Of a stretch of DNA of 64,000 nucleotides, positions 1-64,000 are shown one piece after another; position 1 is the stretch's first letter; the number at the start of each line of letters is the position of its first letter. Under the pieces are notes generated by a model. It was not told the origin of the DNA. It searched no databases and saw only the letters and a list, made by a program, of their open reading frames with translations. Source of the DNA: an uncultured Christensenellaceae bacterium (GTDB lineage Bacteria; Bacillota; Clostridia; Christensenellales; UBA3700); NCBI GenBank assembly GCA_944381325.1, contig CALWKS010000002.1:188949-252948 (forward strand), written 5' to 3'. The position numbers and the translations under genes are program-made.

Positions 1-149
1 TTCAACTGACTGTTGGTCAGCTTTGCGGCAAATGCTTTTTTTGTTTTAATCGTTTTATTGTTCTTTATTGCCGTCTTGCAAAACGAGCACATTGCTTCGT
101 CGTCTTTTATGTAATGCAGATGACATTTAGGGCACAATCTGAAAGCCAT
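1..149 (-). CDS. Partial CDS running off the window; N-terminal CxxC-x11-CxxC zinc-finger protein
   Basis: Not in the ORF track. ATG at 149 follows an AGGAGG RBS; reads MAFRLCPKCHLHYIKDDEAMCSFCKTAIKNNKTIKTKKAFAAKLTNSQL with no stop before the edge. Confidence 0.75.
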   Translation of the reverse strand, partial: MAFRLCPKCHLHYIKDDEAMCSFCKTAIKNNKTIKTKKAFAAKLTNSQL

Positions 150-184
150 TTTTTCCTCCTGTAAAATATAGATTTTTCTTGATT

Positions 185-523
185 TCATCTGAAAATTTTT
201 ACAAAAACTTCGTTCAATCTATCTATAATATCCTCTTTCTCTTTTTCAGACTTTTCATTTGAAAATCGAATGCACCTGATGATAAAATCCTTTTCCTCCA
301 AGCTCAGTTTCTTTCCGCTCAGATAAAAACCTTTATTCGTTTTAACAATCGGATACCCAGATTTAATTAAAAATTTTATATTCCGCCCTACTGTCTTCCT
401 GTCGCATGGCAATACATCAGATATTATTCGGGCAATGTATGTTTGTCTCAAAGGATGATTTTTATCGCTTTCGTTTTCCAATATCTTCAGAATTAAAAGA
501 ATCAATTGCTTTTTATCTTTCAT
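185..523 (-). CDS. Winged-HTH transcriptional regulator resembling the N-terminal part of WYL-domain regulators (no WYL domain)
   Basis: LILLILKILENESDKNHPLRQ..I...CDRKTVGRNIKFL..SGYPI...KGFYL pattern; GAAGGTG RBS; AT-rich. Confidence 0.7.
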   Translation of the reverse strand: MKDKKQLILLILKILENESDKNHPLRQTYIARIISDVLPCDRKTVGRNIKFLIKSGYPIVKTNKGFYLSGKKLSLEEKDFIIRCIRFSNEKSEKEKEDIIDRLNEVFVKIFR

Positions 524-713
524 ACAAACACCTTCATTTATATTGTATCATATATGTTATACCAAAAATCGCCCTGAATTAAATATATATATAATTTTCT
601 TTCAAACAAACTTGTTAAAATTAAAAGGTTAATTTATAGAAACATATCAAAATTCTCTCATAACAATGTTTTGATACTATACTTTGATAAAAAGTTTTTC
701 TTCACCATTTTAC

Positions 714-742
714 TTGCAAAATACGTTTTTTTATGATAATAT
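714..742 (+). promoter_or_regulatory. Putative sigma-A promoter for tRNA-Ser
   Basis: TTGCAA (714-719), 17-nt spacer, TG-n-TAATAT (737-742). Confidence 0.55.
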
Positions 743-767
743 TGCTTTTGCGATAAAATATTGCTGT

Positions 768-858
768 GCAGAGATGGCTGAGCTGGCCTAAGGCGCACGA
801 TTGGAAATCGTGTGTACGGTAAAACGTACCGAGGGTTCGAATCCCTCTCTCTGCGCCA
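768..858 (+). tRNA. tRNA-Ser (GGA)
   Basis: Acceptor stem GCAGAGA/TCTCTGC, anticodon loop TTGGAAA, long variable arm, GGTTCGAATCC T-loop, G discriminator plus encoded CCA. Confidence 0.97.
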
Positions 859-888
859 TAGCAAAGACTCTCTTAAGAGTCAAAAAAT

Positions 889-914
889 GAGCAGATAAAT
901 ATCTGCTCGTTTTT
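889..914 (+). terminator. Intrinsic terminator after tRNA
   Basis: GAGCAGAT-AAAT-ATCTGCTC hairpin followed by GTTTTT. Confidence 0.7.
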
Positions 915-938
915 ATATTATGATTTTATTGCAATTCT

Positions 939-962
939 AATGCCGCCCTTTCGGACGGCATT
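939..962 (-). terminator. Hairpin terminator downstream of the 967-2832 gene
   Basis: AATGCCG..CGGCATT stem just past the stop codon. Confidence 0.55.
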
Positions 963-966
963 TTAT

Positions 967-2832
967 TTAATCGAGAGCTATTTCTGTGAATTCACAATCA
1001 TCTTCATCGTCTTCGATTGCAGAATCCTTCTCATTTCTTCCGAAATACTTGTTCTTGAAAATTTTTGCTACGATAAATCCGACAATAGCAATAACTGCAA
1101 TTACCAACTGAAGTATCGGAGCAGAACCGACTGCAAGATTGACGTCAGGCAGAATGTCAGACGTGTTGAGAACCGTATTCAACAAAATAGTCGTAAAAAT
1201 GCCGTAAGCCGCCGCTATAATCAGAAGGATAAGCGCTATACCCTTGACTGCCTTCACGTCTTTTCCGCCGCAAAGATACGCTAAGCCCATTGAGAACATT
1301 GCCGCAACGGCATAAAGCGCAATAATCGAAATTATAGGCTGGAATCTGATAAACACTTTGGCAAAATTGTTGGTCTCAGACACGTAAGAAGTATTTACAA
1401 ATCCGTGCAGACCGTAAGAAAGCTTAAAATATTCGTTGCCTTCTTTTCTTGCGGTCAGACTTTCAGTATATCTGACGGCATTTTCATTGAAATCTTTTTT
1501 CAAGTCTGCACTTTCAGTATAATTGTCCTCGCCCAAATCTATAAAATACTCATTGAACGTATCGAACTGAGTAAACGAATATCTGAACGTCGTGCTTGGA
1601 AGTTCTTCATCCTGAGGATAATATGTAAGCGAAGTATTTACGGCAGGAAGCGCAACGCATGAAATAACTATTATTCCCGCCACAACAGCCGTAGCGTTGA
1701 CAATAAGTTTCTTAACGTTCTCCTTCTTTTCAGACATTATCCTTATAGCAAGACGGTAAGCGAAGAATACTACAGAGAACGCGATTATGCACAAAAGTGC
1801 ACTTCCCACAAAAATACCGTCATCGCCTTTCAATCCGGATGCGGTAACAAACGTTGAAAGATAAGCCGCAAAAGCAACAGAACTTGCTAGGACGATTGCG
1901 ACCATACGCACCCCGCCTATATTCTTCCTTGCAAGAAGCAGAACAACAGAAGCGATAAACGCCGCGCCGCAAACGATAACGTTTATCATTGCAAGTATTC
2001 CTGCGGTTATCAGGTCGTTGACCGCTGCGCTGACATTATAGTCCTCCTGAGCCGATATTCGACTTGCAGCATAAGTTATCTTGAACAAATTGGCTTCAGT
2101 TATAATATCTGAAATCTTTTTGCAAGCCTTTTCAGTAACGGTGATCCTTCCCGTCAGTTCATTTTCTTTTATCATGCCTTCTTCTGAAAGCACGTCCATT
2201 ATCTCCTCAAAATAATTGTCTCCCTCACTGACTTTATCGATATAATCCTGAGCGTCTTCTGCGTCCGCAGTAAGCGCAAAGAACGCAAAATCCATAAGCG
2301 AAACCGCCGAATATCTCATCCTGATATCGCCTTCGAATTTTGCATCTTCTCCTGCGGCGGATTTTACCGTATCGCTCATATTGACTTCAAAAACCGTAAA
2401 GAAAGAACATATAAAGAATACAAATGTAACCGCAACCAGCACGATATGACCGATAAGCCCCTTATCCATGCTGTTTCTGATCTTTTCGAATTTTTCCTTT
2501 GTTACGCGGCAAGACTTTTTCTTCTTTTCTTTTTTCACGGAACGGTCTTTCTCTGCCGGACTTTCTTTTATGTCAAAAAGCACCTCGTCTTCTGCTGACG
2601 GTGCTTTCTCTGCAAAATAAGCCCCATCGGCTTTTGCAGGCATTCTGTCTTCTTTGACAACAGAGGTTTTTACCTCGTTCTGATCTGCACCGCACTTAGG
2701 GCAGAAAGAAAAAACTTCGTCTATCTCCGCTCCGCACTTAAGGCAAATCTTTTTGCCGTCGGTCCTCTTTCCGCAGAACGGACAGTAAACGAAATCTTCA
2801 GAGATTTCTTTGTTGCAATTTTTACAAATCAT
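967..2832 (-). CDS. Double zinc-ribbon, multi-pass membrane protein
   Basis: Four N-terminal CxxC pairs (CKNC, CPFC, CLKC, CPKC); about 8 hydrophobic helices with two large loops; GGAGGAG RBS. Confidence 0.85.
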   Translation of the reverse strand: MICKNCNKEISEDFVYCPFCGKRTDGKKICLKCGAEIDEVFSFCPKCGADQNEVKTSVVKEDRMPAKADGAYFAEKAPSAEDEVLFDIKESPAEKDRSVKKEKKKKSCRVTKEKFEKIRNSMDKGLIGHIVLVAVTFVFFICSFFTVFEVNMSDTVKSAAGEDAKFEGDIRMRYSAVSLMDFAFFALTADAEDAQDYIDKVSEGDNYFEEIMDVLSEEGMIKENELTGRITVTEKACKKISDIITEANLFKITYAASRISAQEDYNVSAAVNDLITAGILAMINVIVCGAAFIASVVLLLARKNIGGVRMVAIVLASSVAFAAYLSTFVTASGLKGDDGIFVGSALLCIIAFSVVFFAYRLAIRIMSEKKENVKKLIVNATAVVAGIIVISCVALPAVNTSLTYYPQDEELPSTTFRYSFTQFDTFNEYFIDLGEDNYTESADLKKDFNENAVRYTESLTARKEGNEYFKLSYGLHGFVNTSYVSETNNFAKVFIRFQPIISIIALYAVAAMFSMGLAYLCGGKDVKAVKGIALILLIIAAAYGIFTTILLNTVLNTSDILPDVNLAVGSAPILQLVIAVIAIVGFIVAKIFKNKYFGRNEKDSAIEDDEDDCEFTEIALD

Positions 2833-2968
2833 TTCACTCCTCCTTCTAAATAAAGCGACGCTAAACTATCGTTTTATTGTCTTTGTCAAAATTGTTGCAA
2901 TGCGCCCTTAGGGGCACACAGACTTCTTCCCTTTATCCGCAGAATACTTCTCCACGGATTATATATTG

Positions 2969-2997
2969 ATTATATAACCAATAGCAAATATTGTCAA
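2969..2997 (-). promoter_or_regulatory. Consensus sigma-A promoter for 967-2832
   Basis: TTGACA-17-TATAAT on the minus strand. Confidence 0.8.
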
Positions 2998-3091
2998 TAG
3001 CGCTTTGAAAAACTACTTATATCATAATAAAATTTTTAAGTTGGTTTTGTTGATTTTCTATATACGTATCGACTTTTTTCTCAATAAAAAT

Positions 3092-3116
3092 AAAAAGGAC
3101 GGAAGCCCGTCCCTTT
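3092..3116 (-). terminator. Intrinsic terminator of the AAA/protease operon
   Basis: GGACGG/CCGTCC stem followed by a T run on the minus strand. Confidence 0.7.
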
Positions 3117-3138
3117 CATTTCATTATTCAGCCGTCTG

Positions 3139-6100
3139 TCAGCTTAAAGGTTTTCCGAGAACAGCCTCGATATCCTTTGAATCCAGACTGTTGCGCTCAA
3201 TAAGCGCTTCAACGAGTCTGTCGACAGACTCCTTGTTGTCCTCTATAAGTTTCTGTGCGCGCCCGAGTTCTTTGAGCATCAGGGCGTTGACTTCAGAATA
3301 AATCTCTTTTTTGACTTCTTCACCGAAACAACTTGCGACCGCGAGTCTGTTTTCAGCCATACCCAGACCTCCGATAAGCGCAGAGGCGATCTCTGTCGCC
3401 TTCCTCAGGTCTGAAGACGCGCCTGCGGTAAGCCCTCCGTCTTTGCCGTAATAAACCATTTCAGCCGCCCTGCCGCCGAGCGAACAGCATACCGCATCGA
3501 GGAGCTCCTGCTTGGAATCAATGCTTTCGTCTTCTTCGCTATCGTGCATAACGTAGCCGCCGTAAGGTCCGCGCGCAACGACCGTCATATACAGAGGTAT
3601 TTTTCCGCACGCCCATGAAACGATCGCGTGTCCTGCCTCGTGGCGTGCCGTACGCAGAACGCTTTCTTTTGAAAACTCTTTCTTTTCTCCGTACTCCTCT
3701 GTATCCTGCGCGTCTTCAAGCATTTCATCGGTAAGAGGTCTGCCGCCTGCGCGCTCTATAGCCGCATTTATTATATCTTTGATAAGAGAATGACTGTATC
3801 CCACGGTTTTCTTGGCAAGGATGTTGATTCCGTCCTCAAGCTCATCGGGATTTACTCCGTTTTCTCTGAGATAATGACAGATAAGCTCTTTTCTCTCTGC
3901 CGTATCAGGCAATCCGACAAGTATTTTTTTATCGAAGCGCCTTACGAATGCGGGATCGAGCACCATCTTATTGTCGTCATCGTCTGACTTTATTGCATAA
4001 TTGGTTGCGCACACCACGATGACGGGTCTGTTTTCGTTGGTTCTGAAGCCTTCGATCTCGGCAAGGAAAGTCGTAAGCAGTTCTTCCTGATAACGCGTCG
4101 TGTCGCTGCCCGTTCTTGCTTTTGCGAAGCCGTCCACCTCGTCTATGAAAATGATAGAAGGCGCGTATCTTCTTGCCGTCCTGAACACTTCTCTTATGTT
4201 CTCAGGCCCCTGACCAACGTATTTGTTAAAGAATTCTGTCGCCTTTTTCTCGATAAAAGTAACGTCCGTTTCTCCTGCAAGCGCCTTTGCGAGCATGGTC
4301 TTTCCCGTTCCGGGAGGGCCGTAAAGCAATATACCCTTGGGCGCTTTTCTTCCCGTAGCGGTATACTTCTTGGGATTTTTAAGGTATCTGACATAATCCG
4401 CCATAGCCTTTTTAGCTTCAGCCGCGCCTATTACGTCAGAAAATTTTACATCAGGTCTTGAAACGTCCGCAAGAACGCTGCCTCTGTCCTCTGCTTTTAC
4501 CGAGCGCTTTATCTCAAAGCGGCGCGCGTGTATTTCAAGCGTCTCGCCGTTATCCTCGATCTCCTGCGCGCAATTATAGCTGAGGATATTGCTTGACCTT
4601 GCGAGTTTATAGAAGTTGTTGCCGGTAACTGTTGCGTCTTTTACGAAGATAAGACTTGCGGAATTCTCAGAATTGTCGCCCGACTTGAAGGCGAAAATGC
4701 CTTTTGCTCCTCTTGCGAGGAAGGTATCGAAGGCTACGTCGTCATAGCCGTTGCCGTCATCGTTGATAACGTATACGGGGATCTCGGGATATTTGGTTGT
4801 AAAATATTCGAACAGTCTGACTCCGTCGCTGTCTATATCCTCAAGGTCGCTTGGTCTGTCGTGAGCGTTCTTTTCATTCATAAAGACGTCAAGAACTATT
4901 GCGCCAACTTCTCCGTCCAAAGCTTCTTTCGCTGCTTCAACGTCGTTTTTGAAAACTCCTTTCACACCTTTAGTCTCAGCGCAAGCAATCTTCAATTCTT
5001 TGTTGTATCTCTTATCGACCGCAAAAAGCACGGGGATTTTTTCTCTGACCTCGAACATATCGCTTGCCGCAGTTTTTTTATAGTCTACGCTGAGCGATAT
5101 CTTTCTGAGTTTGTCTACGTCCATCTTTCTGCGCGTAAGCTGACTGACTGCGTCGAAAAGCTCGCTTTCTATAAATTTTCTGACCGCGCCCGTCATAGAA
5201 CGCGCGTCTCCGCTGCCGCCTACAGAATACATTATAAGCGCCGCTATCTTATCGCAGTCGCACTCTATTTTAATGCCTGTATTTGCTTCAGCTGTGGCGA
5301 TCTTTTCTTTAAGCTCCGCAAGCACGATTTCCTTGAGCGCATACGGCTCTAATCGGTTGAACATAAGCACGATGCCTTTTGCCCAACGGGAAACGAGTTC
5401 CTGAGGAAAATAAGGTCTGTTTGTCATCGGATTCAGATCGCTTGCAAGCGCAGAAACTATCGCGCTCTTAGTTATGCCGGACAGATTGGAGCCGTCTACG
5501 TCCTCGTAGAGATTTCTCGCTACGTTGGTAGTAAAGATCAAAATAGCGTCTCTGAAAGACACTTCCTCTCCAGTGCCGTTATCTCTTATAGAGCCTGCGT
5601 CCAGGATCTGAAGGAAAAGCCTGAGATTGTTCTGCGAAGCCTTTTCTATTTCGTCGAACAGAATAATACTCTTCGGGTTTTCCTTTACGAAGCCCGTTAT
5701 CTTTCCCGGTTTGCCGCTGAATTCGTAGCCGTTTACTACCGCGCCCATTTCGCCGTATTCGCTCATGTTGAATCTGGCATAAACTCGCCCTTTAAGACAC
5801 TCTGCCGCACATTCTGCAAGATAAGTTTTTCCGCATCCCGGAGGTCCTGCGAAGACAAAGGTTGCAAGCGGTCCTTTGTGCGTCTTTGCATTGAGCACCT
5901 GCGCTCCGAAGTACGCTCTTACGAAAGCGTCTATCGCGTGTTGCTGACCTTTTACCTTTTTCGCAAGTTCTGCTTTCAGGTCTGCTATCCTTCTCTGCAT
6001 TTGCCCGAAAGTTTCTTTTTCTTCAGGCTTTTCCTGCTTTTTCTGCTCTTTTTCTCCGCTCTTTTTACCTGCGTTTAAACTATCTGAAAAACTCTTCCTG

Positions 6101-6513
6101 AATTCAAAAAGACTTTTTGCGATTTTGTCTGCTTCCGTTTCGTCTGCCGCTGAATCTTGGGCTGAGTTTTCTTCAGTGTTTACGCTCTCCTGCTTCTCAG
6201 CCGCGCTTGCCGCTGCCGCTTCGCTCTGACTGAGCTCTGCCTCAGCGTCTTTCTCTGAAACTGCCTGCCCCGAACACTCTACCTCGGCGTCCGCAAAGCC
6301 TGTATCTCTTAGCACCCTTTTTGCCCTTTCGATCTGGTCTTCGGTTACGCCGTCATCGTCTGCGCATTCAAATTCAATACAGTCGTAATCTATATTTGTC
6401 AGCTTCATATTGCTGAATATGAACTGAAGCCTTGACGTCGCCTTTCTGAATCTGTCTTTGTATTCCTGAGTTATCTCTTTGTTCTCTGAACGGAATAAAA
6501 TCTTTATCTTCAT
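3139..6513 (-). CDS. Soluble tandem AAA+ ATPase/metalloprotease: ClpA/B-type AAA + receiver-like domain + FtsH-type AAA + peptidase M41
   Basis: Walker A GPPGCGKT with ILFDEIEKA and FLQILDAG (Clp-type). Walker A GPPGTGKT with IFIDEVD and [10 protein letters not shown] (FtsH-type). HEAGH Zn motif and LGGRAAE..GASSDL. No TM helices. ATG 6513 follows AGGAG (the ORF track starts at GTG 6528). Confidence 0.88.
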
Positions 6514-6574
6514 ATTTCTCCTGCTCACCTGATTTTCTTATGTTTTCTTCTTAACGAATAACTGTCAACTTATT

Positions 6575-9265
6575 TTAGCCCTGAGAGGATTTGCTTTTTT
6601 CTTCCTCTGCAAAGGCGTTTATCGCATTTGCCATATCGTAATGCTGAGTGGATATAAGATCATACTTTCTTATACTGCTGTGCAATTTAAAATGACTTGC
6701 CTTGCCGTAATCCCACGGCTCGTTGCCGTAAGACGCCATAAATCTTATCCACCTGTCGTGCTCGAACGCGCCCAGCCTTATCAGATCCGTCAACCTGATT
6801 TTGCCGTATTCTTCGCCTTTACAGAAACCTTTCGCCCTCGCGTATGCGGCGAAATACTTGGGCATCTCGCAAGCGTAGCGGCTTGATATCCTGCTGTAGA
6901 ACATGGAATCTTTCATGTCATACCATACTTTCTCATTCCGCTCATCGTCGTAATCAGCCGAGAATTTCCTGAACAGCTCTGCAAGGGTGATGTCATTCTT
7001 ACCCTCGACTGCCGTCTGCATCTGTTGCGTTATGAAAGACATATTGTCTTTTGAAGAAATAGCCGAATAGCCGCCGTTCCAGCGCTTGGCAAGACTCATA
7101 TCAACAATGTTTTCATAACTGTACATCTCTTCTGCACTGCCGAATATGATCACTTTAAGATGTCTGAACTCATTCTCATCCTTTTCGCACCAGTTTATTC
7201 TGTCGTAGTTCAGCCTGTTGCGCAGGTTTATCGCAATCACCTGCGTCCTGCGCCCGTCAACTGCTTTGGCGTTGCTCTTTGCGTATTCGTGCTTGCAGTC
7301 CTCCAGAAGTGCGTTGGCGATATTTACGTTGCTGTCGTCGTCTCCGAGAGCTATAAGGATCAGATTGTATTTGCTCAGACTCTTTGTCTTTTCGCTTTTT
7401 CCGTCAGGCTTAGTCTGTCTTGCCCCCGCATCTGTGCCTTTCCCTTCATCGATAATCCTGTCGAGAAGTTTTATCATCTCTTCGCTCAATGCGGACTCCT
7501 GATGCAGATTTATTCTGAAAAGCGCTTCTCCGTATCTGAACTTTTCTGTGCTCTCACCTGGCATATTCACTCTGAACATAGGATGACGCGTTTTGAACAG
7601 TCCGCCTATTTCGGACGCGTTTTTATCGTAAACGTCGGCAATGAACGGCTGCGGTCTGTATTTTGCGCAATCAGACTGTCTTACGCTCGATATCCAGCCG
7701 TCCGCGTTGTTTTCCTCGTTTTCTTCTACGAATCCGTTCTGATCTATGCTCGTTGTAATGCTGCTTTGATAATCTTCACCGTGATTGCCTCCGGAGGCAA
7801 AGATATAAGCGGTCTTGAGCGTCTGCTGACCGTTGAGACCGAAGCCTATTACGATTGCGCCGTATTCTTTTGAATTGACGTCGTTTTCATAGATTTCAGG
7901 GTAAGATTTTATAAGTTCTCCTCTCTTTTTCACATAGGAGAACGCTGCCATGTTCGCTTCATTGAGAGCGGTAAGAACGAAGTGCTTTTTATATCTGATA
8001 TAAACGTCTCTTTCTTTGCTTGCCGCAGAATCTTCGTCTTTCTTCTGCTTTGACTTTGCGACACCTTTCGAAAGCTCTTTTCCCGCTATCTCTCCCAACA
8101 TTGCGGCATAACCCGTCTTTGAACGTCTGAGTTCTCTGCTGCCGCCTCTTGAGAATTTATTTATCTCTTTATCGAAACGCATATCGACGTTGGCTATGTC
8201 GATCTCTTCACTGAGCAGATAATAATAATGTATTATTCTGTCGTAATCTTCTGCCCTCTTGACAAAGTCAGTAGGAAGCGAGTCAACGCCGTTACTTCTG
8301 CGGTTTTTACCGAATAGCTCCGAGAGCCTTCTCCTTTCAAAGGTTTTCTGAGTAATTCTCGCTATGTCCTCAAAAATTATTTTATCGTTTTCGCTTGTCT
8401 TGTTCTTTTCCCAGTCAAGAGCGAAAATATGAATTTCTCCGCCTCTAGCCCATCTTCTCTTGTCGCTGATGTAATAATCGTTTTTCCCTCTGAGTTTAAG
8501 CAAATCGGGAATAGACTTGTTCTTTACACCGGGAGCGTAACTCATAAACAAAAAGCCTGAACGCATAATATCCTGATGCAATGGCTTTTTTGCATCGAAA
8601 CCGTCCTGATCTTCTGTGCGCAGAAAAACTATCTTATACCTGTTCTTAAAAAGCGACCTTCCTTTCGCTCTGTGCCTTTCTTGTATGCTGTGAGCAAGGA
8701 TAACGCTGTCCTCGGTTATCGCAGTAAAGACATACACTTTTGCTCCTGCCTTGATAAAATCGCTCCATACAAAGCGGCTGTACATCTCGTAACTGAATCT
8801 GAAAGTAAGTATCGTGAATGCGACCATTCCCGCAAACAAAGAAGACCCCGAATACAACAAAGTTCTCCATGCGTCGAACATACTGTAATCAGCAAGTCCT
8901 TCAAAAGTCAGCCCACCCAAAGCCTGATATGCAGAATAATACAAGTCGGATATAGACTGCCACGCATTTTCAGGCAGTCTGAATGAAAGTCCGTCCTCGA
9001 CGTCGGTCATAAGCACGAAAAGTTTGCCTATCACACTCAGAACAAACACTCCCGTTATCACAGCTATTTCTGACGTGTACTGTCCGTCTGCCCTTTTTCT
9101 TATCCCCGAATAAATCCATATCGCAACGAACAGACAGAATATCAGGATAAGCAGCGCCCTTGCCATATTCAGCAGCATACAGAAAACGCCGTTTCCCCAC
9201 AGCAACTCGTACGGCATACCCAGGACGATTGCCGCGACAATACATATAAACAGCTGTTTTTTCAT
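6575..9265 (-). CDS. Ion-channel-like membrane protein with TrkA/RCK-like Rossmann domain(s) and C-terminal RyR-like domain
   Basis: About 4 N-terminal TM segments with a pore-like segment LYYSAYQALGGLTFEG; AIVIGFGLNG and LILIALGDDDSNVNIA (TrkA-N-like); C-terminal LGAFEHDRW..G..PWDYG...KLHSSIRKYDL...YD (RyR-like). Probable start ATG 9265 after GGGAGAAGG. Confidence 0.72.
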   Translation of the reverse strand: MKKQLFICIVAAIVLGMPYELLWGNGVFCMLLNMARALLILIFCLFVAIWIYSGIRKRADGQYTSEIAVITGVFVLSVIGKLFVLMTDVEDGLSFRLPENAWQSISDLYYSAYQALGGLTFEGLADYSMFDAWRTLLYSGSSLFAGMVAFTILTFRFSYEMYSRFVWSDFIKAGAKVYVFTAITEDSVILAHSIQERHRAKGRSLFKNRYKIVFLRTEDQDGFDAKKPLHQDIMRSGFLFMSYAPGVKNKSIPDLLKLRGKNDYYISDKRRWARGGEIHIFALDWEKNKTSENDKIIFEDIARITQKTFERRRLSELFGKNRRSNGVDSLPTDFVKRAEDYDRIIHYYYLLSEEIDIANVDMRFDKEINKFSRGGSRELRRSKTGYAAMLGEIAGKELSKGVAKSKQKKDEDSAASKERDVYIRYKKHFVLTALNEANMAAFSYVKKRGELIKSYPEIYENDVNSKEYGAIVIGFGLNGQQTLKTAYIFASGGNHGEDYQSSITTSIDQNGFVEENEENNADGWISSVRQSDCAKYRPQPFIADVYDKNASEIGGLFKTRHPMFRVNMPGESTEKFRYGEALFRINLHQESALSEEMIKLLDRIIDEGKGTDAGARQTKPDGKSEKTKSLSKYNLILIALGDDDSNVNIANALLEDCKHEYAKSNAKAVDGRRTQVIAINLRNRLNYDRINWCEKDENEFRHLKVIIFGSAEEMYSYENIVDMSLAKRWNGGYSAISSKDNMSFITQQMQTAVEGKNDITLAELFRKFSADYDDERNEKVWYDMKDSMFYSRISSRYACEMPKYFAAYARAKGFCKGEEYGKIRLTDLIRLGAFEHDRWIRFMASYGNEPWDYGKASHFKLHSSIRKYDLISTQHYDMANAINAFAEEEKSKSSQG

Positions 9266-9364
9266 AACCTTCTCCCTTGTACCTACACCACGTTCTGCCC
9301 TTTGAAACAAGCCAGCAGAACCGATTTCGGCTTACTTTCGCACGCACGCGCGTCGCATAAATTA

Positions 9365-9393
9365 ATTTTACAATAAGCACTATAACTTGTCAA
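9365..9393 (-). promoter_or_regulatory. Sigma-A promoter of the channel/AAA operon
   Basis: TTGACA-17-TAAAAT on the minus strand. Confidence 0.75.
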
Positions 9394-9480
9394 TATATAA
9401 CTTTTGAGCTTACATATCCGATATCTCAAAATTTGCTTATCCGCGTTTATCAACAAACAAAAAGTCGTTTTAAAGATAAT

Positions 9481-9503
9481 AAAAAACCCGCCATACGGCG
9501 GGT
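9481..9503 (-). terminator. Intrinsic terminator of the permease gene
   Basis: ACCCGCC/GGCGGGT stem followed by a T run on the minus strand. Confidence 0.8.
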
Positions 9504-9517
9504 ATATGTCATTCAGG

Positions 9518-10831
9518 TCAAAGCACAGCATAACACGTCAGATATCCGAATCCTGCAAGTATCAGCAAAAATCCGAAGTTGAGCCCGAGGAACATAAGTA
9601 TGTATTTCTTGGTATCTTCCGGCATGAGTTTTCTGTACGTGTTAAGAGTAATAAGGCTGGCAAGCGACGCTATAGGAGTGCCCAGGCCTCCCAGATTTAC
9701 AGCAATGAGCAGACGCGCGTAATCTGTCGTAAAGCGCGACAAAAGCACCGCGCTGGGTACGTTGCTTATCACCTGACACGAGAGTATGCCGAAAGCAAGC
9801 GGATCTATATCCATAAGATTGCTCAGAAACTGCTGAACAGGCTCTATCCTCGCCATATTGCCCGAGAATACGAAGAACGCGCAGAACGTGAGCAAAAGAC
9901 CGTAATCCACCTTGAGCACAAATCTGAAGTCAAGAACAAGCAAAGCAACCGTTACAGCGAGCAATCCCCAGTAATACGGGAATATGCGGAAGACTATAAG
10001 CACGGATACGATGAAGAGAATGCTGTAGACCGCTACCCTCCACGCTTTGGGCGCAGGGCGTTTTTTTGTGCCGACTTCAACCTTTTCAGGCTTTACGAAA
10101 AAGCACGTGCCGAGAATGAGCAGAAAAGCCGCGGCAAAAGGCAGAGCCATGATTTTGAAAAACTCAGCCGCGCCAATATTGAAAAACGAATACAGATAAA
10201 GGTTTTGCGGATTGCCGAAAGGCGTAAGCATACCGCCGAGGTTGGCGGCTATGTTCTGCATTATGAACGTAAACGCCATATAGCGCTTGCCGTTGCACGA
10301 CTCAAGCACAAAATAACCCAGCGGCAGGAAGGTAACGAGCGCCATATCGTTGGCCATGATCATAGAGCCGAAATAGGTAACGAAGACCAGCGATATCACG
10401 ACCGTTCTTATGCTCTTGAATCTTCTTACGATTATATCCGCAAGCCATACGAAAAAGCGGATATTCTTGAAAGCCGCAACGACCGCCAGAGTGCAGAAAA
10501 GACAGCTCAATGTGCGCCAATCGAAATAATCGGCATACTGCGCGTCGAAAGGCACGAAGAAACACGTTACCGCCGCGGCGATGATCGCTATTATGAGTAC
10601 GGTGTTGGCTTTTAAAAAGTTCTTGACGTCCTGCTTGCGGAAAATTTTGCGTATACGCATTCTTTCGGCGTGAGCTTCATAACCTTTGAGCGGTTCTTCG
10701 AGATCCGCGCCGGAAGCTACGTCAGACGGCAAAGCGTCTCCTTTCTTTTCAGCAACTTCAGACTGAGAAATATTTTCTTGCCCGTGTTGATTATCGGCAA
10801 TAATATTGTCTTTTTGATTCTCCTCTTTCAT
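9518..10831 (-). CDS. SLC13/CitMHS/ArsB-NhaD (IT superfamily) anion permease
   Basis: MIMANDMALVTFLP, AANLGGMLTPFGNPQN, SQVISNVPSAVL and VNLGGLGTPIASLASLI motifs; multi-TM. Confidence 0.88.
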   Translation of the reverse strand: MKEENQKDNIIADNQHGQENISQSEVAEKKGDALPSDVASGADLEEPLKGYEAHAERMRIRKIFRKQDVKNFLKANTVLIIAIIAAAVTCFFVPFDAQYADYFDWRTLSCLFCTLAVVAAFKNIRFFVWLADIIVRRFKSIRTVVISLVFVTYFGSMIMANDMALVTFLPLGYFVLESCNGKRYMAFTFIMQNIAANLGGMLTPFGNPQNLYLYSFFNIGAAEFFKIMALPFAAAFLLILGTCFFVKPEKVEVGTKKRPAPKAWRVAVYSILFIVSVLIVFRIFPYYWGLLAVTVALLVLDFRFVLKVDYGLLLTFCAFFVFSGNMARIEPVQQFLSNLMDIDPLAFGILSCQVISNVPSAVLLSRFTTDYARLLIAVNLGGLGTPIASLASLITLNTYRKLMPEDTKKYILMFLGLNFGFLLILAGFGYLTCYAVL

Positions 10832-10869
10832 ACCCCGATGTCTTTCTTTACCCTTTCTTTTCCGTCAAA

Positions 10870-10898
10870 AGTATATACCTTTACGCGCGCGCGGTCAA
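10870..10898 (-). promoter_or_regulatory. Sigma-A promoter with a (GC)n spacer
   Basis: TTGACC-gcgcgcgcgtaaaggta-TATACT (17-nt spacer). Confidence 0.7.
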
Positions 10899-10983
10899 AC
10901 GTTTTACTCAATAATAATTATGCTTTACAAAAGAAAAACGCCGCTCTTTGCGGCGCTTGAATTCTGCAAGCTGATATGTAATA

Positions 10984-11514
10984 TTATCTCGACTTCTGCA
11001 TTTCTTCGATTGTGGCTTCTCTCACGAAACCGCAGTAAGGACACATGACCTTGCCGTCCTCGTAAACCATGATCGCATTGCATGAAGGGCACTTGCCGAC
11101 AAACACTCTTTCTTTGACGCGTTCTTTCTTGACGGCGTATTCGAGTTTCTCTCCGTCAAACACATACCCAGTCAGATATCTCTTCTCTATCAGCTTTCTT
11201 ATATCTGCGGCGATTTTCTTTTCAGGCTTGCCGAACTGAGCCGCAAGACCCGCAACCGTTACGCTTCCTTCGCACTCGATAGCGCTTACCAATGACGCGC
11301 GGAACTTTTCTTCCCCGTACATTACCCATGCTATCGGACAACCGTAGAATCCCAGTACCGTAAACGCTATACCTATGCCCATAAGCACATACATCTTGTC
11401 CGTTGCACCGAATATTATCATCGGGACGCCTGCAACCAACATGAGCGACAGTATCGCCGCCGTCCAGAATGCCTTTCTTACGCCTTTGCCTGCTTTTTTT
11501 TCGTTTTTATTCAT
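10984..11514 (-). CDS. Two-TM membrane protein with PCI/wHTH-like domain and C-terminal zinc ribbon
   Basis: Two hydrophobic helices, TVAGLAAQFG..KKIAADIRKLIEKRYL.G, CPSC..CPYC. Confidence 0.75.
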   Translation of the reverse strand: MNKNEKKAGKGVRKAFWTAAILSLMLVAGVPMIIFGATDKMYVLMGIGIAFTVLGFYGCPIAWVMYGEEKFRASLVSAIECEGSVTVAGLAAQFGKPEKKIAADIRKLIEKRYLTGYVFDGEKLEYAVKKERVKERVFVGKCPSCNAIMVYEDGKVMCPYCGFVREATIEEMQKSR

Positions 11515-11527
11515 ATTATCTTTGCGG

Positions 11528-12052
11528 CTATGAAATATAAACCGCTATCTCCTCCATTGATTTTCTGCGACGCGGCGGCTGATCGCATGCAGGATATCCG
11601 AGAGAAATTATGAGTTTTGTATGCTCTCCTGCCGCGGTATTCAGTATTTTATCCACACTCTTTGTCTTTACCCAACCTATAATGCACGTTCCGAGCCCGA
11701 GTTCTGCCGCCTTCAGACAAAAACTCTGCACGGCTATCCCGAGGTCTATAGAAGAAAAGTCCTGATGTTTTATCTTGTCCGCAAGTTTATCTGCAATTTT
11801 CGGCTTTACGGTAACCGCGATCAGCACAGGCGCTTCGTCAGTAAACCCGTTTGCACCGAAAAGCTGAGTCTCTTTGGCAATAGCCGCTTTTATATCTCCT
11901 CTGGTAACGTAAAATTTCCAGGGCTGTTTGTTGAGTGCAGACGGTGCAAGTCTTGCGCATTCGAGGCACTGCTCGATAAGCCCGTTGCCTACGTCTTCAC
12001 AGGTGTATTTTCTGCAACTGAATCTGCTTTCGCACGCTTTGGTTACGTCCAT
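11528..12052 (-). CDS. Nitroreductase family protein
   Basis: RFSCRKY, ARLAPSALNKQPWKF and DLGIAVQSFCLKAAELGLGTCIIG motifs. Confidence 0.93.
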   Translation of the reverse strand: MDVTKACESRFSCRKYTCEDVGNGLIEQCLECARLAPSALNKQPWKFYVTRGDIKAAIAKETQLFGANGFTDEAPVLIAVTVKPKIADKLADKIKHQDFSSIDLGIAVQSFCLKAAELGLGTCIIGWVKTKSVDKILNTAAGEHTKLIISLGYPACDQPPRRRKSMEEIAVYIS

Positions 12053-12079
12053 AATACTCTCCCGAACTTATATACGTTA

Positions 12080-12109
12080 ATTATAGACCGCACGCGCAAT
12101 TTTTGTCAA
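12080..12109 (-). promoter_or_regulatory. Sigma-A promoter for the nitroreductase operon
   Basis: TTGACA-18-TATAAT; the spacer contains GCGCGTGC. Confidence 0.7.
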
Positions 12110-12425
12110 TACGGCTTTTCTCTTATCTTCTTAAAGCATGTATATTTTTTTATGTTGCCGAGATACGGTTTTTACCACGTTCATAAACTTAAAATAAGTA
12201 GCAAACCGCTACTCAAAGTACATAATAAGACATCTGACGTCTTTTTGTAGTTTATAAAAATTTTAAGCCGAAAAATACATAAAAATAGCTATAAAAATAT
12301 GTATATTGCCTGAATTACCCATATTTTTTAAAGCTTTCTCATTTTTCAGCGCTAAAAATACACAGTGATTTTATTTGACAGCACCGCACTCTGATGCTAT
12401 ATTTATATACATATCGGTTTAAATT

Positions 12426-13802
12426 ATGTATAAAACGGCTTTGAAACCAAAATTTAAGAGCTTATTTTATTCTGACCTCACCATGATGGCTCAGGTCGTG
12501 GTCGCGGCGTTGGCTTTTTGCTTCAACTGCGTACCTCTTTCTATAATTTTCTTTACTTTGTATCTTTCTGCTCTTTTGGTATTAAGCGACGATATAACTC
12601 CTGCCATTTTGCCGATAAGTCTGCTTTCGATGTCGCTTACCCGTCAGTACGGAAGCAAACCTGAGGATTACCTTATCTATATTCCTTGCGTAGTAGTGTT
12701 GATTATCTGCACAATACTTCATTTCGTATTCTATCCGCCCGTATTCAAACGCGGAAAAATGTTATTTCCGTCTGTTGCCGTGGCGATAGCGCTGATGACG
12801 GGCGGTTTGTTTTCAATAAGCGCAAAAGATTACTTTGCACCAGTAACTATGTATTATACTCTTACCCTCGGCATAGGCGTTGTTATCGCGTGTATTGTCA
12901 TATATTCCTACACGCGGCCGTCTGTACCTCTTGCATACGCTCTCTCATCTCAGATGAGTTATTTCACTCTTGGTGCAGCGCTTATGCTGCTGAGTCAGAT
13001 ACTGCCCTACGTATGCAAAGGGCAATACGACTGGTTCTTCACCTGGAAAAACACTCTTACGACATTCCTTCTTCTCTCTTCACCCTTTCCTTTCTATATC
13101 GCGGCAAAAGAAGACTTCGGGCTTAAAGCGTGGGCTAATTTTACTCTGGGATGCATAGGATACGGCTCTGCAATCCTTTCGTTCTCGAGAGGAGGAATGC
13201 TGTTCGGCGGCATAGCGCTTTGTGTAAGCGTAATTGTTTGCTGTATACTCAGCGAAAAACGCAACAGGATCGTATTCATAATATTCTCGGCAGTATGCGC
13301 GATCGCCGCTGTAGCGTTCGCCTTTGCAAGCGGTCTTATAGAAACCGTGCTTTCAGAAATGCAGGTTTCTTCCTCAGAAGCTCGCGTCAAACTGTGGAAA
13401 GAAGCGTGGCAGAACTTTCTTAAAAACCCGATATTCGGTGCGGGAGTCGGTTTCAGAGGAGAATATTTCAACCCTCAGACGGGGAACATGTACTGGTATC
13501 ACAGCACTCCTTTCCAGATCATAGGCACGGCAGGACTGATAGGCGTTGCCGCATATGCATACAGCTATATAGTAAAACTTAAAATCGTATTCAGCACAAA
13601 AAGACTTTTCTACGTATTTTTCGCCATCGCGTTTTTCGGCTTCGAAGCGTATCAGCTTGTTGACGCCGGAAACTTTGTGCCGATACCCTTCGTAATGGTG
13701 GTAACACATTTATTCATTATTGCAGAAGCTTGTCCATACTGCTCTCCCGACGCAGGCGACCGACTTCTGTCCTCAAAGGAGAAGAAAATTGACAAAGCGT
13801 AA
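12426..13802 (+). CDS. O-antigen ligase/polymerase (Wzy_C) family membrane protein
   Basis: SFSRGG, R..LWKEAW..FLKNPIFGAGVG, YHSTPFQIIG..GLIG motifs; about 12 TM. Confidence 0.85.
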   Translation: MYKTALKPKFKSLFYSDLTMMAQVVVAALAFCFNCVPLSIIFFTLYLSALLVLSDDITPAILPISLLSMSLTRQYGSKPEDYLIYIPCVVVLIICTILHFVFYPPVFKRGKMLFPSVAVAIALMTGGLFSISAKDYFAPVTMYYTLTLGIGVVIACIVIYSYTRPSVPLAYALSSQMSYFTLGAALMLLSQILPYVCKGQYDWFFTWKNTLTTFLLLSSPFPFYIAAKEDFGLKAWANFTLGCIGYGSAILSFSRGGMLFGGIALCVSVIVCCILSEKRNRIVFIIFSAVCAIAAVAFAFASGLIETVLSEMQVSSSEARVKLWKEAWQNFLKNPIFGAGVGFRGEYFNPQTGNMYWYHSTPFQIIGTAGLIGVAAYAYSYIVKLKIVFSTKRLFYVFFAIAFFGFEAYQLVDAGNFVPIPFVMVVTHLFIIAEACPYCSPDAGDRLLSSKEKKIDKA

Positions 13803-14646
13803 ATACGTACATCTGAAGCAACTTGCCCCCGCTCAGCGCAAACAGGTTTATTTCCTCGTCGCGCTTTACGGAGCAATGAGCCTGCTCTCAATAATAATGC
13901 TGATATATTACAATGCGATAGGCGACCCCTACAAACGTACGGCAAACTGCGTAAACACGGCGGTTGCGGTATGGTTTCCTTTTATAGCAGAAAGACTGCT
14001 GAAGCACAGATTTTCATTCTTTCAGCATCTCGTTTACGCTTTTATAATGCTGTCGTCCTGCGTGATAGGCTCAGTATTTTACGTGTTCGAACTGTGGGGT
14101 CCTTACGATAAACTCGCTCACGGCACAAGCGGATATCTTCTTATGATTTTCATAATGGGAATTTACGCCTACTTTATCAAGGACTTCGACAAAATAAGCG
14201 CGCCCGTGTCGATTGTAATGATGTTTGCATTCAGTCTCGGCACTGCCTGCGCATGGGAAGTGATCGAATTTCTCTTCGACTGGCTGCTGGGTCAGAACGG
14301 TCAGGGGTACGTATCCGAAGAGGTATTGCAGAAGATAGCCGAACAAGGCTATACAGGCATAAGAGCCAACTGGGAAAAGCTGAAATACGTCGGAGTGCTC
14401 GATACTGATACGGATATGGCTTGCCACACCCTGGGATCTTTGATATTCTCTCTGCATTTTCTTCTTCACCGTCTGACCAAAAGAAACCTTCTTATGGGCA
14501 CTCTGATAAAGGATGCAGGCGCTGTTGAAATGAATTCCCCTTTTCAGGCTGAAGAAAATAAGTCCGACCTTGACAACAACGCAGATAACGTCTCTAATGA
14601 CAATCTTTCTGATACGACCGAAAACACGGCTGAACAAGACTTGTAA
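13789..14646 (+). CDS. Conserved membrane protein (DUF2238-like)
   Basis: YDKLAHG.SG, AWEVIEF..D and DTDTDM motifs. Likely TTG start at 13789 after AAAGGAG, overlapping the upstream stop. Confidence 0.75.
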   Translation: MTKRKYVHLKQLAPAQRKQVYFLVALYGAMSLLSIIMLIYYNAIGDPYKRTANCVNTAVAVWFPFIAERLLKHRFSFFQHLVYAFIMLSSCVIGSVFYVFELWGPYDKLAHGTSGYLLMIFIMGIYAYFIKDFDKISAPVSIVMMFAFSLGTACAWEVIEFLFDWLLGQNGQGYVSEEVLQKIAEQGYTGIRANWEKLKYVGVLDTDTDMACHTLGSLIFSLHFLLHRLTKRNLLMGTLIKDAGAVEMNSPFQAEENKSDLDNNADNVSNDNLSDTTENTAEQDL

Positions 14647-14687
14647 AACCTACGCGGTTTTGCACTGCGCCAAATAGTATGGATTAC

Positions 14688-14720
14688 AAAAGCGAAAGCG
14701 TACTTTCGCTTTTATTTTTT
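14688..14720 (+). terminator. Intrinsic terminator
   Basis: AAAAGCGAAAG/CTTTCGCTTTT stem plus T run. Confidence 0.75.
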
Positions 14721-14789
14721 CGTAGATATTGAAAAATGCTATATTTCACTGTATAATAATCAGTAATGAGTTTTAAAGGAGATGTAATT

Positions 14790-15350
14790 ATGAACTTCAG
14801 ACAAAGACTTCACGACTTGCCGAAAAACCTCTTTGCAGACAACGGCGGTATTTTTTTGAAAGAAATCACCTCTGAAGACGACCTTGCGATCGCGATCTTC
14901 GATCTTTCGCTGTCTCCCGAACAACAGGCTATGGTAAACCCTGCAAGTTTCTCTATAGGAAGAGCTTATCTCTTCCCCGAAAACAATGTGCCATATCTGA
15001 TTTACGCTACCGAAGGCGGACGAAAAATACCCGTAGGCTTCATATTGTTGCGCTTTAACTGCTCTGACGACGAGATCTCTTCAGACTGCTTATCCGCAAA
15101 TACTCCGTCAACGACCTGGAGCTACTTTATATCCGAAGAATATCAGGGGAACGGTTACGGCGTCAAAGCTGCTCGACTTGCCTTAAATCTGCTTTCAGAA
15201 GCTGCTAGCGAATATCCCGTAAAATTGTCGACAGAACAGGAAAACAAAAAAGCTCAGAAACTCTATACAAAACTCGGTTTCAAGCAGTCGGAAGAAAAAG
15301 ACGGCGACGATCTGATATTCATATATACACCGACAAAGCCTAAAAAATAA
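14790..15350 (+). CDS. GNAT family N-acetyltransferase
   Basis: YFISEEYQGNGYG acetyl-CoA motif and N..AQKLY.KLGF; ATG 14790 after AAAGGAG. Confidence 0.9.
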   Translation: MNFRQRLHDLPKNLFADNGGIFLKEITSEDDLAIAIFDLSLSPEQQAMVNPASFSIGRAYLFPENNVPYLIYATEGGRKIPVGFILLRFNCSDDEISSDCLSANTPSTTWSYFISEEYQGNGYGVKAARLALNLLSEAASEYPVKLSTEQENKKAQKLYTKLGFKQSEEKDGDDLIFIYTPTKPKK

Positions 15351-15508
15351 TCTCTTCATTAAGAACACGGTTTCGCTTTATATCGCCGCTTTTTCAAAAG
15401 ATTTGTAAAATCGTTGATTGTATCCGTTTTTTACATAATTTTATCTGCATTCTGCAAGAATCAGGCTGACAATCATTGAAATTTAGCGCTTTTCAACGTT
15501 AAAATATG

Positions 15509-15537
15509 TTGACAATTACAGAAAACGATGGTAAATT
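15509..15537 (+). promoter_or_regulatory. Strong sigma-A promoter with no downstream CDS
   Basis: TTGACA-17-TAAATT with an extended -10 TG. Confidence 0.75.
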
Positions 15538-15543
15538 TATATA

Positions 15544-15740
15544 CGTAACGGTCATAGTTATGTACAAAACGTATATATTTCAATCTTTTCTGAGTTTATA
15601 AGCAAAAAAACTTCAGACAAAGGATTGAAAACAAAGCGGGAAAACCGCGACTGACCGATAAAAAAGCTCTCTCTTCGGCGTAAAAGCCGAATCCCACACA
15701 AGACCTCTCCCCCACATCTCTCGGAGAGGTCTTATTTTAT
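15544..15740 (+). ncRNA. Putative standalone structured RNA (6S-like fold or C-rich sRNA)
   Basis: Own promoter; CGGTCA/TGACCG closing stem; long internal hairpin 15578-15630; small hairpins; terminator AAGACCTCTCC/GGAGAGGTCTT plus T-rich tail; lies between convergent genes. Confidence 0.6.
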
Positions 15741-15842
15741 TTCCTCCGATAAGACAACGATCAAACAATGACAGAAAACGAAAAGAAACGGCGGCATAAT
15801 CTGCCGCCGTCGTTTTTGCCTGTATAAGGCATTTTCATTTGC

Positions 15843-17765
15843 TTATTCAAGTTCGAACGCACCCGTATAAAGCTGATAATATACGCCCTTCTGTGCGATA
15901 AGCTGATCGTGAGAGCCGCGCTCTATTATCCTGCCGTGATCGAGAACCATAATCGCGTCAGAGTTCTGGATCGTGGACAGTCTGTGAGCGATAACGAATA
16001 CCGTTCTGCCCTCCATAAGGTGATCCATACCCTGCTGAACAAGAGCTTCGGTACGCGTATCGATAGAAGACGTCGCCTCGTCAAGTATAAGCACGGGAGC
16101 GTTGGCTACCGCAGCACGCGCTATCGAAAGCAACTGTTTCTGTCCCTGAGAGAGGTTCGCTCCGTCGCCCGTCAGCATCGTATTGTAACCTTCAGGCAGA
16201 CGCGTGATGAAGTCGTGCGCGTTGGCAAGTTTAGCTGCCGCAACGCATTCGTCGTCAGACGCGTCCAGCTTGCCGTAACGGATGTTGTCCATGATCGTGC
16301 CCGTAAACAGGTTGGTATCCTGAAGAACCATACCAAGAGAACGGCGCAGGTCTGCCTTCTTTATCTTGTTGATGTTTATACCGTCATATCTTATCTTGCC
16401 GTCCGCGATGTCGTAGAAGCGATTGATAAGGTTGGTGATAGTCGTCTTGCCAGCGCCTGTTGCGCCTACGAACGCTATCTTCTGACCGGGCTTTGCATAA
16501 AGAGACACGTCGTGCAGAACTATCTTTTCAGGTACGTATCCGAAGTCAACGTCAAACAGCTGAATATCGCCTTTGAGCTCCTGATAAGTTACTGAGCCGT
16601 CTGCCTTGTGAGGATGTCTCCAAGCCCACTTACCCGTACGGGTAGCGCTTTCACGGATATTTCCCTTTTCGTCGATTTCAGCGTTTACAAGGGTTACGTA
16701 ACCGTCATCGGTTTCAGGCTGCTGATCGAGAAGCTCGAAGATACGTTTTGCGCCAGCAGTACCCATAACTACCGAGTTGACCTGCATTGACAGCTGACCT
16801 ATGTTGATGGTGAACTGACGGCTCATATTGAGGAATGCGACGATCGCACCCATCTTGATTGCCTCAGCTTCTAAGCCCTGGAATGACAGGTTGTGAACTT
16901 CTGCGAGAACGAGCAGACCGCCTACGATAGCCACAAGCACGTAAAGCACATGACCTATGTTGTTTATCGTGGGCATAAGCACGTTTGCAAATTTGTTCGC
17001 GCTTTCGCTGTCTTTGAAGAGCTGTTCGTTTATCTTGTCAAAATCTCTCTTTGACTGCTCTTCGTGACAGAACACCTTGACTACCTTCTGACCGTTCATC
17101 ATCTCTTCGACAAAGCCTTCGGTCTTACCCATAGAACGCTGCTGACGTACGAAGTATTTTGCACTCTTTCCGCCTACGGCTTTGGTTACGAAAAGCATTG
17201 CCACGCATCCGAGAATGACGACGAGGAACAGCCATATGCTTGAATTCATCATGCTGAATACCAGCGTTATGAGCGCGACAGCCGAATAGAACATCTGCGC
17301 CATACTCTGAGAAACGAGCTGTCTCAGAGCGTCGATATCGTTGGTATAAGTACTCATTATGTCGCCGTGCGTATTCGTATCGAAATAACGTATAGGAAGC
17401 GACTGCATTCTGTTGAACATCTCAAGTCGCATATGCTTGAGGAAGCCCTGGGTTACGTATGCCATGATGCGGTTGTATGTGAACGAACAGATAACGCCCA
17501 GAGCAAATACGCCCGCCATGATCAGACCTATGTTGAGCATAGTTCCTTTGACTGCGTCCCAACCGAGTTCGAGACCGGGAGTTACGACTTCGTCAATGAT
17601 CACTTCAAGGAAAATCGAAGAGCTGATAGCCGCAACAGCGTTTATAGCTATACATATTGCAACGACCGCGAGTTCCCATTTGTAAAATCTGAACATATAC
17701 TTGAGAAGTCTGCCGAGAATAGCCATCGTTCCGCCTTTCTTTTCTGTCTTATTCACGGTCCTCAC
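15843..17765 (-). CDS. ABC exporter ATP-binding/permease subunit (heterodimeric multidrug type)
   Basis: TMD plus GATGAGKT, LSQGQKQ and ILDEATS. Confidence 0.95.
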   Translation of the reverse strand: MRTVNKTEKKGGTMAILGRLLKYMFRFYKWELAVVAICIAINAVAAISSSIFLEVIIDEVVTPGLELGWDAVKGTMLNIGLIMAGVFALGVICSFTYNRIMAYVTQGFLKHMRLEMFNRMQSLPIRYFDTNTHGDIMSTYTNDIDALRQLVSQSMAQMFYSAVALITLVFSMMNSSIWLFLVVILGCVAMLFVTKAVGGKSAKYFVRQQRSMGKTEGFVEEMMNGQKVVKVFCHEEQSKRDFDKINEQLFKDSESANKFANVLMPTINNIGHVLYVLVAIVGGLLVLAEVHNLSFQGLEAEAIKMGAIVAFLNMSRQFTINIGQLSMQVNSVVMGTAGAKRIFELLDQQPETDDGYVTLVNAEIDEKGNIRESATRTGKWAWRHPHKADGSVTYQELKGDIQLFDVDFGYVPEKIVLHDVSLYAKPGQKIAFVGATGAGKTTITNLINRFYDIADGKIRYDGININKIKKADLRRSLGMVLQDTNLFTGTIMDNIRYGKLDASDDECVAAAKLANAHDFITRLPEGYNTMLTGDGANLSQGQKQLLSIARAAVANAPVLILDEATSSIDTRTEALVQQGMDHLMEGRTVFVIAHRLSTIQNSDAIMVLDHGRIIERGSHDQLIAQKGVYYQLYTGAFELE

Positions 17766-19512
17766 CTCCCTTTACTGCGTCTGCATTGCCGATTTTATTC
17801 TGAGAATAATAGACCTCCTGATATACGGGGTTGCGCGCAAGCAGTTCTTCGTGCGTGCCGACGTCGCTGACCATGCCGTTCTTCATAAGGATTATCTTGT
17901 CTGCATCCATAACGGAAGAAACTCTCTGCGCGATTATAAACTTGGTCGTATCGGGGATCTCTTCCCTGAACGCCTTTCTTATCAGCGCGTCTGTCTTTGT
18001 ATCCACGGCGCTGGTTGAGTCGTCCAGAATGAGTATCTTGGGTTTCTTCAGAAGAGCGCGCGCTATGCACAGTCTCTGTTTCTGACCGCCGGATACGTTG
18101 GTACCGCCCTGCTCTATATACGTGTCGTACTTGTCGGGGAAAGACTGTATAAAGTCGTCCGCCTGAGCGAGTTTGCACGCCTTAACGAGTTCTTCGTCGG
18201 TAGCGTCGGGATTACCCCAACGCAGGTTTTCTTTTATTGTTCCCGAGAAAAGCAGGTTTTTCTGCAGAACAACCGCAACCTGATTTCTCAGCGTCTCGAG
18301 ATCGTAATCCTTTACGTTTACGCCGCCCACGTAGACCGCGCCTTCGCTTACGTCGTAAAGTCTCGGGATAAGGTTTACAAGAGACGTTTTACTGCTTCCC
18401 GTTCCGCCAAGAATACCGACCGTTTCGCCCGACTTGATATCGAGGTTGACCTCTTTGAGAGCACGACGTTCAGCGTTCTCATTGTACTTGAAAGAAACGT
18501 TATCGAATTTTACAGAGCCGTCCTTCACTTCCGTTACGGGGTTCTCAGGGTTGTGAAGCGTGCTTTCTTCAGTAACTACCTCTACGATACGTTCAGCCGA
18601 AGTGCGGGCGATAGAGAACATTACGAGCACCATTGAAAGCATCATAAGGCTGGATAAGATCTGCGCGGTATATACGATAAGGCTTGAAAGTTTACTGCTT
18701 ACGCCCACGTCGCCTTTGGTAATTCCTACCATAGGTCCCATAAAGCAGATAAACAGCGTCGCAGCCCAGAAGCAGAACTGCATAAGGGGATTTGAAAGCG
18801 CTATCAGTTTTTCGCCGCGTACGAAGTCTTTCTTTACGTTTTCAGCAGTAGTTGCGAACTTATTCTTTTCGTAATCCTCTCTGACGTAAGACTTGACTAC
18901 TCTTATACCCTTGATGTTTTCCTGAATGGATTCGTTCATCGCGTCGTATTTTTTGAATACCTTATCGAATATAGGCCAGCTCTTTTTGAAAATAATAAAC
19001 AGACCTATACCCAGCACAGGGATGAGTACGAGGAACATAAGCGATACCGTGGGGTCGATAAAGAATGCCATGACTAGCGAGAAAATAAGCATTATCGGGC
19101 TTCTTACCGCAACTCTTATCAGCATCATATAAGCGTTCTGAACGTTGGTTACGTCAGTCGTCATTCTGGTAACGAGACTGGACGTAGAGAATTTGTCTAT
19201 GTTTGCGAACGAGAAGTCCTGTATCTTATAATACATATCCTCTCTCAGATTGCGCGCAAATCCTGCTGAAGCGGTCGCCGCGAATTTACCCGCAAGCATA
19301 CCGAACAACAATGACAATGCCGCAAATACAAGCAAAATCGCGCCCCACTTGATTATGTTGGAAAGTGAGTTGTCCAACTGAATCTTGTCCAGCATCTCCG
19401 TCATATAGAACGGAAGGATGCATTCAAGCGCGACTTCGAACGTGACGCATACAGGAGACAAAACAGACGTCTTTTTGTACTGCCTGATACTCTTTGCCAA
19501 AGTCTTTAACAT
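17749..19512 (-). CDS. ABC exporter ATP-binding/permease subunit (degenerate-site partner)
   Basis: TMD plus GGTGSSKT, VSGGQKQ and ILDDSTS. Confidence 0.95.
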   Translation of the reverse strand: MLKTLAKSIRQYKKTSVLSPVCVTFEVALECILPFYMTEMLDKIQLDNSLSNIIKWGAILLVFAALSLLFGMLAGKFAATASAGFARNLREDMYYKIQDFSFANIDKFSTSSLVTRMTTDVTNVQNAYMMLIRVAVRSPIMLIFSLVMAFFIDPTVSLMFLVLIPVLGIGLFIIFKKSWPIFDKVFKKYDAMNESIQENIKGIRVVKSYVREDYEKNKFATTAENVKKDFVRGEKLIALSNPLMQFCFWAATLFICFMGPMVGITKGDVGVSSKLSSLIVYTAQILSSLMMLSMVLVMFSIARTSAERIVEVVTEESTLHNPENPVTEVKDGSVKFDNVSFKYNENAERRALKEVNLDIKSGETVGILGGTGSSKTSLVNLIPRLYDVSEGAVYVGGVNVKDYDLETLRNQVAVVLQKNLLFSGTIKENLRWGNPDATDEELVKACKLAQADDFIQSFPDKYDTYIEQGGTNVSGGQKQRLCIARALLKKPKILILDDSTSAVDTKTDALIRKAFREEIPDTTKFIIAQRVSSVMDADKIILMKNGMVSDVGTHEELLARNPVYQEVYYSQNKIGNADAVKGGEDRE

Positions 19513-19522
19513 ATCTGTCTTT

Positions 19523-19972
19523 TCACTCCTTTTGGGCGGTATTTCCGCCCAGATTATATTTGCATCTTTCTATGAAAGAATAAAAAGTGTCTATTTCTTC
19601 TTTTGAAAAACCGCGGATAAGCTGAGACTCAGCCATTTTGATCGCTTCTTCGCTTCTCCTCATGTAGTCGCGCGCAAGCGGCGTGGGGACTATTTTTTTG
19701 AGTCTGCGGTCTTTTTCGCATTCAACTCTCTCTATAAGTCCGCCGCTTTCCATCGTATTGAGAAGCTGCGTCATAGTGGAGCGTCTTACGCGGAACTCGG
19801 TTTCAAGATCTCTCTGAAATATCTCCTGCCCTTCGTGATGAGTAAAATAACCCAACACCCAGCCTTGCATGCCCGTCATCTGTTCATTTGTTTTCATAAA
19901 CTCAGTGGCGTCAATGCATTGTTTCATCATACGCGCGAGCGTCTTTATTTCATATCCCAGATTTCTTCTCAT
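19523..19972 (-). CDS. MarR family transcriptional regulator
   Basis: QRDLE..F.VRRSTMTQLL..ME..GLIER....DRRLKKI winged helix. Confidence 0.93.
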   Translation of the reverse strand: MRRNLGYEIKTLARMMKQCIDATEFMKTNEQMTGMQGWVLGYFTHHEGQEIFQRDLETEFRVRRSTMTQLLNTMESGGLIERVECEKDRRLKKIVPTPLARDYMRRSEEAIKMAESQLIRGFSKEEIDTFYSFIERCKYNLGGNTAQKE

Positions 19973-19989
19973 TTCTTACCGCCGATTTT

Positions 19990-20055
19990 TGTTAGGTTTC
20001 CTAACATATTTGTTAGGATTACTAACATTATAAGAAGAATAAAAAATATTGTCAA
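19990..20055 (-). promoter_or_regulatory. marR promoter with tandem palindromic operators
   Basis: TTGACA-17-TATAAT (20055-20027); palindromes TGTTAGGTTTCCTAACA (19990-20006) and TGTTAGGATTACTAACA (20011-20027) just downstream of the -10. Confidence 0.8.
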
Positions 20056-20125
20056 TGAATTTAAGTCAAAAAAACAGCAAAAACTTCGTCTGTTTTTTAA
20101 CGTAGTTTTTACTCGTAAAAAGAAG

Positions 20126-20159
20126 CAAAAAACGCGGGGCGCATTATACGCTCCGCGTT
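20126..20159 (-). terminator. Intrinsic terminator after oadG
   Basis: AACGCGGAGCG/CGCCCCGCGTT stem plus T run on the minus strand. Confidence 0.75.
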
Positions 20160-20182
20160 GTAGAAATTCTGATAAAACAGCG

Positions 20183-20428
20183 TTACTCGGCTTTGTTTTC
20201 GTCGCTTCCGTCCTGTTTGTTCGCCTGCTGCTCCGCTCTCTTCTTTTCAACCGCGGCGCGGGCTTTGTTGCATATCGTGTTGATTCCCCAGGATACGAAA
20301 AGAATGATCGCAATAGTGATGAATATTGCGAGAACTCCCTTCCACATTATCTCAAGAGACTTAAGCACGTTTGTCTTATCCATCGGAGTAAGATCGAGAG
20401 AAATACCAAGCAAAGAAATCATATTCAT
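20183..20428 (-). CDS. oadG: OadG-related small single-TM subunit of a Na+-translocating decarboxylase
   Basis: SLEIMWKGVLAIFITIAIILFV TM; GGAGG RBS; directly follows the beta subunit. Confidence 0.65.
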   Translation of the reverse strand: MNMISLLGISLDLTPMDKTNVLKSLEIMWKGVLAIFITIAIILFVSWGINTICNKARAAVEKKRAEQQANKQDGSDENKAE

Positions 20429-20441
20429 ATTTCCACCTCCG

Positions 20442-21581
20442 TTAAGCCAGCACAAGGCCGATTATGAGACCGCCTACGATAGCGGAAGCTATCTGTCCGG
20501 ATACGTTCGCACCGATAGCGTGCATAAGCAGATGGTTGCTGGGATCTTCTTTCAGACCCATCTTCTGTATTACGCGCGCCGACATCGGGAATGCGGATAT
20601 ACCGGCCGCACCGATCATCGGGTTGATCTTCTTCTTTGAGAACAGGTTCATGAACTTTGCGAACATAACGCCCGCAACGGTATCGAATACGAATGCCGCA
20701 AGACCGAGAACGAGTATCAGCAGAGTTTCCCAGGTGATAAACGTTTCTGCCTTCATCTGAGAAGCGATCGTGATGCCGAGGAGCAGGGTTATAAGGTTGG
20801 CAAGAATGTTCTGCGCGGTTTCGCTGAGAAGTCTCAGAACGCCGCATTCTCTGAGGAGGTTACCGAACATCAGGAAGCCGACAAGCGCCAGCGACTTGGG
20901 TGCGATAAGTCCTGCGATAAGAGTAACGACTATCGGGAAAAGAACCTTTGTGGTGTGAGAAACGGATACGGGGTTGTATTCCATTCTGATAAGTCTTTCC
21001 TTCTTCGTCGTGCAGAGCTTGACGACCGCAGGCTGAATAATAGGAACGAGCGCCATATATGAGTACGCTACGACGGTGATAGGTCCAAGGAACTTACTGC
21101 CCAGTTTCATCGCTACAAGTATCGATGTAGGACCGTCAGCCGCGCCGATTATACCTATAGCCGCAGCGTCGTTTATATTAAAACCTATCATTGTAGCCAG
21201 CAATATGGTCAGGAATATACCGAACTGCGCCGCACCGCCCAGCAGGAACAGCTTGGGATTTGAAAGCAGCGGACCGAAGTCTATCATCGCGCCTATACCG
21301 ATAAACAACAGTATCGGCATCGCCTCGCTGGCTTCAATACCTACTTCAAACAACCAGTCAATAATACCGGATGCAACAACGTTGCCGTCAACAACTTCAT
21401 TTACCACGTTTGAAAGCGGTATGTTTACAAGTATCGCGCCGAAGCCTATAGGAAGCAGCAGCGCAGGCTCCATATCTTTCTTTATAGCAAGAAAAATAAG
21501 AAGTCCGCCGATGATCCACATCACTACGTGTTCCGGCTTGACATTGGAAACTGATTCAATCAAAAAATTCAGATCCATCAC
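20442..21581 (-). CDS. oadB: Na+-translocating carboxylase/decarboxylase beta subunit
   Basis: EPALLLPIGFG, GIGAMIDFGPL, IGIIGAADGPTSI, AYSYMALVPIIQP, IGAAGISAFPMSARV motifs. Confidence 0.95.
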   Translation of the reverse strand: MMDLNFLIESVSNVKPEHVVMWIIGGLLIFLAIKKDMEPALLLPIGFGAILVNIPLSNVVNEVVDGNVVASGIIDWLFEVGIEASEAMPILLFIGIGAMIDFGPLLSNPKLFLLGGAAQFGIFLTILLATMIGFNINDAAAIGIIGAADGPTSILVAMKLGSKFLGPITVVAYSYMALVPIIQPAVVKLCTTKKERLIRMEYNPVSVSHTTKVLFPIVVTLIAGLIAPKSLALVGFLMFGNLLRECGVLRLLSETAQNILANLITLLLGITIASQMKAETFITWETLLILVLGLAAFVFDTVAGVMFAKFMNLFSKKKINPMIGAAGISAFPMSARVIQKMGLKEDPSNHLLMHAIGANVSGQIASAIVGGLIIGLVLA

Positions 21582-21595
21582 ACTTCTCCTTTATT

Positions 21596-21725
21596 AAAAA
21601 AGCCGCATCGAACCGTATAAACGGAACGATGCGGTCTCGTCATTTCAAATTAAACCGGGAGAAACTCTCCGTGTTACCGATTTAATTGCGTGTCACGCAC
21701 ACACGCCGACTACTCCCCGCGCCCG
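21596..21725 (-). promoter_or_regulatory. yybP-ykoY (Mn2+)-type riboswitch with an overlapping intrinsic terminator
   Basis: Minus strand reads GCGGGGAGUAG...AAUUAAAUCGGUAACACGGAGA..UCUCCCGGUUUAAUU...ACGAGACCGC, matching the GGGGAGUAG / CGNNAANAC / CCGG / RAGACC pattern. The terminator CCGCAUCG...CGAUGCGG-UUUUUU shares the P1 3' strand. Confidence 0.8.
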
Positions 21726-21740
21726 GGAATTTACAGTCTT

Positions 21741-21769
21741 ATTTTAAATTATTTGAAAATTTATGTCAA
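21741..21769 (-). promoter_or_regulatory. Sigma-A promoter for riboswitch-oadB-oadG
   Basis: TTGACA-17-TAAAAT on the minus strand. Confidence 0.8.
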
Positions 21770-21870
21770 GCGCGCGCGTATTCAAATAAAAGATTTTATA
21801 TTTTTACTTTTTCGTCAAATATTTTTTATATGAAAAGCCTTGTTTTTCGCAAAAAGCGCTTTTTTAAGTT

Positions 21871-22470
21871 TTAATGCTTCTTTGCAGCGCTGGGAAATCT
21901 GCCCTTGTCTTTCTCCGTTATCGGACGTATAACGCGGCAAGGATTACCCGCAGCTATAACACCCGACGGCACGTCTTTTGTTACCACGCTTCCCGCGCCT
22001 ATCACGACGTTGCTCCCCACCGTTACCCCCGGGAGTATTACCACGTTGCCGCCTATCCATACGTCGTCCCCGATCGTTATCGGAAGAGCGTATTCTATGC
22101 CTTTGTTTCTCTCATCCTTATCCACGGGATGTCCCGCGCAATAAAAACCGCAGTTGGGCGCAACGAAAACGTTGTCCCCAATCGTAACCTTTGCGGTGTC
22201 GAGTACGACAAGATTGTGATTGGCATAAAAATTTTCGCCGACGAAAGTATTATAACCGTAATCGCAGTTGAACGGCGATTCTATAAGAAAATCTCCTTTT
22301 GCTCCGCCGAGTATCTCAAGCATCTTGCGTTTTCTTTCCTCTCTGCGGGAAGGCGGAATATTATTGTATTCAAAACACTTGTCTTTTACCCTTTCTCTGT
22401 CCTTGGTAAGCTCAACGTCGTTGTTGGGGTCGTAAAACATACCCATTGCGCCCTTTTCTTTTTCAGTCAT
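21871..22470 (-). CDS. maa: Sugar (maltose/galactoside) O-acetyltransferase
   Basis: [45 protein letters not shown] hexapeptide repeats. Confidence 0.92.
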
Positions 22471-22562
22471 AGCGTCCTCTCTTCAAAGGCTTCAACAAAA
22501 AGCCTTTATATTATTATCATAATTATGATATCATATTTCATTTGCGCGCGCACGCATAAAAT

Positions 22563-22590
22563 AAAAAGAGCCGCGATTTGCGGCTCTTTT
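22563..22590 (-). terminator. Intrinsic terminator
   Basis: AAAAGAGCCGC/GCGGCTCTTTT stem. Confidence 0.8.
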
Positions 22591-22610
22591 GTCTGATGTT
22601 TAAGTTGTGT

Positions 22611-25600
22611 TTACAGCCCGCTTGCTCCGGTGGTAACCGTTGAGCCTTCAGGCAAGTTCCAGCCGGCAGGCTTTTCAGCCGCGTCTGTCTTTACGGTAAC
22701 GGCGTTGTCAAATGCGTTGGGCTCGATCGTAACAACCGTGGAAGGAATGAATATCTCAGTCACCGCACTTCCGAACGCGCCTGCTTTTATCGTCGTTATC
22801 GTTATATTTTCTCCGTTGAACGATACTGTAGAAGGCAGAGTTATCTTATCGAGAAGCGGCATAACCGCGCTCGTCTGCTCATTGCCGTAAATGTAAGCCT
22901 TATTATCCGTCTTTACGACAATGTTGAGTTTCATCTCTTTATAAATTGTAGACCAGCCTGTAATCGTATGCTGTACCTTTCCTTTTGCGCTCCAGTAAGT
23001 GGGCAGTTCCGTACCGTTCTTAAGCAGAGTCTCAAGAGCGCCCGCGATATTGCTGAGGTCGATGCCCGTAAGCGAAGTCGTATAGTTCCAGCCCATCTTG
23101 TATCCTATGAGACCTGAGCCTGTAGGTGCGGAATCTCTGCCCATGAACAGTTCAGCATTGTTCGCGCCCGTAAATGCGAAGTATCCTATTTCACTGCATG
23201 AAGCAGGCACGTAAACGTACTTGAGATTGGTATTCATAGCAAACGCAAGGTCGCCTATTTTCTCAAGTCCTTCGGGAAGCGTAAGGCTCTCGAGGTTTGT
23301 GCCGTAGAACGCCTGATTGCCGATAACGTTTATCGTATCGGGTATCGTAACTACCGACAGGAAGAACTCGTCTTTGAACAGCTGTGCGCCAAGTTCAGTT
23401 ACCGTATAAGTCTTATCTTTATAAGTTACCTGAGACGGTATCGAGTAATTGGTGATAGAGCCCGCAAAAGTCAGATTCTGCGCTATCGCAGACGCCTCGC
23501 CCGTACCTCTGAGCAGATAAGTTACGTTGTCTATCTCAACTAAACCGTCGCAGTTCCATTCAAGAGTAAGCTTATCGTTCTTGCTAGTCCATGTGTTGTA
23601 ATTCCAGAACAAGCTCCACTTGCCCAGTATGTAATCGTATTCAATACCCAGATCCTTGGGTCTTTCCATAGCAAGGTAAACCGTTGCCGTTACATTCTTG
23701 AACATATATGCGCCGAACTTCATTTCAGCCGCTTCCTTAGGTATGAAAACTGTCTGAATATTCGTTCTGTCAGCATAGCAGTAATCTGATATATCCGTAA
23801 CAGTATAAGTTTTAGCCTCTGTATCAGTAGCTGATTTATACGTTACCGTAGTCGGGATATTGACGTACGGCGTTGTTGCGTTTACAAACTTATGCAGAAT
23901 CGCTTTGCTTCCCTCATACATTATCACTTCATAATCGCCTATAGCCGTGATCGCGCTGACTTCCCAGAAAATTCGACTACTATCGATACCGTAAGACCAA
24001 CTTGCTTTCAGCGTAGTGTCAACGAGTTTTTTCTCTCTTGCCATATAAACAACAATAGTATTAAGAAGATCGGTTTCCGATATAAACGCTTCTGCAATGT
24101 CTCCCCATCTCGGAGAATCTTCTGAACGGAATGCATTTGCATTGAGAGTAAGTCCGTCAGGAACATATACCGCTGTGATTTCATCCTGAGTTCTGCCGTA
24201 GAACATCTTAGGCTTGACTTCAGATACTTTCTGACGGTTAGCGTATGTAGGCAGAATGACAAAACTTGCTTCTCCGCTGTAATGCTCGATATTGTTGTTT
24301 GAGTCAAACTCGAAGCCTTCCATCACAAGGTTGCCGTAAAGGGTCATATCTCCCTGGACGTGTCCGACAGACAAACCGTCCTCGTCAAGGTCGGTAATTT
24401 CTTCAGGCAGAGCGAGCGCGTAATAACCGCCGTTGCCGTCTGACAGATACCAGCTATCCCATACGTATCCCGCCTCAGCCATAGTGCGGTCGATAAGACT
24501 GCCGTAAGGCAACGTATTGCTGCCCTCGTACGCTCCGCTATTGAGGTCGTAATAAGTAACCGTATAGTTGCGCACCGTCTTGGTATAAAGCGCGTTGATT
24601 ACTGTATCGGAATATATCGTCATCGTGCCTCTGTCCCAGCCGTTAAATGCAAAGTCGTATTTTACGGTTGAAGTCTTAGCAAGCTGTTCAGCCGTATACA
24701 CGTCGGGGTTTGCGCTCTGTCCGTAAAGTACTGTCTGAGTATCGCTGAGTCCGTTGCCGAAGTTGAACGTTACCGTGTAAGGTCTGAGCTCTTTTGAATA
24801 AGTAGCTTTGAGATATACGTCTCCGCCAACCGTAGCAACCGACGTATCCACAGCCTCACCGTCTGCATCTGTCCAGCCTGCAAAGGTGAATATGTACTGC
24901 TCTGTCATCTCTTTTTCAGGAGTTTCAGGCTCTACGGTATTTAATACTGTGCCGTAATCCGCTTTGAGCTCTTTTATCGTAGTTCCGTCGTCGTTGAGGA
25001 AAGATACGGTATACTGACGCAATGTCTCGGCAAAATGCGCGGTAAACGTATAGCTGTCGTCGATGAGGTTTACCTTTGTTTCAAGATCTTCGTGAGAAAT
25101 AAATCCGCTTTCTCCTCTTTCAGTCGTATAGTTCCAGCCGTCAAAGGTATAAGTATGAGATACTGTCTGCTGTTTTACTATCTGCGTAGTGTCAGGCAGC
25201 GCGAGAGTGTCTTTCTCGTATCTTACGAACTGCGGCGCACTGAGAAGAGTCTTGCCGTCCTCTGCAAAGAACTTCACGGTGTGATATACTTCTATTTCAA
25301 GATAAACGGCATTCACCGTGATATCCTGAGTTACGTTGAGCCAGTTGGCGTTGTCCCAGCCCTGGAAAATATACGCGGTGGTAGCCGTCGTAGCTTTCTG
25401 AGCTTCTTCTGCGGAGGGTTCTTTCGCGCTTTCGCCGTATCTGACCTCCTGTACGCTGGTCTTATCGTCGCCGTAAACGAACGTTACGGTATAAGTGTTC
25501 ACCGTTGCCGTAAACGCCGCAGTAAGAGTTGTCTCTCCCTCGACCGTAGTATCTTCAAGCACGACCTTCTCTCCTCCGACAGTCCAGCCGTCGAAAGCGT

Positions 25601-28214
25601 AAGTATACTGAGCGGAGGCTTCCTTTGTCGGATTTTCAGGCGCGATTTCAGAAAGCGTCGTGCCGTACTCCGCATTTACTCTGCGAACTTCCGTTCCGTC
25701 GCTTAAGAATACGACGTCATAGCTTCTTACATTCTCGCTGTAATGAACGGTGAAAGTGTAATCTCTGTCGATATTTTCAAAAATACCGTCGTCAACCGAA
25801 ACCGTTATTTCTGTGCCCTCTGCGTTTTCGTAAGTCCAGCCGTCAAAGAGATAATCGTACTGAGCTGTCGAAGGCTTTTTAAGTCCGTCTGCCGAAGGCT
25901 GAACAACGCTGTCCTTGCGATATCTTACGTACTGGATCTCTCCTAGCAAAGTAACGCCGTCTTCAGCCACAAAACGCACGGCGTGATAGTTTTCAACCTC
26001 GATATATACCGCGTTTACGGTCATATCCTCTGTAACGTTGAGCCAGTTGGAACTGTCCCAACCTTTGAATATGTATTCGAATTCAGCAGTTTCGCTCTTG
26101 CCGAGGTTTTCAACAGGCTCTTTTGCGGCTGCGCCGTATTCTACGACCTGTTCTTCTCTGAGTCCGTCGCCGTAAACAAACGTAACTGTGAATTTTCTGA
26201 GAGTTTTGTTATAATTTGCGACTTCACTGTAATCGCCGCTGACCGTTGCGCCTGCCTTTAAATTCCAACCCGCAAAAGTGTAATCGTATTTTTCGTCGCT
26301 GTAAGAAAGCACGCTTTCAGGCAATTCGATCTCGCTGCCGTAAGCGAGGTTGTACTCATATAAAACGTCTTCGCCTTTTTCGTTCTTAGCGGTAAACACG
26401 ACGTCGTAATATCTTACAGCCGCGCTGTACTGAGCAGTTGCGGTTACAGCGCCGTTTACGTTCTTCCATGCGTCTGTATCCCAACCAGTAAACGTATAAT
26501 CGTACTGAGCATCGCTCTTCTTCGCAACTTGTTCCGCACTCGGTTCAACAGCGCTCTGTCCGTATCCGATATACTGGGTCTCGGTCAGCTTGTTTCCTTC
26601 AGCGTCTACGAAATCCACGGCGTAAACTCTGAGTATCTTATCGTAAGTTGCCGTAACGGTAAGTTCTTCGGTTACACAGGAGAATTCTTTGTCCCAACCC
26701 GTGAAAACGTAATGATACTGAGCCGTATCGTGAGAAGAAAATTCTCCGTTCATGTTCGCGGGAGCATTTGCGCTGTTGCCGTAAGGCACGCTAACCGTAT
26801 AAGTCGCATAGCTGTTTTCAACGCCGTATCTGAAGACTACTTTGAACTCTCTGAGCTTGTAAACGGCGTTTACCTTCGTATCTTTGGTAATGTTTTCAAG
26901 CGAAGAGTCCCAACCTATCAGCACGTATTTATCTTCCAGTTCAATAGTGGTCGGAGCGCTTACCTTTCCGCCGTAAGAGGTCTTTCTCTCTCCCACCAAT
27001 ATGCCGTCAAGATAGAAAGATACAGTGTACTGTCTGTCGCTTTTATCGTAAAGAGCGTATATGTTCATATCGCTGTCGACGTTGACAGCCTCTTCGCTCC
27101 AGCCTGCAAAAGTATAGTCGAAAGAATCATCAGACGGCTTTACCGGATCTGTCGCGGGAAGCTCCGCCGTGCCGCCCAAAGGCACGTATCTGCGGCAGTA
27201 AAGGACGTCGCCGTCATAATAATTGACAGTGTAATATCTTACGTTGTTGTTGTAAACGGCATTGACAACTCTGTCTTCTGTTACGAAGCAGTAATTGTTA
27301 TCCCAGCCGACAAAAAGATAATCAGTATTTTCTGTGGGAGTCTTATTGAGTTTGCCGTTCTCATTGGTAGGAGCTACGGCGTCCTCGCCGTATCTTACGG
27401 TCTGAGTTTCAGAAAGCCCGTCGCCGTAATTGAAAGTAACGGTATAAGTTGTGTATTCTCTTGTGATATCCGCATTGACTTTTATATCCGATTTGACGCA
27501 GCTGAAATCTTTATCCCAGCCTGCAAAGCTGTATATACTGCCCTTTACTACGGGAAGCGCGGCTTCTATAGCCTGCTGAGAAGGCGCGGTTGCGGCTTTG
27601 CCGTACTCTACGTTCTCTGTTTTTATCGTAACGCCGTCCACATTGAAAGTTACGGTAAAAGTCCTTACCCTGCTTTCGTAAACAGGGCGCACTTCAAGAT
27701 CTTCGGTAACGTTGGAAAGCGGCTTATCCCAACCTGCAAAATAGTAATCATACTGCTCGTCAGACGGTTTATCGGATGCGCTGACGTAACCGTTGAGATC
27801 GCTTCCTATCGGGAAATATGCGCTGTAAATGATGAGAGAATCGGACCAGTCGTAGAAAGTAACCTTTACGACCTCGTCCATATCCAGCCACCTTGCATAC
27901 AGCACCGTTCCGTCTTCAGCGTCGATTACGGCATTGTAATCAGCAGGTAATTGCCAGATGTTGTTGTCAAAATACCAGCCTCCGAAAACGTATCCTTCTC
28001 TCTCAGGCACTGAGGTAAACAATGTGGAAATCTCGTCGTCAGATAAATTTACGGCATTTCCTTCCCAATATACGGCATTGATGCCCGTAGACGTATCGAT
28101 CTGTCCGTCTCCGTCCCCCTCTCCGGGAACAGTCTTGGTATCGCATGCCGCAAGTGCAAATGCCGCGGCAAAAACTGTCGCCAGAATAATCAGCACGGTC
28201 AAAAACTTTCTCAT
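22611..28214 (-). CDS. Large surface lipoprotein with many InlB B-type (Flg_new) repeats and C-terminal BspA-type leucine-rich repeats
   Basis: Lipobox ALAAC; recurring YTVTF...V.YG..A..P...Y.F.GWD....NVT.D.TV.A.Y units; C-terminal TIPDTINVIGNQAF / LTLPEGLEKIGDLAF repeats. Confidence 0.88.
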   Translation of the reverse strand: MRKFLTVLIILATVFAAAFALAACDTKTVPGEGDGDGQIDTSTGINAVYWEGNAVNLSDDEISTLFTSVPEREGYVFGGWYFDNNIWQLPADYNAVIDAEDGTVLYARWLDMDEVVKVTFYDWSDSLIIYSAYFPIGSDLNGYVSASDKPSDEQYDYYFAGWDKPLSNVTEDLEVRPVYESRVRTFTVTFNVDGVTIKTENVEYGKAATAPSQQAIEAALPVVKGSIYSFAGWDKDFSCVKSDIKVNADITREYTTYTVTFNYGDGLSETQTVRYGEDAVAPTNENGKLNKTPTENTDYLFVGWDNNYCFVTEDRVVNAVYNNNVRYYTVNYYDGDVLYCRRYVPLGGTAELPATDPVKPSDDSFDYTFAGWSEEAVNVDSDMNIYALYDKSDRQYTVSFYLDGILVGERKTSYGGKVSAPTTIELEDKYVLIGWDSSLENITKDTKVNAVYKLREFKVVFRYGVENSYATYTVSVPYGNSANAPANMNGEFSSHDTAQYHYVFTGWDKEFSCVTEELTVTATYDKILRVYAVDFVDAEGNKLTETQYIGYGQSAVEPSAEQVAKKSDAQYDYTFTGWDTDAWKNVNGAVTATAQYSAAVRYYDVVFTAKNEKGEDVLYEYNLAYGSEIELPESVLSYSDEKYDYTFAGWNLKAGATVSGDYSEVANYNKTLRKFTVTFVYGDGLREEQVVEYGAAAKEPVENLGKSETAEFEYIFKGWDSSNWLNVTEDMTVNAVYIEVENYHAVRFVAEDGVTLLGEIQYVRYRKDSVVQPSADGLKKPSTAQYDYLFDGWTYENAEGTEITVSVDDGIFENIDRDYTFTVHYSENVRSYDVVFLSDGTEVRRVNAEYGTTLSEIAPENPTKEASAQYTYAFDGWTVGGEKVVLEDTTVEGETTLTAAFTATVNTYTVTFVYGDDKTSVQEVRYGESAKEPSAEEAQKATTATTAYIFQGWDNANWLNVTQDITVNAVYLEIEVYHTVKFFAEDGKTLLSAPQFVRYEKDTLALPDTTQIVKQQTVSHTYTFDGWNYTTERGESGFISHEDLETKVNLIDDSYTFTAHFAETLRQYTVSFLNDDGTTIKELKADYGTVLNTVEPETPEKEMTEQYIFTFAGWTDADGEAVDTSVATVGGDVYLKATYSKELRPYTVTFNFGNGLSDTQTVLYGQSANPDVYTAEQLAKTSTVKYDFAFNGWDRGTMTIYSDTVINALYTKTVRNYTVTYYDLNSGAYEGSNTLPYGSLIDRTMAEAGYVWDSWYLSDGNGGYYALALPEEITDLDEDGLSVGHVQGDMTLYGNLVMEGFEFDSNNNIEHYSGEASFVILPTYANRQKVSEVKPKMFYGRTQDEITAVYVPDGLTLNANAFRSEDSPRWGDIAEAFISETDLLNTIVVYMAREKKLVDTTLKASWSYGIDSSRIFWEVSAITAIGDYEVIMYEGSKAILHKFVNATTPYVNIPTTVTYKSATDTEAKTYTVTDISDYCYADRTNIQTVFIPKEAAEMKFGAYMFKNVTATVYLAMERPKDLGIEYDYILGKWSLFWNYNTWTSKNDKLTLEWNCDGLVEIDNVTYLLRGTGEASAIAQNLTFAGSITNYSIPSQVTYKDKTYTVTELGAQLFKDEFFLSVVTIPDTINVIGNQAFYGTNLESLTLPEGLEKIGDLAFAMNTNLKYVYVPASCSEIGYFAFTGANNAELFMGRDSAPTGSGLIGYKMGWNYTTSLTGIDLSNIAGALETLLKNGTELPTYWSAKGKVQHTITGWSTIYKEMKLNIVVKTDNKAYIYGNEQTSAVMPLLDKITLPSTVSFNGENITITTIKAGAFGSAVTEIFIPSTVVTIEPNAFDNAVTVKTDAAEKPAGWNLPEGSTVTTGASGL

Positions 28215-28786
28215 AACAATAACTCCTTACGCCGCCCCTTGCGGCATTCAACAATCCTTTCTCTTCTCATATGCGGAAAAACCGCAACTAATCTTAAAAC
28301 CAGCTAAACTTTTTTACGCGTATTAATTATATTATAAGAAATTTTAAAAATCAACGCTATAAATGTAAAATCTTGTCGCCGGAATCCACCCGTTTAATCC
28401 ATAATTTCAACTATAACACCAAGCAAAAAACAGAATAATTCATATCAGTAACAGAGATAACTTAAACGGCATTTCACCGTAAGTTCGGCGCATCTGATAT
28501 CAAAGTGTATTGACAGGTAAAAATATTTTTACGTACACGTGTTGATTAAACGCACTTTAATAATTTAAGACAATATCTTGCGTCGATTTCTGACTAACTT
28601 TATCAAACAAACGAAAAGTGCCGATATTTTATCGAATAATATACCGTTATGCAAATTTTATTCATTTACCGAATTTACAGTCCATACTTTATTTGCCGTC
28701 TGAAAATAAGACGGTTTTAATTAACACTTACAAGATCAAATAAAAAAAAGCGCCCGACAGGCGCTTAAGATTTCAGAAAATGCTGC

Positions 28787-29257
28787 TTATTTTACGGGAT
28801 ATGCAAAACGCGGATTTTCTTCAAGCTCTTTAAGATATTTTGCCGCGTAATACTTTGCCATTGACAGATTCTGTTCAAGATAATTGCCGCATTCGTCTGC
28901 CTTTGCGCCCGGGATATCGCCCTCAAACCCGACTATGAACCTTAAAGTTTCTTTTACGTAAACCGCTATCTCTTCAGGCGAAGGCTCTCCGAACACGAGA
29001 AGATAACAACCCGTGCGACAGCCCATAGGTCCGAAATAAACTATGTCGTCCTTTATTGACGAATTTCTGAGATAAGTAGCCGCAAGATGTTCTATTGTGT
29101 GAAGCGCGGGCTGATCTATGACGGGCTCTCTGTTGGGAGCAGTCATTCTCAGATCGAAGGTGGAAACTGTTACCTCTCCCCTCTTATCCTTTCTTGAAAG
29201 ATATACTCCCGGGTAAAGATTTAAGTGATCGATGCAGAAGCTGGCTATCTTATCCAT
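28787..29257 (-). CDS. luxS: S-ribosylhomocysteine lyase
   Basis: SFCIDH, HTIEHL, GPMGCRTG and ECGNY motifs. Confidence 0.96.
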   Translation of the reverse strand: MDKIASFCIDHLNLYPGVYLSRKDKRGEVTVSTFDLRMTAPNREPVIDQPALHTIEHLAATYLRNSSIKDDIVYFGPMGCRTGCYLLVFGEPSPEEIAVYVKETLRFIVGFEGDIPGAKADECGNYLEQNLSMAKYYAAKYLKELEENPRFAYPVK

Positions 29258-29404
29258 ATTTTCTCCTCAATGCGCAATGCGTTTATACAAATTTTGTCTG
29301 TAAAAGCGCATTATTTTACTGTAACGTAATTGTCCCGAGCTTGTCAGGCATTTTTTAAGCAAAACCGATATGACAAAGAAAACCGCGGCAAGCCGCGGCG
29401 CTCT

Positions 29405-30181
29405 TTATACCATAAGCATTTTATCGCTTTCTATCTTGAACTTGTCAAGCAACTGAGCTACGGTAAGGTTTTTCTTCTCCTCTCCGCGCACGTCATAAAT
29501 TATATTGCCTTCGTTCATCATTATAAGACGGTTGCCGTAACGGATAGCGTCTTTCATATTGTGGGTGATCATGATCGTCGTAAGGTTGTTCATACCCGTA
29601 AGCTCTTCTGTTACCGAAAGCACCTTTTCAGCCGTTTTCGGGTCAAGAGCCGCAGTATGTTCGTCAAGAAGCAATACCTTGGGCTTTTTCATCGTAGCCA
29701 TAAGAAGGGTCAGCGCCTGTCTCTGTCCGCCCGACAGCAGACCGACTTTTGCCGTCATTCTGTCTTCGAGTCCGAGTCCCAATATCTTGAGCTGACTCTT
29801 AAATTCCTCTTTTTCTTTTTTTGTAACTCCCCAAGAAAGACCTCTTGGCTCCCCCCTTCTATATGCTAATGCCAAATTTTCCTGTATTTCCATATTGGTT
29901 GCCGTACCCATCATAGGATCTTGAAAAACTCTGCCAAGCAGTTTAGCTCTTTTATATTCAGGCTTTTTTGTTACATTGATCCCATCAATTTCAATTTGTC
30001 CTTCTTCAGGGAAATATGTTCCGGCAATTATATTTAACATTGTAGATTTACCTGCTCCATTACCACCAATAACGGTAATAAAATCGCCCTCATCCACATT
30101 TAAATTCAGCCCTTTTAAAACTTTTTTTTCATTTATAGTACCGATATTAAAGGTTTTATGTATATTAACAAGTTTAAGCAT
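29405..30181 (-). CDS. ABC importer ATP-binding subunit (COG1101-type)
   Basis: GGNGAGKST, RVFQDPMMGT, LSGGQRQ, LLLDEHTAALDP. Confidence 0.93.
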   Translation of the reverse strand: MLKLVNIHKTFNIGTINEKKVLKGLNLNVDEGDFITVIGGNGAGKSTMLNIIAGTYFPEEGQIEIDGINVTKKPEYKRAKLLGRVFQDPMMGTATNMEIQENLALAYRRGEPRGLSWGVTKKEKEEFKSQLKILGLGLEDRMTAKVGLLSGGQRQALTLLMATMKKPKVLLLDEHTAALDPKTAEKVLSVTEELTGMNNLTTIMITHNMKDAIRYGNRLIMMNEGNIIYDVRGEEKKNLTVAQLLDKFKIESDKMLMV

Positions 30182-31224
30182 TAGTCTCCTCTTTTATCGT
30201 CTTTATTTTGTGATTTATCCACTATATCAGAGTTTGCATCTTTTATGATACCTTCATTATTATCATTGCCTACTGTTACTGTTTTAGCCTTTCCTTTAAT
30301 TTTTTGCTTGATTATAGGAATTGACAGTGCAGCAACTATCAATACGGCTGTAAGTAAATTTGTATATGCTGCCTGCAAACCTGCTAACATAATAAAAGCA
30401 ATTATGATACGATAAATTATACTACCTATCGCAACGCTTGCCAAAGTTGCCCAAAATTGAAATTTAGATGAAATTATGCTTTCTCCGATTATTATAGCTG
30501 CTAATCCAATAACTATTGAACCAGTTCCCATAGTAACTGACGCATTCCCTGACCAATGTGCAATCAATGCACCTGAAAGTGCAACAAATGCATTAGAGAC
30601 CATTAATCCCAGTATCTTATATCGCTCTGTATTTATTCCCTGTGCCTTTGCCATTCTTTCATTGTTACCTGTAGCACGCATTGCACTTCCAACTTCTGTC
30701 CCAAAAAACCAATACAATACAGCTATTATTGCCGCAGCAAACAATAACCCAAAAATTAATCCAACATAGTTTTTAGGTATAGACAACAACTTTGTGAATT
30801 CTGCAAACAGAGAATTCACTCCGCTAAAAGCAAGACTGTTTGAAGGCTCCCCAACTCCAGCTCCCATAATAAGCATATTAATTGTATATAAGCCCGTCAT
30901 AGTAAGAATACCTGATAATATTGGAGCTATTTTCAGTTTTGTGTTAAGCAAACCTGTTATCATACCCGCAAAAGCTCCAACTATCATAGCAACCAACAAT
31001 GATACGATCGACATAAAAATACTTTGTGCCGCACCTTGCGAAACAAATTCTTTGGACATAGTCATAATCATTGCTGCAATAGCGCCTCCACTCGTAAGAC
31101 TTCCCTCAACAGTCAAATCAGCGAAGTCCAAAATACGATAAGAAATATAAACTCCTATTGCCATTACTGCCCATAGCAAGCCTTGATTACTGCTCGTCAA
31201 TAAAGTTGAAAATATTGCATCCAT
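30181..31224 (-). CDS. ABC importer permease (COG4120-type)
   Basis: YRILDFADLTVEGS, MRATGNN..MAKAQGIN, MGTGSIVIGLA.IIIGE. Confidence 0.92.
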   Translation of the reverse strand: MDAIFSTLLTSSNQGLLWAVMAIGVYISYRILDFADLTVEGSLTSGGAIAAMIMTMSKEFVSQGAAQSIFMSIVSLLVAMIVGAFAGMITGLLNTKLKIAPILSGILTMTGLYTINMLIMGAGVGEPSNSLAFSGVNSLFAEFTKLLSIPKNYVGLIFGLLFAAAIIAVLYWFFGTEVGSAMRATGNNERMAKAQGINTERYKILGLMVSNAFVALSGALIAHWSGNASVTMGTGSIVIGLAAIIIGESIISSKFQFWATLASVAIGSIIYRIIIAFIMLAGLQAAYTNLLTAVLIVAALSIPIIKQKIKGKAKTVTVGNDNNEGIIKDANSDIVDKSQNKDDKRGD

Positions 31225-31239
31225 AGTTTTTTTACTTCT

Positions 31240-32211
31240 TTATTTTCCTATATTTTTTACTTCATCAGGTATCGTAAAATTAATTTCTTTAGCAATAGCT
31301 TCATTCAATGAAAAATCTGCTATTGTGATTACAGGATCTGCAACTGGAATTTCTGACGGAGTTTTACCATTAAATAAAATATCAAAAGCAATTTCTGCCG
31401 CCTTTTCGCCAAGCGACGTATAATTAACACCATATGTTGCAACTCCGCATTTTTCGTTCATGCCAGTTTCTCCACATACTATAGGAATATTTGCACCTGT
31501 TGATTTATTATATTCATGAACTGAAGCCGCAGCTTCGGCAAGTCTGTTATCAGTGGGGATATAAACACAATCAACACCCTTATTCTTGAAATTATTAAAA
31601 CTGTTTTCCACCATATCAACAGTATTAATCCCATAAACAACGATATCGTCTTCGGAAAAACCTTTTTCTTTCATTGCTTTAACCGCAAGATCTTTTTGCA
31701 ACTGTGAATTAGGTTCATCTGTTGAATACAAAACTCCCAACTTATCCGCTCCAGGACAAAGTTGTGTCATAAGTTCCACCTGCTTTTCAACATCGTTCAA
31801 ATCTGTTGCTCCCGTTATATTACCAGCAGTGAGTCCAGCTATTTCAGCAGAAGTAACTGCAGTAAATACAATTGGAATATCTGAGGTTGCAGAAGCAACC
31901 TGCTGTGCTGCAGGAGTCGCTATCGCAAAAATCAAATCAACATTTCTATTAACTAAAGTGTCAGCCGCAGTAACTGCATTATCTTGTTTCCCCTGCGCAT
32001 TGTTATAAACAAAACTAATCGTTTTTCCTTTTTCAGTTATAAGTTGATTTAATTTATTTTGAAAAGCTTCATTAGCCGCATCAAGAGCACCATGTGGAGC
32101 GAACTGAACTATTCCTACAGTATAATCAGTTTTAGGACCACATGCAACGAACGCAAAACAAAGTGTTACAACCGTAACAAGAATCATTGTAAAAAGTAAA
32201 ATCTTCTTCAT
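31240..32211 (-). CDS. ABC importer substrate-binding lipoprotein (COG2984, Trp/Tyr-type)
   Basis: Lipobox FVAC; HGALD, IATPAAQ, IPIVFTAVT, NITGATD, PTDN. Confidence 0.9.
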   Translation of the reverse strand: MKKILLFTMILVTVVTLCFAFVACGPKTDYTVGIVQFAPHGALDAANEAFQNKLNQLITEKGKTISFVYNNAQGKQDNAVTAADTLVNRNVDLIFAIATPAAQQVASATSDIPIVFTAVTSAEIAGLTAGNITGATDLNDVEKQVELMTQLCPGADKLGVLYSTDEPNSQLQKDLAVKAMKEKGFSEDDIVVYGINTVDMVENSFNNFKNKGVDCVYIPTDNRLAEAAASVHEYNKSTGANIPIVCGETGMNEKCGVATYGVNYTSLGEKAAEIAFDILFNGKTPSEIPVADPVITIADFSLNEAIAKEINFTIPDEVKNIGK

Positions 32212-32368
32212 AATTTTCTCCTTCCGTATTTATACGGATTTTTGAATATTGAAAATATTATATCATATACGCATTGCAAAATAAAAGAGTTTTTTTATTT
32301 TTTTAACGTATAATATAATTTTTTACAAAAACAGCGCAGAATCCTTTTGAAATAAGCGTTTTTGAATG

Positions 32369-32409
32369 ATTCAACCCGTCCGCGACGATCGCAGACGGGT
32401 TGAATTTTT
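32369..32409. terminator. Strong hairpin downstream of mrp
   Basis: ATTCAACCCGTC...GACGGGTTGAAT inverted repeat. Confidence 0.7.
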
Positions 32410-32436
32410 GTGCATAAAGTTTAATTTGATGAATAA

Positions 32437-33267
32437 TTATTCGTGATTACGCATGGGCGCGTTCTTTACGGCTTCCACAACGGGTGCGATTTCAACGCAC
32501 TCTGCGTCCTCTATTCTGCCCTCGTCGCACAACTTTGCGAATGCGGGATTTATCGGAAGTCTTGCAAGAAGTTTTACGCCGTAACCCTCGCAGACCTCTT
32601 CCGCCTTGGATTCACCGTATATATAATGCCTTTTTCCGCAGCCGTCGCACTCGAAATAACTCATATTCTCCACTACGCCGAGAACGGGTATGTTCATCAT
32701 CTTTGCCATCTTGACCGCCTTTGCGACGATCATAGAGACAAGCTCCTGCGGAGAAGTAACGATTATTATTCCGTCTACGTTCAGACTCTGGAAGACGGTA
32801 AGAGGTACGTCTCCCGTGCCGGGAGGCATATCCACGACCATATAATCGACGTCGCCCCAGTCAACGTCTGTCCAGAACTGCTGAACCAAACCTGCGATGA
32901 GCGGTCCGCGCCATATGACGGGGTCGTCCTCGTGCTCAAGCATCATATTGACGGATATAAGCTTTGTGCCCTTTTTGGTCATAGCGGGCACGATCATAGA
33001 GCCGTTGCCGTAAGCCTTTGTCTTTATGCCGAAAACCTTGCCCATAGAAGGTCCGGTAACGTCTGCATCAAGCACTGCCACCTTTGCGCCGTCTTTGCCC
33101 AGCGCGCTTGCAGTCAACGCGCTTACGAGAGATTTGCCCACGCCGCCTTTTCCGCTGACAACGGCAATTACCTTCTTTACGTGTTCAGCGCCTTTTTTCT
33201 TTTCTTTCTCCTTGCGTTCTCCGCAACTTGCTGAAGAGCAGGAAGAACAATCGTGATTACACTCCAT
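32437..33267 (-). CDS. mrp: Mrp/NBP35 (ApbC) Fe-S cluster carrier ATPase
   Basis: N-terminal C-x3-C-x2-C-x4-C, SGKGGVGKS, PVIWRG, DMPPGTGD, ENMS..CxxC. ATG 33267 after GGAGG. Confidence 0.93.
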   Translation of the reverse strand: MECNHDCSSCSSASCGERKEKEKKKGAEHVKKVIAVVSGKGGVGKSLVSALTASALGKDGAKVAVLDADVTGPSMGKVFGIKTKAYGNGSMIVPAMTKKGTKLISVNMMLEHEDDPVIWRGPLIAGLVQQFWTDVDWGDVDYMVVDMPPGTGDVPLTVFQSLNVDGIIIVTSPQELVSMIVAKAVKMAKMMNIPVLGVVENMSYFECDGCGKRHYIYGESKAEEVCEGYGVKLLARLPINPAFAKLCDEGRIEDAECVEIAPVVEAVKNAPMRNHE

Positions 33268-33355
33268 ATTGCCTCCTGAAAAAAGAGAGCTTCCAGCCCT
33301 CTTAAGCATAATCTGTATTATCTTTACACGGATTTTTCTTGCCCGTGTGGATTAA

Positions 33356-34207
33356 CTATATTATTACAAAATCGCCGGGTGTAATGAACAGCCAGCTTAT
33401 CGCAGCAAGAATGACTGCTATTACCACCTGATGCAACACGTATACCCATATCGCGATCCTGCCCCAGAAATCGAAAGGCGCGTGCCAGTTGTACTCGCCG
33501 AGCCAAGGCAGAAGAGAGCGCTTTTTGGGATACAGCAGCGGCGCAACGCCCGCGCCGATGAGCATATACCCTACCGAGGGGAATATAGGATAATAGTCTG
33601 CAGAATAAAAATTTCTGTGATCGCCGAGCATCCAGTCTCCGATAAAGAACCAATTGTTGTTGTCGCTGAAAGCATGATCGTCGATCGCATAACGTGCGCT
33701 GCAGAACTGATCTATTATTATTATCATAATTCCCACGGCAAGACATATAACGGCAGTGCGCCATTTATCCTTGCGCGCGATAAAATTGATCGCCGTCCAC
33801 AACAGTATCGCAACGGCAAACATATGCAGTATGCCGAATTTTATCGGCATATCGAGAAACGTCGTCACAGCAGTAATTATAAGAGCGAAGATGGCAACCT
33901 GTATCCCTCTCTTCAGATTGCTTCTTGAAAAAGAACAAGATATACCGCAAAGAAGCGCGAACACCCACACAACGATATCCTGAGTAACCAGTCTCAGAGG
34001 GCTGTCCGCATACACCAACGCTCGCTCGTAAAGCCCGATAAAGAATTCACTGCCCTGCACTGCCGCCCATTCTTTGCCGAAAATGTCGCCGATATCGAAC
34101 ATGAAATGGTCGAAAATCATCAGAAGGACGCAGACGCCCCTCAGAAAATCCAGCTCCCATATTCTGTTTTTAACAGGCTTTAATGCCGTATCTTTATTTG
34201 ACTGCAT
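33356..34207 (-). CDS. DUF1624 / heparan-alpha-glucosaminide N-acetyltransferase-like membrane protein
   Basis: RIWELDFLRG..LLMIFDH, IKFGILH, SADYYPIFP, GR.AIWVYVLHQ. Confidence 0.85.
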   Translation of the reverse strand: MQSNKDTALKPVKNRIWELDFLRGVCVLLMIFDHFMFDIGDIFGKEWAAVQGSEFFIGLYERALVYADSPLRLVTQDIVVWVFALLCGISCSFSRSNLKRGIQVAIFALIITAVTTFLDMPIKFGILHMFAVAILLWTAINFIARKDKWRTAVICLAVGIMIIIIDQFCSARYAIDDHAFSDNNNWFFIGDWMLGDHRNFYSADYYPIFPSVGYMLIGAGVAPLLYPKKRSLLPWLGEYNWHAPFDFWGRIAIWVYVLHQVVIAVILAAISWLFITPGDFVII

Positions 34208-34368
34208 AAAAAAATTATAACATCGACTGCGATTATAGTCAATCGTCTAGCATTCAAGGTGAACGCATAAACCTTGTCAGATATACCTTTTTCTTCGTCT
34301 CTGCATTATTAAAAAATGGATATAAATATTTAACGGATATCCGCGCGGATATATAGATTAAAACGTTT

Positions 34369-34707
34369 TCACTCTTCAAGGAAAAGCCTTACGATCTCGC
34401 CCACAGCGTTTTTGCGCTCAGGAGAAAGCTGTGCGTATGCCTGCATGAAAGTCTGCTCTTTTTCTGACAAATCCTTATAGTAAGGCACTAAGCGCAGCTT
34501 TTCGTCCACAAGTCCGAGTATAAAGTCTGCAGACGTATCGAAGCAACGCGCGATCGCAACCACAGCCTGAGCCGTAGGCATACGTGTACCCGCCTCCCAC
34601 TGCGCTACGGTAGACTGAGACACTTTGAGCATTTTCGCAAGCCCTGTCTGAGTTATTCCGTCCTCTTCCCTGAGTAGTTTTATTATCTCTTTGAATTCCA
34701 TATCCAC
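34369..34707 (-). CDS. XRE/Cro-C1 family HTH regulator
   Basis: IKLLREE.GITQ..LA..L.VSQSTVAQWEAG.R.P...IA..F..S.DFILG. Confidence 0.92.
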   Translation of the reverse strand: MDMEFKEIIKLLREEDGITQTGLAKMLKVSQSTVAQWEAGTRMPTAQAVVAIARCFDTSADFILGLVDEKLRLVPYYKDLSEKEQTFMQAYAQLSPERKNAVGEIVRLFLEE

Positions 34708-34882
34708 ATTTTAACACAATGATTAAAATATTACAAATCAAATTAATATTTTATATAAATTATTTGTATTGTAATAATTTTGCGAATTATCGGTCAAAAT
34801 CGGATATTTTGCGGCGATTTTTTCTTTCAAGGCGAAAACAATTGCAATAAAATGAATTTTGTCAGAAAACGGAGGTAACAAT

Positions 34883-35674
34883 ATGCAGAAAATCAGACTT
34901 TTGATTGTTGACGACGAAAAGGAATGCTCTCAGGCTCTTGCAGAAAGTTTTGAAGGAGATCCCGACGTCGAAGTTATAGCGACTGCCAAAGACGGACTGG
35001 ACGCGATAGCAAAAATAGAAACCCTGTCGCCGGATGCGGTAGCCCTTGACATAGTAATGCCCAACCTGGACGGTTACGGAGTTCTTGCCAACGTGGATTT
35101 CTCAAAATTGCGCAAGCGCCCAGTGTTCATAATCACATCGGGTCTTACGGGCGACGCGTTCATCCGCAAGGCAATAGGCGCAGGCGCTGATTATTATATG
35201 CTTAAGCCCGTATCCCCTCAGGCGCTCAAAGAACGCCTTATCGAATGCACGCGAGTCAAGTATTCTCCCGTAGCCGTCAAGGATGACGAATCGCAGATGA
35301 GGCAGGCTATACGCCGCTCGCGCCATACTCTTGACGAAAAGCTCGCCAATATTTTCATATCGGTAGGCATACCTGCGCATATCAAAGGTTATCAGTTTTT
35401 GCGCGAAGCGATAAAGATGACTATCGATCGCCCCGAAGTAATCAACAGCATAACCAAAAAGCTTTACCCGGGAATTGCCGAAAACTTCAACACTTCCCCT
35501 TCAAAAGTCGAACGCGCTATCAGGCACGCGATCGAAGTGGCTTGGAACAGAGGCAAGATCGAAAACATAAACCAGATTTTCGGCATAAAGATATATTCTG
35601 CCAACGACAAGCCGACCAACGGCGAATTCATAGCTCTTCTTGCAGACAAAATGATAATGGAAGGCGCTGTCTGA
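34883..35674 (+). CDS. spo0A: Sporulation master regulator Spo0A
   Basis: Receiver domain (LDIVMPNLDG) plus GIPAHIKGY.FLREAI, TKKLYP.IA, SKVERAIRHAIEVAW.RG and KPTNGEFIA; ATG 34883 after GGAGG. Confidence 0.97.
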   Translation: MQKIRLLIVDDEKECSQALAESFEGDPDVEVIATAKDGLDAIAKIETLSPDAVALDIVMPNLDGYGVLANVDFSKLRKRPVFIITSGLTGDAFIRKAIGAGADYYMLKPVSPQALKERLIECTRVKYSPVAVKDDESQMRQAIRRSRHTLDEKLANIFISVGIPAHIKGYQFLREAIKMTIDRPEVINSITKKLYPGIAENFNTSPSKVERAIRHAIEVAWNRGKIENINQIFGIKIYSANDKPTNGEFIALLADKMIMEGAV

Positions 35675-35757
35675 CAGACCTTCTCAGCTTAACGCTCCAC
35701 TTCTGAGCGCAACATAAACAACCCCTCGTATCGGACTGACCGATACTCCCCCTTTTA

Positions 35758-35790
35758 CCGCGCCGCCACCCCTTGCGGCGCGGGCTTTTA
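35758..35790 (+). terminator. Intrinsic terminator after spo0A
   Basis: CCGCGCCGC/GCGGCGCGG stem plus T run. Confidence 0.8.
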
Positions 35791-35887
35791 TATCTCGTAA
35801 AGTCTAATCTCTGAACCCATTCGCATTCTTTTAATAAGGTAGTATATAAATAAAATGTAAAAATACAAAAATTTTACGGTAAAAGTG

Positions 35888-35916
35888 TTTACAAACTCAA
35901 TAATAGTGAATATAAT
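35888..35916 (+). promoter_or_regulatory. Sigma-A promoter for the acidic Zn-finger gene
   Basis: TTTACA-17-TATAAT. Confidence 0.75.
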
Positions 35917-35979
35917 ACTACACGCAAAGGTAAGGGAGAATTTTACCTTTATTTACGGAAAAATTGTGAGGTAAAGACT

Positions 35980-36498
35980 ATGGCTAAATACAAAAAATGT
36001 CCCAGATGCGAACTCAACTGGATTCCCGTCGAAGAGGACTACTGCGACGTATGCAAGGCTGAACTCAAAATCGGCGGTGCAACTTTGCTGGACGACGAGG
36101 ACGAAGACGAACTCCTCTGCCCCGTCTGCCACACCAACTATCTCGAACCCGGTGAAAAAATGTGTTCTGAATGCGCACGCAAGGCAGGCAAAAACGGCGC
36201 TGACGAAGAATACGAAAAGGACGACCAGGAAGAAGACGAAAACAAGGTTTCTTTTGACGAACTGGCTGAAGAAGAAGCGTGGAACGACTTTGACGAGCCC
36301 TTCGACGACAACGAAGACTTCGACAGCGACGACTACGGCGACGCATTCGACGAAGAGGACGAGGAATCTGAAGAGGAAGAAGACGAAGAATACAAAGACG
36401 ATCTTGACGACGATTTCAATTATGATATCAACGACGTCGAAGACGAGGATGACGACGAGGAAGAAGGCGGCGACGATGACGAGGACGACGACCTGTAA
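35980..36498 (+). CDS. Tandem C4 zinc-finger protein with a very acidic C-terminal tail
   Basis: CPRC-x11-CDVC and CPVC-x11-CSEC, then about 100 aa dominated by D/E; GAGGT RBS; own promoter and terminator. Confidence 0.85.
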   Translation: MAKYKKCPRCELNWIPVEEDYCDVCKAELKIGGATLLDDEDEDELLCPVCHTNYLEPGEKMCSECARKAGKNGADEEYEKDDQEEDENKVSFDELAEEEAWNDFDEPFDDNEDFDSDDYGDAFDEEDEESEEEEDEEYKDDLDDDFNYDINDVEDEDDDEEEGGDDDEDDDL

Positions 36499-36525
36499 TT
36501 CTCTGCACTGAAAACAAAGATCGAC

Positions 36526-36556
36526 AAAGGGCTGCAAAACGCAGCCCTTTTTCTTT
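36526..36556 (+). terminator. Intrinsic terminator
   Basis: AAAGGGCTGC/GCAGCCCTTT plus T run. Confidence 0.8.
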
Positions 36557-36636
36557 ACCCTGTCAAGATTTCATTGAACTCAATAAAAACCATATCAAAA
36601 TTTTTTATATAATATAGCAGATCATATTTTGTCTAC

Positions 36637-36666
36637 AAAAAAGAGCCCTTTATCAAGGCTCTTTTA
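36637..36666 (-). terminator. Intrinsic terminator after the giant gene
   Basis: AAAAGAGCC/GGCTCTTTT stem. Confidence 0.7.
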
Positions 36667-36721
36667 TTATCTGAAGCAAAAACCTCTGATATGTATGCGG
36701 TTTTCAATATCGAATGCCGAC

Positions 36722-39700
36722 TTATTTTAAAGTCAGAGAACCGTAAAATCCGTTCTGAGTTGCCGCGGTAACCGCGTCTGCCCCTACCCAGCCGAACAGC
36801 TTATCGACTGCGTTCAGCTTAAAGAAGTTGTCTGTGATAAACAATCCTTTGCCGTCCACCTTAACGTATCTTTCGTCAAATACGTACGCTTTGATTACGG
36901 GGACAAGGCTTTCTTCATTCCACTCTGCCGCAGTGCCGTCGGTGTTTTCTATAACAGTGTTTTCCTCTGCTCCGTCCGCGCCTATGACTGCGCTCTCGGT
37001 AATGCTTACGCCGTCAGACGTACTGCTCACGCCCTCGCTTTCAGCGTTTTCAGATATACCTTCTGCAATGCCGCCTTCATCTACGTATGCCCTGTTGACG
37101 CTTGCACCGCCAGTGATCGCGCCGTAATTGACTGCCGCGATACCGCCTGTCTTTGCCGCCGCGCTGAGAATGCCCTCAAACGCGCAGTTTTCAATGCTTC
37201 CGTAATTGTCGACCGCGATGCCGCCTGCAACTGAATTTTCTCCGCTTGCGATTATCACTGCGTCTGCTACGGTGAGATTCCTTACTGTCGCGCCCTCATC
37301 GATTCTTTCAAACAATGCCGCGCTTCCGCTTCTTTCTATGAGCATATTGACAAGCGCCTTGCCGTCGCCGTCAAACGTACCTTTGTATCCCTGAACATTG
37401 CCTTCAGCGTCGCGCCAAGCAAGCATATCTGTAACATTTCCGCCAAAGTCGATATCCTGAGTGAGCAACATGTCTATCGCGTTGTAATCGCCAATGCCGC
37501 CCTCGTTGTCGATCCACTTATAATAATCGTCTGCGCTTGTCAGAGTGTAGAACGCCGCGCCGTCCTTAAGCGCCGTGCCGAAATAGCGGAATGTAACCGT
37601 GTTATCCTGAGCGGTGAGCACGAAGTTGCCGCCGTCAAGCAATGTCGGAAGTTCAGCCGTGCAGTAGCGCGAGTATTCGGCTGTAGTGTAATACTTTCCG
37701 TCAGCGCGTTTTTCGAGCACTCCGTCAGCTACGAGCTTATCGTAGAAGTTTTCATCAAAGCTTACGGTAAGTCCTGCCGCTACTTCTGCGACAAGTCTGT
37801 CGTAATTCTCAGCCGAGATGCCCATTGCTTCAGCTTCTGCCTGAGTTACGCTTACCGTTCTGCCCGCTTCAGCTACGGGATCGAGCATTGCGGAATTGTA
37901 AGACTGGTCTTTGCCTACGACGTAATCGGCATAAACGCCCAGATCGACAGGTCTGATCGCACCCGATACGGCAATTGCGTTTTCTTTGAGCGCGAACGTA
38001 GCTTCGTCAGCGCCTATCGTCATATCCGAAGGCGCGCTCCAGCCAGCCGAATAAAGCGTATAATTGTCTCCGTTCTCTCCGCCGAGCACGGGTCTGTAAA
38101 CGATCGCACCGCTGACGGTAGCCGTGTTCTCCTGATCCGCTGTTACGTTTGCACTGAGATTGTATACCTTTATGAAGGTAAATTCTTCAAGCTGCTCTGC
38201 AGTCAGAACTTCTCTTGCGTAATCTTCGTCAACAAGCCTGCTCATCGCTATCATAAGATCGCGTACGTCAAACTGTCCGACTGTCGCCCCAGACGTAAAT
38301 TCAACCACATTCTCGTCATTGCCGACTTTTATAGGCTGAGTTTCGTAAACTTCTTTGCCGTCCTCGCCTGTCTTGCTGACTATGCCGTAAAGCACTCCGT
38401 CCTTTGAAAGAACGCTTCTTGTCAGCGCGCCAAAACTTGCAAATCCGAATTTCTCAGCCGCCGCTACCTGCGAAGTGGTTGCTCCTGCGCCGTCGTAATA
38501 ATTGCCGTCAACGTATCCTGCCTCTTTTCCGTCAGACTCAACTCTCAGCATGCCCGCGCTTTGAGTATCGTAATACTTTGTAGCGGTTACGCCGTTGGCA
38601 TCGACCTGCTTCGGGTAAATGACGAGAGCAATACCGTTTGCCACTTTCGCGCCATCTCCCGAGAAGGTGTATTCCGTTCTCGAACCGCTGTCGTAAGTAA
38701 CGTCGCCTATCGTCTCGCCGCTGCCGCCGCCGATAATGCCTTCAATACTGGCCTTGCTGTAATAACCTGCTTCAGTGCCGCCTACCGAAAGTTCTCTGGT
38801 CTCGGAAACTCCGCCCGTGGTTACCGTTATCTTGACCGTATAAGTCTGGGCAACGCCCGTATATACGACCTCTTTAATGCTGGTCTCTACGTCTCCTTCA
38901 ACGTCAACAGTGCCGCCGCGTACGCCGATTGCGACCGTGAACGCGTTGACTCCCGAAGTTATCACCGCCGTACCTTCGAACTGAGCAGCTATATCTCCTG
39001 CCGCAAACATAGCGACTATGCGGTTGAGTGCCGAGCCTATATTGTCTGTGCCTGCCGCAGTGCGGTAATTTATGCCGTAACCGTCCCAGATAAATCTGTT
39101 ATAAGGAGCGATCGCTTCAACAGCGATATAACCTGCGCCGTCAGAGTAATCCACATAATAAGACTTGTTATACTCGCCTGCCTCGGTAAATACGTTGTGC
39201 TGAATTCCGCCCGTAGTGTAATCGTCGGCGGTTGCGAAGTAATAGCCGATATAGCCGTTTGTGTACGGCTCGAGCAGACTGAGCTGACCGCCTGCCGCGC
39301 AGTCCGCCTCAACGTAAGAATATACGTTCTGAGCAAGTGTCGCGCCGCTTGCGAAGAGAGCCGAAACGCCTGTTACTCTTCCTGCTGCAATAGCCACGAT
39401 AACGCCGTCTGCGCTTCCTTCAGACGCGCCTGCGACATAACCTGCGCCTGCCGCGCTCACGCTGTAATTGCCGCATCCTGCGCTCTCGTTGACTCTGACC
39501 GCAACCTTGGTCAGAGCGCCTGCGTTGCTTCCTGCAATCGCGCCCCACGTAGCTCCGCTTGCCTTAACGTTTGCGGAATAGACGAAGCTGGAATCTTCTA
39601 TCCTTCCGTCCGCGCCGTTTACGCCTGCGATACCGCCTGAATTGCTCGCGCCGCTTATCTCGATATCGCTTATAAATTCGACAGACACGTTGGAAACAAC

Positions 39701-42700
39701 GCCGTTGTTTATGCCGACGAGACCGCCTGCAGAAGCCGCGCTCAACGCATTTTCAGGCATAAGTTTTACGGTCAGATTGCTTATCGTGCCGTTGTTTACC
39801 GCAACCAGCATGCCTGCCGCGCCGTTTGTCGCGGTCTCAGCCGCACCGCCTGCGAGAGACAGCGTGTATCCTCTGCCGTCGAACGTGCCCGTAAATACCG
39901 TATCGGATACGTCTGAAAGATCTGCGCCGTAAATGCTGTTGACAAGATAGAAATTGCTGTTGTTCTTTATAGCTTCTTTGAGTTCTTCCTCAGTTGAAAC
40001 GGCTATGCCTGCGCCTGTCTGAACGGCGTTGAGCTGACCGCTTTCAAGCTCTGAAGAAGTGGTCGAATGATTTGTTGACTTGACGCTTTCGGTATTGCCC
40101 TGAACAACGAAGGTATATCTGTCCGTAGCCGTCGCGTTGTCGTGTCCGTCAAGACCCGTGAACTTAAACGTGAGAACGTAAGTTCCGCCCTGAGCCGTGT
40201 AAGCGAAATCCGTGAACAGATATCTGCCGTCAAGCGAAATCTCCGCCGCACTGTCTGCGTTGTTGACGTACATCGCAAACACCGTCAGCACCGCCTGATT
40301 GAGCTTTGCAAAATCTGAAGAAGAATCGAAACTGCTCTCGCTCCAGATCTCTCCGCTCATAAGTTTCTGAATTATGCGATGCTGAGCTTCAGTAGTAATA
40401 TCCGCTGTCTTTGCAAACAGGAAATCGAGTCCCTGCAATGCGCTTATGCCGACAGCGTAACTGCCGTTTTCGCGTTCAGCGACAAGCACGTCAGCCTGCG
40501 TTACCGTATAATCTGTAACCGTAATCACGGTGGCTTCGGTTACAGGCGCGCCTTCGTAATAAAGCACGTAGTTTGCCGCAACGCTGTCCTGATTGAGCGC
40601 GTCAGCCGATACCGCAACTCCGCTTACGAACGGCTTTATGTCAAGCGTGCCGTAAGTGCCTGCAAGCGAAGCGTTGAGTCCGCTGCCGTCGCCGATGATA
40701 ACCGTTTCTCCGTCGATACCGCCGTTTATTCTGAGCGAGTAAGCGCCGTCGAACTTCTTGCTTTCAAACGCGTCGGAAGAAATGTTTATCGGACGCGGAG
40801 TGATCTTGTAATATGCCGTTTCGTAGGTGAGCTCTGTTTCGTCGAACGACACAACGCCGAAAGCGTCTTCCTGAGCCGTGAACACATAATTTTCTCCGTC
40901 AAGCGCAATACCGTTGACGTAAATCTGATATCCCGGATCATCGGTAACGTTGACGGGTACGAAATACTCTTCTTTCTGTTCTTCTTCGTTGTAACGCTTA
41001 AAGACTATGCCGAGAGCGGACAGATCTATTGCGCCGAACGAAGACATATCTATCGCGTTGCCCTGCTTGTCTATCGCGTAAACGCTCCAGCCGTCCGTAG
41101 AATATGCGGGAAGAACGCCCGTGCCGTCATACTCCTTTTCAAGCGCGTTCATAACAACGTAAACTCTGTTTATCGACTGTCTCGTTATGATAAAGTCGAC
41201 CGTATGGGGCGCGCTCATTGTGTAATTGCCCTGATCTTTGAGGGTAAGCGTTATCGGATAAGTGCCCGCATTGTGAGCCGTCGTTCCTCCGCCGAGAGTA
41301 GCAGTGAACGTTATCACGTCGCCGTTCTCGAAAGTAACGGTGAGCGTGCCGTTTGCATTGACAGCAGCCGCGGTAAAGCCGAGCGCGCTTACGGTAACGC
41401 GGATCTCAGACGCGGTATAAGTTCTTGCTGAATTGTACTCCGTTCTGTTGCTCGTTATGCCTGCCACGTTCACGTTGCTGAAGCTTCCTGAAGTAAGCTC
41501 GAGCGGAGTTATCGTGCCGAGTCCTTCGATGATCGCGTACATTACCTTTTGTACGGTTTCAACGCCTTCTTCGTCGATAACGGTTTCTTCAGATTCGCCT
41601 GAGTAGTCAGCCTGAACGCCGTAGTTGGATAAAATCATTTCTCCGTCAGACATGACGTATACGGCGTAATAAGTCGTATCTTTATAAGTATAAGCCACGC
41701 CGTCCGAGTGTATCGCAACGGTCTTGCCCGTCGCCGCGTTTTTATCGTCGTATCTCCATTTAGCTATAACAAGTCCTTCGTCGCCTTCCAGCCAACCGTT
41801 GACAACAGCATTGTCGACCAAGTAGTCGCCGTCGTAAACCTTGGTTACGTCAGATACGGTCAGCGGTGCGGGAATAACCGTGCCTGCGCCTATAAAAGTC
41901 ATATTGTAGATAAGACCGTTGTTTACTACGGGGGTGTCGTCATAACCCAGCTCAGGATCGGGAACGTAATCCTCGTCAAACTGAGCGGGAAGCAATACGG
42001 TTTCAGAAGCCGCGATGCAATAATTGCTTGCAACGTCAGCCGTGCCGTCCTCTCCCACGACGAGAAGTCTGTAGTACATAACGGGCGCGGCAGTATCGAA
42101 ATCAGCGTAATATCCGAACGGGGTAAAGTCAGTCAGAACGTCTTTGCCTTTGCCCACCGCGGCATCGACAAATCTGCCCTGCACGCGCAGGATAACGGGA
42201 TTGCCGTCTGCGTCGGTTATCTGATTGCCTTCCTTATCCGTAAACGCAACGTCGGCAGAAATTTTCTCTTCTTCCTCGCCGTAGTAAACAAGCGTTTCTG
42301 TTCTGTCATAGAACTTGACGACAGAAGATATCACGATTTCCTGCGGCACTATATAATACGTGTACACTTCAGGAGTTTCGACGGGTTCTTCTCCGCCCGT
42401 TTCGCCGCCGCTTTCTCCACCCTGGTCTTCGCCTTCAGAGCCTTCGTCTCCGCCCGCAGCCGCTTTATCAGCATTTACAAGGATTTCGCCAAGTCCCGCG
42501 ACCTCGTAGTTGTCGAACGCTATGCCAGTAAGATACATCTCATATCCGCCGACCTGAGACGGATTTTCAACGACTTCTCCTCCCTGCTTGTAAATCACAT
42601 TGTCTGCATTGTACACAACGATTTCGCTTCCGCTGCCGAGGTTTGCAATAACTTCGGGAAGTTCAGCGTCCTGTTCAGAGCCGTAAACCTTTTCAAACGT

Positions 42701-45700
42701 ACCTGACGTAAGGCTGAGCGCGGACGCGTCGACATTCACTCTCTTTATCTTTGCACCGAGAACGCGCATGACTCCCGTCTGCACTTCTCCTTGCAGACAG
42801 TAGTTGCCGATTATTCCGCCGTCTGAAAGAACGTAATAAACAATTCCGTCCACGGTGATTTCTTTTACGTTGATAAGCAGATAATCGCTGCCCTTATTGC
42901 CTTTGATATACGTTGTGCCCGTGCTGTCGTAGTTTGCGTTTGCAGATTCGTAAACGCCGTCCAGCAGGTCAGCGGTAACGTTATCTGAAGCAATTGCGTC
43001 AGAATTGAGCGTTGCGCCAGCGAACGAAGTGTTGCCGTCGTAAGTCTTTTCAACGCTTGTTATATTGAGGTTACGCGGCAGAATGAAATATGCCGCTTCA
43101 GCAGGCAGAGACGGTATCGTAACTACTCCGCCTTCGCCTTCACCGCCTTCTTCTCCGCCCTGTTCTCCCTCTTCGGGATCGGGAGCTTCGGGCACGGGCG
43201 TTCCTGCCGTGTATACAGCAATTCTCGCGCCCTCGGGTATAGCGTAGTTGACGAGGATCTCTTCAGCAAATCCGCTTGCCCATACGAAGTATCCGCCTAC
43301 GAACAGCGGTCCGTCGAGAGACGTGAGGAATTCTTCAGAATCCGCCGCCGTTGTGAATTCAATAGAGCCGATAACACCGTCAGCCTGAGTATAAGTAGCG
43401 CTGACCTTACCGGTATACTTATCTATTATCCTCATAGTATAAAGGAATTTTCCGTCAGCGACAGAAGGCAGATTGAAGCCTGATTCGCCGTATATATACG
43501 AGAAGTCTCCGTCAAGAGAGATGAACACGTTCGCGCTGCCTGAGCCGTCGCCGCCGCTTATCTGCTGTTTCTCGATAACGAAAGTGCCGTTGCCCGCGCC
43601 GAGATCAAGCTCGAAGTTCATGTGTGAAAGCTCAAGGCTTACCGTATAATTGCCAGCGGCGAGCATATAAGCTGAAACGTTGTCTCCCGGAGCAAATACG
43701 TATTGATTCGTTCCGTCGCTCAGCGTTATTGTAAAATACATCGTATAAGTCGATCCGCCCTGCGATATCGTGAGAGCGTTGGAAGCCGCGCCGCCCGTAA
43801 AGCCGTACTGCATGCCTGAGACTGAGAACTGGAAGTGTTCTGCCATATATGCCGCGTCTGCGTCAGAACGGTATTCAAGAGTTGCGCCGCCTTTCAGCAT
43901 TACCTGCTGGCGCTCCGTCATATCCTTTACCCAACCCATGATATACGTGTTGAGTTCTGCCTGAGAAATCGTATATTTTGTTATAGTTCCTCTTGTATTC
44001 GTAAATGTGTTGTTGGTGGGCTTTCCGTCTTCGGCGTCGACGAGAAGCTTGTATTCTGTGCCGTTTATTACCGTTGTCTCGAAAGTGAGATTGAGTTTGC
44101 CCGTACCTGCGTTTTTGTTTGCGAAAGTACCTGCGGGCGTAAACGGATCAAGCGCGCCGCTTGTAGTGAATACGGCCTTGTTGCCTGTCGTTGTGAACGA
44201 GGTCGTGTTGTCGAATTCTTTTGTCGCGGTAACAAGAGAAATATTCGCAGGCAATACCGAAAATTCAAGGAGTTTTACGCCGCTGTAATTGTAATTGATC
44301 GCGTCGTCTCCTACGAATACCGGAGTAACCGTGAACGTATAATCGCCCACGTTGAGATGCTGTCCCGAGTTGTAATTGCCGCCGAAGAACTCGTTGTTGT
44401 TGGTATAAGCGCTCTTGCTTATATTAAGTCCGCCTTCCGCTGAAGACATCCTTCTGCCGTCAAGGTCTGTAAGCACCAGTACGGGATTTATCGACGTTGC
44501 GCCGCTTGCGGTATAGTTGTATTCAGTTCTCGACAGCGTAGCTTCGAGATTTCCTACTCTGAGTTCCTGCTTGGTTACCGAGAACGCTTTCTTCTTATCC
44601 GCATCGCTTACGTCTTCGTCCCAGTCGTAGTCTCCGCTCTTTATGTAAAGTTCGAGAGTGTAAGAGCCTACATAGCCGTTTGTCTTATTGGTATCGTTGG
44701 TGATCCTTACGTCGATATGGTCTTTGAGAAGGTCTCCTTCAATTACCGTAGCGCTGTCGTCAATCTCGAATCCTACGTAATATCCGTAATGATATTGATA
44801 TTTCTTGCCTCCGACATTTTCAAACAGATACGCCGTGCCCGAATAGTTGACGTTGCCGTTGGTCTGAACGATGGTTATGTTGTCGAGAATATCCGCCTTG
44901 CTTAGCGTATTCTTTATGATCTCGCCGACGTTCCAGGTGGTCTTGCTGACGTAGTAGTTGCCGGCAAAGCCCTCTCCGCTTTCAGCAAGATTACCCGTGT
45001 AATACCTGGTATTTTCAAGAAGCGCATAAGTCGTTCCGTCGATAATAGTATTGGTAGTGTCGAATCTGACGTTCTTTTTAACGCCCGCGTTCTTGGTGTC
45101 GAAAGTTGCCGACGGATAGATATTTACGATCGAGCCGTCCTTTTCCTTTTTGATCACGACACTCGTGCCTTCCTTGCGGTAATCCACGTTGATGCCGTTG
45201 TTGTAAATCATAGAAACGCTTTCAACGGTTACCAGAACGGGCGTTATGTTGCCTACTCGTGCAGAAAGCGCGCTTACGCAGTAGTTGCTCTTGTCTCTGT
45301 TCGCGCCCGAAACTACGCTCAGAGTGTTGTACGTCTTGCCGTTCAAAGTAAGCTTGCCCGTGCCTGTGAATTCGACTGAAATATCCGCGCCTGCATCAAG
45401 CGAAGCGTATTTCATTGCAAACACGTCGTTTGTTCCGCTTACGGGCTCGTATCCCTTTTCGTAAGTGTATTCAGTGTAAGACGCTTCAGCATTCAGCGTG
45501 TTGTCGAACTCTTTGGTAACAGAATCGAACTTTATCTCTCTCGGCAGAACGAAATAGCTTATCTGATTGCCGCTTTTGTCGACAAACTTGACGGTCATAT
45601 CCGCAAGTGTGTAGTTCTGCGAAGTAAAGTTGGATATCTTTACGTATATATCGTATTCTCCAGCGTCTTTAGCGGTGAGCGGATTCTTGCCTGCATCTCC

Positions 45701-48700
45701 CTTTGCCGCAGTAAACAGCGCGCCGTAATTGAGCGTGTATTCGTCAGGCTGCACCTCGTAGCCGCCCTGCGCGACTATTCTGAGGTTGTTGATATCGAAG
45801 TTGAAAGGTATCTTGCCGTCATTGTCGAAAATCTTGCTGAGGAAGCCTGCCGTTATGACGTAAGTGACCTGCGCTTCCTGGATCGCATACTCGGATATAA
45901 GCAACTCGCCTATATTGAGCGACTCGAGCAGCTCGTTGCCGTCTGTAAATATAAAGTTGGGAGAATCGGCGATATTGATATAGACTTTATATCTCGCCTT
46001 ATCCTTTACGCTTTCAGAAGTAACGCCTTCTTCATTGGTAAACGTGATATAGAAATGCACTTTTTCACCGCTTGCGTAACCGTTGATCTCAAGATAGAAT
46101 CTGTTGCCGCTCTGTCTGTAAGCAACGGTCTGAGAAAGAATTTTCGACTTCTCTTCAAACGCCTCGGTATCGTAATCGACAAGGGCATCGTAAACCCTGT
46201 TGTTCATGTTGCCTATGCCGAATTCTTCTCCCCACATATAAAGACTGAGGTCATGAGAAGATATCTCTTTCTGTCTTATAGTGCCGCTGTAAGTGTAATT
46301 GCCCGATGGCAGTGCATAGAAATTCGTCGCACCGTCGGTAAGCGTTATATTTCCGCTGTAAGAAGCCGTTGCAGGGGCGTAGTTTGCCGTATCGCCCGTA
46401 CCTTCAAACAGCTTTATCACCGCTTCCTTTATCTCGCCGCCCACAGCGTACCTGAACATGAAATCGCTGTATGTAGCCATGAATATAGTGCCGCTTCCGG
46501 CATCTTTCTGACTGTACACGCCCGTTGAAAGCTCGATCACGTCTCCTCTTATCTGATTGTTGCCGAAGCTCGTTTCGCTTTCGTTGTACGCCGTAGTGCC
46601 GTCGTAAGTCTTAGATACGGATACGTTATTCTGAGTTACGCCCTTGGGAAGAACAACCGTATATATGTCGATATAATCGGAATCGGAGAACATTATAGTG
46701 CGGTTGGTCGTGTTTATCTTCGAGTTTTCTCCGCCTTCCGAACTGAAAGTGATACGTATGCGGTAAGCGCCCGCCTTGTCAGTAGCGGTCTTGCTTACCT
46801 TTACGGTGGACTTGCCGTCCGCGCTGTCTCTGTAATAGGACGGAGACATGAGTCCCGCAGAAACTTCTCCGAGTCCCATGTCAGGTCTGTTTATAGGATT
46901 GTTGTTTTCGTCAGCATAGTAAAGCACGGGGTCGTTGATCACAGCTCCGTCATAAGTTTTCGCTACGCTGTCATAGAATACGCCTTCCGTTTCGTCGTAA
47001 TAATAGCGGCTGTCGTCCATTGCGATCTTTACCGCCATGCCCATGACGTAAGTGAACGTGAAGTCAGCGCCGTCGTTGTTGCGGTCGAATACTCTGCTGA
47101 AGTTGTTGTTCTGCTTTGCCTGTTCGAGAGATCTAACGTTGTTATAGTAAGGCGTGCTGCTGATGGTAACGCTGTTGTCAGCATATCTCCAGGTCTCGTA
47201 AATCTCCCATACGAACTGCGCGCCCATAGAGCTTGAAGAAAGCGTTATGTTGATAGCGACGTCAGAAGTAATATTCTTTGTCTGGAAAGTAAGAGACGCA
47301 CTGGTGTCAGGGTCATTCATATCCAGCTCTGTGCCTTCGTCTATGCTGTTGCCAAAAGCAACCTCGTAAATATACACGTTGTTGGGCTTGAACAGTCTGT
47401 TCCAGTCTGCCGTTCCGTCCGAAGTCATCATCGCCGCCGCACGCGCGCCGGTATAGTCTAAGTCTTTGTTTCCGCCGCTGTCGAGAGTTCTGGTTATTCT
47501 GGGGAAATAATCGTTTATCACGCTCATTGCGCCCTGACTGCCCACACTGCCGAAAACAGAGAAGTTGGGAGCTCCTGATACCCACGAAGAATCGGACGCG
47601 GTATTGTAATTGCTGTATTTTTCAAAAGTGAACGCATCGTTGTATACCACTTCTCCGTTACTTCTCGATGCAAGCACTACGGCGCTTCCGCCGCTGTCCG
47701 CGGTATCGGAATATCCTACCTTTATCGTATCATACGGGAAGGTCGGATCTGACAGAAGATTGTATGCCTGAGTTCTTATATATTCGTATTTGTCTTTAAA
47801 ATCGCTGTTTGCCATACGGGTCGCGGTATTGCTGCCGTAATACCAGTTGTCCATATGGAAAGTCTTGTAATTTTCAATACCGTACATGAAGTAGATATTG
47901 TTGAGAGTGTTCTCTTCCGCAACGCCTGCAAGCTGAGCGCCGATATAGTAGTTTACGCGGTTCGTTCCGCTGTAGAAAATATTGTTATTGCCCGTTGTAA
48001 GGAAGTATGCCGCGCCGTTCCAGTTGCAGATAACACCGTCAATGTTGCCGAATTCGTTATCCTTGCTGCTTACCGTGTATGTGTAATGATCAGAATTGAG
48101 ACCTACGATAGAACCTGCGCTGGTTACTTTATTTCCTGAGCTGAAGCCTTGAGATTTGCCTCCCATATTGAGTTCGCCCCACGCAGTCATCGTTCCGCTA
48201 CCGTTGATGGTTACGTTGTAAACGGTGCTGTTGTCCGTAAGCCAGCCCACGATGCCTCCGGCATAAGCATAAACGCTGTCGCTTCTGCCTGACCATGAGA
48301 ACGAAGAAACCTGAGATTCAACTCTTATTCCGCTTCCCTCGCTGAGATTTACCGTACAATTGGAAATATAAGACTGTGCAGAATCGGTACCGTACATGAA
48401 TCCCGCAAAGCCGCCGTTCACGGCGATCGTGTTTATCTTATAATTCAGATTATTCGTATAACCCGACTGCAACTGAGGTCCGTCGCAGGTAGCACGCAAA
48501 CTGTTGACGACAACATTCTCTCCGAGGGTCAGAGTACAGTTGTCGATCGTGCCAGCATTGACCGCGGTAACTATACCTGCAAACAGCGAAGTGCCGTAGT
48601 TTCTCCAGCTGTCCTGAGTTATTACATCAAACCATCTTGCATAGTCGTGGTTGTCTATTGTTATTGAGTTGGGAACATTGAATTCGATATTCTGAATAGT

Positions 48701-51700
48701 TCCCAGATTCCTTCCAAGGAAAAGACCGCCCGCTCTTATTCCTATCGAATAGTCTGTGTTTATCTGATTAAGGTCGTTTTGCGTAAATGTATTCAGACCG
48801 CCGATATAATCCCAGAAATACTCGTCTTCCAGCAAAGCTCCTGCAGGAGTATTGCCCTTGTCGTCAAGCACCGCGCTGTGAATGTTGCCGCTGGTTGTAA
48901 TGGTAACGGTATTGCCATTGCCTTCAAGTATCTTGTCTGAACGCATGGTAACCGCGGTAGCGTAGTAATGTCCGGATTTGTTACCTGTACCCTGCGTTGC
49001 GTAATCAACGTTCAAGTCGTTTGCGATAATGCCTATATTTGCGTTGGCATATTGCGTATAATTGCTGTCTGAAGAAGCAAGTCCCTTCGTGGTATCCGTG
49101 CCTGAAGACATAAAAGTCATCAGCTGTTGCGCATCGTAGATATAAACCTCGTTGTAAGTCGTTTTCAGCACGTAAATGCCGTTGGGGAAAGCAGCCGCGG
49201 AAGCTTTTATATCCGCAAGAGCCGTCGCAACGTCAACGGTAATGAATGCGCTTGAAGCAGCGCCGAGAGCGCCCAAGTCTTTTATCTGCTTTATTCTGGA
49301 AGCGATGTCAGCTCCGCTTTCGTCAAAGTAAGCAAGATAAAGGTTTATGCTCTGCCAACCCAGACCGCCCGTTATGCTTACGCTGAGTTTTCCTGCTTCC
49401 GTCCAGGTCGCAACCATATCCGCAGTGGTTATATCGATAGAATACAGATTGTTGGTAAGCCACATTCTCATACCTGCGCCGCGCAGATCGGGATCGCTCG
49501 AATCAACGGTTACAGGCGCATATCCCATAACGGCAACCGCTTTGTTTGAGCTGAAAGTTTCAGTATAATCAGCGTAATTTACGCTGGTTGTCCAAGCGGT
49601 GTCTCCTTCATAGGTGGTCTGCCATACGAGGTTTTTGATATTGTCGTAATTGATATTTTTAGTTACGGTCTCCGTGCCGTCCGTACCTGTCTCCGAAGTA
49701 ATGCCGTCAAGGAATCTCGCCGCTATCATACCGACGCGGGTATTCGCCTTTGCTCTTACGTATCCTTCAAAGCCAATATATACGCTGTCCAGCTTAGAAG
49801 GTCTGATCTCTCCGTAAGCGGCAACTATCTCCTGCACGTCAGGATCAGCACTGTCTGCGGTAAGCACCGAATAGTTTGAACCGAGAGCGACAACGCCTGC
49901 CGTATACAGCTTTGTGGACGAAGTGGTAACCGTGCCGCTTTCGTCTATGCCGTTGTAAAGATAACCTACGCCGATTACCTTGACCTGCTCGATAGATGCG
50001 GTATTTTCAGAAAATTCGAACGTGTTGATAACGCCTGCAATGTTCGCAAGCGCCGCGGTGCCGTTTGCATTTGTGCCCGATATCTTCATCACGGACTGAT
50101 ATTCTGAATCGAACTCTACTTTTCTGAGAACGCCGCGAAGATCGCCTACTACACCGCCGACGGTAGCCGCGTTGTGCGCGCCTTCAACAGATATGAAGCT
50201 GTTGGCGGTAAGCGTTACGGCGAGATTTTCTATTCTTCCGTCTATCGCAATACCCACAACGCCGCCTGCGGCAACCAGGTTTGCGCCGCCTTTCATTGTG
50301 ATGCCGCCCGCACGTTCTGCCGTGCCGAAAGTGAGATTGTCTATATCAGCGATAACCGCGTCCGCGCCCGACTGAGCGCCCACCATTCCGCCGAATATCG
50401 AATTGTATTTTGCGCCTGCGTTGCTGTCCAGTTCAATAATTCTGTCAAAGCTGTAATTGCGCAGCTGAGAGACAACTCCTTCGTTGACGCCTACGAGCAT
50501 GCCGTAGATGAATCCCGTCAGAGAATTTGAATCGAAATCGATGCCCATATTCGCCGCATTTGCGATGACGTCGTTTGCGTTTCTGAATATGTCTCTTCCG
50601 CCGTCAGTGCCTGAAAGCTCTATCTCTACGTTGGTGAACGTGCCGTAGTTCAGCGCAAGGAATTCACTGACTACCAGATATTTCTGTTCTTTTCCTTCCG
50701 TGTCGTTGCCGAACGTATAAGCCGCAATATTGTTTTCAAACGCGGACGTTACGACGATCTTATTTCCGCTGTCCTGTCCGCCGTCGAACAGTTTGCCTTC
50801 GCCGAGAACAAGCGGCTGTGAAGGCACGGTAGTGATTTCCACCGTCTTTCCTGTGCCCTGGATGCGCATTTCAGTTGCGCCGGACCATACCTGATATAAG
50901 CGGTATATCGCGTCTCCGAGAGATCTGCCCTCGTCGCTGCTCACCATCGTGTACTGATAATATCCCGCGTACGAGCCGTCCACCGTACCGCACGGCTTCG
51001 TGCTGAGGAAGCTCAGCACCATATACTGAGTGTACGCGCCGTAAGCGCTGTCGGTAAGCGCATAAACGTTTGATTCGAATGAGAATGTAACGTATCCTAT
51101 ACCCGTATTGCCGGCATTGGTTACGGTAAGAGTCTGATCTGCCGCGCCGCCTGCGCCCACAGTTCCGCTTCCGCTGCCGCCGCTTCCTCCTACAGACGCG
51201 GAGAAATCGGGAGTTTCTATAAACATGATGCCTGAGGGCTTATGCACGTTGAGAGTGAGAACTCCTCCGCTTATGTCAGCATCCATGGTAAGATAATTTA
51301 TCGGGTTGTCGTCTGAATCCACAAGAGCAAAGCCGTAGCTGTTCAACGCAAAAGCCGCTTCGTTCGTCGCCTGCTGCTGTGAATCGATCCAATCGGAAGG
51401 CGCTTTGCCGAATACGCTTATATATGTTGGGTACTGAGAATTTCCTCCGTGGAATGCCGGCAGGACTTCAGCTTCCTCACCTTCTACTCCCGTAAGTTTA
51501 TCGGGTATCGACCAGAAAGTATTGCTGACAGCGCCTTCAGGCACAGCGGCATAACTTTCAGCCAGAGCGCCCGTTACGTAACCGTATCTCGGCAAACCCA
51601 GAGCACGGGAGTTCATAGTTACCATGCCGCCGCTCAAGGCAAATACGCTGTCAGAAATCGTAGCCTTTGAAGATGTGTTCTTGAAATCTATAAATCCTAT

Positions 51701-54700
51701 TCTTGCCGCGCCGTCAGCGTTCATAGAGCCGACGAGACCGCCTACGAACACGCTTGTCGTAGAAGTGGAATTGATCGCAGAAGAATATACGTAGAAACCG
51801 CCCCAACCTGTAGCTTTCAGCCCTTTGAGCGTTCCGCCGTCGTTGATACCCACAAGACCGCCCGCAGAAACGTCTCCTCCGCCCGCGCTCATACCGTAAT
51901 TGATATGCGCAAGCAACGAAGCCGCAGAAAGCGTGCCTGAGTTGTAGCCTACCGCACCGCCCCATACCGCAAGTTCCTGCGCAGTAAGATATATCGTTCT
52001 CGACTGCGGAGACTGTCCCAGTCTGCTCAAGTAATCGCTCTGCTTCGTCTCAGTGCCTACGGTAACGTTTACGCCTGAAACCAGCGCATAGTTTGAACCG
52101 ACTGCACCGCCGTAAATGCCTTCTTCTACCTGTCCGATAGTGTTGTTGCTGAAATTGTTGAGCGTAAGCGTTCTCGCTTCGCCGTAGTTTTCGCCAACCA
52201 GTCCGCCGTAAACAGCCTTTGCCGCACCGTCAATGTTTACGGCGCTGTACTTGTTTACGGTAAGGTCGCTTACTCTGCCGCTTTCTGCATTTATACCCAC
52301 TATTCCGCCGTAGACGACTTCAGTCGAAGCCGCTCCGCTGACCGTGATCGCCGCTGTCTGCGTGCTATTGTTGAAAGTTATGCCGCTTATATCGCCGTAG
52401 TTGACGCCCGCAAGCATACCCACTGCCGCACTGTCGACGAGATTTGAGGTATATGTGCTGAGTATATAAGAAGTTGTTCTTATCTCAATATTGAAATTCC
52501 TTACCGTGCCGCGGTTGACAGCCATAAGTCCGCCCACAGCGCCCTTTTCGCTTCCGCCGACTTCTGTCTGAATATATCCGCCGCTGCCTGATGAGGTATT
52601 GTCGTTTTCTCTGTCGTTCGTCTGCAATACGTATCCGCCGGGATATGCCATAAGCAGCATATTGTTGCCGCCGTCGAGCACTTTTCCTTCATTCATTTCG
52701 ACGTAACCGTTTGCAGGCTTGTATATCTGAATGTTTTCTTTTACGTAGCCCGTCTTCGCGCCTGCATAAAGCTGATTGTATCCCTTGCCGTCGACAAAGC
52801 AATACAGCATACTGTTGGCGATGCCGTCTGCCTCATTTACGTAATTGTTATACTCCGTGCCCTGTCTGATATCCACAGAATAAGTCGCAAAGAATTCGAG
52901 CGTAGGAACGTAAGTGCCCGTACCGTTGAGATAATCGCCGGAAGCAGTGTAAGAAAGCGTGCCCGAAGCCGTATAGCTGTCGGAAGACAGAGTTTCTGTC
53001 GAAATAACGTCGCCGTTGTATCTGATGTAAGAGAGCCTGATATTTATATCGTAAGCGCCGTTGAAATAGCTGAGCGGAGCGCTCCAGTTTGCAGAATTCG
53101 CATTCGAGACAAGCGTTCTCTCACTTACGAAATCCGCGTCCCCGTCGTCGCTGTAATCGCTGAGCTTGAACAATACGCCCGTAGCATACTCTGCGCTTGC
53201 GTCCTCGGTATTGTATCCGTACATAGAAACGGTATCCGCATTATCGGTAAACCACGGTATTTTATAATCGCCTGCGGTATAACCGTTTTCGTAATAATGC
53301 GCAGCCGCACCCTTTACAGATCCGCTTGCTATACTGCCGACTGCACCTGCGATAAGTCCTCTGTATCCGCCGTAAGCCTTGAACGTATATGCGCCTGCGT
53401 AAACACCTGACATGACCGAAGGCGCGAGGTCGAGACCTGCGATCTGCGTATTTTGCGCGCCCGTGTTTATAATGCCCACAATACCGCCCATATAGCCAGT
53501 GCCTGCGGTTACCTTCATCGAAGCGGTTTTACCTGCCGTGCCTGTGTTGCTGACAGAGCCGCCGTTCTGCATGCCGACAACGCCACCTGCCGCAGCTATG
53601 CCCGTGGGATTGGCGATAAGCGCCGCGCTGTCAAAATTCACGCTGACGCCGCTGATCGCTCCGCTGTTGCTGCCGAACGCCGCTCCTGCGAATACGTCTG
53701 CGCTTGTTACGGTGTAAGTTCCTGAAAGATTTGCCATTGCACCCGTAACGTCCGCCGTATTTATACCCGCAACGGCGCCGAAGTAGCTGACCGTAGCGCT
53801 CGCACCTATAACTGTTGCGTTGACGTTGGTAAGCTTTCCTTCGTTTACGCCTGCAAGCAATCCCAGCGCGGAAGCCGAAGCGCGTAGCTCCTCTCCCGCC
53901 GTAAGGCTGAGATTCATTATCTCTGCGCGGTTTACCGCGAAGAAACCGCCTGCGACCGTTTCTCCGTTATAGAGCGCCGTGGGAAGCGTTCCCGTTACTG
54001 CAAGAGTGTTGTTTATGCTGCCGATGAGTATTTTCTTTTCTGAGCTTTCGGCACGCAGAGAAGAAGTCGTGCCGTCAACCGAGAAGGAAGCGTTGTTGGC
54101 AAGCGAAGCTTTATGCGCGCCTGCGTATACTCCCGCCCCGTCTCCCCTCATAAAGTCGACAAGCTCCTGATTCTGTTTATCGTAAATGATGACCGAATAG
54201 TCTATAAGCACGTCAAGCACGGGCACGTATTTATCGCTGCTAGCGTAAGTGCCGTTCACTGCCGTCGTGTAAATTCCCGAAGCAAGCGAGGGCGCGCCGC
54301 TGTAAGTGTTGTCCGTCGTCAGCGCTCCTTCTGAATTGTAATAATAATATTTCGCCGTAAGGGTTATCTGATCAAGTGCTGTTATCTGAGAACGCAGGAA
54401 TGTAAACGACTTGTCAGCGCCGTTTACGTTTATTGTGCGTTCAGTAAGGAAATCTGCAGAGCCGTCATTGCTGAAATCGCTCACTTTGAACAGCAATCCT
54501 TCAGTCTGAACTGCCGTGCCGTAGCCGTACATCGCAAGCGTATCCGTTGCCGTAGTCGTCCAGGGCAAAGCATAACTTTCTACCTCGTCGGGATAATGCG
54601 CCGCTATACCGCTGAGTGCGCCCTCTCTTAAGTCTCCTTCTCCCAACGTAGCCGCGACGAGACCTTTGTATCCTGCCGCCGCGTTTATGCGCATTCCGTA

Positions 54701-57700
54701 AACCTCGTTGACGATATTGCTTAAGGTCGTCTGAGCCGCATCTATAAGTCCTGATACGACGGTGTTGCCGTTGCTGCCTGCGTTCGCCGCTCCGATCACG
54801 CCGCCCGCTGCGCCGATACCGTTGACCGTAAGCACAGCGCCGTAACCTTTCGCCTTTATCTCTGAAAGCGCTGAAGAATCCTGCAATCCGATCACGCCGC
54901 CCAGTACTGCCAGCGTGCCGCCGTTGTTTTCAAGCGACAATTCTCCGCCGTCGTAATTGACTGAAGCGCCGTCCGCAGTGCCGCGGTTGACACCGACTGC
55001 TCCGCCTGCATAGCTTATATCTCCGCCCGACAAATTCGCCGCGCCGCTTATGACTACTGAGCCGCCCGAGTAAATGCCGTTGTTTACGCCGATCGCAGCT
55101 CCGTATACGCTTTTGCCAGTATTTGTCAGCGTTGCCGAGCCGCTGAGCATTACCGAACAGTTGTCTACCGTGCCGTTATTCACGCCTATGAGATAAGAAT
55201 ATATCAGCGCGTCGTTGAAAGAATATGTCCTCTGACCGTCAACGGTAAGAATAATATTTGTTATTCTCGAGTTGTTGACGGCGATGAATTCTGCGCTTAC
55301 ATTGCTCTGACTTTCTTCGTCCCATACGCTTTCAAACGCAGAAGAAGTGCCCGACACGTTCACTCTGAGACCGTCGCCGCCGTCAAGTCCGTTGTTTTTA
55401 TTGAATACGATTGCCCTGCTGCCGTCCACCGTCCAAGGTGTACCGCTGTTGTCGGCATAAGCGCCGCTCGCGCCTGCGCAGAGAGCTTTATATCCGTTTG
55501 ACGGATTCATATGTTCAAATCCGCCCGATTCACCCGAAAGGAAGAGAGTCAGCGCGTCGTCGGCGTTGGTCGTATCGCCCGCAGACACTCCGCTGTGCAG
55601 ATTCATTCTGTAATCCAGCTTTACGCCGACAACTGGTGCGAGATAATCGGGGTTGGAATTCACGTCGTTGTTCTGAACGTAAAGACCCGTGTCGAACACA
55701 TAAGAGTAAGAGCCGTTGTTATTGTTTGAATAAGTCCACGGCGTCGAGAAGGTTTCACCCGCATTTACAGGCGTGCCGTAACTTACAAAATTCTGATATC
55801 CCGCACCGTAAGGAGTGAGCGCCCAGTTGCCGCTGTACGCAAGACTGGTAACGGTAAATCTGTATATGTTGCCTGCACTCTCAGGCGTCCAGCTTACGCC
55901 TGTAAGTATCTTTGAAACGAATGCGTCTGAAGCATCCTGCACAGTATAAATCTGACCCTGAACAAGATCCTGAGCAACGTATTTTCCGCTTGCGCCGATG
56001 CTTCCTGTCACATAACCGACAAGAGACATAACTCCCTTCTGCGGAGTAAACCAGCCAACCGCCTCGTCAAGATCGGGAGCGGCGGCGACAAGTCCTTTTA
56101 TATAGGGATTGGTTGTCTGATCATAAGTCGCGCTTGAAGCGATAAGTCCCGCAAACAGACCCGTATACGAATTTTCATCAGACTGAATTCTCTGTTTTCC
56201 CGCATACAGCCAGTTTGCGAAAGGCTCTGACTGCTCTGCCGTAAGAGTAAGAACGTTGCCCTCTGTGCTTACCGAGCCGCTGTTCACGCCCGCGCCGAGG
56301 AAGCCGCCCACATAGTTGCCGTAAACGGAAGAAGCAGTCGCCTGCACGGTAACGTCGTAATTTCCGTTGACAACCGCCGTCCTCAGGACGCCCGCACCTG
56401 TATTGACGCCAACGACTCCGCCGAGATAAGTCTGCCTTGCGCTTCCCGATATCTTGAGGTCTCCTGCGTTGGTTACCGTAATGCCGGACATAATTCCCGT
56501 GTTGTAACCTACTGCACCGCCTAGTGCATACAGAGCGTCTGCGTTGTTAGCATTCAGTTCAACTGCGCTTGTGCTCACGACTGCAGGAGCTATAGTGCCG
56601 TAGTTTATGCCTGCAACGAAACCGAACGCCGTAGTATCTGCCGCGGTTACCGTGCCGCGCGCGTTCTGATAAACAAGGCTGAGGTTGAGAATATTTCCTC
56701 TGTTCACTGCGATAAAGTCGCTGACCGCGTTTATGCCGTCGGTATTCACGGCATTGTTGTTAACGCCCGTAACGGTTATCTGATTGAGTCCGCCGTCTAT
56801 CGTTTTCCAGCTGCGCAGTTCACGCTGAGATGCAGAAGAATTGTCAAGAGTATGAGCCTTGTTCAAAACGAGCGAGTTCGCGTACGCGTATGCAAAATTT
56901 GCTCCCGCGTTGACTCCGGCAAATGCGTCGAATGCGGCGGAATCCGCAAAGTTCTGCATAAGCAGGCTGTAATCGTATTCCACCGCCGTGCTTGCCGCGG
57001 AAGGAATGACTGCCAGTCCGCCGTAAGTTACGTTTGCGCTCTCGTAAGTTGCGCTTCCCGTAGCGTAAGACGGCGCGCCGTTTACATAGCTCTGCGTGCC
57101 GTAAATGAAATAGTTGCCCGCGCCTATGCCGCTGACATTGTCAAAGTTGATATTCTGTCTGAGACCGCTTACCCAGCCGCCGTCCGACTGCTGCTCAGCA
57201 TCCCATATATAGCTTACCGTTGCGCCTACGGAAGTAAGGTCTGTCGAATTTTTTTCTGTCCTCTGACCTTCGAAACGAGTGCTGACAGATGCTATCTCGT
57301 TTATGTAATCGTTTGAGTTGTTTGAGCCGTAACCGAACTTCGGAATATCCGCGGACGTTATAGGCTGAGACGAATTCAGTTCGCTTGCATTCCAGGTCCT
57401 GAAATTTACGTTTTGAGCGTTTGCGAGATCTCCGCCGTAAGAAGCAACGAAGTTTACGTTTGAGTTTGTCGTTCCTTGACCGCAAACTATACCTGCATAA
57501 TTGCCTGCTTCAGGGTATTGCGCGCTGTTCATAACACCGTAGCTGCCCCTGCTGAGGTCAGTCATGTCGTAAGCTTCGGCTTTTATGTAAAGATAATCCG
57601 TTTCGAGAGTTATGTTTGTTACCGTAGAAGGCGCAAACGTCCAGTTCTGCCCGTTAAGCTCCAGTACAATCGGAGAAGAGGTGATATTTGTTATGCCTGT

Positions 57701-58903
57701 GATTACCCCGGTATAGCTCTTGGAAGAGTGTCTCGGCGTATTATACAATACGGTATAATTCTCGTAGGTTTCACGATATTCGGCATAAAGATTTACGCCG
57801 CTTACTATACCGCCGTTATTGATCGCGGCAACTCCTCCTACCACACCGCTCGTAATGCTGTTGCTGGGTACTTCTATATAATCGTCCCACGCCCAGCGTC
57901 CTCTAATTGCGATTTCACTTCTGAACAATCCCAGCACGTCGTTGACAACTACTTTACATCCGTATATGCTGCCTGTCTGAGAAGAATCAGAAGGATTTAC
58001 TCCGTTGTATCCCGCAATACCTCCGACCGCAGAAAATTCCTGATAACTTATATCTCCTCTGTCTGAAGCATTGCTTCCGTTGACATAGTATTGGCTGGGG
58101 ATAAAACCGTACTTGATCTCGTTCTCCATCGTACAGTTGTAGATAACGCCGAAGTTTATTCCTGCTATACCGCCCATCATTACGTTTCCGTTCCAGGGCG
58201 ATATATAAATTGCCTGAATGTTGCCGCTTCCGCCGTCCACTCTGGTTACAACGGTATTCAGATTTTTTATCGTGCCGTAGTTGACAGAAATTACATTGCT
58301 GAGACCGTAAGCATCCACACCGCTGTATATCTGAACGTCGTAATTTCCTTCTCCACCTGCAGTATCTATTCCCCACCAGGACAGATAACTGTCTCTGCTT
58401 CCGATAGCACTGTTTATTTTCTGCAGGTTGTATGCGTTTGAGTTACCGTGTTTAGATGTTATCGTGTATCCGTTTCCGTCTAAAGTCGCATTTGCAGGCA
58501 AAACCCTGTTAGTTACGGGTTTTTCGCCGACCGTAAAGTTGGCTGTAAGATAGCCGTAATAAGTCGTACCCGGATTTGCGTTTGCGGTAGCAAGAAAACT
58601 GCTCAGCGCTGATTCACTGTTGATAGCATATCCGACAGCGCCTGAAGGTATAGCAGGGGTTTTGCCGTTATAGATAGAAGATCCGTAGCCTCTGTCGTTG
58701 AGACCGAAGATCTCGTCGCCGTCCCCGCCTTCAGCTATATTGCCCGCGCCTGAATTGTCGCCCGTGCGCGTATAAAGAAAAGCCGCCAAAGCGCATGACA
58801 GCACAAACGCGACTGCGATGATTACAGCCGTCGCGGTGAGCCATATCCTGCGTTTTGAGGCGTTGTTTGTCATAATTTCCATTATCTTATATTGCGCTTT
58901 CAC
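36722..58903 (-). CDS. Giant (~7390 aa) secreted/surface protein with GLUG-type beta-helical modules and a YDG/MBG-like stalk
   Basis: Uninterrupted 22-kb ORF; N-terminal basic + hydrophobic segment; dozens of GG(I/L/V)(A/V)G.N.G.I repeats; many K(T/E/V)(Y/F)D(G/N) repeats in the middle third. Exact start uncertain (GTG 58903 or a nearby ATG). Confidence 0.9.
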   Translation of the reverse strand: MKAQYKIMEIMTNNASKRRIWLTATAVIIAVAFVLSCALAAFLYTRTGDNSGAGNIAEGGDGDEIFGLNDRGYGSSIYNGKTPAIPSGAVGYAINSESALSSFLATANANPGTTYYGYLTANFTVGEKPVTNRVLPANATLDGNGYTITSKHGNSNAYNLQKINSAIGSRDSYLSWWGIDTAGGEGNYDVQIYSGVDAYGLSNVISVNYGTIKNLNTVVTRVDGGSGNIQAIYISPWNGNVMMGGIAGINFGVIYNCTMENEIKYGFIPSQYYVNGSNASDRGDISYQEFSAVGGIAGYNGVNPSDSSQTGSIYGCKVVVNDVLGLFRSEIAIRGRWAWDDYIEVPSNSITSGVVGGVAAINNGGIVSGVNLYAEYRETYENYTVLYNTPRHSSKSYTGVITGITNITSSPIVLELNGQNWTFAPSTVTNITLETDYLYIKAEAYDMTDLSRGSYGVMNSAQYPEAGNYAGIVCGQGTTNSNVNFVASYGGDLANAQNVNFRTWNASELNSSQPITSADIPKFGYGSNNSNDYINEIASVSTRFEGQRTEKNSTDLTSVGATVSYIWDAEQQSDGGWVSGLRQNINFDNVSGIGAGNYFIYGTQSYVNGAPSYATGSATYESANVTYGGLAVIPSAASTAVEYDYSLLMQNFADSAAFDAFAGVNAGANFAYAYANSLVLNKAHTLDNSSASQRELRSWKTIDGGLNQITVTGVNNNAVNTDGINAVSDFIAVNRGNILNLSLVYQNARGTVTAADTTAFGFVAGINYGTIAPAVVSTSAVELNANNADALYALGGAVGYNTGIMSGITVTNAGDLKISGSARQTYLGGVVGVNTGAGVLRTAVVNGNYDVTVQATASSVYGNYVGGFLGAGVNSGSVSTEGNVLTLTAEQSEPFANWLYAGKQRIQSDENSYTGLFAGLIASSATYDQTTNPYIKGLVAAAPDLDEAVGWFTPQKGVMSLVGYVTGSIGASGKYVAQDLVQGQIYTVQDASDAFVSKILTGVSWTPESAGNIYRFTVTSLAYSGNWALTPYGAGYQNFVSYGTPVNAGETFSTPWTYSNNNNGSYSYVFDTGLYVQNNDVNSNPDYLAPVVGVKLDYRMNLHSGVSAGDTTNADDALTLFLSGESGGFEHMNPSNGYKALCAGASGAYADNSGTPWTVDGSRAIVFNKNNGLDGGDGLRVNVSGTSSAFESVWDEESQSNVSAEFIAVNNSRITNIILTVDGQRTYSFNDALIYSYLIGVNNGTVDNCSVMLSGSATLTNTGKSVYGAAIGVNNGIYSGGSVVISGAANLSGGDISYAGGAVGVNRGTADGASVNYDGGELSLENNGGTLAVLGGVIGLQDSSALSEIKAKGYGAVLTVNGIGAAGGVIGAANAGSNGNTVVSGLIDAAQTTLSNIVNEVYGMRINAAAGYKGLVAATLGEGDLREGALSGIAAHYPDEVESYALPWTTTATDTLAMYGYGTAVQTEGLLFKVSDFSNDGSADFLTERTINVNGADKSFTFLRSQITALDQITLTAKYYYYNSEGALTTDNTYSGAPSLASGIYTTAVNGTYASSDKYVPVLDVLIDYSVIIYDKQNQELVDFMRGDGAGVYAGAHKASLANNASFSVDGTTSSLRAESSEKKILIGSINNTLAVTGTLPTALYNGETVAGGFFAVNRAEIMNLSLTAGEELRASASALGLLAGVNEGKLTNVNATVIGASATVSYFGAVAGINTADVTGAMANLSGTYTVTSADVFAGAAFGSNSGAISGVSVNFDSAALIANPTGIAAAGGVVGMQNGGSVSNTGTAGKTASMKVTAGTGYMGGIVGIINTGAQNTQIAGLDLAPSVMSGVYAGAYTFKAYGGYRGLIAGAVGSIASGSVKGAAAHYYENGYTAGDYKIPWFTDNADTVSMYGYNTEDASAEYATGVLFKLSDYSDDGDADFVSERTLVSNANSANWSAPLSYFNGAYDINIRLSYIRYNGDVISTETLSSDSYTASGTLSYTASGDYLNGTGTYVPTLEFFATYSVDIRQGTEYNNYVNEADGIANSMLYCFVDGKGYNQLYAGAKTGYVKENIQIYKPANGYVEMNEGKVLDGGNNMLLMAYPGGYVLQTNDRENDNTSSGSGGYIQTEVGGSEKGAVGGLMAVNRGTVRNFNIEIRTTSYILSTYTSNLVDSAAVGMLAGVNYGDISGITFNNSTQTAAITVSGAASTEVVYGGIVGINAESGRVSDLTVNKYSAVNIDGAAKAVYGGLVGENYGEARTLTLNNFSNNTIGQVEEGIYGGAVGSNYALVSGVNVTVGTETKQSDYLSRLGQSPQSRTIYLTAQELAVWGGAVGYNSGTLSAASLLAHINYGMSAGGGDVSAGGLVGINDGGTLKGLKATGWGGFYVYSSAINSTSTTSVFVGGLVGSMNADGAARIGFIDFKNTSSKATISDSVFALSGGMVTMNSRALGLPRYGYVTGALAESYAAVPEGAVSNTFWSIPDKLTGVEGEEAEVLPAFHGGNSQYPTYISVFGKAPSDWIDSQQQATNEAAFALNSYGFALVDSDDNPINYLTMDADISGGVLTLNVHKPSGIMFIETPDFSASVGGSGGSGSGTVGAGGAADQTLTVTNAGNTGIGYVTFSFESNVYALTDSAYGAYTQYMVLSFLSTKPCGTVDGSYAGYYQYTMVSSDEGRSLGDAIYRLYQVWSGATEMRIQGTGKTVEITTVPSQPLVLGEGKLFDGGQDSGNKIVVTSAFENNIAAYTFGNDTEGKEQKYLVVSEFLALNYGTFTNVEIELSGTDGGRDIFRNANDVIANAANMGIDFDSNSLTGFIYGMLVGVNEGVVSQLRNYSFDRIIELDSNAGAKYNSIFGGMVGAQSGADAVIADIDNLTFGTAERAGGITMKGGANLVAAGGVVGIAIDGRIENLAVTLTANSFISVEGAHNAATVGGVVGDLRGVLRKVEFDSEYQSVMKISGTNANGTAALANIAGVINTFEFSENTASIEQVKVIGVGYLYNGIDESGTVTTSSTKLYTAGVVALGSNYSVLTADSADPDVQEIVAAYGEIRPSKLDSVYIGFEGYVRAKANTRVGMIAARFLDGITSETGTDGTETVTKNINYDNIKNLVWQTTYEGDTAWTTSVNYADYTETFSSNKAVAVMGYAPVTVDSSDPDLRGAGMRMWLTNNLYSIDITTADMVATWTEAGKLSVSITGGLGWQSINLYLAYFDESGADIASRIKQIKDLGALGAASSAFITVDVATALADIKASAAAFPNGIYVLKTTYNEVYIYDAQQLMTFMSSGTDTTKGLASSDSNYTQYANANIGIIANDLNVDYATQGTGNKSGHYYATAVTMRSDKILEGNGNTVTITTSGNIHSAVLDDKGNTPAGALLEDEYFWDYIGGLNTFTQNDLNQINTDYSIGIRAGGLFLGRNLGTIQNIEFNVPNSITIDNHDYARWFDVITQDSWRNYGTSLFAGIVTAVNAGTIDNCTLTLGENVVVNSLRATCDGPQLQSGYTNNLNYKINTIAVNGGFAGFMYGTDSAQSYISNCTVNLSEGSGIRVESQVSSFSWSGRSDSVYAYAGGIVGWLTDNSTVYNVTINGSGTMTAWGELNMGGKSQGFSSGNKVTSAGSIVGLNSDHYTYTVSSKDNEFGNIDGVICNWNGAAYFLTTGNNNIFYSGTNRVNYYIGAQLAGVAEENTLNNIYFMYGIENYKTFHMDNWYYGSNTATRMANSDFKDKYEYIRTQAYNLLSDPTFPYDTIKVGYSDTADSGGSAVVLASRSNGEVVYNDAFTFEKYSNYNTASDSSWVSGAPNFSVFGSVGSQGAMSVINDYFPRITRTLDSGGNKDLDYTGARAAAMMTSDGTADWNRLFKPNNVYIYEVAFGNSIDEGTELDMNDPDTSASLTFQTKNITSDVAINITLSSSSMGAQFVWEIYETWRYADNSVTISSTPYYNNVRSLEQAKQNNNFSRVFDRNNDGADFTFTYVMGMAVKIAMDDSRYYYDETEGVFYDSVAKTYDGAVINDPVLYYADENNNPINRPDMGLGEVSAGLMSPSYYRDSADGKSTVKVSKTATDKAGAYRIRITFSSEGGENSKINTTNRTIMFSDSDYIDIYTVVLPKGVTQNNVSVSKTYDGTTAYNESETSFGNNQIRGDVIELSTGVYSQKDAGSGTIFMATYSDFMFRYAVGGEIKEAVIKLFEGTGDTANYAPATASYSGNITLTDGATNFYALPSGNYTYSGTIRQKEISSHDLSLYMWGEEFGIGNMNNRVYDALVDYDTEAFEEKSKILSQTVAYRQSGNRFYLEINGYASGEKVHFYITFTNEEGVTSESVKDKARYKVYINIADSPNFIFTDGNELLESLNIGELLISEYAIQEAQVTYVITAGFLSKIFDNDGKIPFNFDINNLRIVAQGGYEVQPDEYTLNYGALFTAAKGDAGKNPLTAKDAGEYDIYVKISNFTSQNYTLADMTVKFVDKSGNQISYFVLPREIKFDSVTKEFDNTLNAEASYTEYTYEKGYEPVSGTNDVFAMKYASLDAGADISVEFTGTGKLTLNGKTYNTLSVVSGANRDKSNYCVSALSARVGNITPVLVTVESVSMIYNNGINVDYRKEGTSVVIKKEKDGSIVNIYPSATFDTKNAGVKKNVRFDTTNTIIDGTTYALLENTRYYTGNLAESGEGFAGNYYVSKTTWNVGEIIKNTLSKADILDNITIVQTNGNVNYSGTAYLFENVGGKKYQYHYGYYVGFEIDDSATVIEGDLLKDHIDVRITNDTNKTNGYVGSYTLELYIKSGDYDWDEDVSDADKKKAFSVTKQELRVGNLEATLSRTEYNYTASGATSINPVLVLTDLDGRRMSSAEGGLNISKSAYTNNNEFFGGNYNSGQHLNVGDYTFTVTPVFVGDDAINYNYSGVKLLEFSVLPANISLVTATKEFDNTTSFTTTGNKAVFTTSGALDPFTPAGTFANKNAGTGKLNLTFETTVINGTEYKLLVDAEDGKPTNNTFTNTRGTITKYTISQAELNTYIMGWVKDMTERQQVMLKGGATLEYRSDADAAYMAEHFQFSVSGMQYGFTGGAASNALTISQGGSTYTMYFTITLSDGTNQYVFAPGDNVSAYMLAAGNYTVSLELSHMNFELDLGAGNGTFVIEKQQISGGDGSGSANVFISLDGDFSYIYGESGFNLPSVADGKFLYTMRIIDKYTGKVSATYTQADGVIGSIEFTTAADSEEFLTSLDGPLFVGGYFVWASGFAEEILVNYAIPEGARIAVYTAGTPVPEAPDPEEGEQGGEEGGEGEGGVVTIPSLPAEAAYFILPRNLNITSVEKTYDGNTSFAGATLNSDAIASDNVTADLLDGVYESANANYDSTGTTYIKGNKGSDYLLINVKEITVDGIVYYVLSDGGIIGNYCLQGEVQTGVMRVLGAKIKRVNVDASALSLTSGTFEKVYGSEQDAELPEVIANLGSGSEIVVYNADNVIYKQGGEVVENPSQVGGYEMYLTGIAFDNYEVAGLGEILVNADKAAAGGDEGSEGEDQGGESGGETGGEEPVETPEVYTYYIVPQEIVISSVVKFYDRTETLVYYGEEEEKISADVAFTDKEGNQITDADGNPVILRVQGRFVDAAVGKGKDVLTDFTPFGYYADFDTAAPVMYYRLLVVGEDGTADVASNYCIAASETVLLPAQFDEDYVPDPELGYDDTPVVNNGLIYNMTFIGAGTVIPAPLTVSDVTKVYDGDYLVDNAVVNGWLEGDEGLVIAKWRYDDKNAATGKTVAIHSDGVAYTYKDTTYYAVYVMSDGEMILSNYGVQADYSGESEETVIDEEGVETVQKVMYAIIEGLGTITPLELTSGSFSNVNVAGITSNRTEYNSARTYTASEIRVTVSALGFTAAAVNANGTLTVTFENGDVITFTATLGGGTTAHNAGTYPITLTLKDQGNYTMSAPHTVDFIITRQSINRVYVVMNALEKEYDGTGVLPAYSTDGWSVYAIDKQGNAIDMSSFGAIDLSALGIVFKRYNEEEQKEEYFVPVNVTDDPGYQIYVNGIALDGENYVFTAQEDAFGVVSFDETELTYETAYYKITPRPINISSDAFESKKFDGAYSLRINGGIDGETVIIGDGSGLNASLAGTYGTLDIKPFVSGVAVSADALNQDSVAANYVLYYEGAPVTEATVITVTDYTVTQADVLVAERENGSYAVGISALQGLDFLFAKTADITTEAQHRIIQKLMSGEIWSESSFDSSSDFAKLNQAVLTVFAMYVNNADSAAEISLDGRYLFTDFAYTAQGGTYVLTFKFTGLDGHDNATATDRYTFVVQGNTESVKSTNHSTTSSELESGQLNAVQTGAGIAVSTEEELKEAIKNNSNFYLVNSIYGADLSDVSDTVFTGTFDGRGYTLSLAGGAAETATNGAAGMLVAVNNGTISNLTVKLMPENALSAASAGGLVGINNGVVSNVSVEFISDIEISGASNSGGIAGVNGADGRIEDSSFVYSANVKASGATWGAIAGSNAGALTKVAVRVNESAGCGNYSVSAAGAGYVAGASEGSADGVIVAIAAGRVTGVSALFASGATLAQNVYSYVEADCAAGGQLSLLEPYTNGYIGYYFATADDYTTGGIQHNVFTEAGEYNKSYYVDYSDGAGYIAVEAIAPYNRFIWDGYGINYRTAAGTDNIGSALNRIVAMFAAGDIAAQFEGTAVITSGVNAFTVAIGVRGGTVDVEGDVETSIKEVVYTGVAQTYTVKITVTTGGVSETRELSVGGTEAGYYSKASIEGIIGGGSGETIGDVTYDSGSRTEYTFSGDGAKVANGIALVIYPKQVDANGVTATKYYDTQSAGMLRVESDGKEAGYVDGNYYDGAGATTSQVAAAEKFGFASFGALTRSVLSKDGVLYGIVSKTGEDGKEVYETQPIKVGNDENVVEFTSGATVGQFDVRDLMIAMSRLVDEDYAREVLTAEQLEEFTFIKVYNLSANVTADQENTATVSGAIVYRPVLGGENGDNYTLYSAGWSAPSDMTIGADEATFALKENAIAVSGAIRPVDLGVYADYVVGKDQSYNSAMLDPVAEAGRTVSVTQAEAEAMGISAENYDRLVAEVAAGLTVSFDENFYDKLVADGVLEKRADGKYYTTAEYSRYCTAELPTLLDGGNFVLTAQDNTVTFRYFGTALKDGAAFYTLTSADDYYKWIDNEGGIGDYNAIDMLLTQDIDFGGNVTDMLAWRDAEGNVQGYKGTFDGDGKALVNMLIERSGSAALFERIDEGATVRNLTVADAVIIASGENSVAGGIAVDNYGSIENCAFEGILSAAAKTGGIAAVNYGAITGGASVNRAYVDEGGIAEGISENAESEGVSSTSDGVSITESAVIGADGAEENTVIENTDGTAAEWNEESLVPVIKAYVFDERYVKVDGKGLFITDNFFKLNAVDKLFGWVGADAVTAATQNGFYGSLTLK

Positions 58904-58913
58904 TGCGCTGTTT

Positions 58914-59135
58914 TCAGTTTTTGTTTTTTCTTTCAGTCTCTGCGTCGGGACGTTCGAGCACGTCCGACATAAATTCTTCCTTCGTTATCTCTCCTCTCAG
59001 ATACGCCCTTTTTCTGTCCAGCTCTTCCTGAGTGAATTCCATTCCCTCAATTCCCCATATAGCCACAAGGTCGCTTATCTTTTTCTCTATTTCCTCTTCT
59101 GTCAAAACTCTTTTTTCTTCGTTCATATCTTTCAT
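58914..59135 (-). CDS. VbhA-like (Fic antitoxin family) small protein
   Basis: ...AIWGIEGMEFT.EE.....AYLRGEIT.EEF pattern; AAGGTG RBS; tightly spaced within the operon. Confidence 0.65.
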   Translation of the reverse strand: MKDMNEEKRVLTEEEIEKKISDLVAIWGIEGMEFTQEELDRKRAYLRGEITKEEFMSDVLERPDAETERKNKN

Positions 59136-59145
59136 TCAGCACCTT

Positions 59146-59733
59146 TTATTCTCTTACGAATTCCGACGTAACGCTTACGGTAACGTTTGCGTTCATGATC
59201 TCAGGCGGAAGCAGTTCATCCGTAACGTTAAATCTTATTGCCAGAGTCAGGTTGCCTGAAGTCCCCGCCGCGAGAGTATCAAAAGAATAAGTTGCGGAAG
59301 CGTTGCTCCAGTTGTAGACGGGAGTCTCTCCTGAGTACAGGCAGAAATCCAACTTGCCCTGCATATACGTCTGAAGCTGCTGAGAAAGTTCTTTCCCGTC
59401 CTTGTCTCTCCAGACCGCCGAAGAAGCGTAAACAATGATTTTCATAGAAGTAACGCCTTCTTCCGCGTCTCCGATAACGTAAGGCACATCTATTCTTACG
59501 CCGTCAGAATCGGAAATAATCCCTTCCGCGGTATTGTCGTTTGTCGCCTTAACGGGAATAAGCGTGCCCTGCGTTTCGCCCACGCCTATGCTTATGCTGA
59601 ATTTGTCGTTGGAATCTACAGTGAGATAAGAGGAATCGCTCTCGTTCGGAAAAAAAGCGAACGCCGCGCTGATACCTGTCAGCGCGATAAGAATTAAAAG
59701 AATTATAGCTATGACGACAGTCTTTTTTTTCAT
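59146..59733 (-). CDS. Secreted protein with a SipW-class signal peptide (TasA/CalY/BsaA-like)
   Basis: MKKK-hydrophobic-GISAAFAFF; beta-rich body with LAAGTSG.LTLAIRF; ends VTVSVTSEF. Confidence 0.65.
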   Translation of the reverse strand: MKKKTVVIAIILLILIALTGISAAFAFFPNESDSSYLTVDSNDKFSISIGVGETQGTLIPVKATNDNTAEGIISDSDGVRIDVPYVIGDAEEGVTSMKIIVYASSAVWRDKDGKELSQQLQTYMQGKLDFCLYSGETPVYNWSNASATYSFDTLAAGTSGNLTLAIRFNVTDELLPPEIMNANVTVSVTSEFVRE

Positions 59734-59773
59734 TCCCCTTACCCGACCTTGTCCTAACTTTATTTATATTAAT

Positions 59774-59802
59774 ATAATATAACTAAAAGCGCGCGCTGTC
59801 AA
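59774..59802 (-). promoter_or_regulatory. Sigma-A promoter for 59733, the VbhA-like gene and the giant gene
   Basis: TTGACA-gcgcgcgcttttagtta-TATTAT (17-nt spacer). Confidence 0.7.
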
Positions 59803-60101
59803 TACCCATAACCAATATTTTACATTTAAAATCGAAAATTTTAAAAAATACAAATAATTTCTAACAAATCTTTGCGGTAATTCTATAAAAATCCATTCCC
59901 TTAAGATCAAAACCGTCTTATTTTTATATGCAAGGCGTTTCGCGGCAAAAAAATCAGAATACTCTATTTAAGTTTTGCATGTGTTTTAAACACAGCAACA
60001 ACTCAAATTTCAAACAGCGTTTTCGCAAGAAGTCCGTAAAAATAAAAAGGCTTTGCACTCAGGCAAAGCCGTAATTCAGGATACGTATCACGTTTTTTGC
60101 A

Positions 60102-60746
60102 TTATCCGAAGCAAAGTTCGCCTTCACTCACGCTTCTTCCGCCGAAATCTACGTTGCTTCTGTCAAGGTTGATACAGCGGTAAAAACACATTCTTCCCAT
60201 CGAGAGCGCCCCTCCGCCCGATACGAAAGTTACGCTTTTAAGGCTGTCGCAGAAAGCGAAAGAATAGTCGGCAATGCTCTCAACGCTTGACGGGATCTCC
60301 AGTTTTTCAACAAGTCTGAGACCGTCGTACTGTTCTACAGTGCCCATTGCGATCGCTTTGACGGGTATTTCGACAGACTGCCCCGCGTTGTTTTTCACCT
60401 TTACGGCAGGAGGGATTTTAAGCGTGGTAAGTATGCCGTTGTAGCCTTTGACAGTCGCAGACACCGCTCCCGTTATGTCGGTATCCCCAGCGTCGAAAGC
60501 CGAAAAATCTTCTCCTTCCATGCCCTTTTGTCTGTATTCTGCAACAACAGAATTGCCGTCTCCGAGGTCAATTTCCAGGACGAGATATCTGAAAGAAGGG
60601 TCTTCCCATTCTCCCGTTTCGGTCGTTGCAGGCGTAGAGCCTCCGTCCGAAGTCGTCCACACGGCATAGGCAGCCGCCGTGATGCCCGCAATGAGCAGCA
60701 CGCAAACGACCATAAATACCGTTAATCTCGCAAACTGACCTTTCAC
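60102..60746 (-). CDS. Secreted protein with a SipW-class signal peptide and BspA-type LRR
   Basis: GITAAAYAVWT cleavage-like motif; LEIPSSVESIADYSFAFCDSLKSVTF LRR; probable GTG start at 60746 after AAAGGAG. Confidence 0.7.
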   Translation of the reverse strand: MKGQFARLTVFMVVCVLLIAGITAAAYAVWTTSDGGSTPATTETGEWEDPSFRYLVLEIDLGDGNSVVAEYRQKGMEGEDFSAFDAGDTDITGAVSATVKGYNGILTTLKIPPAVKVKNNAGQSVEIPVKAIAMGTVEQYDGLRLVEKLEIPSSVESIADYSFAFCDSLKSVTFVSGGGALSMGRMCFYRCINLDRSNVDFGGRSVSEGELCFG

Positions 60747-60816
60747 TTTATCTCCTTTCCCGCACACTGCTTTTGCGCAGTTCATTGCTTATAAACAAAC
60801 TTTTTTACGGCTTTTC

Positions 60817-61668
60817 TCAGACGTAATCCGCCGCCGCTACTATCTCGAACTTAAATCCCGACGCCTTGAAATTGTCGTTGCTGAACGGGAAAGTCCTGGC
60901 GTATCCTTCGTCCGAATAAGTTATCCTGATGCATATCGGGTTTGCCTTGCCGTATATATAATCCGACACGACTTCGCTCTGTCCCGACGGCAGATTGGGG
61001 CCGTATGTATAATGCAGTCCGTTGCCTTCCTTCGCAAATGTGCCGTAAGCGTAAGGCGGCGTTTCTGTAGTTATCTTTGCATACTCAAGCGTAAAGAACT
61101 TATCCAGATTGACTTTATCCAGCTTTATATATCTTACCTTGCCGTTCAACGTGCCGTCTGTCGTATAGATAAACGCTGTGCTGCCGTCCTCTGGCTCTGT
61201 AAATATCTCGTTCACCTCTCCGCCGTTTTCAACGGTTTCCACCTTGCCTATATGCGATTTCTGCGGGTCGTATCCGTCGAACAGAGAAATTATGCTGTCC
61301 ATAGTCTTGCCGGCACTCAGCATATAGAAAGTATCGGATACCTCTATCAACAGAGATGTAAATTCAAACCTCAGACTTAAATCTCTGTCGCCCTGAAGCA
61401 ACATCTTGGTGTGATAATAAGCCTGATAAGCTCTGTCGTCGTCGGTATAAGGCACTCCGTTTTCGTCATAGCCTTTCTGCCCGTTGTACTTTTCGTTCAC
61501 AAGCGCGCCGCTTTCGTCGTCAAAAACGACTTTTATGTAAGTTCCTGCCTGAAGGACTGCCGAGCTGCGCGTTTCTGTAGAAGCGGAAAACCAGGCAAAA
61601 GTCAGCGCCAGCATACAGAATACCAGCACGAGCATAAGCACGGGCAATAATACTTTTGCGCTCTTCAT
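60817..61668 (-). CDS. Secreted protein with a SipW-class signal peptide (TasA/BsaA-like)
   Basis: hydrophobic-ALTFAWFS..T....LQAG motif; C-terminal FKFEIVAAA strand; AGGAGGGG RBS. Confidence 0.72.
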   Translation of the reverse strand: MKSAKVLLPVLMLVLVFCMLALTFAWFSASTETRSSAVLQAGTYIKVVFDDESGALVNEKYNGQKGYDENGVPYTDDDRAYQAYYHTKMLLQGDRDLSLRFEFTSLLIEVSDTFYMLSAGKTMDSIISLFDGYDPQKSHIGKVETVENGGEVNEIFTEPEDGSTAFIYTTDGTLNGKVRYIKLDKVNLDKFFTLEYAKITTETPPYAYGTFAKEGNGLHYTYGPNLPSGQSEVVSDYIYGKANPICIRITYSDEGYARTFPFSNDNFKASGFKFEIVAAADYV

Positions 61669-61686
61669 TGCCGCTTCCCCTCCTTA

Positions 61687-62448
61687 TCAGTCTTCAGTGT
61701 GAGAACCGTCTTTTGTTTCTCCGCCCTTGTTTTTCAGATATTCTTCTACGGCTTCTTTTTTAAGCCGCTCTATCTTTTCATTGTCGTCTTCGTCGCTTTC
61801 AGGCTTTGCTTGCATGGTGCTTTCAAGCTCTTTCTGCTTTTTACTTTTTGCGCTTGCTATTGCAAAAACAGCAATCTGCCACACACCTATGGCAATCAAA
61901 GGCAGGACTATTATCAGCAAAAATCCCGTCTTGCTTCTCAGCACGTTCTGCAAGCCTGCCAAAGCCTCGCTTTTGCCCAGCACTCTGCCCGTAACGTTAT
62001 CTAGCGGCACGGGCGTTTCGTCTGCCGTTTCTGCGGCGTCACCCTTAGTGCGTACGTACCATCTGCCGTCGCTTCCTTCATAAGGCGCAACTACTATTCT
62101 GTGAGTTACCGTGTACCCTTCCACAGCTCCGAAGCCTTCGGGTGCGGTAAACGTGATAACGTCGCCTTCTTTAAGCTGAGACGGGTCGTCGTACAGCTTT
62201 TCCGGGTCGACGACTTTTACTATTATCACGTCGCCTTTGTCGTATGTGCCCGTCATGCTTTCGGTTACCACGACAAAAGAACGGTATCCGAAAAGCGTAG
62301 GCTCTTTGCCTGAAAAATACTGTGCCATAACAGTTACGAGACAGCCGAACACAAACAAGAATACTGCCGTAACGATTATATTTATAATCAACACGGGTAT
62401 GGAAATTTTTTTCTTTTTCTCAGTCTTCTCCATTGCTGTCGTCATCAC
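61687..62448 (-). CDS. sipW: Signal peptidase I, S26B (SipW/archaeal type)
   Basis: VVVTESM (catalytic Ser), GDVITF, VTHRIV (His), TKGD...D..PV...V.GRV; N- and C-terminal TM. Confidence 0.88.
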   Translation of the reverse strand: MMTTAMEKTEKKKKISIPVLIINIIVTAVFLFVFGCLVTVMAQYFSGKEPTLFGYRSFVVVTESMTGTYDKGDVIIVKVVDPEKLYDDPSQLKEGDVITFTAPEGFGAVEGYTVTHRIVVAPYEGSDGRWYVRTKGDAAETADETPVPLDNVTGRVLGKSEALAGLQNVLRSKTGFLLIIVLPLIAIGVWQIAVFAIASAKSKKQKELESTMQAKPESDEDDNEKIERLKKEAVEEYLKNKGGETKDGSHTED

Positions 62449-64000
62449 CTTTCAGGCTATTGTCTTCGCTCTTTAAAGAAGAGTCTGCGTTTTCATTTTT
62501 ACTAGCATTTTCCGCATTCCGGTCTGTGTTTCCGTCAACGGTCAGCGCGCTGTCCGCTGCGTTTTCATCGGAATTTTCTTGCGCTTTCAGTTCTTCCGTC
62601 TTAGCCGTATCTTCAGCTATTTCGACTGTAGTCTGCATATCTTTATTCTCTTCTACGTTGTCCGTGTTTTCGTTAAGCGCGGCAAGCATAGGCGTTACTG
62701 AAAGGTCTTCCACCTCTCCCAGGTCTTCCTGCGACGCTTCGTCAACCGCGATCTCCTGCATAGATTCCTGCTTCAGGCGCATTTCTTCCTCAAGCTTTTC
62801 AAGGCGCTTTCTATCGCGTTCACGCTGTTTTTCAAGCGACGCGCGCTCTTTTTCCGCAATCTTTTCCTTTTTGGCAAGAGAACGCTCGAGTGCGAGTTTT
62901 TCCTTTTCCATTTCTTTAAGCATCTTCTCTTTCTCGATCTCGTTCTGACGATATTGTATCTTTGCGATATCCGATTTCTTCTTTGCGCGCAATGTGCTTT
63001 CGTTCAGAAGCACGCGGTCGATAGCCTTGTTGATGCGCGCAAGCTGCGCCTTGTCCACCTTGCCTTCTGTCTGCTGGAACAGGTTGCGAAGCTCTGCGAC
63101 GCCGAATTCGTCCGGAAGTTCTCCGTCCTCTTCCTCGTCTTTGTTTTCCTCTTCCTGAGGCGGCTGTTCTTCTTCCGCCTCTCCTTCTGTATCTTCGGGA
63201 GAAGGAGTTTCCACCGCTTCGGGAGTCGGCGTCTCCTGAGGCTCTTCCTTTTCCACCTCTTTTTCTTTCTCCGCTTCCTCTTTCTCCTGCTCGGTCATAT
63301 TGGATTCGTCGAAGAACAACGCGTCTTCCACCTTTGCGTTGACGAGTCCTTCCATAAGAGAGTTGCAGATAAACATCATATCGCCTACGGCCGTTTCAAC
63401 GCCTTCGTCGACAGGCATTTTTTCGCTTACATTTTCGACAGAAAAGCCCATCTTTGAATAGCTTTCAATAAACTGCCACAGCACGAGAGCTTTCTTGAAG
63501 TCAGGGTTTTTCAGTATTACGTTGGTACGCGTGATAGGCGGTCTTACAGGCGCGCTGTTCACCATCTGCTTTGCAAACGGAGACGATAAGAAGTCTGAGA
63601 TAATGCGCTGAAGCTTGGTTACGCGCTCAACTATCTTCAGATCCGCACCCTGAATTTCCTCCTCAACGTCAGACGGGACAGAGCCTATAAGTTCCAGATT
63701 GTAGAATACACGCGTTTTGCCCATATAGAAATTGGCGTCGACGTCAAGCTCTAAGATATTGTCGTTTACGTACGCCTTCTTTATTGCGTCCATACGGCGC
63801 GCAACGAAGTTGGAAAGATTCTTCAAAAGCGTATAAATAAAGCGGTTTTCGTATATCTCGAAGCTCTCTTCTTTTGTCGTGTTCAATATCTTGTTGGGCG
63901 TAACGTTGCCCTCTTTGTCCACGCTTGCGATCATATTGGTATGCTGAGCAAGATGCTTTACCGACTCGGTCGAAATTGCGCGTGCAAGAGAGATATCCAC
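62420..64000 (-). CDS. DUF2357-like protein (5' partial) with an acidic/coiled-coil C-terminus
   Basis: ESVKHLAQHT, PNKILN..KEES..IYENRFIYTLL and VRPPITRTNVILKNPDFK.A..LW motifs; start lies outside the window; 3' end overlaps the sipW start. Confidence 0.7.
   Translation of the reverse strand: MDISLARAISTESVKHLAQHTNMIASVDKEGNVTPNKILNTTKEESFEIYENRFIYTLLKNLSNFVARRMDAIKKAYVNDNILELDVDANFYMGKTRVFYNLELIGSVPSDVEEEIQGADLKIVERVTKLQRIISDFLSSPFAKQMVNSAPVRPPITRTNVILKNPDFKKALVLWQFIESYSKMGFSVENVSEKMPVDEGVETAVGDMMFICNSLMEGLVNAKVEDALFFDESNMTEQEKEEAEKEKEVEKEEPQETPTPEAVETPSPEDTEGEAEEEQPPQEEENKDEEEDGELPDEFGVAELRNLFQQTEGKVDKAQLARINKAIDRVLLNESTLRAKKKSDIAKIQYRQNEIEKEKMLKEMEKEKLALERSLAKKEKIAEKERASLEKQRERDRKRLEKLEEEMRLKQESMQEIAVDEASQEDLGEVEDLSVTPMLAALNENTDNVEENKDMQTTVEIAEDTAKTEELKAQENSDENAADSALTVDGNTDRNAENASKNENADSSLKSEDNSLKGDDDSNGED

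Follow-up and report, generated by a model that had tools for sequence, protein, structure and literature searches.

Operons of the SipW/TasA type include tapA-sipW-tasA in Bacillus subtilis, calY in B. cereus, and sipW-bsaA in Clostridium perfringens. To our knowledge, none of these operons contains an NTPase, and we know of no TasA-type system that needs one. In type IV pilus and type II secretion systems, signals of a special class are handled by a peptidase of their own, found together with several pilin-like paralogues and a hexameric NTPase on the cytoplasmic side of the membrane. Another class, CoCoPALM, was named in 2024 and, as far as we know, has never been studied. The account in Bell et al. 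2024 (PMC11090510), which in the parts dealing with CoCoPALM comprises three sentences and a supplementary figure, describes McrB-like GTPases with a transmembrane (TM)/coiled-coil (FtsB-like) N terminus, McrC homologues that usually contain a coiled coil, and genes of the signal-peptidase family found in association with them. Donor-strand–joined filaments of signal peptidase–processed β-sandwich proteins that are not type IV pili are represented by archaeal bundling pili and archaeal threads (PMC9245690, PMC9715654); unlike the putative fibre considered here, these are archaeal and are not known to have a McrBC-like module.

We analyzed a 64,000-nt stretch of DNA (the window) from an uncultured Christensenellales bacterium of the gut, for which an earlier note had proposed a fibre/adhesin assembly system and had stated that no described system has this combination of genes. 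The latter statement is wrong: the combination is not undescribed, because the locus fits CoCoPALM as outlined by Bell et al. 2024 (PMC11090510), and the region in the window is very probably the distal part of a ~35-kb CoCoPALM-type locus. In agreement with that outline, a McrB-like GTPase carries an N-terminal TM segment and a charged, putatively coiled-coil part, a McrC (DUF2357) homologue has a long, charged, coiled-coil–like tail, signal-peptidase genes are associated, and the hosts are Bacillota. Beyond the main text of PMC11090510 are the two SipW paralogues, the TasA-type signals on the cargo, the peptidase tail motif, the profile-level link of two subunits (u276 and u321) to TasA, and the cargo itself, a leucine-rich repeat (LRR) protein and a protein of 7,393 aa. 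The class has already been named; the value of the locus is in added detail and not in a first sighting.

Organization and conservation of the locus

ORF calling reproduced the seven genes of the region at the coordinates of the earlier note, all on the minus strand. The McrC-like (DUF2357) gene (62420–64000) runs off the window, which contains its 3′ 526 codons; the full-length gene encodes 607 aa and starts ~243 nt past the window end (L001:1369-3192). As had been noticed before, it overlaps the start of sipW (61687–62448, 253 aa), by 14 to 29 nt according to which start codon is taken, and the two genes overlap or abut in relatives too. Further along are p283 (60817–61668), coding for a 283-aa exported β-sandwich protein; p227 (60102–60785), coding for the 227-aa LRR protein; p195 (59146–59733), whose 195-aa exported product has the TasA-type signal junction ..AFAFF..; a 73-aa E/K-rich ORF (58914–59135); and the gene of a giant surface protein (36722–58903). 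The conserved core, as listed, consists of an EAL-like gene, u321, u276, the McrB-like GTPase, a second SipW paralogue, the McrC-like protein, and sipW, the first five of which lie beyond the window end. The in-window cargo, i.e., p283, p227, p195, and the 7,393-aa giant, is genus-specific.

Consensus scans placed a terminator-like hairpin with a T-run after p227 (60049–60070, minus strand) and a promoter-like site, TTGACA-17-TATTAT, matching at 11 of 12 positions, ahead of p195 (59774–59802, minus strand). The internal promoter suggested earlier is thus upheld at the level of consensus matches, and given these sites, p195 and the giant gene may constitute a separate transcription unit. A G+C-rich stem-loop (36526–36550), scored on the plus strand, lies ~170 nt past the stop codon of the giant gene and is a candidate end of the transcription unit, presumably acting on the minus strand.

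To describe linkage, we used 80 fetched loci with the GTPase, the best 80 of at least 568 matching stretches (one genome per species), whose hosts are metagenome-assembled genomes of Christensenellales, Oscillospirales, and Bacilli. A DUF2357-like gene is found beside the GTPase gene in 74 of the 80 loci, SipW-like genes are present in 72 (110 ORFs), and u276-like genes in 45 to 53. The coupling to a DUF2357-like protein that the earlier note had proposed is therefore genuine, and linkage of the gene families is conserved across loci, as judged from gene content. Six genus-level relatives likewise have p283, the LRR protein, p195, and the giant in this order.

The McrBC-like pair

The DUF2357 assignment of the upstream gene was borne out by Pfam, with 24.5 bits for the part in the window and 38.4 bits for all 607 aa (cut-off 23.3). 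The DUF2357 N-domain is followed by an acidic, E-rich tail; by composition, residues 311 to 607 are 22% Glu and 10% Lys. A domain search of the full protein revealed no nuclease family, and we classify it from its domains as a McrC-like DUF2357 protein without a nuclease. The best Protein Data Bank (PDB) matches of the partner GTPase are to Escherichia coli McrB (E values of 8e-8 and 1.9e-7), and it matches the NCBIfam McrB model at E 4e-8, far under that model’s cut-off of 637 bits. One hydrophobic segment, at residues 49 to 86, exceeds the TM threshold; as read from the sequence, it comes after another hydrophobic stretch, rich in glycine, and before a charged helical stretch that lies ahead of an AAA_5 domain at residues 216 to 366. 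The GTPase thus appears to be membrane-anchored, with a TM segment and a putative coiled-coil segment in place of the DNA-reading head. Its motif residues, N-N-D-D, are invariant in all seven aligned homologues; they fit NxD followed by D, the pattern given by Bell et al. 2024, where CoCoPALM GTPases belong to the NxD-motif clade, and are also readable as NxxD in the ungapped HMMER alignment to E. coli McrB. Overall, the pair resembles E. coli McrBC in that the best solved relative of the GTPase domain is McrB and the DUF2357 partner corresponds to the McrC N-domain, and differs from it in having no DNA-binding domain and no PD-(D/E)xK nuclease, in its membrane-anchored protein, and in the secretion genes among its neighbors.

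Signal peptidases

The identity proposed for sipW was confirmed by TIGR02228 (74.9 bits, cut-off 51.85), by which its product is an archaeal/ER-type signal peptidase I. It is not a Bacillus SipW equivalog, because it reaches 77 bits with the corresponding model, for which 190 are required. In an alignment of SipW homologues, the Ser-Met, His, and Gly columns are invariant (120/120) and Asp is present in 103/120; judged from this alignment, the catalytic residues are intact. The protein has two TM segments and a cytoplasmic tail with an ..EEYLK.. motif. The second SipW paralogue is 31 to 34% identical to it (NCBIfam E 4e-9), and the McrC-like gene is flanked on both sides by SipW-type genes. 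The tails of both peptidases share a conserved cytoplasmic motif, ..EEIKRRAIEEYL...

Signals and folds of the exported proteins

SipW-type signals had been ascribed to four proteins of the window. Profile comparison favored this for p283 (TFAWF) and p195 (AFAFF) and did not for the 227-aa LRR protein and the giant, the N termini of which were picked up by neither of our signal profiles. The N-terminal junction of p283, ..TFAWFS.., is of the TasA type. With hhalign, the N termini of p283 and p195 matched those of Peptidase_M73 at 90% over 44 columns and 94.9% over 32 columns, respectively, u321 N termini matched the Peptidase_M73 alignment at 95%, and p195 matched u321-family N termini at 94.6% over 49 columns. 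A u321-family N-terminal profile made from other genomes and run against all 11,267 ORFs of this genome recovered u321 (E 1.5e-17), p195 (E 0.0019), and p283 (E 0.0028), with nothing else at E < 0.1 among all these ORFs, while a home-made signal profile detected p283 (E 0.0045) and u321 (E 0.066). At the level of profile comparison, TasA-type signal junctions are thus shown for u321, p283, and p195. The TIGR04088 HMM, which had been proposed as a test for the exported proteins, matched no protein of the locus, those of the window included, at E up to 1 and up to 10. PF12389 (Peptidase_M73) had no match anywhere in the genome; in single-sequence Pfam scans, Peptidase_M73 was detected in 0 of 33 u276-family members and in 1 of 69 u321-family members, where the match was misplaced (E 0.2).

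The expectation of TasA-like mature proteins fared less well. When mature parts were compared to a TasA profile by hhalign, u321, p283, and p195 gave 3.5, 0.8, and 1.9%, and TasA-like folds found no support for p283, p227, or p195. A TasA-like mature domain is suggested only for the u276 family, outside the window, and via u276 for u321. The u276 family matched Peptidase_M73 at 92.7% over 136 columns and the mature-only TasA profile at 84%, compared to a maximum of 5.5% in 30 column-shuffled controls and 0.6% for the reversed one; u276 matched u321 at 97.2%. The p283 family comprises 28 protein clusters in total and is genus- and family-restricted.

Neither a [LIS]Px[TAS]G motif (searched in the giant, p283, p227, p195, u321, and u276) nor a C-terminal TM segment was found in the exported proteins. 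The proposed sortase independence agrees with this, and the locus is a dedicated one that combines SipW-type peptidases with exported proteins; sortase-assembled pili of Gram-positive bacteria, in contrast, use the LPXTG sorting signal that is absent from these six proteins. The locus is similar to the tapA-sipW-tasA, calY, and sipW-bsaA operons in that a SipW-type gene is directly followed by genes for exported proteins with signals terminating in ..T[FW]A[WYA]F.., in that sortase signals are absent, and in that u276, and via it u321, is TasA-related by profile comparison. It differs in its two peptidases, McrBC-like GTPase pair, and giant adhesin, and also in that Peptidase_M73 and TIGR04088 score nothing here and no TasA-like mature domain was evident in the three window proteins p283, p227, and p195.

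The LRR protein and the giant

The LRR noticed earlier in p227 was corroborated by Pfam LRR_5 (34.5 bits, cut-off 27.7) and is of the BspA type; the protein also has an N-terminal TM segment. Judged from the N termini of relatives, the real start of p227 is probably a GTG at ~60746. The giant is 7393 aa long when counted from a GTG, or 7383 aa from a conserved ATG at 58873. Its N terminus is conserved in relatives, and its C-terminal half contains weak domain matches, one to YDG at 27.7 bits and others, weaker still, to YDG and MBG_2. Homologues are full-length in G006, a genus relative (52 to 62% identity), and 30 to 35% identical in four further genomes. Separately, an Atlas lead connects the giant to Glug/Peptidase_M26_N clusters (0.91).

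Proposed assembly of a surface fibre and alternative explanations

We lean, with moderate confidence, toward reading the locus as a fibre/adhesin assembly system. Both SipW peptidases would cut TasA-type junctions (..TFA|WFS..) on u321, p283, and p195, and the released β-sandwich subunits would form a sortase-independent surface fibre or layer, which u276 would root and which would display the LRR protein and the giant adhesin. As to the McrBC-like pair, its membrane-anchored GTPase could gate or power export or assembly, and the conserved tails that the two peptidases have in the cytoplasm may serve as its docking site. Fibre formation and the role of the GTPase are here inferred from genes and profiles. 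By analogy only, type IV pilus and type II secretion systems likewise have a dedicated peptidase, several pilin-like paralogues, and an NTPase at the membrane; the proteins are unrelated, and here cleavage of the signal would follow the hydrophobic helix instead of preceding it. In its most specific form, which we regard as tentative and rather doubtful, CoCoPALM would be a new NTP-driven surface-fibre machine of Gram-positive bacteria, in which an exapted, membrane-tethered McrBC GTPase ring docks on the two SipW tails and harnesses GTP hydrolysis to cut, extract, and polymerize TasA-superfamily subunits, yielding a hypervariable u321 fibre with a u276 root and a tip of lineage-specific cargo, here the LRR protein and the 7,393-aa adhesin.

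If the function is as proposed, a motor of DNA restriction has been converted into a component of machinery for protein export or fibre assembly. Loci of this type are common among those Clostridia and Bacilli of the gut that have not been cultured (at least 568 matching stretches, one genome per species); therefore, such a function would bear on how many gut commensals attach to food particles, mucus, or each other. What the window contributes is a clear case of a conserved core that has been fitted with lineage-specific cargo, here the LRR protein and the 7,393-aa adhesin.

Alternatively, the exported proteins may not polymerize, the locus being a dedicated secretion and anchoring route for monomeric surface proteins (lectin-like β-sandwiches, LRR protein, giant adhesin). 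Each of these would either be a SipW substrate or stay in the membrane by means of its N-terminal helix, and the GTPase would be a regulator. The AlphaFold2 models of p283 (pLDDT 83.5) and u321 are confident, and a Foldseek search of the PDB with both returned no TasA among the ~50 matches listed; these matches are generic β-sandwiches (best E ~9e-4, TM-scores of at most 0.22 among the matches listed), and the best ones for u321, all weak, belong to monomeric domains of adhesins or lectins, e.g., Cea1A, Epa1, ClfB, and SdrG. In addition, u276 is membrane-anchored and has a long basic N terminus before its TM segment, resembling an uncleaved anchor, and the giant has a single, N-terminal TM segment (residues 19 to 46) with neither a C-terminal anchor nor an LPXTG motif. 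Against a monomer route, u276 and u321 fall into the TasA superfamily by profile comparison, and u321/u276-related paralogues are numerous (120 ORFs in 37 loci), i.e., there are several small subunits per locus, as in pilus systems. Moreover, in a comparison of five genus relatives, u321 shows 27 to 34% identity in four and 73% in G006; the GTPase of these relatives is 88 to 97% identical. Thus, u321 is a hypervariable exported subunit and, although part of the conserved core, diverges strongly among most close relatives like major pilins do. We consider the monomer route rather unlikely.

A further alternative is that p195 and the giant gene belong to a unit of their own, which only neighbors the CoCoPALM core and uses the general Sec/SPase I route. 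The terminator- and promoter-like sites before p195 are compatible with this, as are the N terminus of the giant, which has a plain A-x-A site and is missed by the signal profiles, and the narrow range of the p283/p227/p195/giant set, which is limited to the genus plus some few kin (8, 7, and 6 of 80 loci; 16 of 41 genomes). Such independence is improbable in our view, since p195 and u321 have this type of signal junction in common, p195 is followed by the giant in each of the six genus relatives examined, and in other lineages proteins of 0.9 to 2.5 kaa with ..[SF]AW[FY].. N termini are encoded directly after the second SipW. Also improbable is an anti-phage or abortive-infection function of the McrBC-like pair, as in its CoCoNuT relatives, with peptidases and exported proteins as membrane effectors or sensors: descent from McrBC restriction systems, a strong match of the GTPase to the PADLOC defence-candidate model PDC-M26A (E 1e-36), and a patchy occurrence, in 18 of the 400 genomes that were sampled in the class, speak for it, but neither a nuclease domain in the McrC-like partner nor a DNA-reading domain in the GTPase is present, the GTPase is strongly conserved (88 to 97% identity in the genus, at least 56% across the best 80 loci listed), unlike fast-turning defence genes, the locus occupies a fixed site adjoining leuS in relatives, and its cargo consists of adhesin-type proteins.

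A small ORF between p195 and the giant gene

The 73-aa ORF is weakly VbhA-like, and the earlier note had counted it as a member of the system. The VbhA model scores 19.9 bits on it, under the cut-off of 25.9, and a search of 86 related loci (E up to 10) detected no counterpart, which does not support membership. A role as a VbhA antitoxin was rejected because of the sub–cut-off score and the absence of an adjoining Fic partner, the neighbors being p195 and the giant gene. The spacer between these two genes is shorter in relatives, and the ORF is strain-specific and probably lies outside the system.

Gene content and conservation of the locus

All ORFs claimed in the earlier note were recovered in the genome (1.99 Mb, eight contigs; the window spans 188949-252948 of contig C2), with the same minus-strand orientation and boundaries. 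Read from the window edge, they are the McrC-like DUF2357 gene (62420-64000, continuing past the window end), sipW (61687-62448), p283 (60817-61668), p227 (60102-60785), p195 (59146-59733), a Glu/Lys-rich 73-aa ORF (58914-59135) separated by 10 nt from p195 and by 10 nt from the giant, and the giant itself, a 7,393-aa ORF (36722-58903). Upstream, in the next 9 kb past the window end (L001), the minus-strand series continues with the rest of the DUF2357 gene, the second SipW paralogue SipW2, a McrB-like GTPase gene, genes for the exported proteins u276 and u321, and an EAL-like gene. The LRR assignment of p227 was borne out by Pfam (BspA-type; LRR_5, 34.5 bits). The 73-aa ORF had been described as a VbhA-like gene; its score against VbhA was 19.9 bits, under the cut-off of 25.9, and it had no counterpart among 86 related loci, being present in this genome alone among those compared. 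It is not counted as a system component; it may have been inserted recently or be a small gene peculiar to the strain.

Conservation of gene order in relatives, on which the earlier reading had been made to depend, was found: the order u276, GTPase, SipW2, McrC-like, SipW, p283, p227, p195, giant is identical in six genus relatives, and two relatives further away have the core genes in a different arrangement but still together. Homologues of p283 were detected in 16 of 41 related genomes: the genus itself contributes 12 (of 14 genomes) and the other genera of its family 3 (of 10), and none was seen in the 16 genomes from other families of the order. When the GTPase alignment was scanned over one genome per species, at least 568 relatives were obtained. 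The best 80 of these loci, many of which end at contig ends, come from metagenome-assembled genomes named Christensenellales, Oscillospiraceae, Ruminococcus, Acutalibacteraceae, and Bacilli. A DUF2357-like gene adjoins the GTPase gene in 74 of the 80, and SipW-like genes are found in 72 (110 ORFs, usually two per locus). Genes similar to u276 are present in 45 to 53 of the best 80 loci, the EAL-like family in 16 to 30, and a family related to both u321 and u276 in 37 (120 ORFs). Only a few of these 80 loci carry p283 (8), p227 (7), or p195 (6). The arrangement is thus beyond chance, and since the core genes are widespread while p283, p227, and p195 occur in few loci, the window's small proteins and giant are genus-level cargo on a widely conserved core. 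When the class was sampled evenly, 18 of 400 genomes had a GTPase homologue (E up to 1e-40). Overall, the gene cluster noticed earlier is real and well conserved.

Two SipW-type peptidases and their putative substrates

The identity of sipW was confirmed: it encodes an archaeal/ER-type signal peptidase I (TIGR02228, 74.9 bits versus a cut-off of 51.85). Its score does not reach the cut-off set for the Bacillus SipW equivalog. SipW2 (L001:3230-4540, minus strand; 436 aa) is 31 to 34% identical to sipW (tblastn; NCBIfam E 4e-9) and carries a Glu-rich stretch followed by an Ala/Lys/Thr-rich, histone-H1-like cytoplasmic end of ~100 residues. Catalytic columns are present in both paralogues; among 120 homologues, Ser-Met, His, and Gly are each found in 120 of 120 and Asp in 103 of 120. 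Tail length varies greatly among SipW homologues. The cytoplasmic tails of both paralogues have in common a short motif, ..EEIKRRAIEEYL.., which is also found in 42 of 120 SipW-like ORFs from several orders and which we propose as a candidate docking site.

The check for SipW-cognate signals by the TIGR04088 model, proposed in the earlier note, gave no match on the exported proteins or elsewhere on the locus (hmmscan and genome search). We therefore used a reference alignment of 21 bona fide Peptidase_M73 proteins from a phylum-wide search, whose N-termini resemble ..GGATFAWFTD. In hhalign comparisons with their N-terminal region, the u321 family matched at 95% over 32 columns, p195 at 94.9%, and p283 at 90% over 44 columns extending into the first strand. 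We also built an N-terminal profile of the u321 family from other genomes and searched the genome's full set of 11,267 ORFs with it; u321 (whose N-terminus ends ..TATFAWFSTSD), p195, and p283 were the sole matches at E <0.1. With the TasA-family N-terminal profile, p283 ranked first (E 0.0045) and u321 scored E 0.066. Both signal profiles missed p227 (..AAYAVWTTSD) and the giant (..ALAAFLYTRTG). Thus, of the SipW-type signals read earlier in four window proteins, those of p283 and p195 were supported as TasA-like, while those of p227 and the giant went undetected; for the latter two, the likeness was read by eye, together with conservation in relatives and the clearer N-termini (..[SF]AW[FY]..) of large proteins in an equivalent position in other lineages. 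A loose regular expression for the signal, applied to large downstream proteins, matched at 19 of 39 loci versus a 29% background (128 of 441) and was rejected as too unspecific.

TasA-like mature domains are found outside the window

The TasA fold ascribed to the three small window proteins was not recovered. A PF12389 search of the whole genome gave no match, and when 33 members of the u276 family and 69 of the u321 family were scanned one by one against Pfam, none showed a real match to Peptidase_M73. Compared with a signal-free TasA profile, the mature parts of u321, p283, and p195 reached 3.5, 0.8, and 1.9%, respectively. AF2 models of p283 (pLDDT 83.5) and u321 (pLDDT 84.9, pTM 0.84) are confident β-sandwiches. 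Their Foldseek matches in the PDB are weak and generic (best E ~9e-4, TM-scores ≤0.22): capsid jelly rolls, CUB domains, and Cry domain III for p283; PA14 adhesins, ClfB/SdrG, and carbohydrate-binding modules for u321. No TasA structure is among the ~50 matches listed for the two models, and the u321 profile had 0 matches to PDB sequences at E up to 10.

The family profile of u276, a protein with a basic N-terminus followed by one transmembrane (TM) segment and a β-rich domain, matched the TasA-family profile at 92.7% over 136 columns and the signal-free profile at 84%; 30 column-shuffled controls gave ≤5.5%, and the reversed profile gave 0.6%. The u276 and u321 profiles matched each other at 97.2% over 133 columns, with a common ..W.(E/D)G.D.. 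motif. Therefore, by profile comparison the locus does encode remote TasA-superfamily proteins, u276 and u321, both outside the window. Against the u276 profile, p283 reached 9% and p195 49%, the latter suggestive only. At the level of profiles, p283 and p195 thus look TasA-like in their signals only, and p227 did not match even there.

Variability of u321, the giant, and a model for surface assembly

Identity of u321 is only 27 to 34% in four of the five genus relatives compared (73% in the fifth, G006), while the GTPase is 88 to 97% identical in the same genomes, a pattern that, judged from these sequences, is that of an exposed major subunit. The window's genome has a single u321 copy. In three relatives, convergent u321 paralogue pairs carry 99%-identical inverted repeats of ~170 to 228 nt (L029:4506-4675 and 6758-6928; L048:6268-6495 and 8396-8623; L074:5900-6114 and 8042-8256). 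The repeats take in the upstream region as well as the codons of the signal peptide, and the gene bodies differ, which suggests gene conversion or a switch of the exposed subunit by inversion.

No LPXTG-like motif or C-terminal anchor was found in six exported proteins. In the giant, a single TM segment was found, at the N-terminus; Pfam on eight pieces gave weak YDG and MBG matches in the C-terminal half, and self-BLAST at 1e-10 detected no internal repeats. Its homologue in a relative is full-length and open. For the first 1,000 residues, Atlas pointed weakly to Glug/Peptidase_M26_N clusters, which, with a by-eye reading, weakly suggests a GLUG-like protein.

In the model that we propose, the two SipW peptidases would cut u321, p283, and p195 after ..TFA or ..AFA; the subunits would build a sortase-independent fiber or layer with membrane-anchored u276 as its root; p227 and the giant would be displayed on it; and the McrB-like ring, activated by the McrC-like protein, would gate or power the process at the membrane. 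The functional idea of the earlier note remains reasonable, its TasA-fold and TIGR04088 parts having failed for the window proteins, and we lean slightly toward SipW-dependent assembly of a surface fiber or adhesin. Its nearest competitor is surface display without polymerization, which would be compatible with the generic β-sandwich matches of p283 and u321, while the relatedness of u276 and u321 to TasA speaks for a polymer. A three-copy complex prediction for mature u321, run without controls, scored 0.00 and weighs neither way.

The McrBC-like pair very probably places the locus in a named class

The DUF2357-like gene at the window edge was correctly recognized: Pfam DUF2357 is the McrC N-terminal domain. 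The complete McrC-like protein has 607 aa (DUF2357, 38.4 bits), no nuclease family was found in it, and its N-domain profile gave only a chance EF-Tu match against PDB sequences (E 0.36). The GTPase is a 510-aa AAA_5 protein whose closest solved relatives are E. coli McrB. One hydrophobic segment (residues 49 to 86) lies above the TM threshold; as read from the sequence, it is flanked by a glycine-rich hydrophobic stretch on its N-terminal side and a charged helical stretch on its C-terminal side. This N-terminal membrane part is as conserved as the NTPase domain. A defense role for the pair, the least favored alternative, would agree with the kinship to McrB and with PADLOC, where the GTPase is the sole match in the locus (PDC-M26A); the missing nuclease family argues against it.

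The earlier note knew of no described system with this combination; the class has already been named in print. Bell et al. (eLife 2024, PMC11090510), in three sentences and deferring fuller treatment to a later paper, give the name CoCoPALM to a clade of McrB-like GTPases that carry an NxD motif and are joined to a TM and coiled-coil part resembling FtsB. In literature searches, CoCoPALM in this sense was found only in that article and its preprint. Three of the four features stated in that brief account are seen here. The GTPase motif is an invariant N-N-D-D, which fits NxD then D, although in an ungapped alignment to E. coli McrB it also reads as NxxD. We consider the locus very probably CoCoPALM-type. 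It adds unusual cargo to a named, experimentally untouched type of system.

Transcription signals and possible control

Between p227 and p195, a consensus scan detected a terminator-like hairpin and a promoter-like site, in line with the internal promoter proposed previously; therefore, p195 and the giant may be transcribed separately. That they form an independent unit would fit these sites, yet both keep their places beside the core in six genus relatives, and we consider this alternative unlikely. The same type of scan placed a perfect TTGACA-17-TATAAT ahead of u276 and an 11/12 promoter-like site ahead of the EAL-like gene. Rfam searches at the gathering threshold returned only a tRNA in the window and L001, and at E up to 1 no family, hence no riboswitch match, in the upstream region. 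A look-up of sequencing runs listed no RNA run as covering the stretch.

The EAL-like gene (L001:8376-9086, minus strand) heads the locus, and its product scores 29.9 bits, just below the Pfam cut-off of 31.3. An EAL-related family, often longer (median 464 aa), occupies the same locus end in 30 of 80 loci, which hints at cyclic-di-GMP control.

About 1 kb past the giant's 3′ end, on the opposite strand, lies spo0A (34859-35674, plus strand; Spo0A_C and receiver domain). In Bacillus, Spo0A heads the regulation of the tasA operon; that the giant and spo0A are neighbors here may be due to chance. Between the two genes is a candidate 194-aa ORF with a TTG start (35953-36537, minus strand); Pfam gave no match for it, and ORFs of the opposite strand overlap it. 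The window also contains a tRNA gene (768-855, plus strand) and an ordinary ABC transporter operon encoding an ATPase, a permease, and a binding protein (29405-32211, minus strand), both unrelated to the finding.
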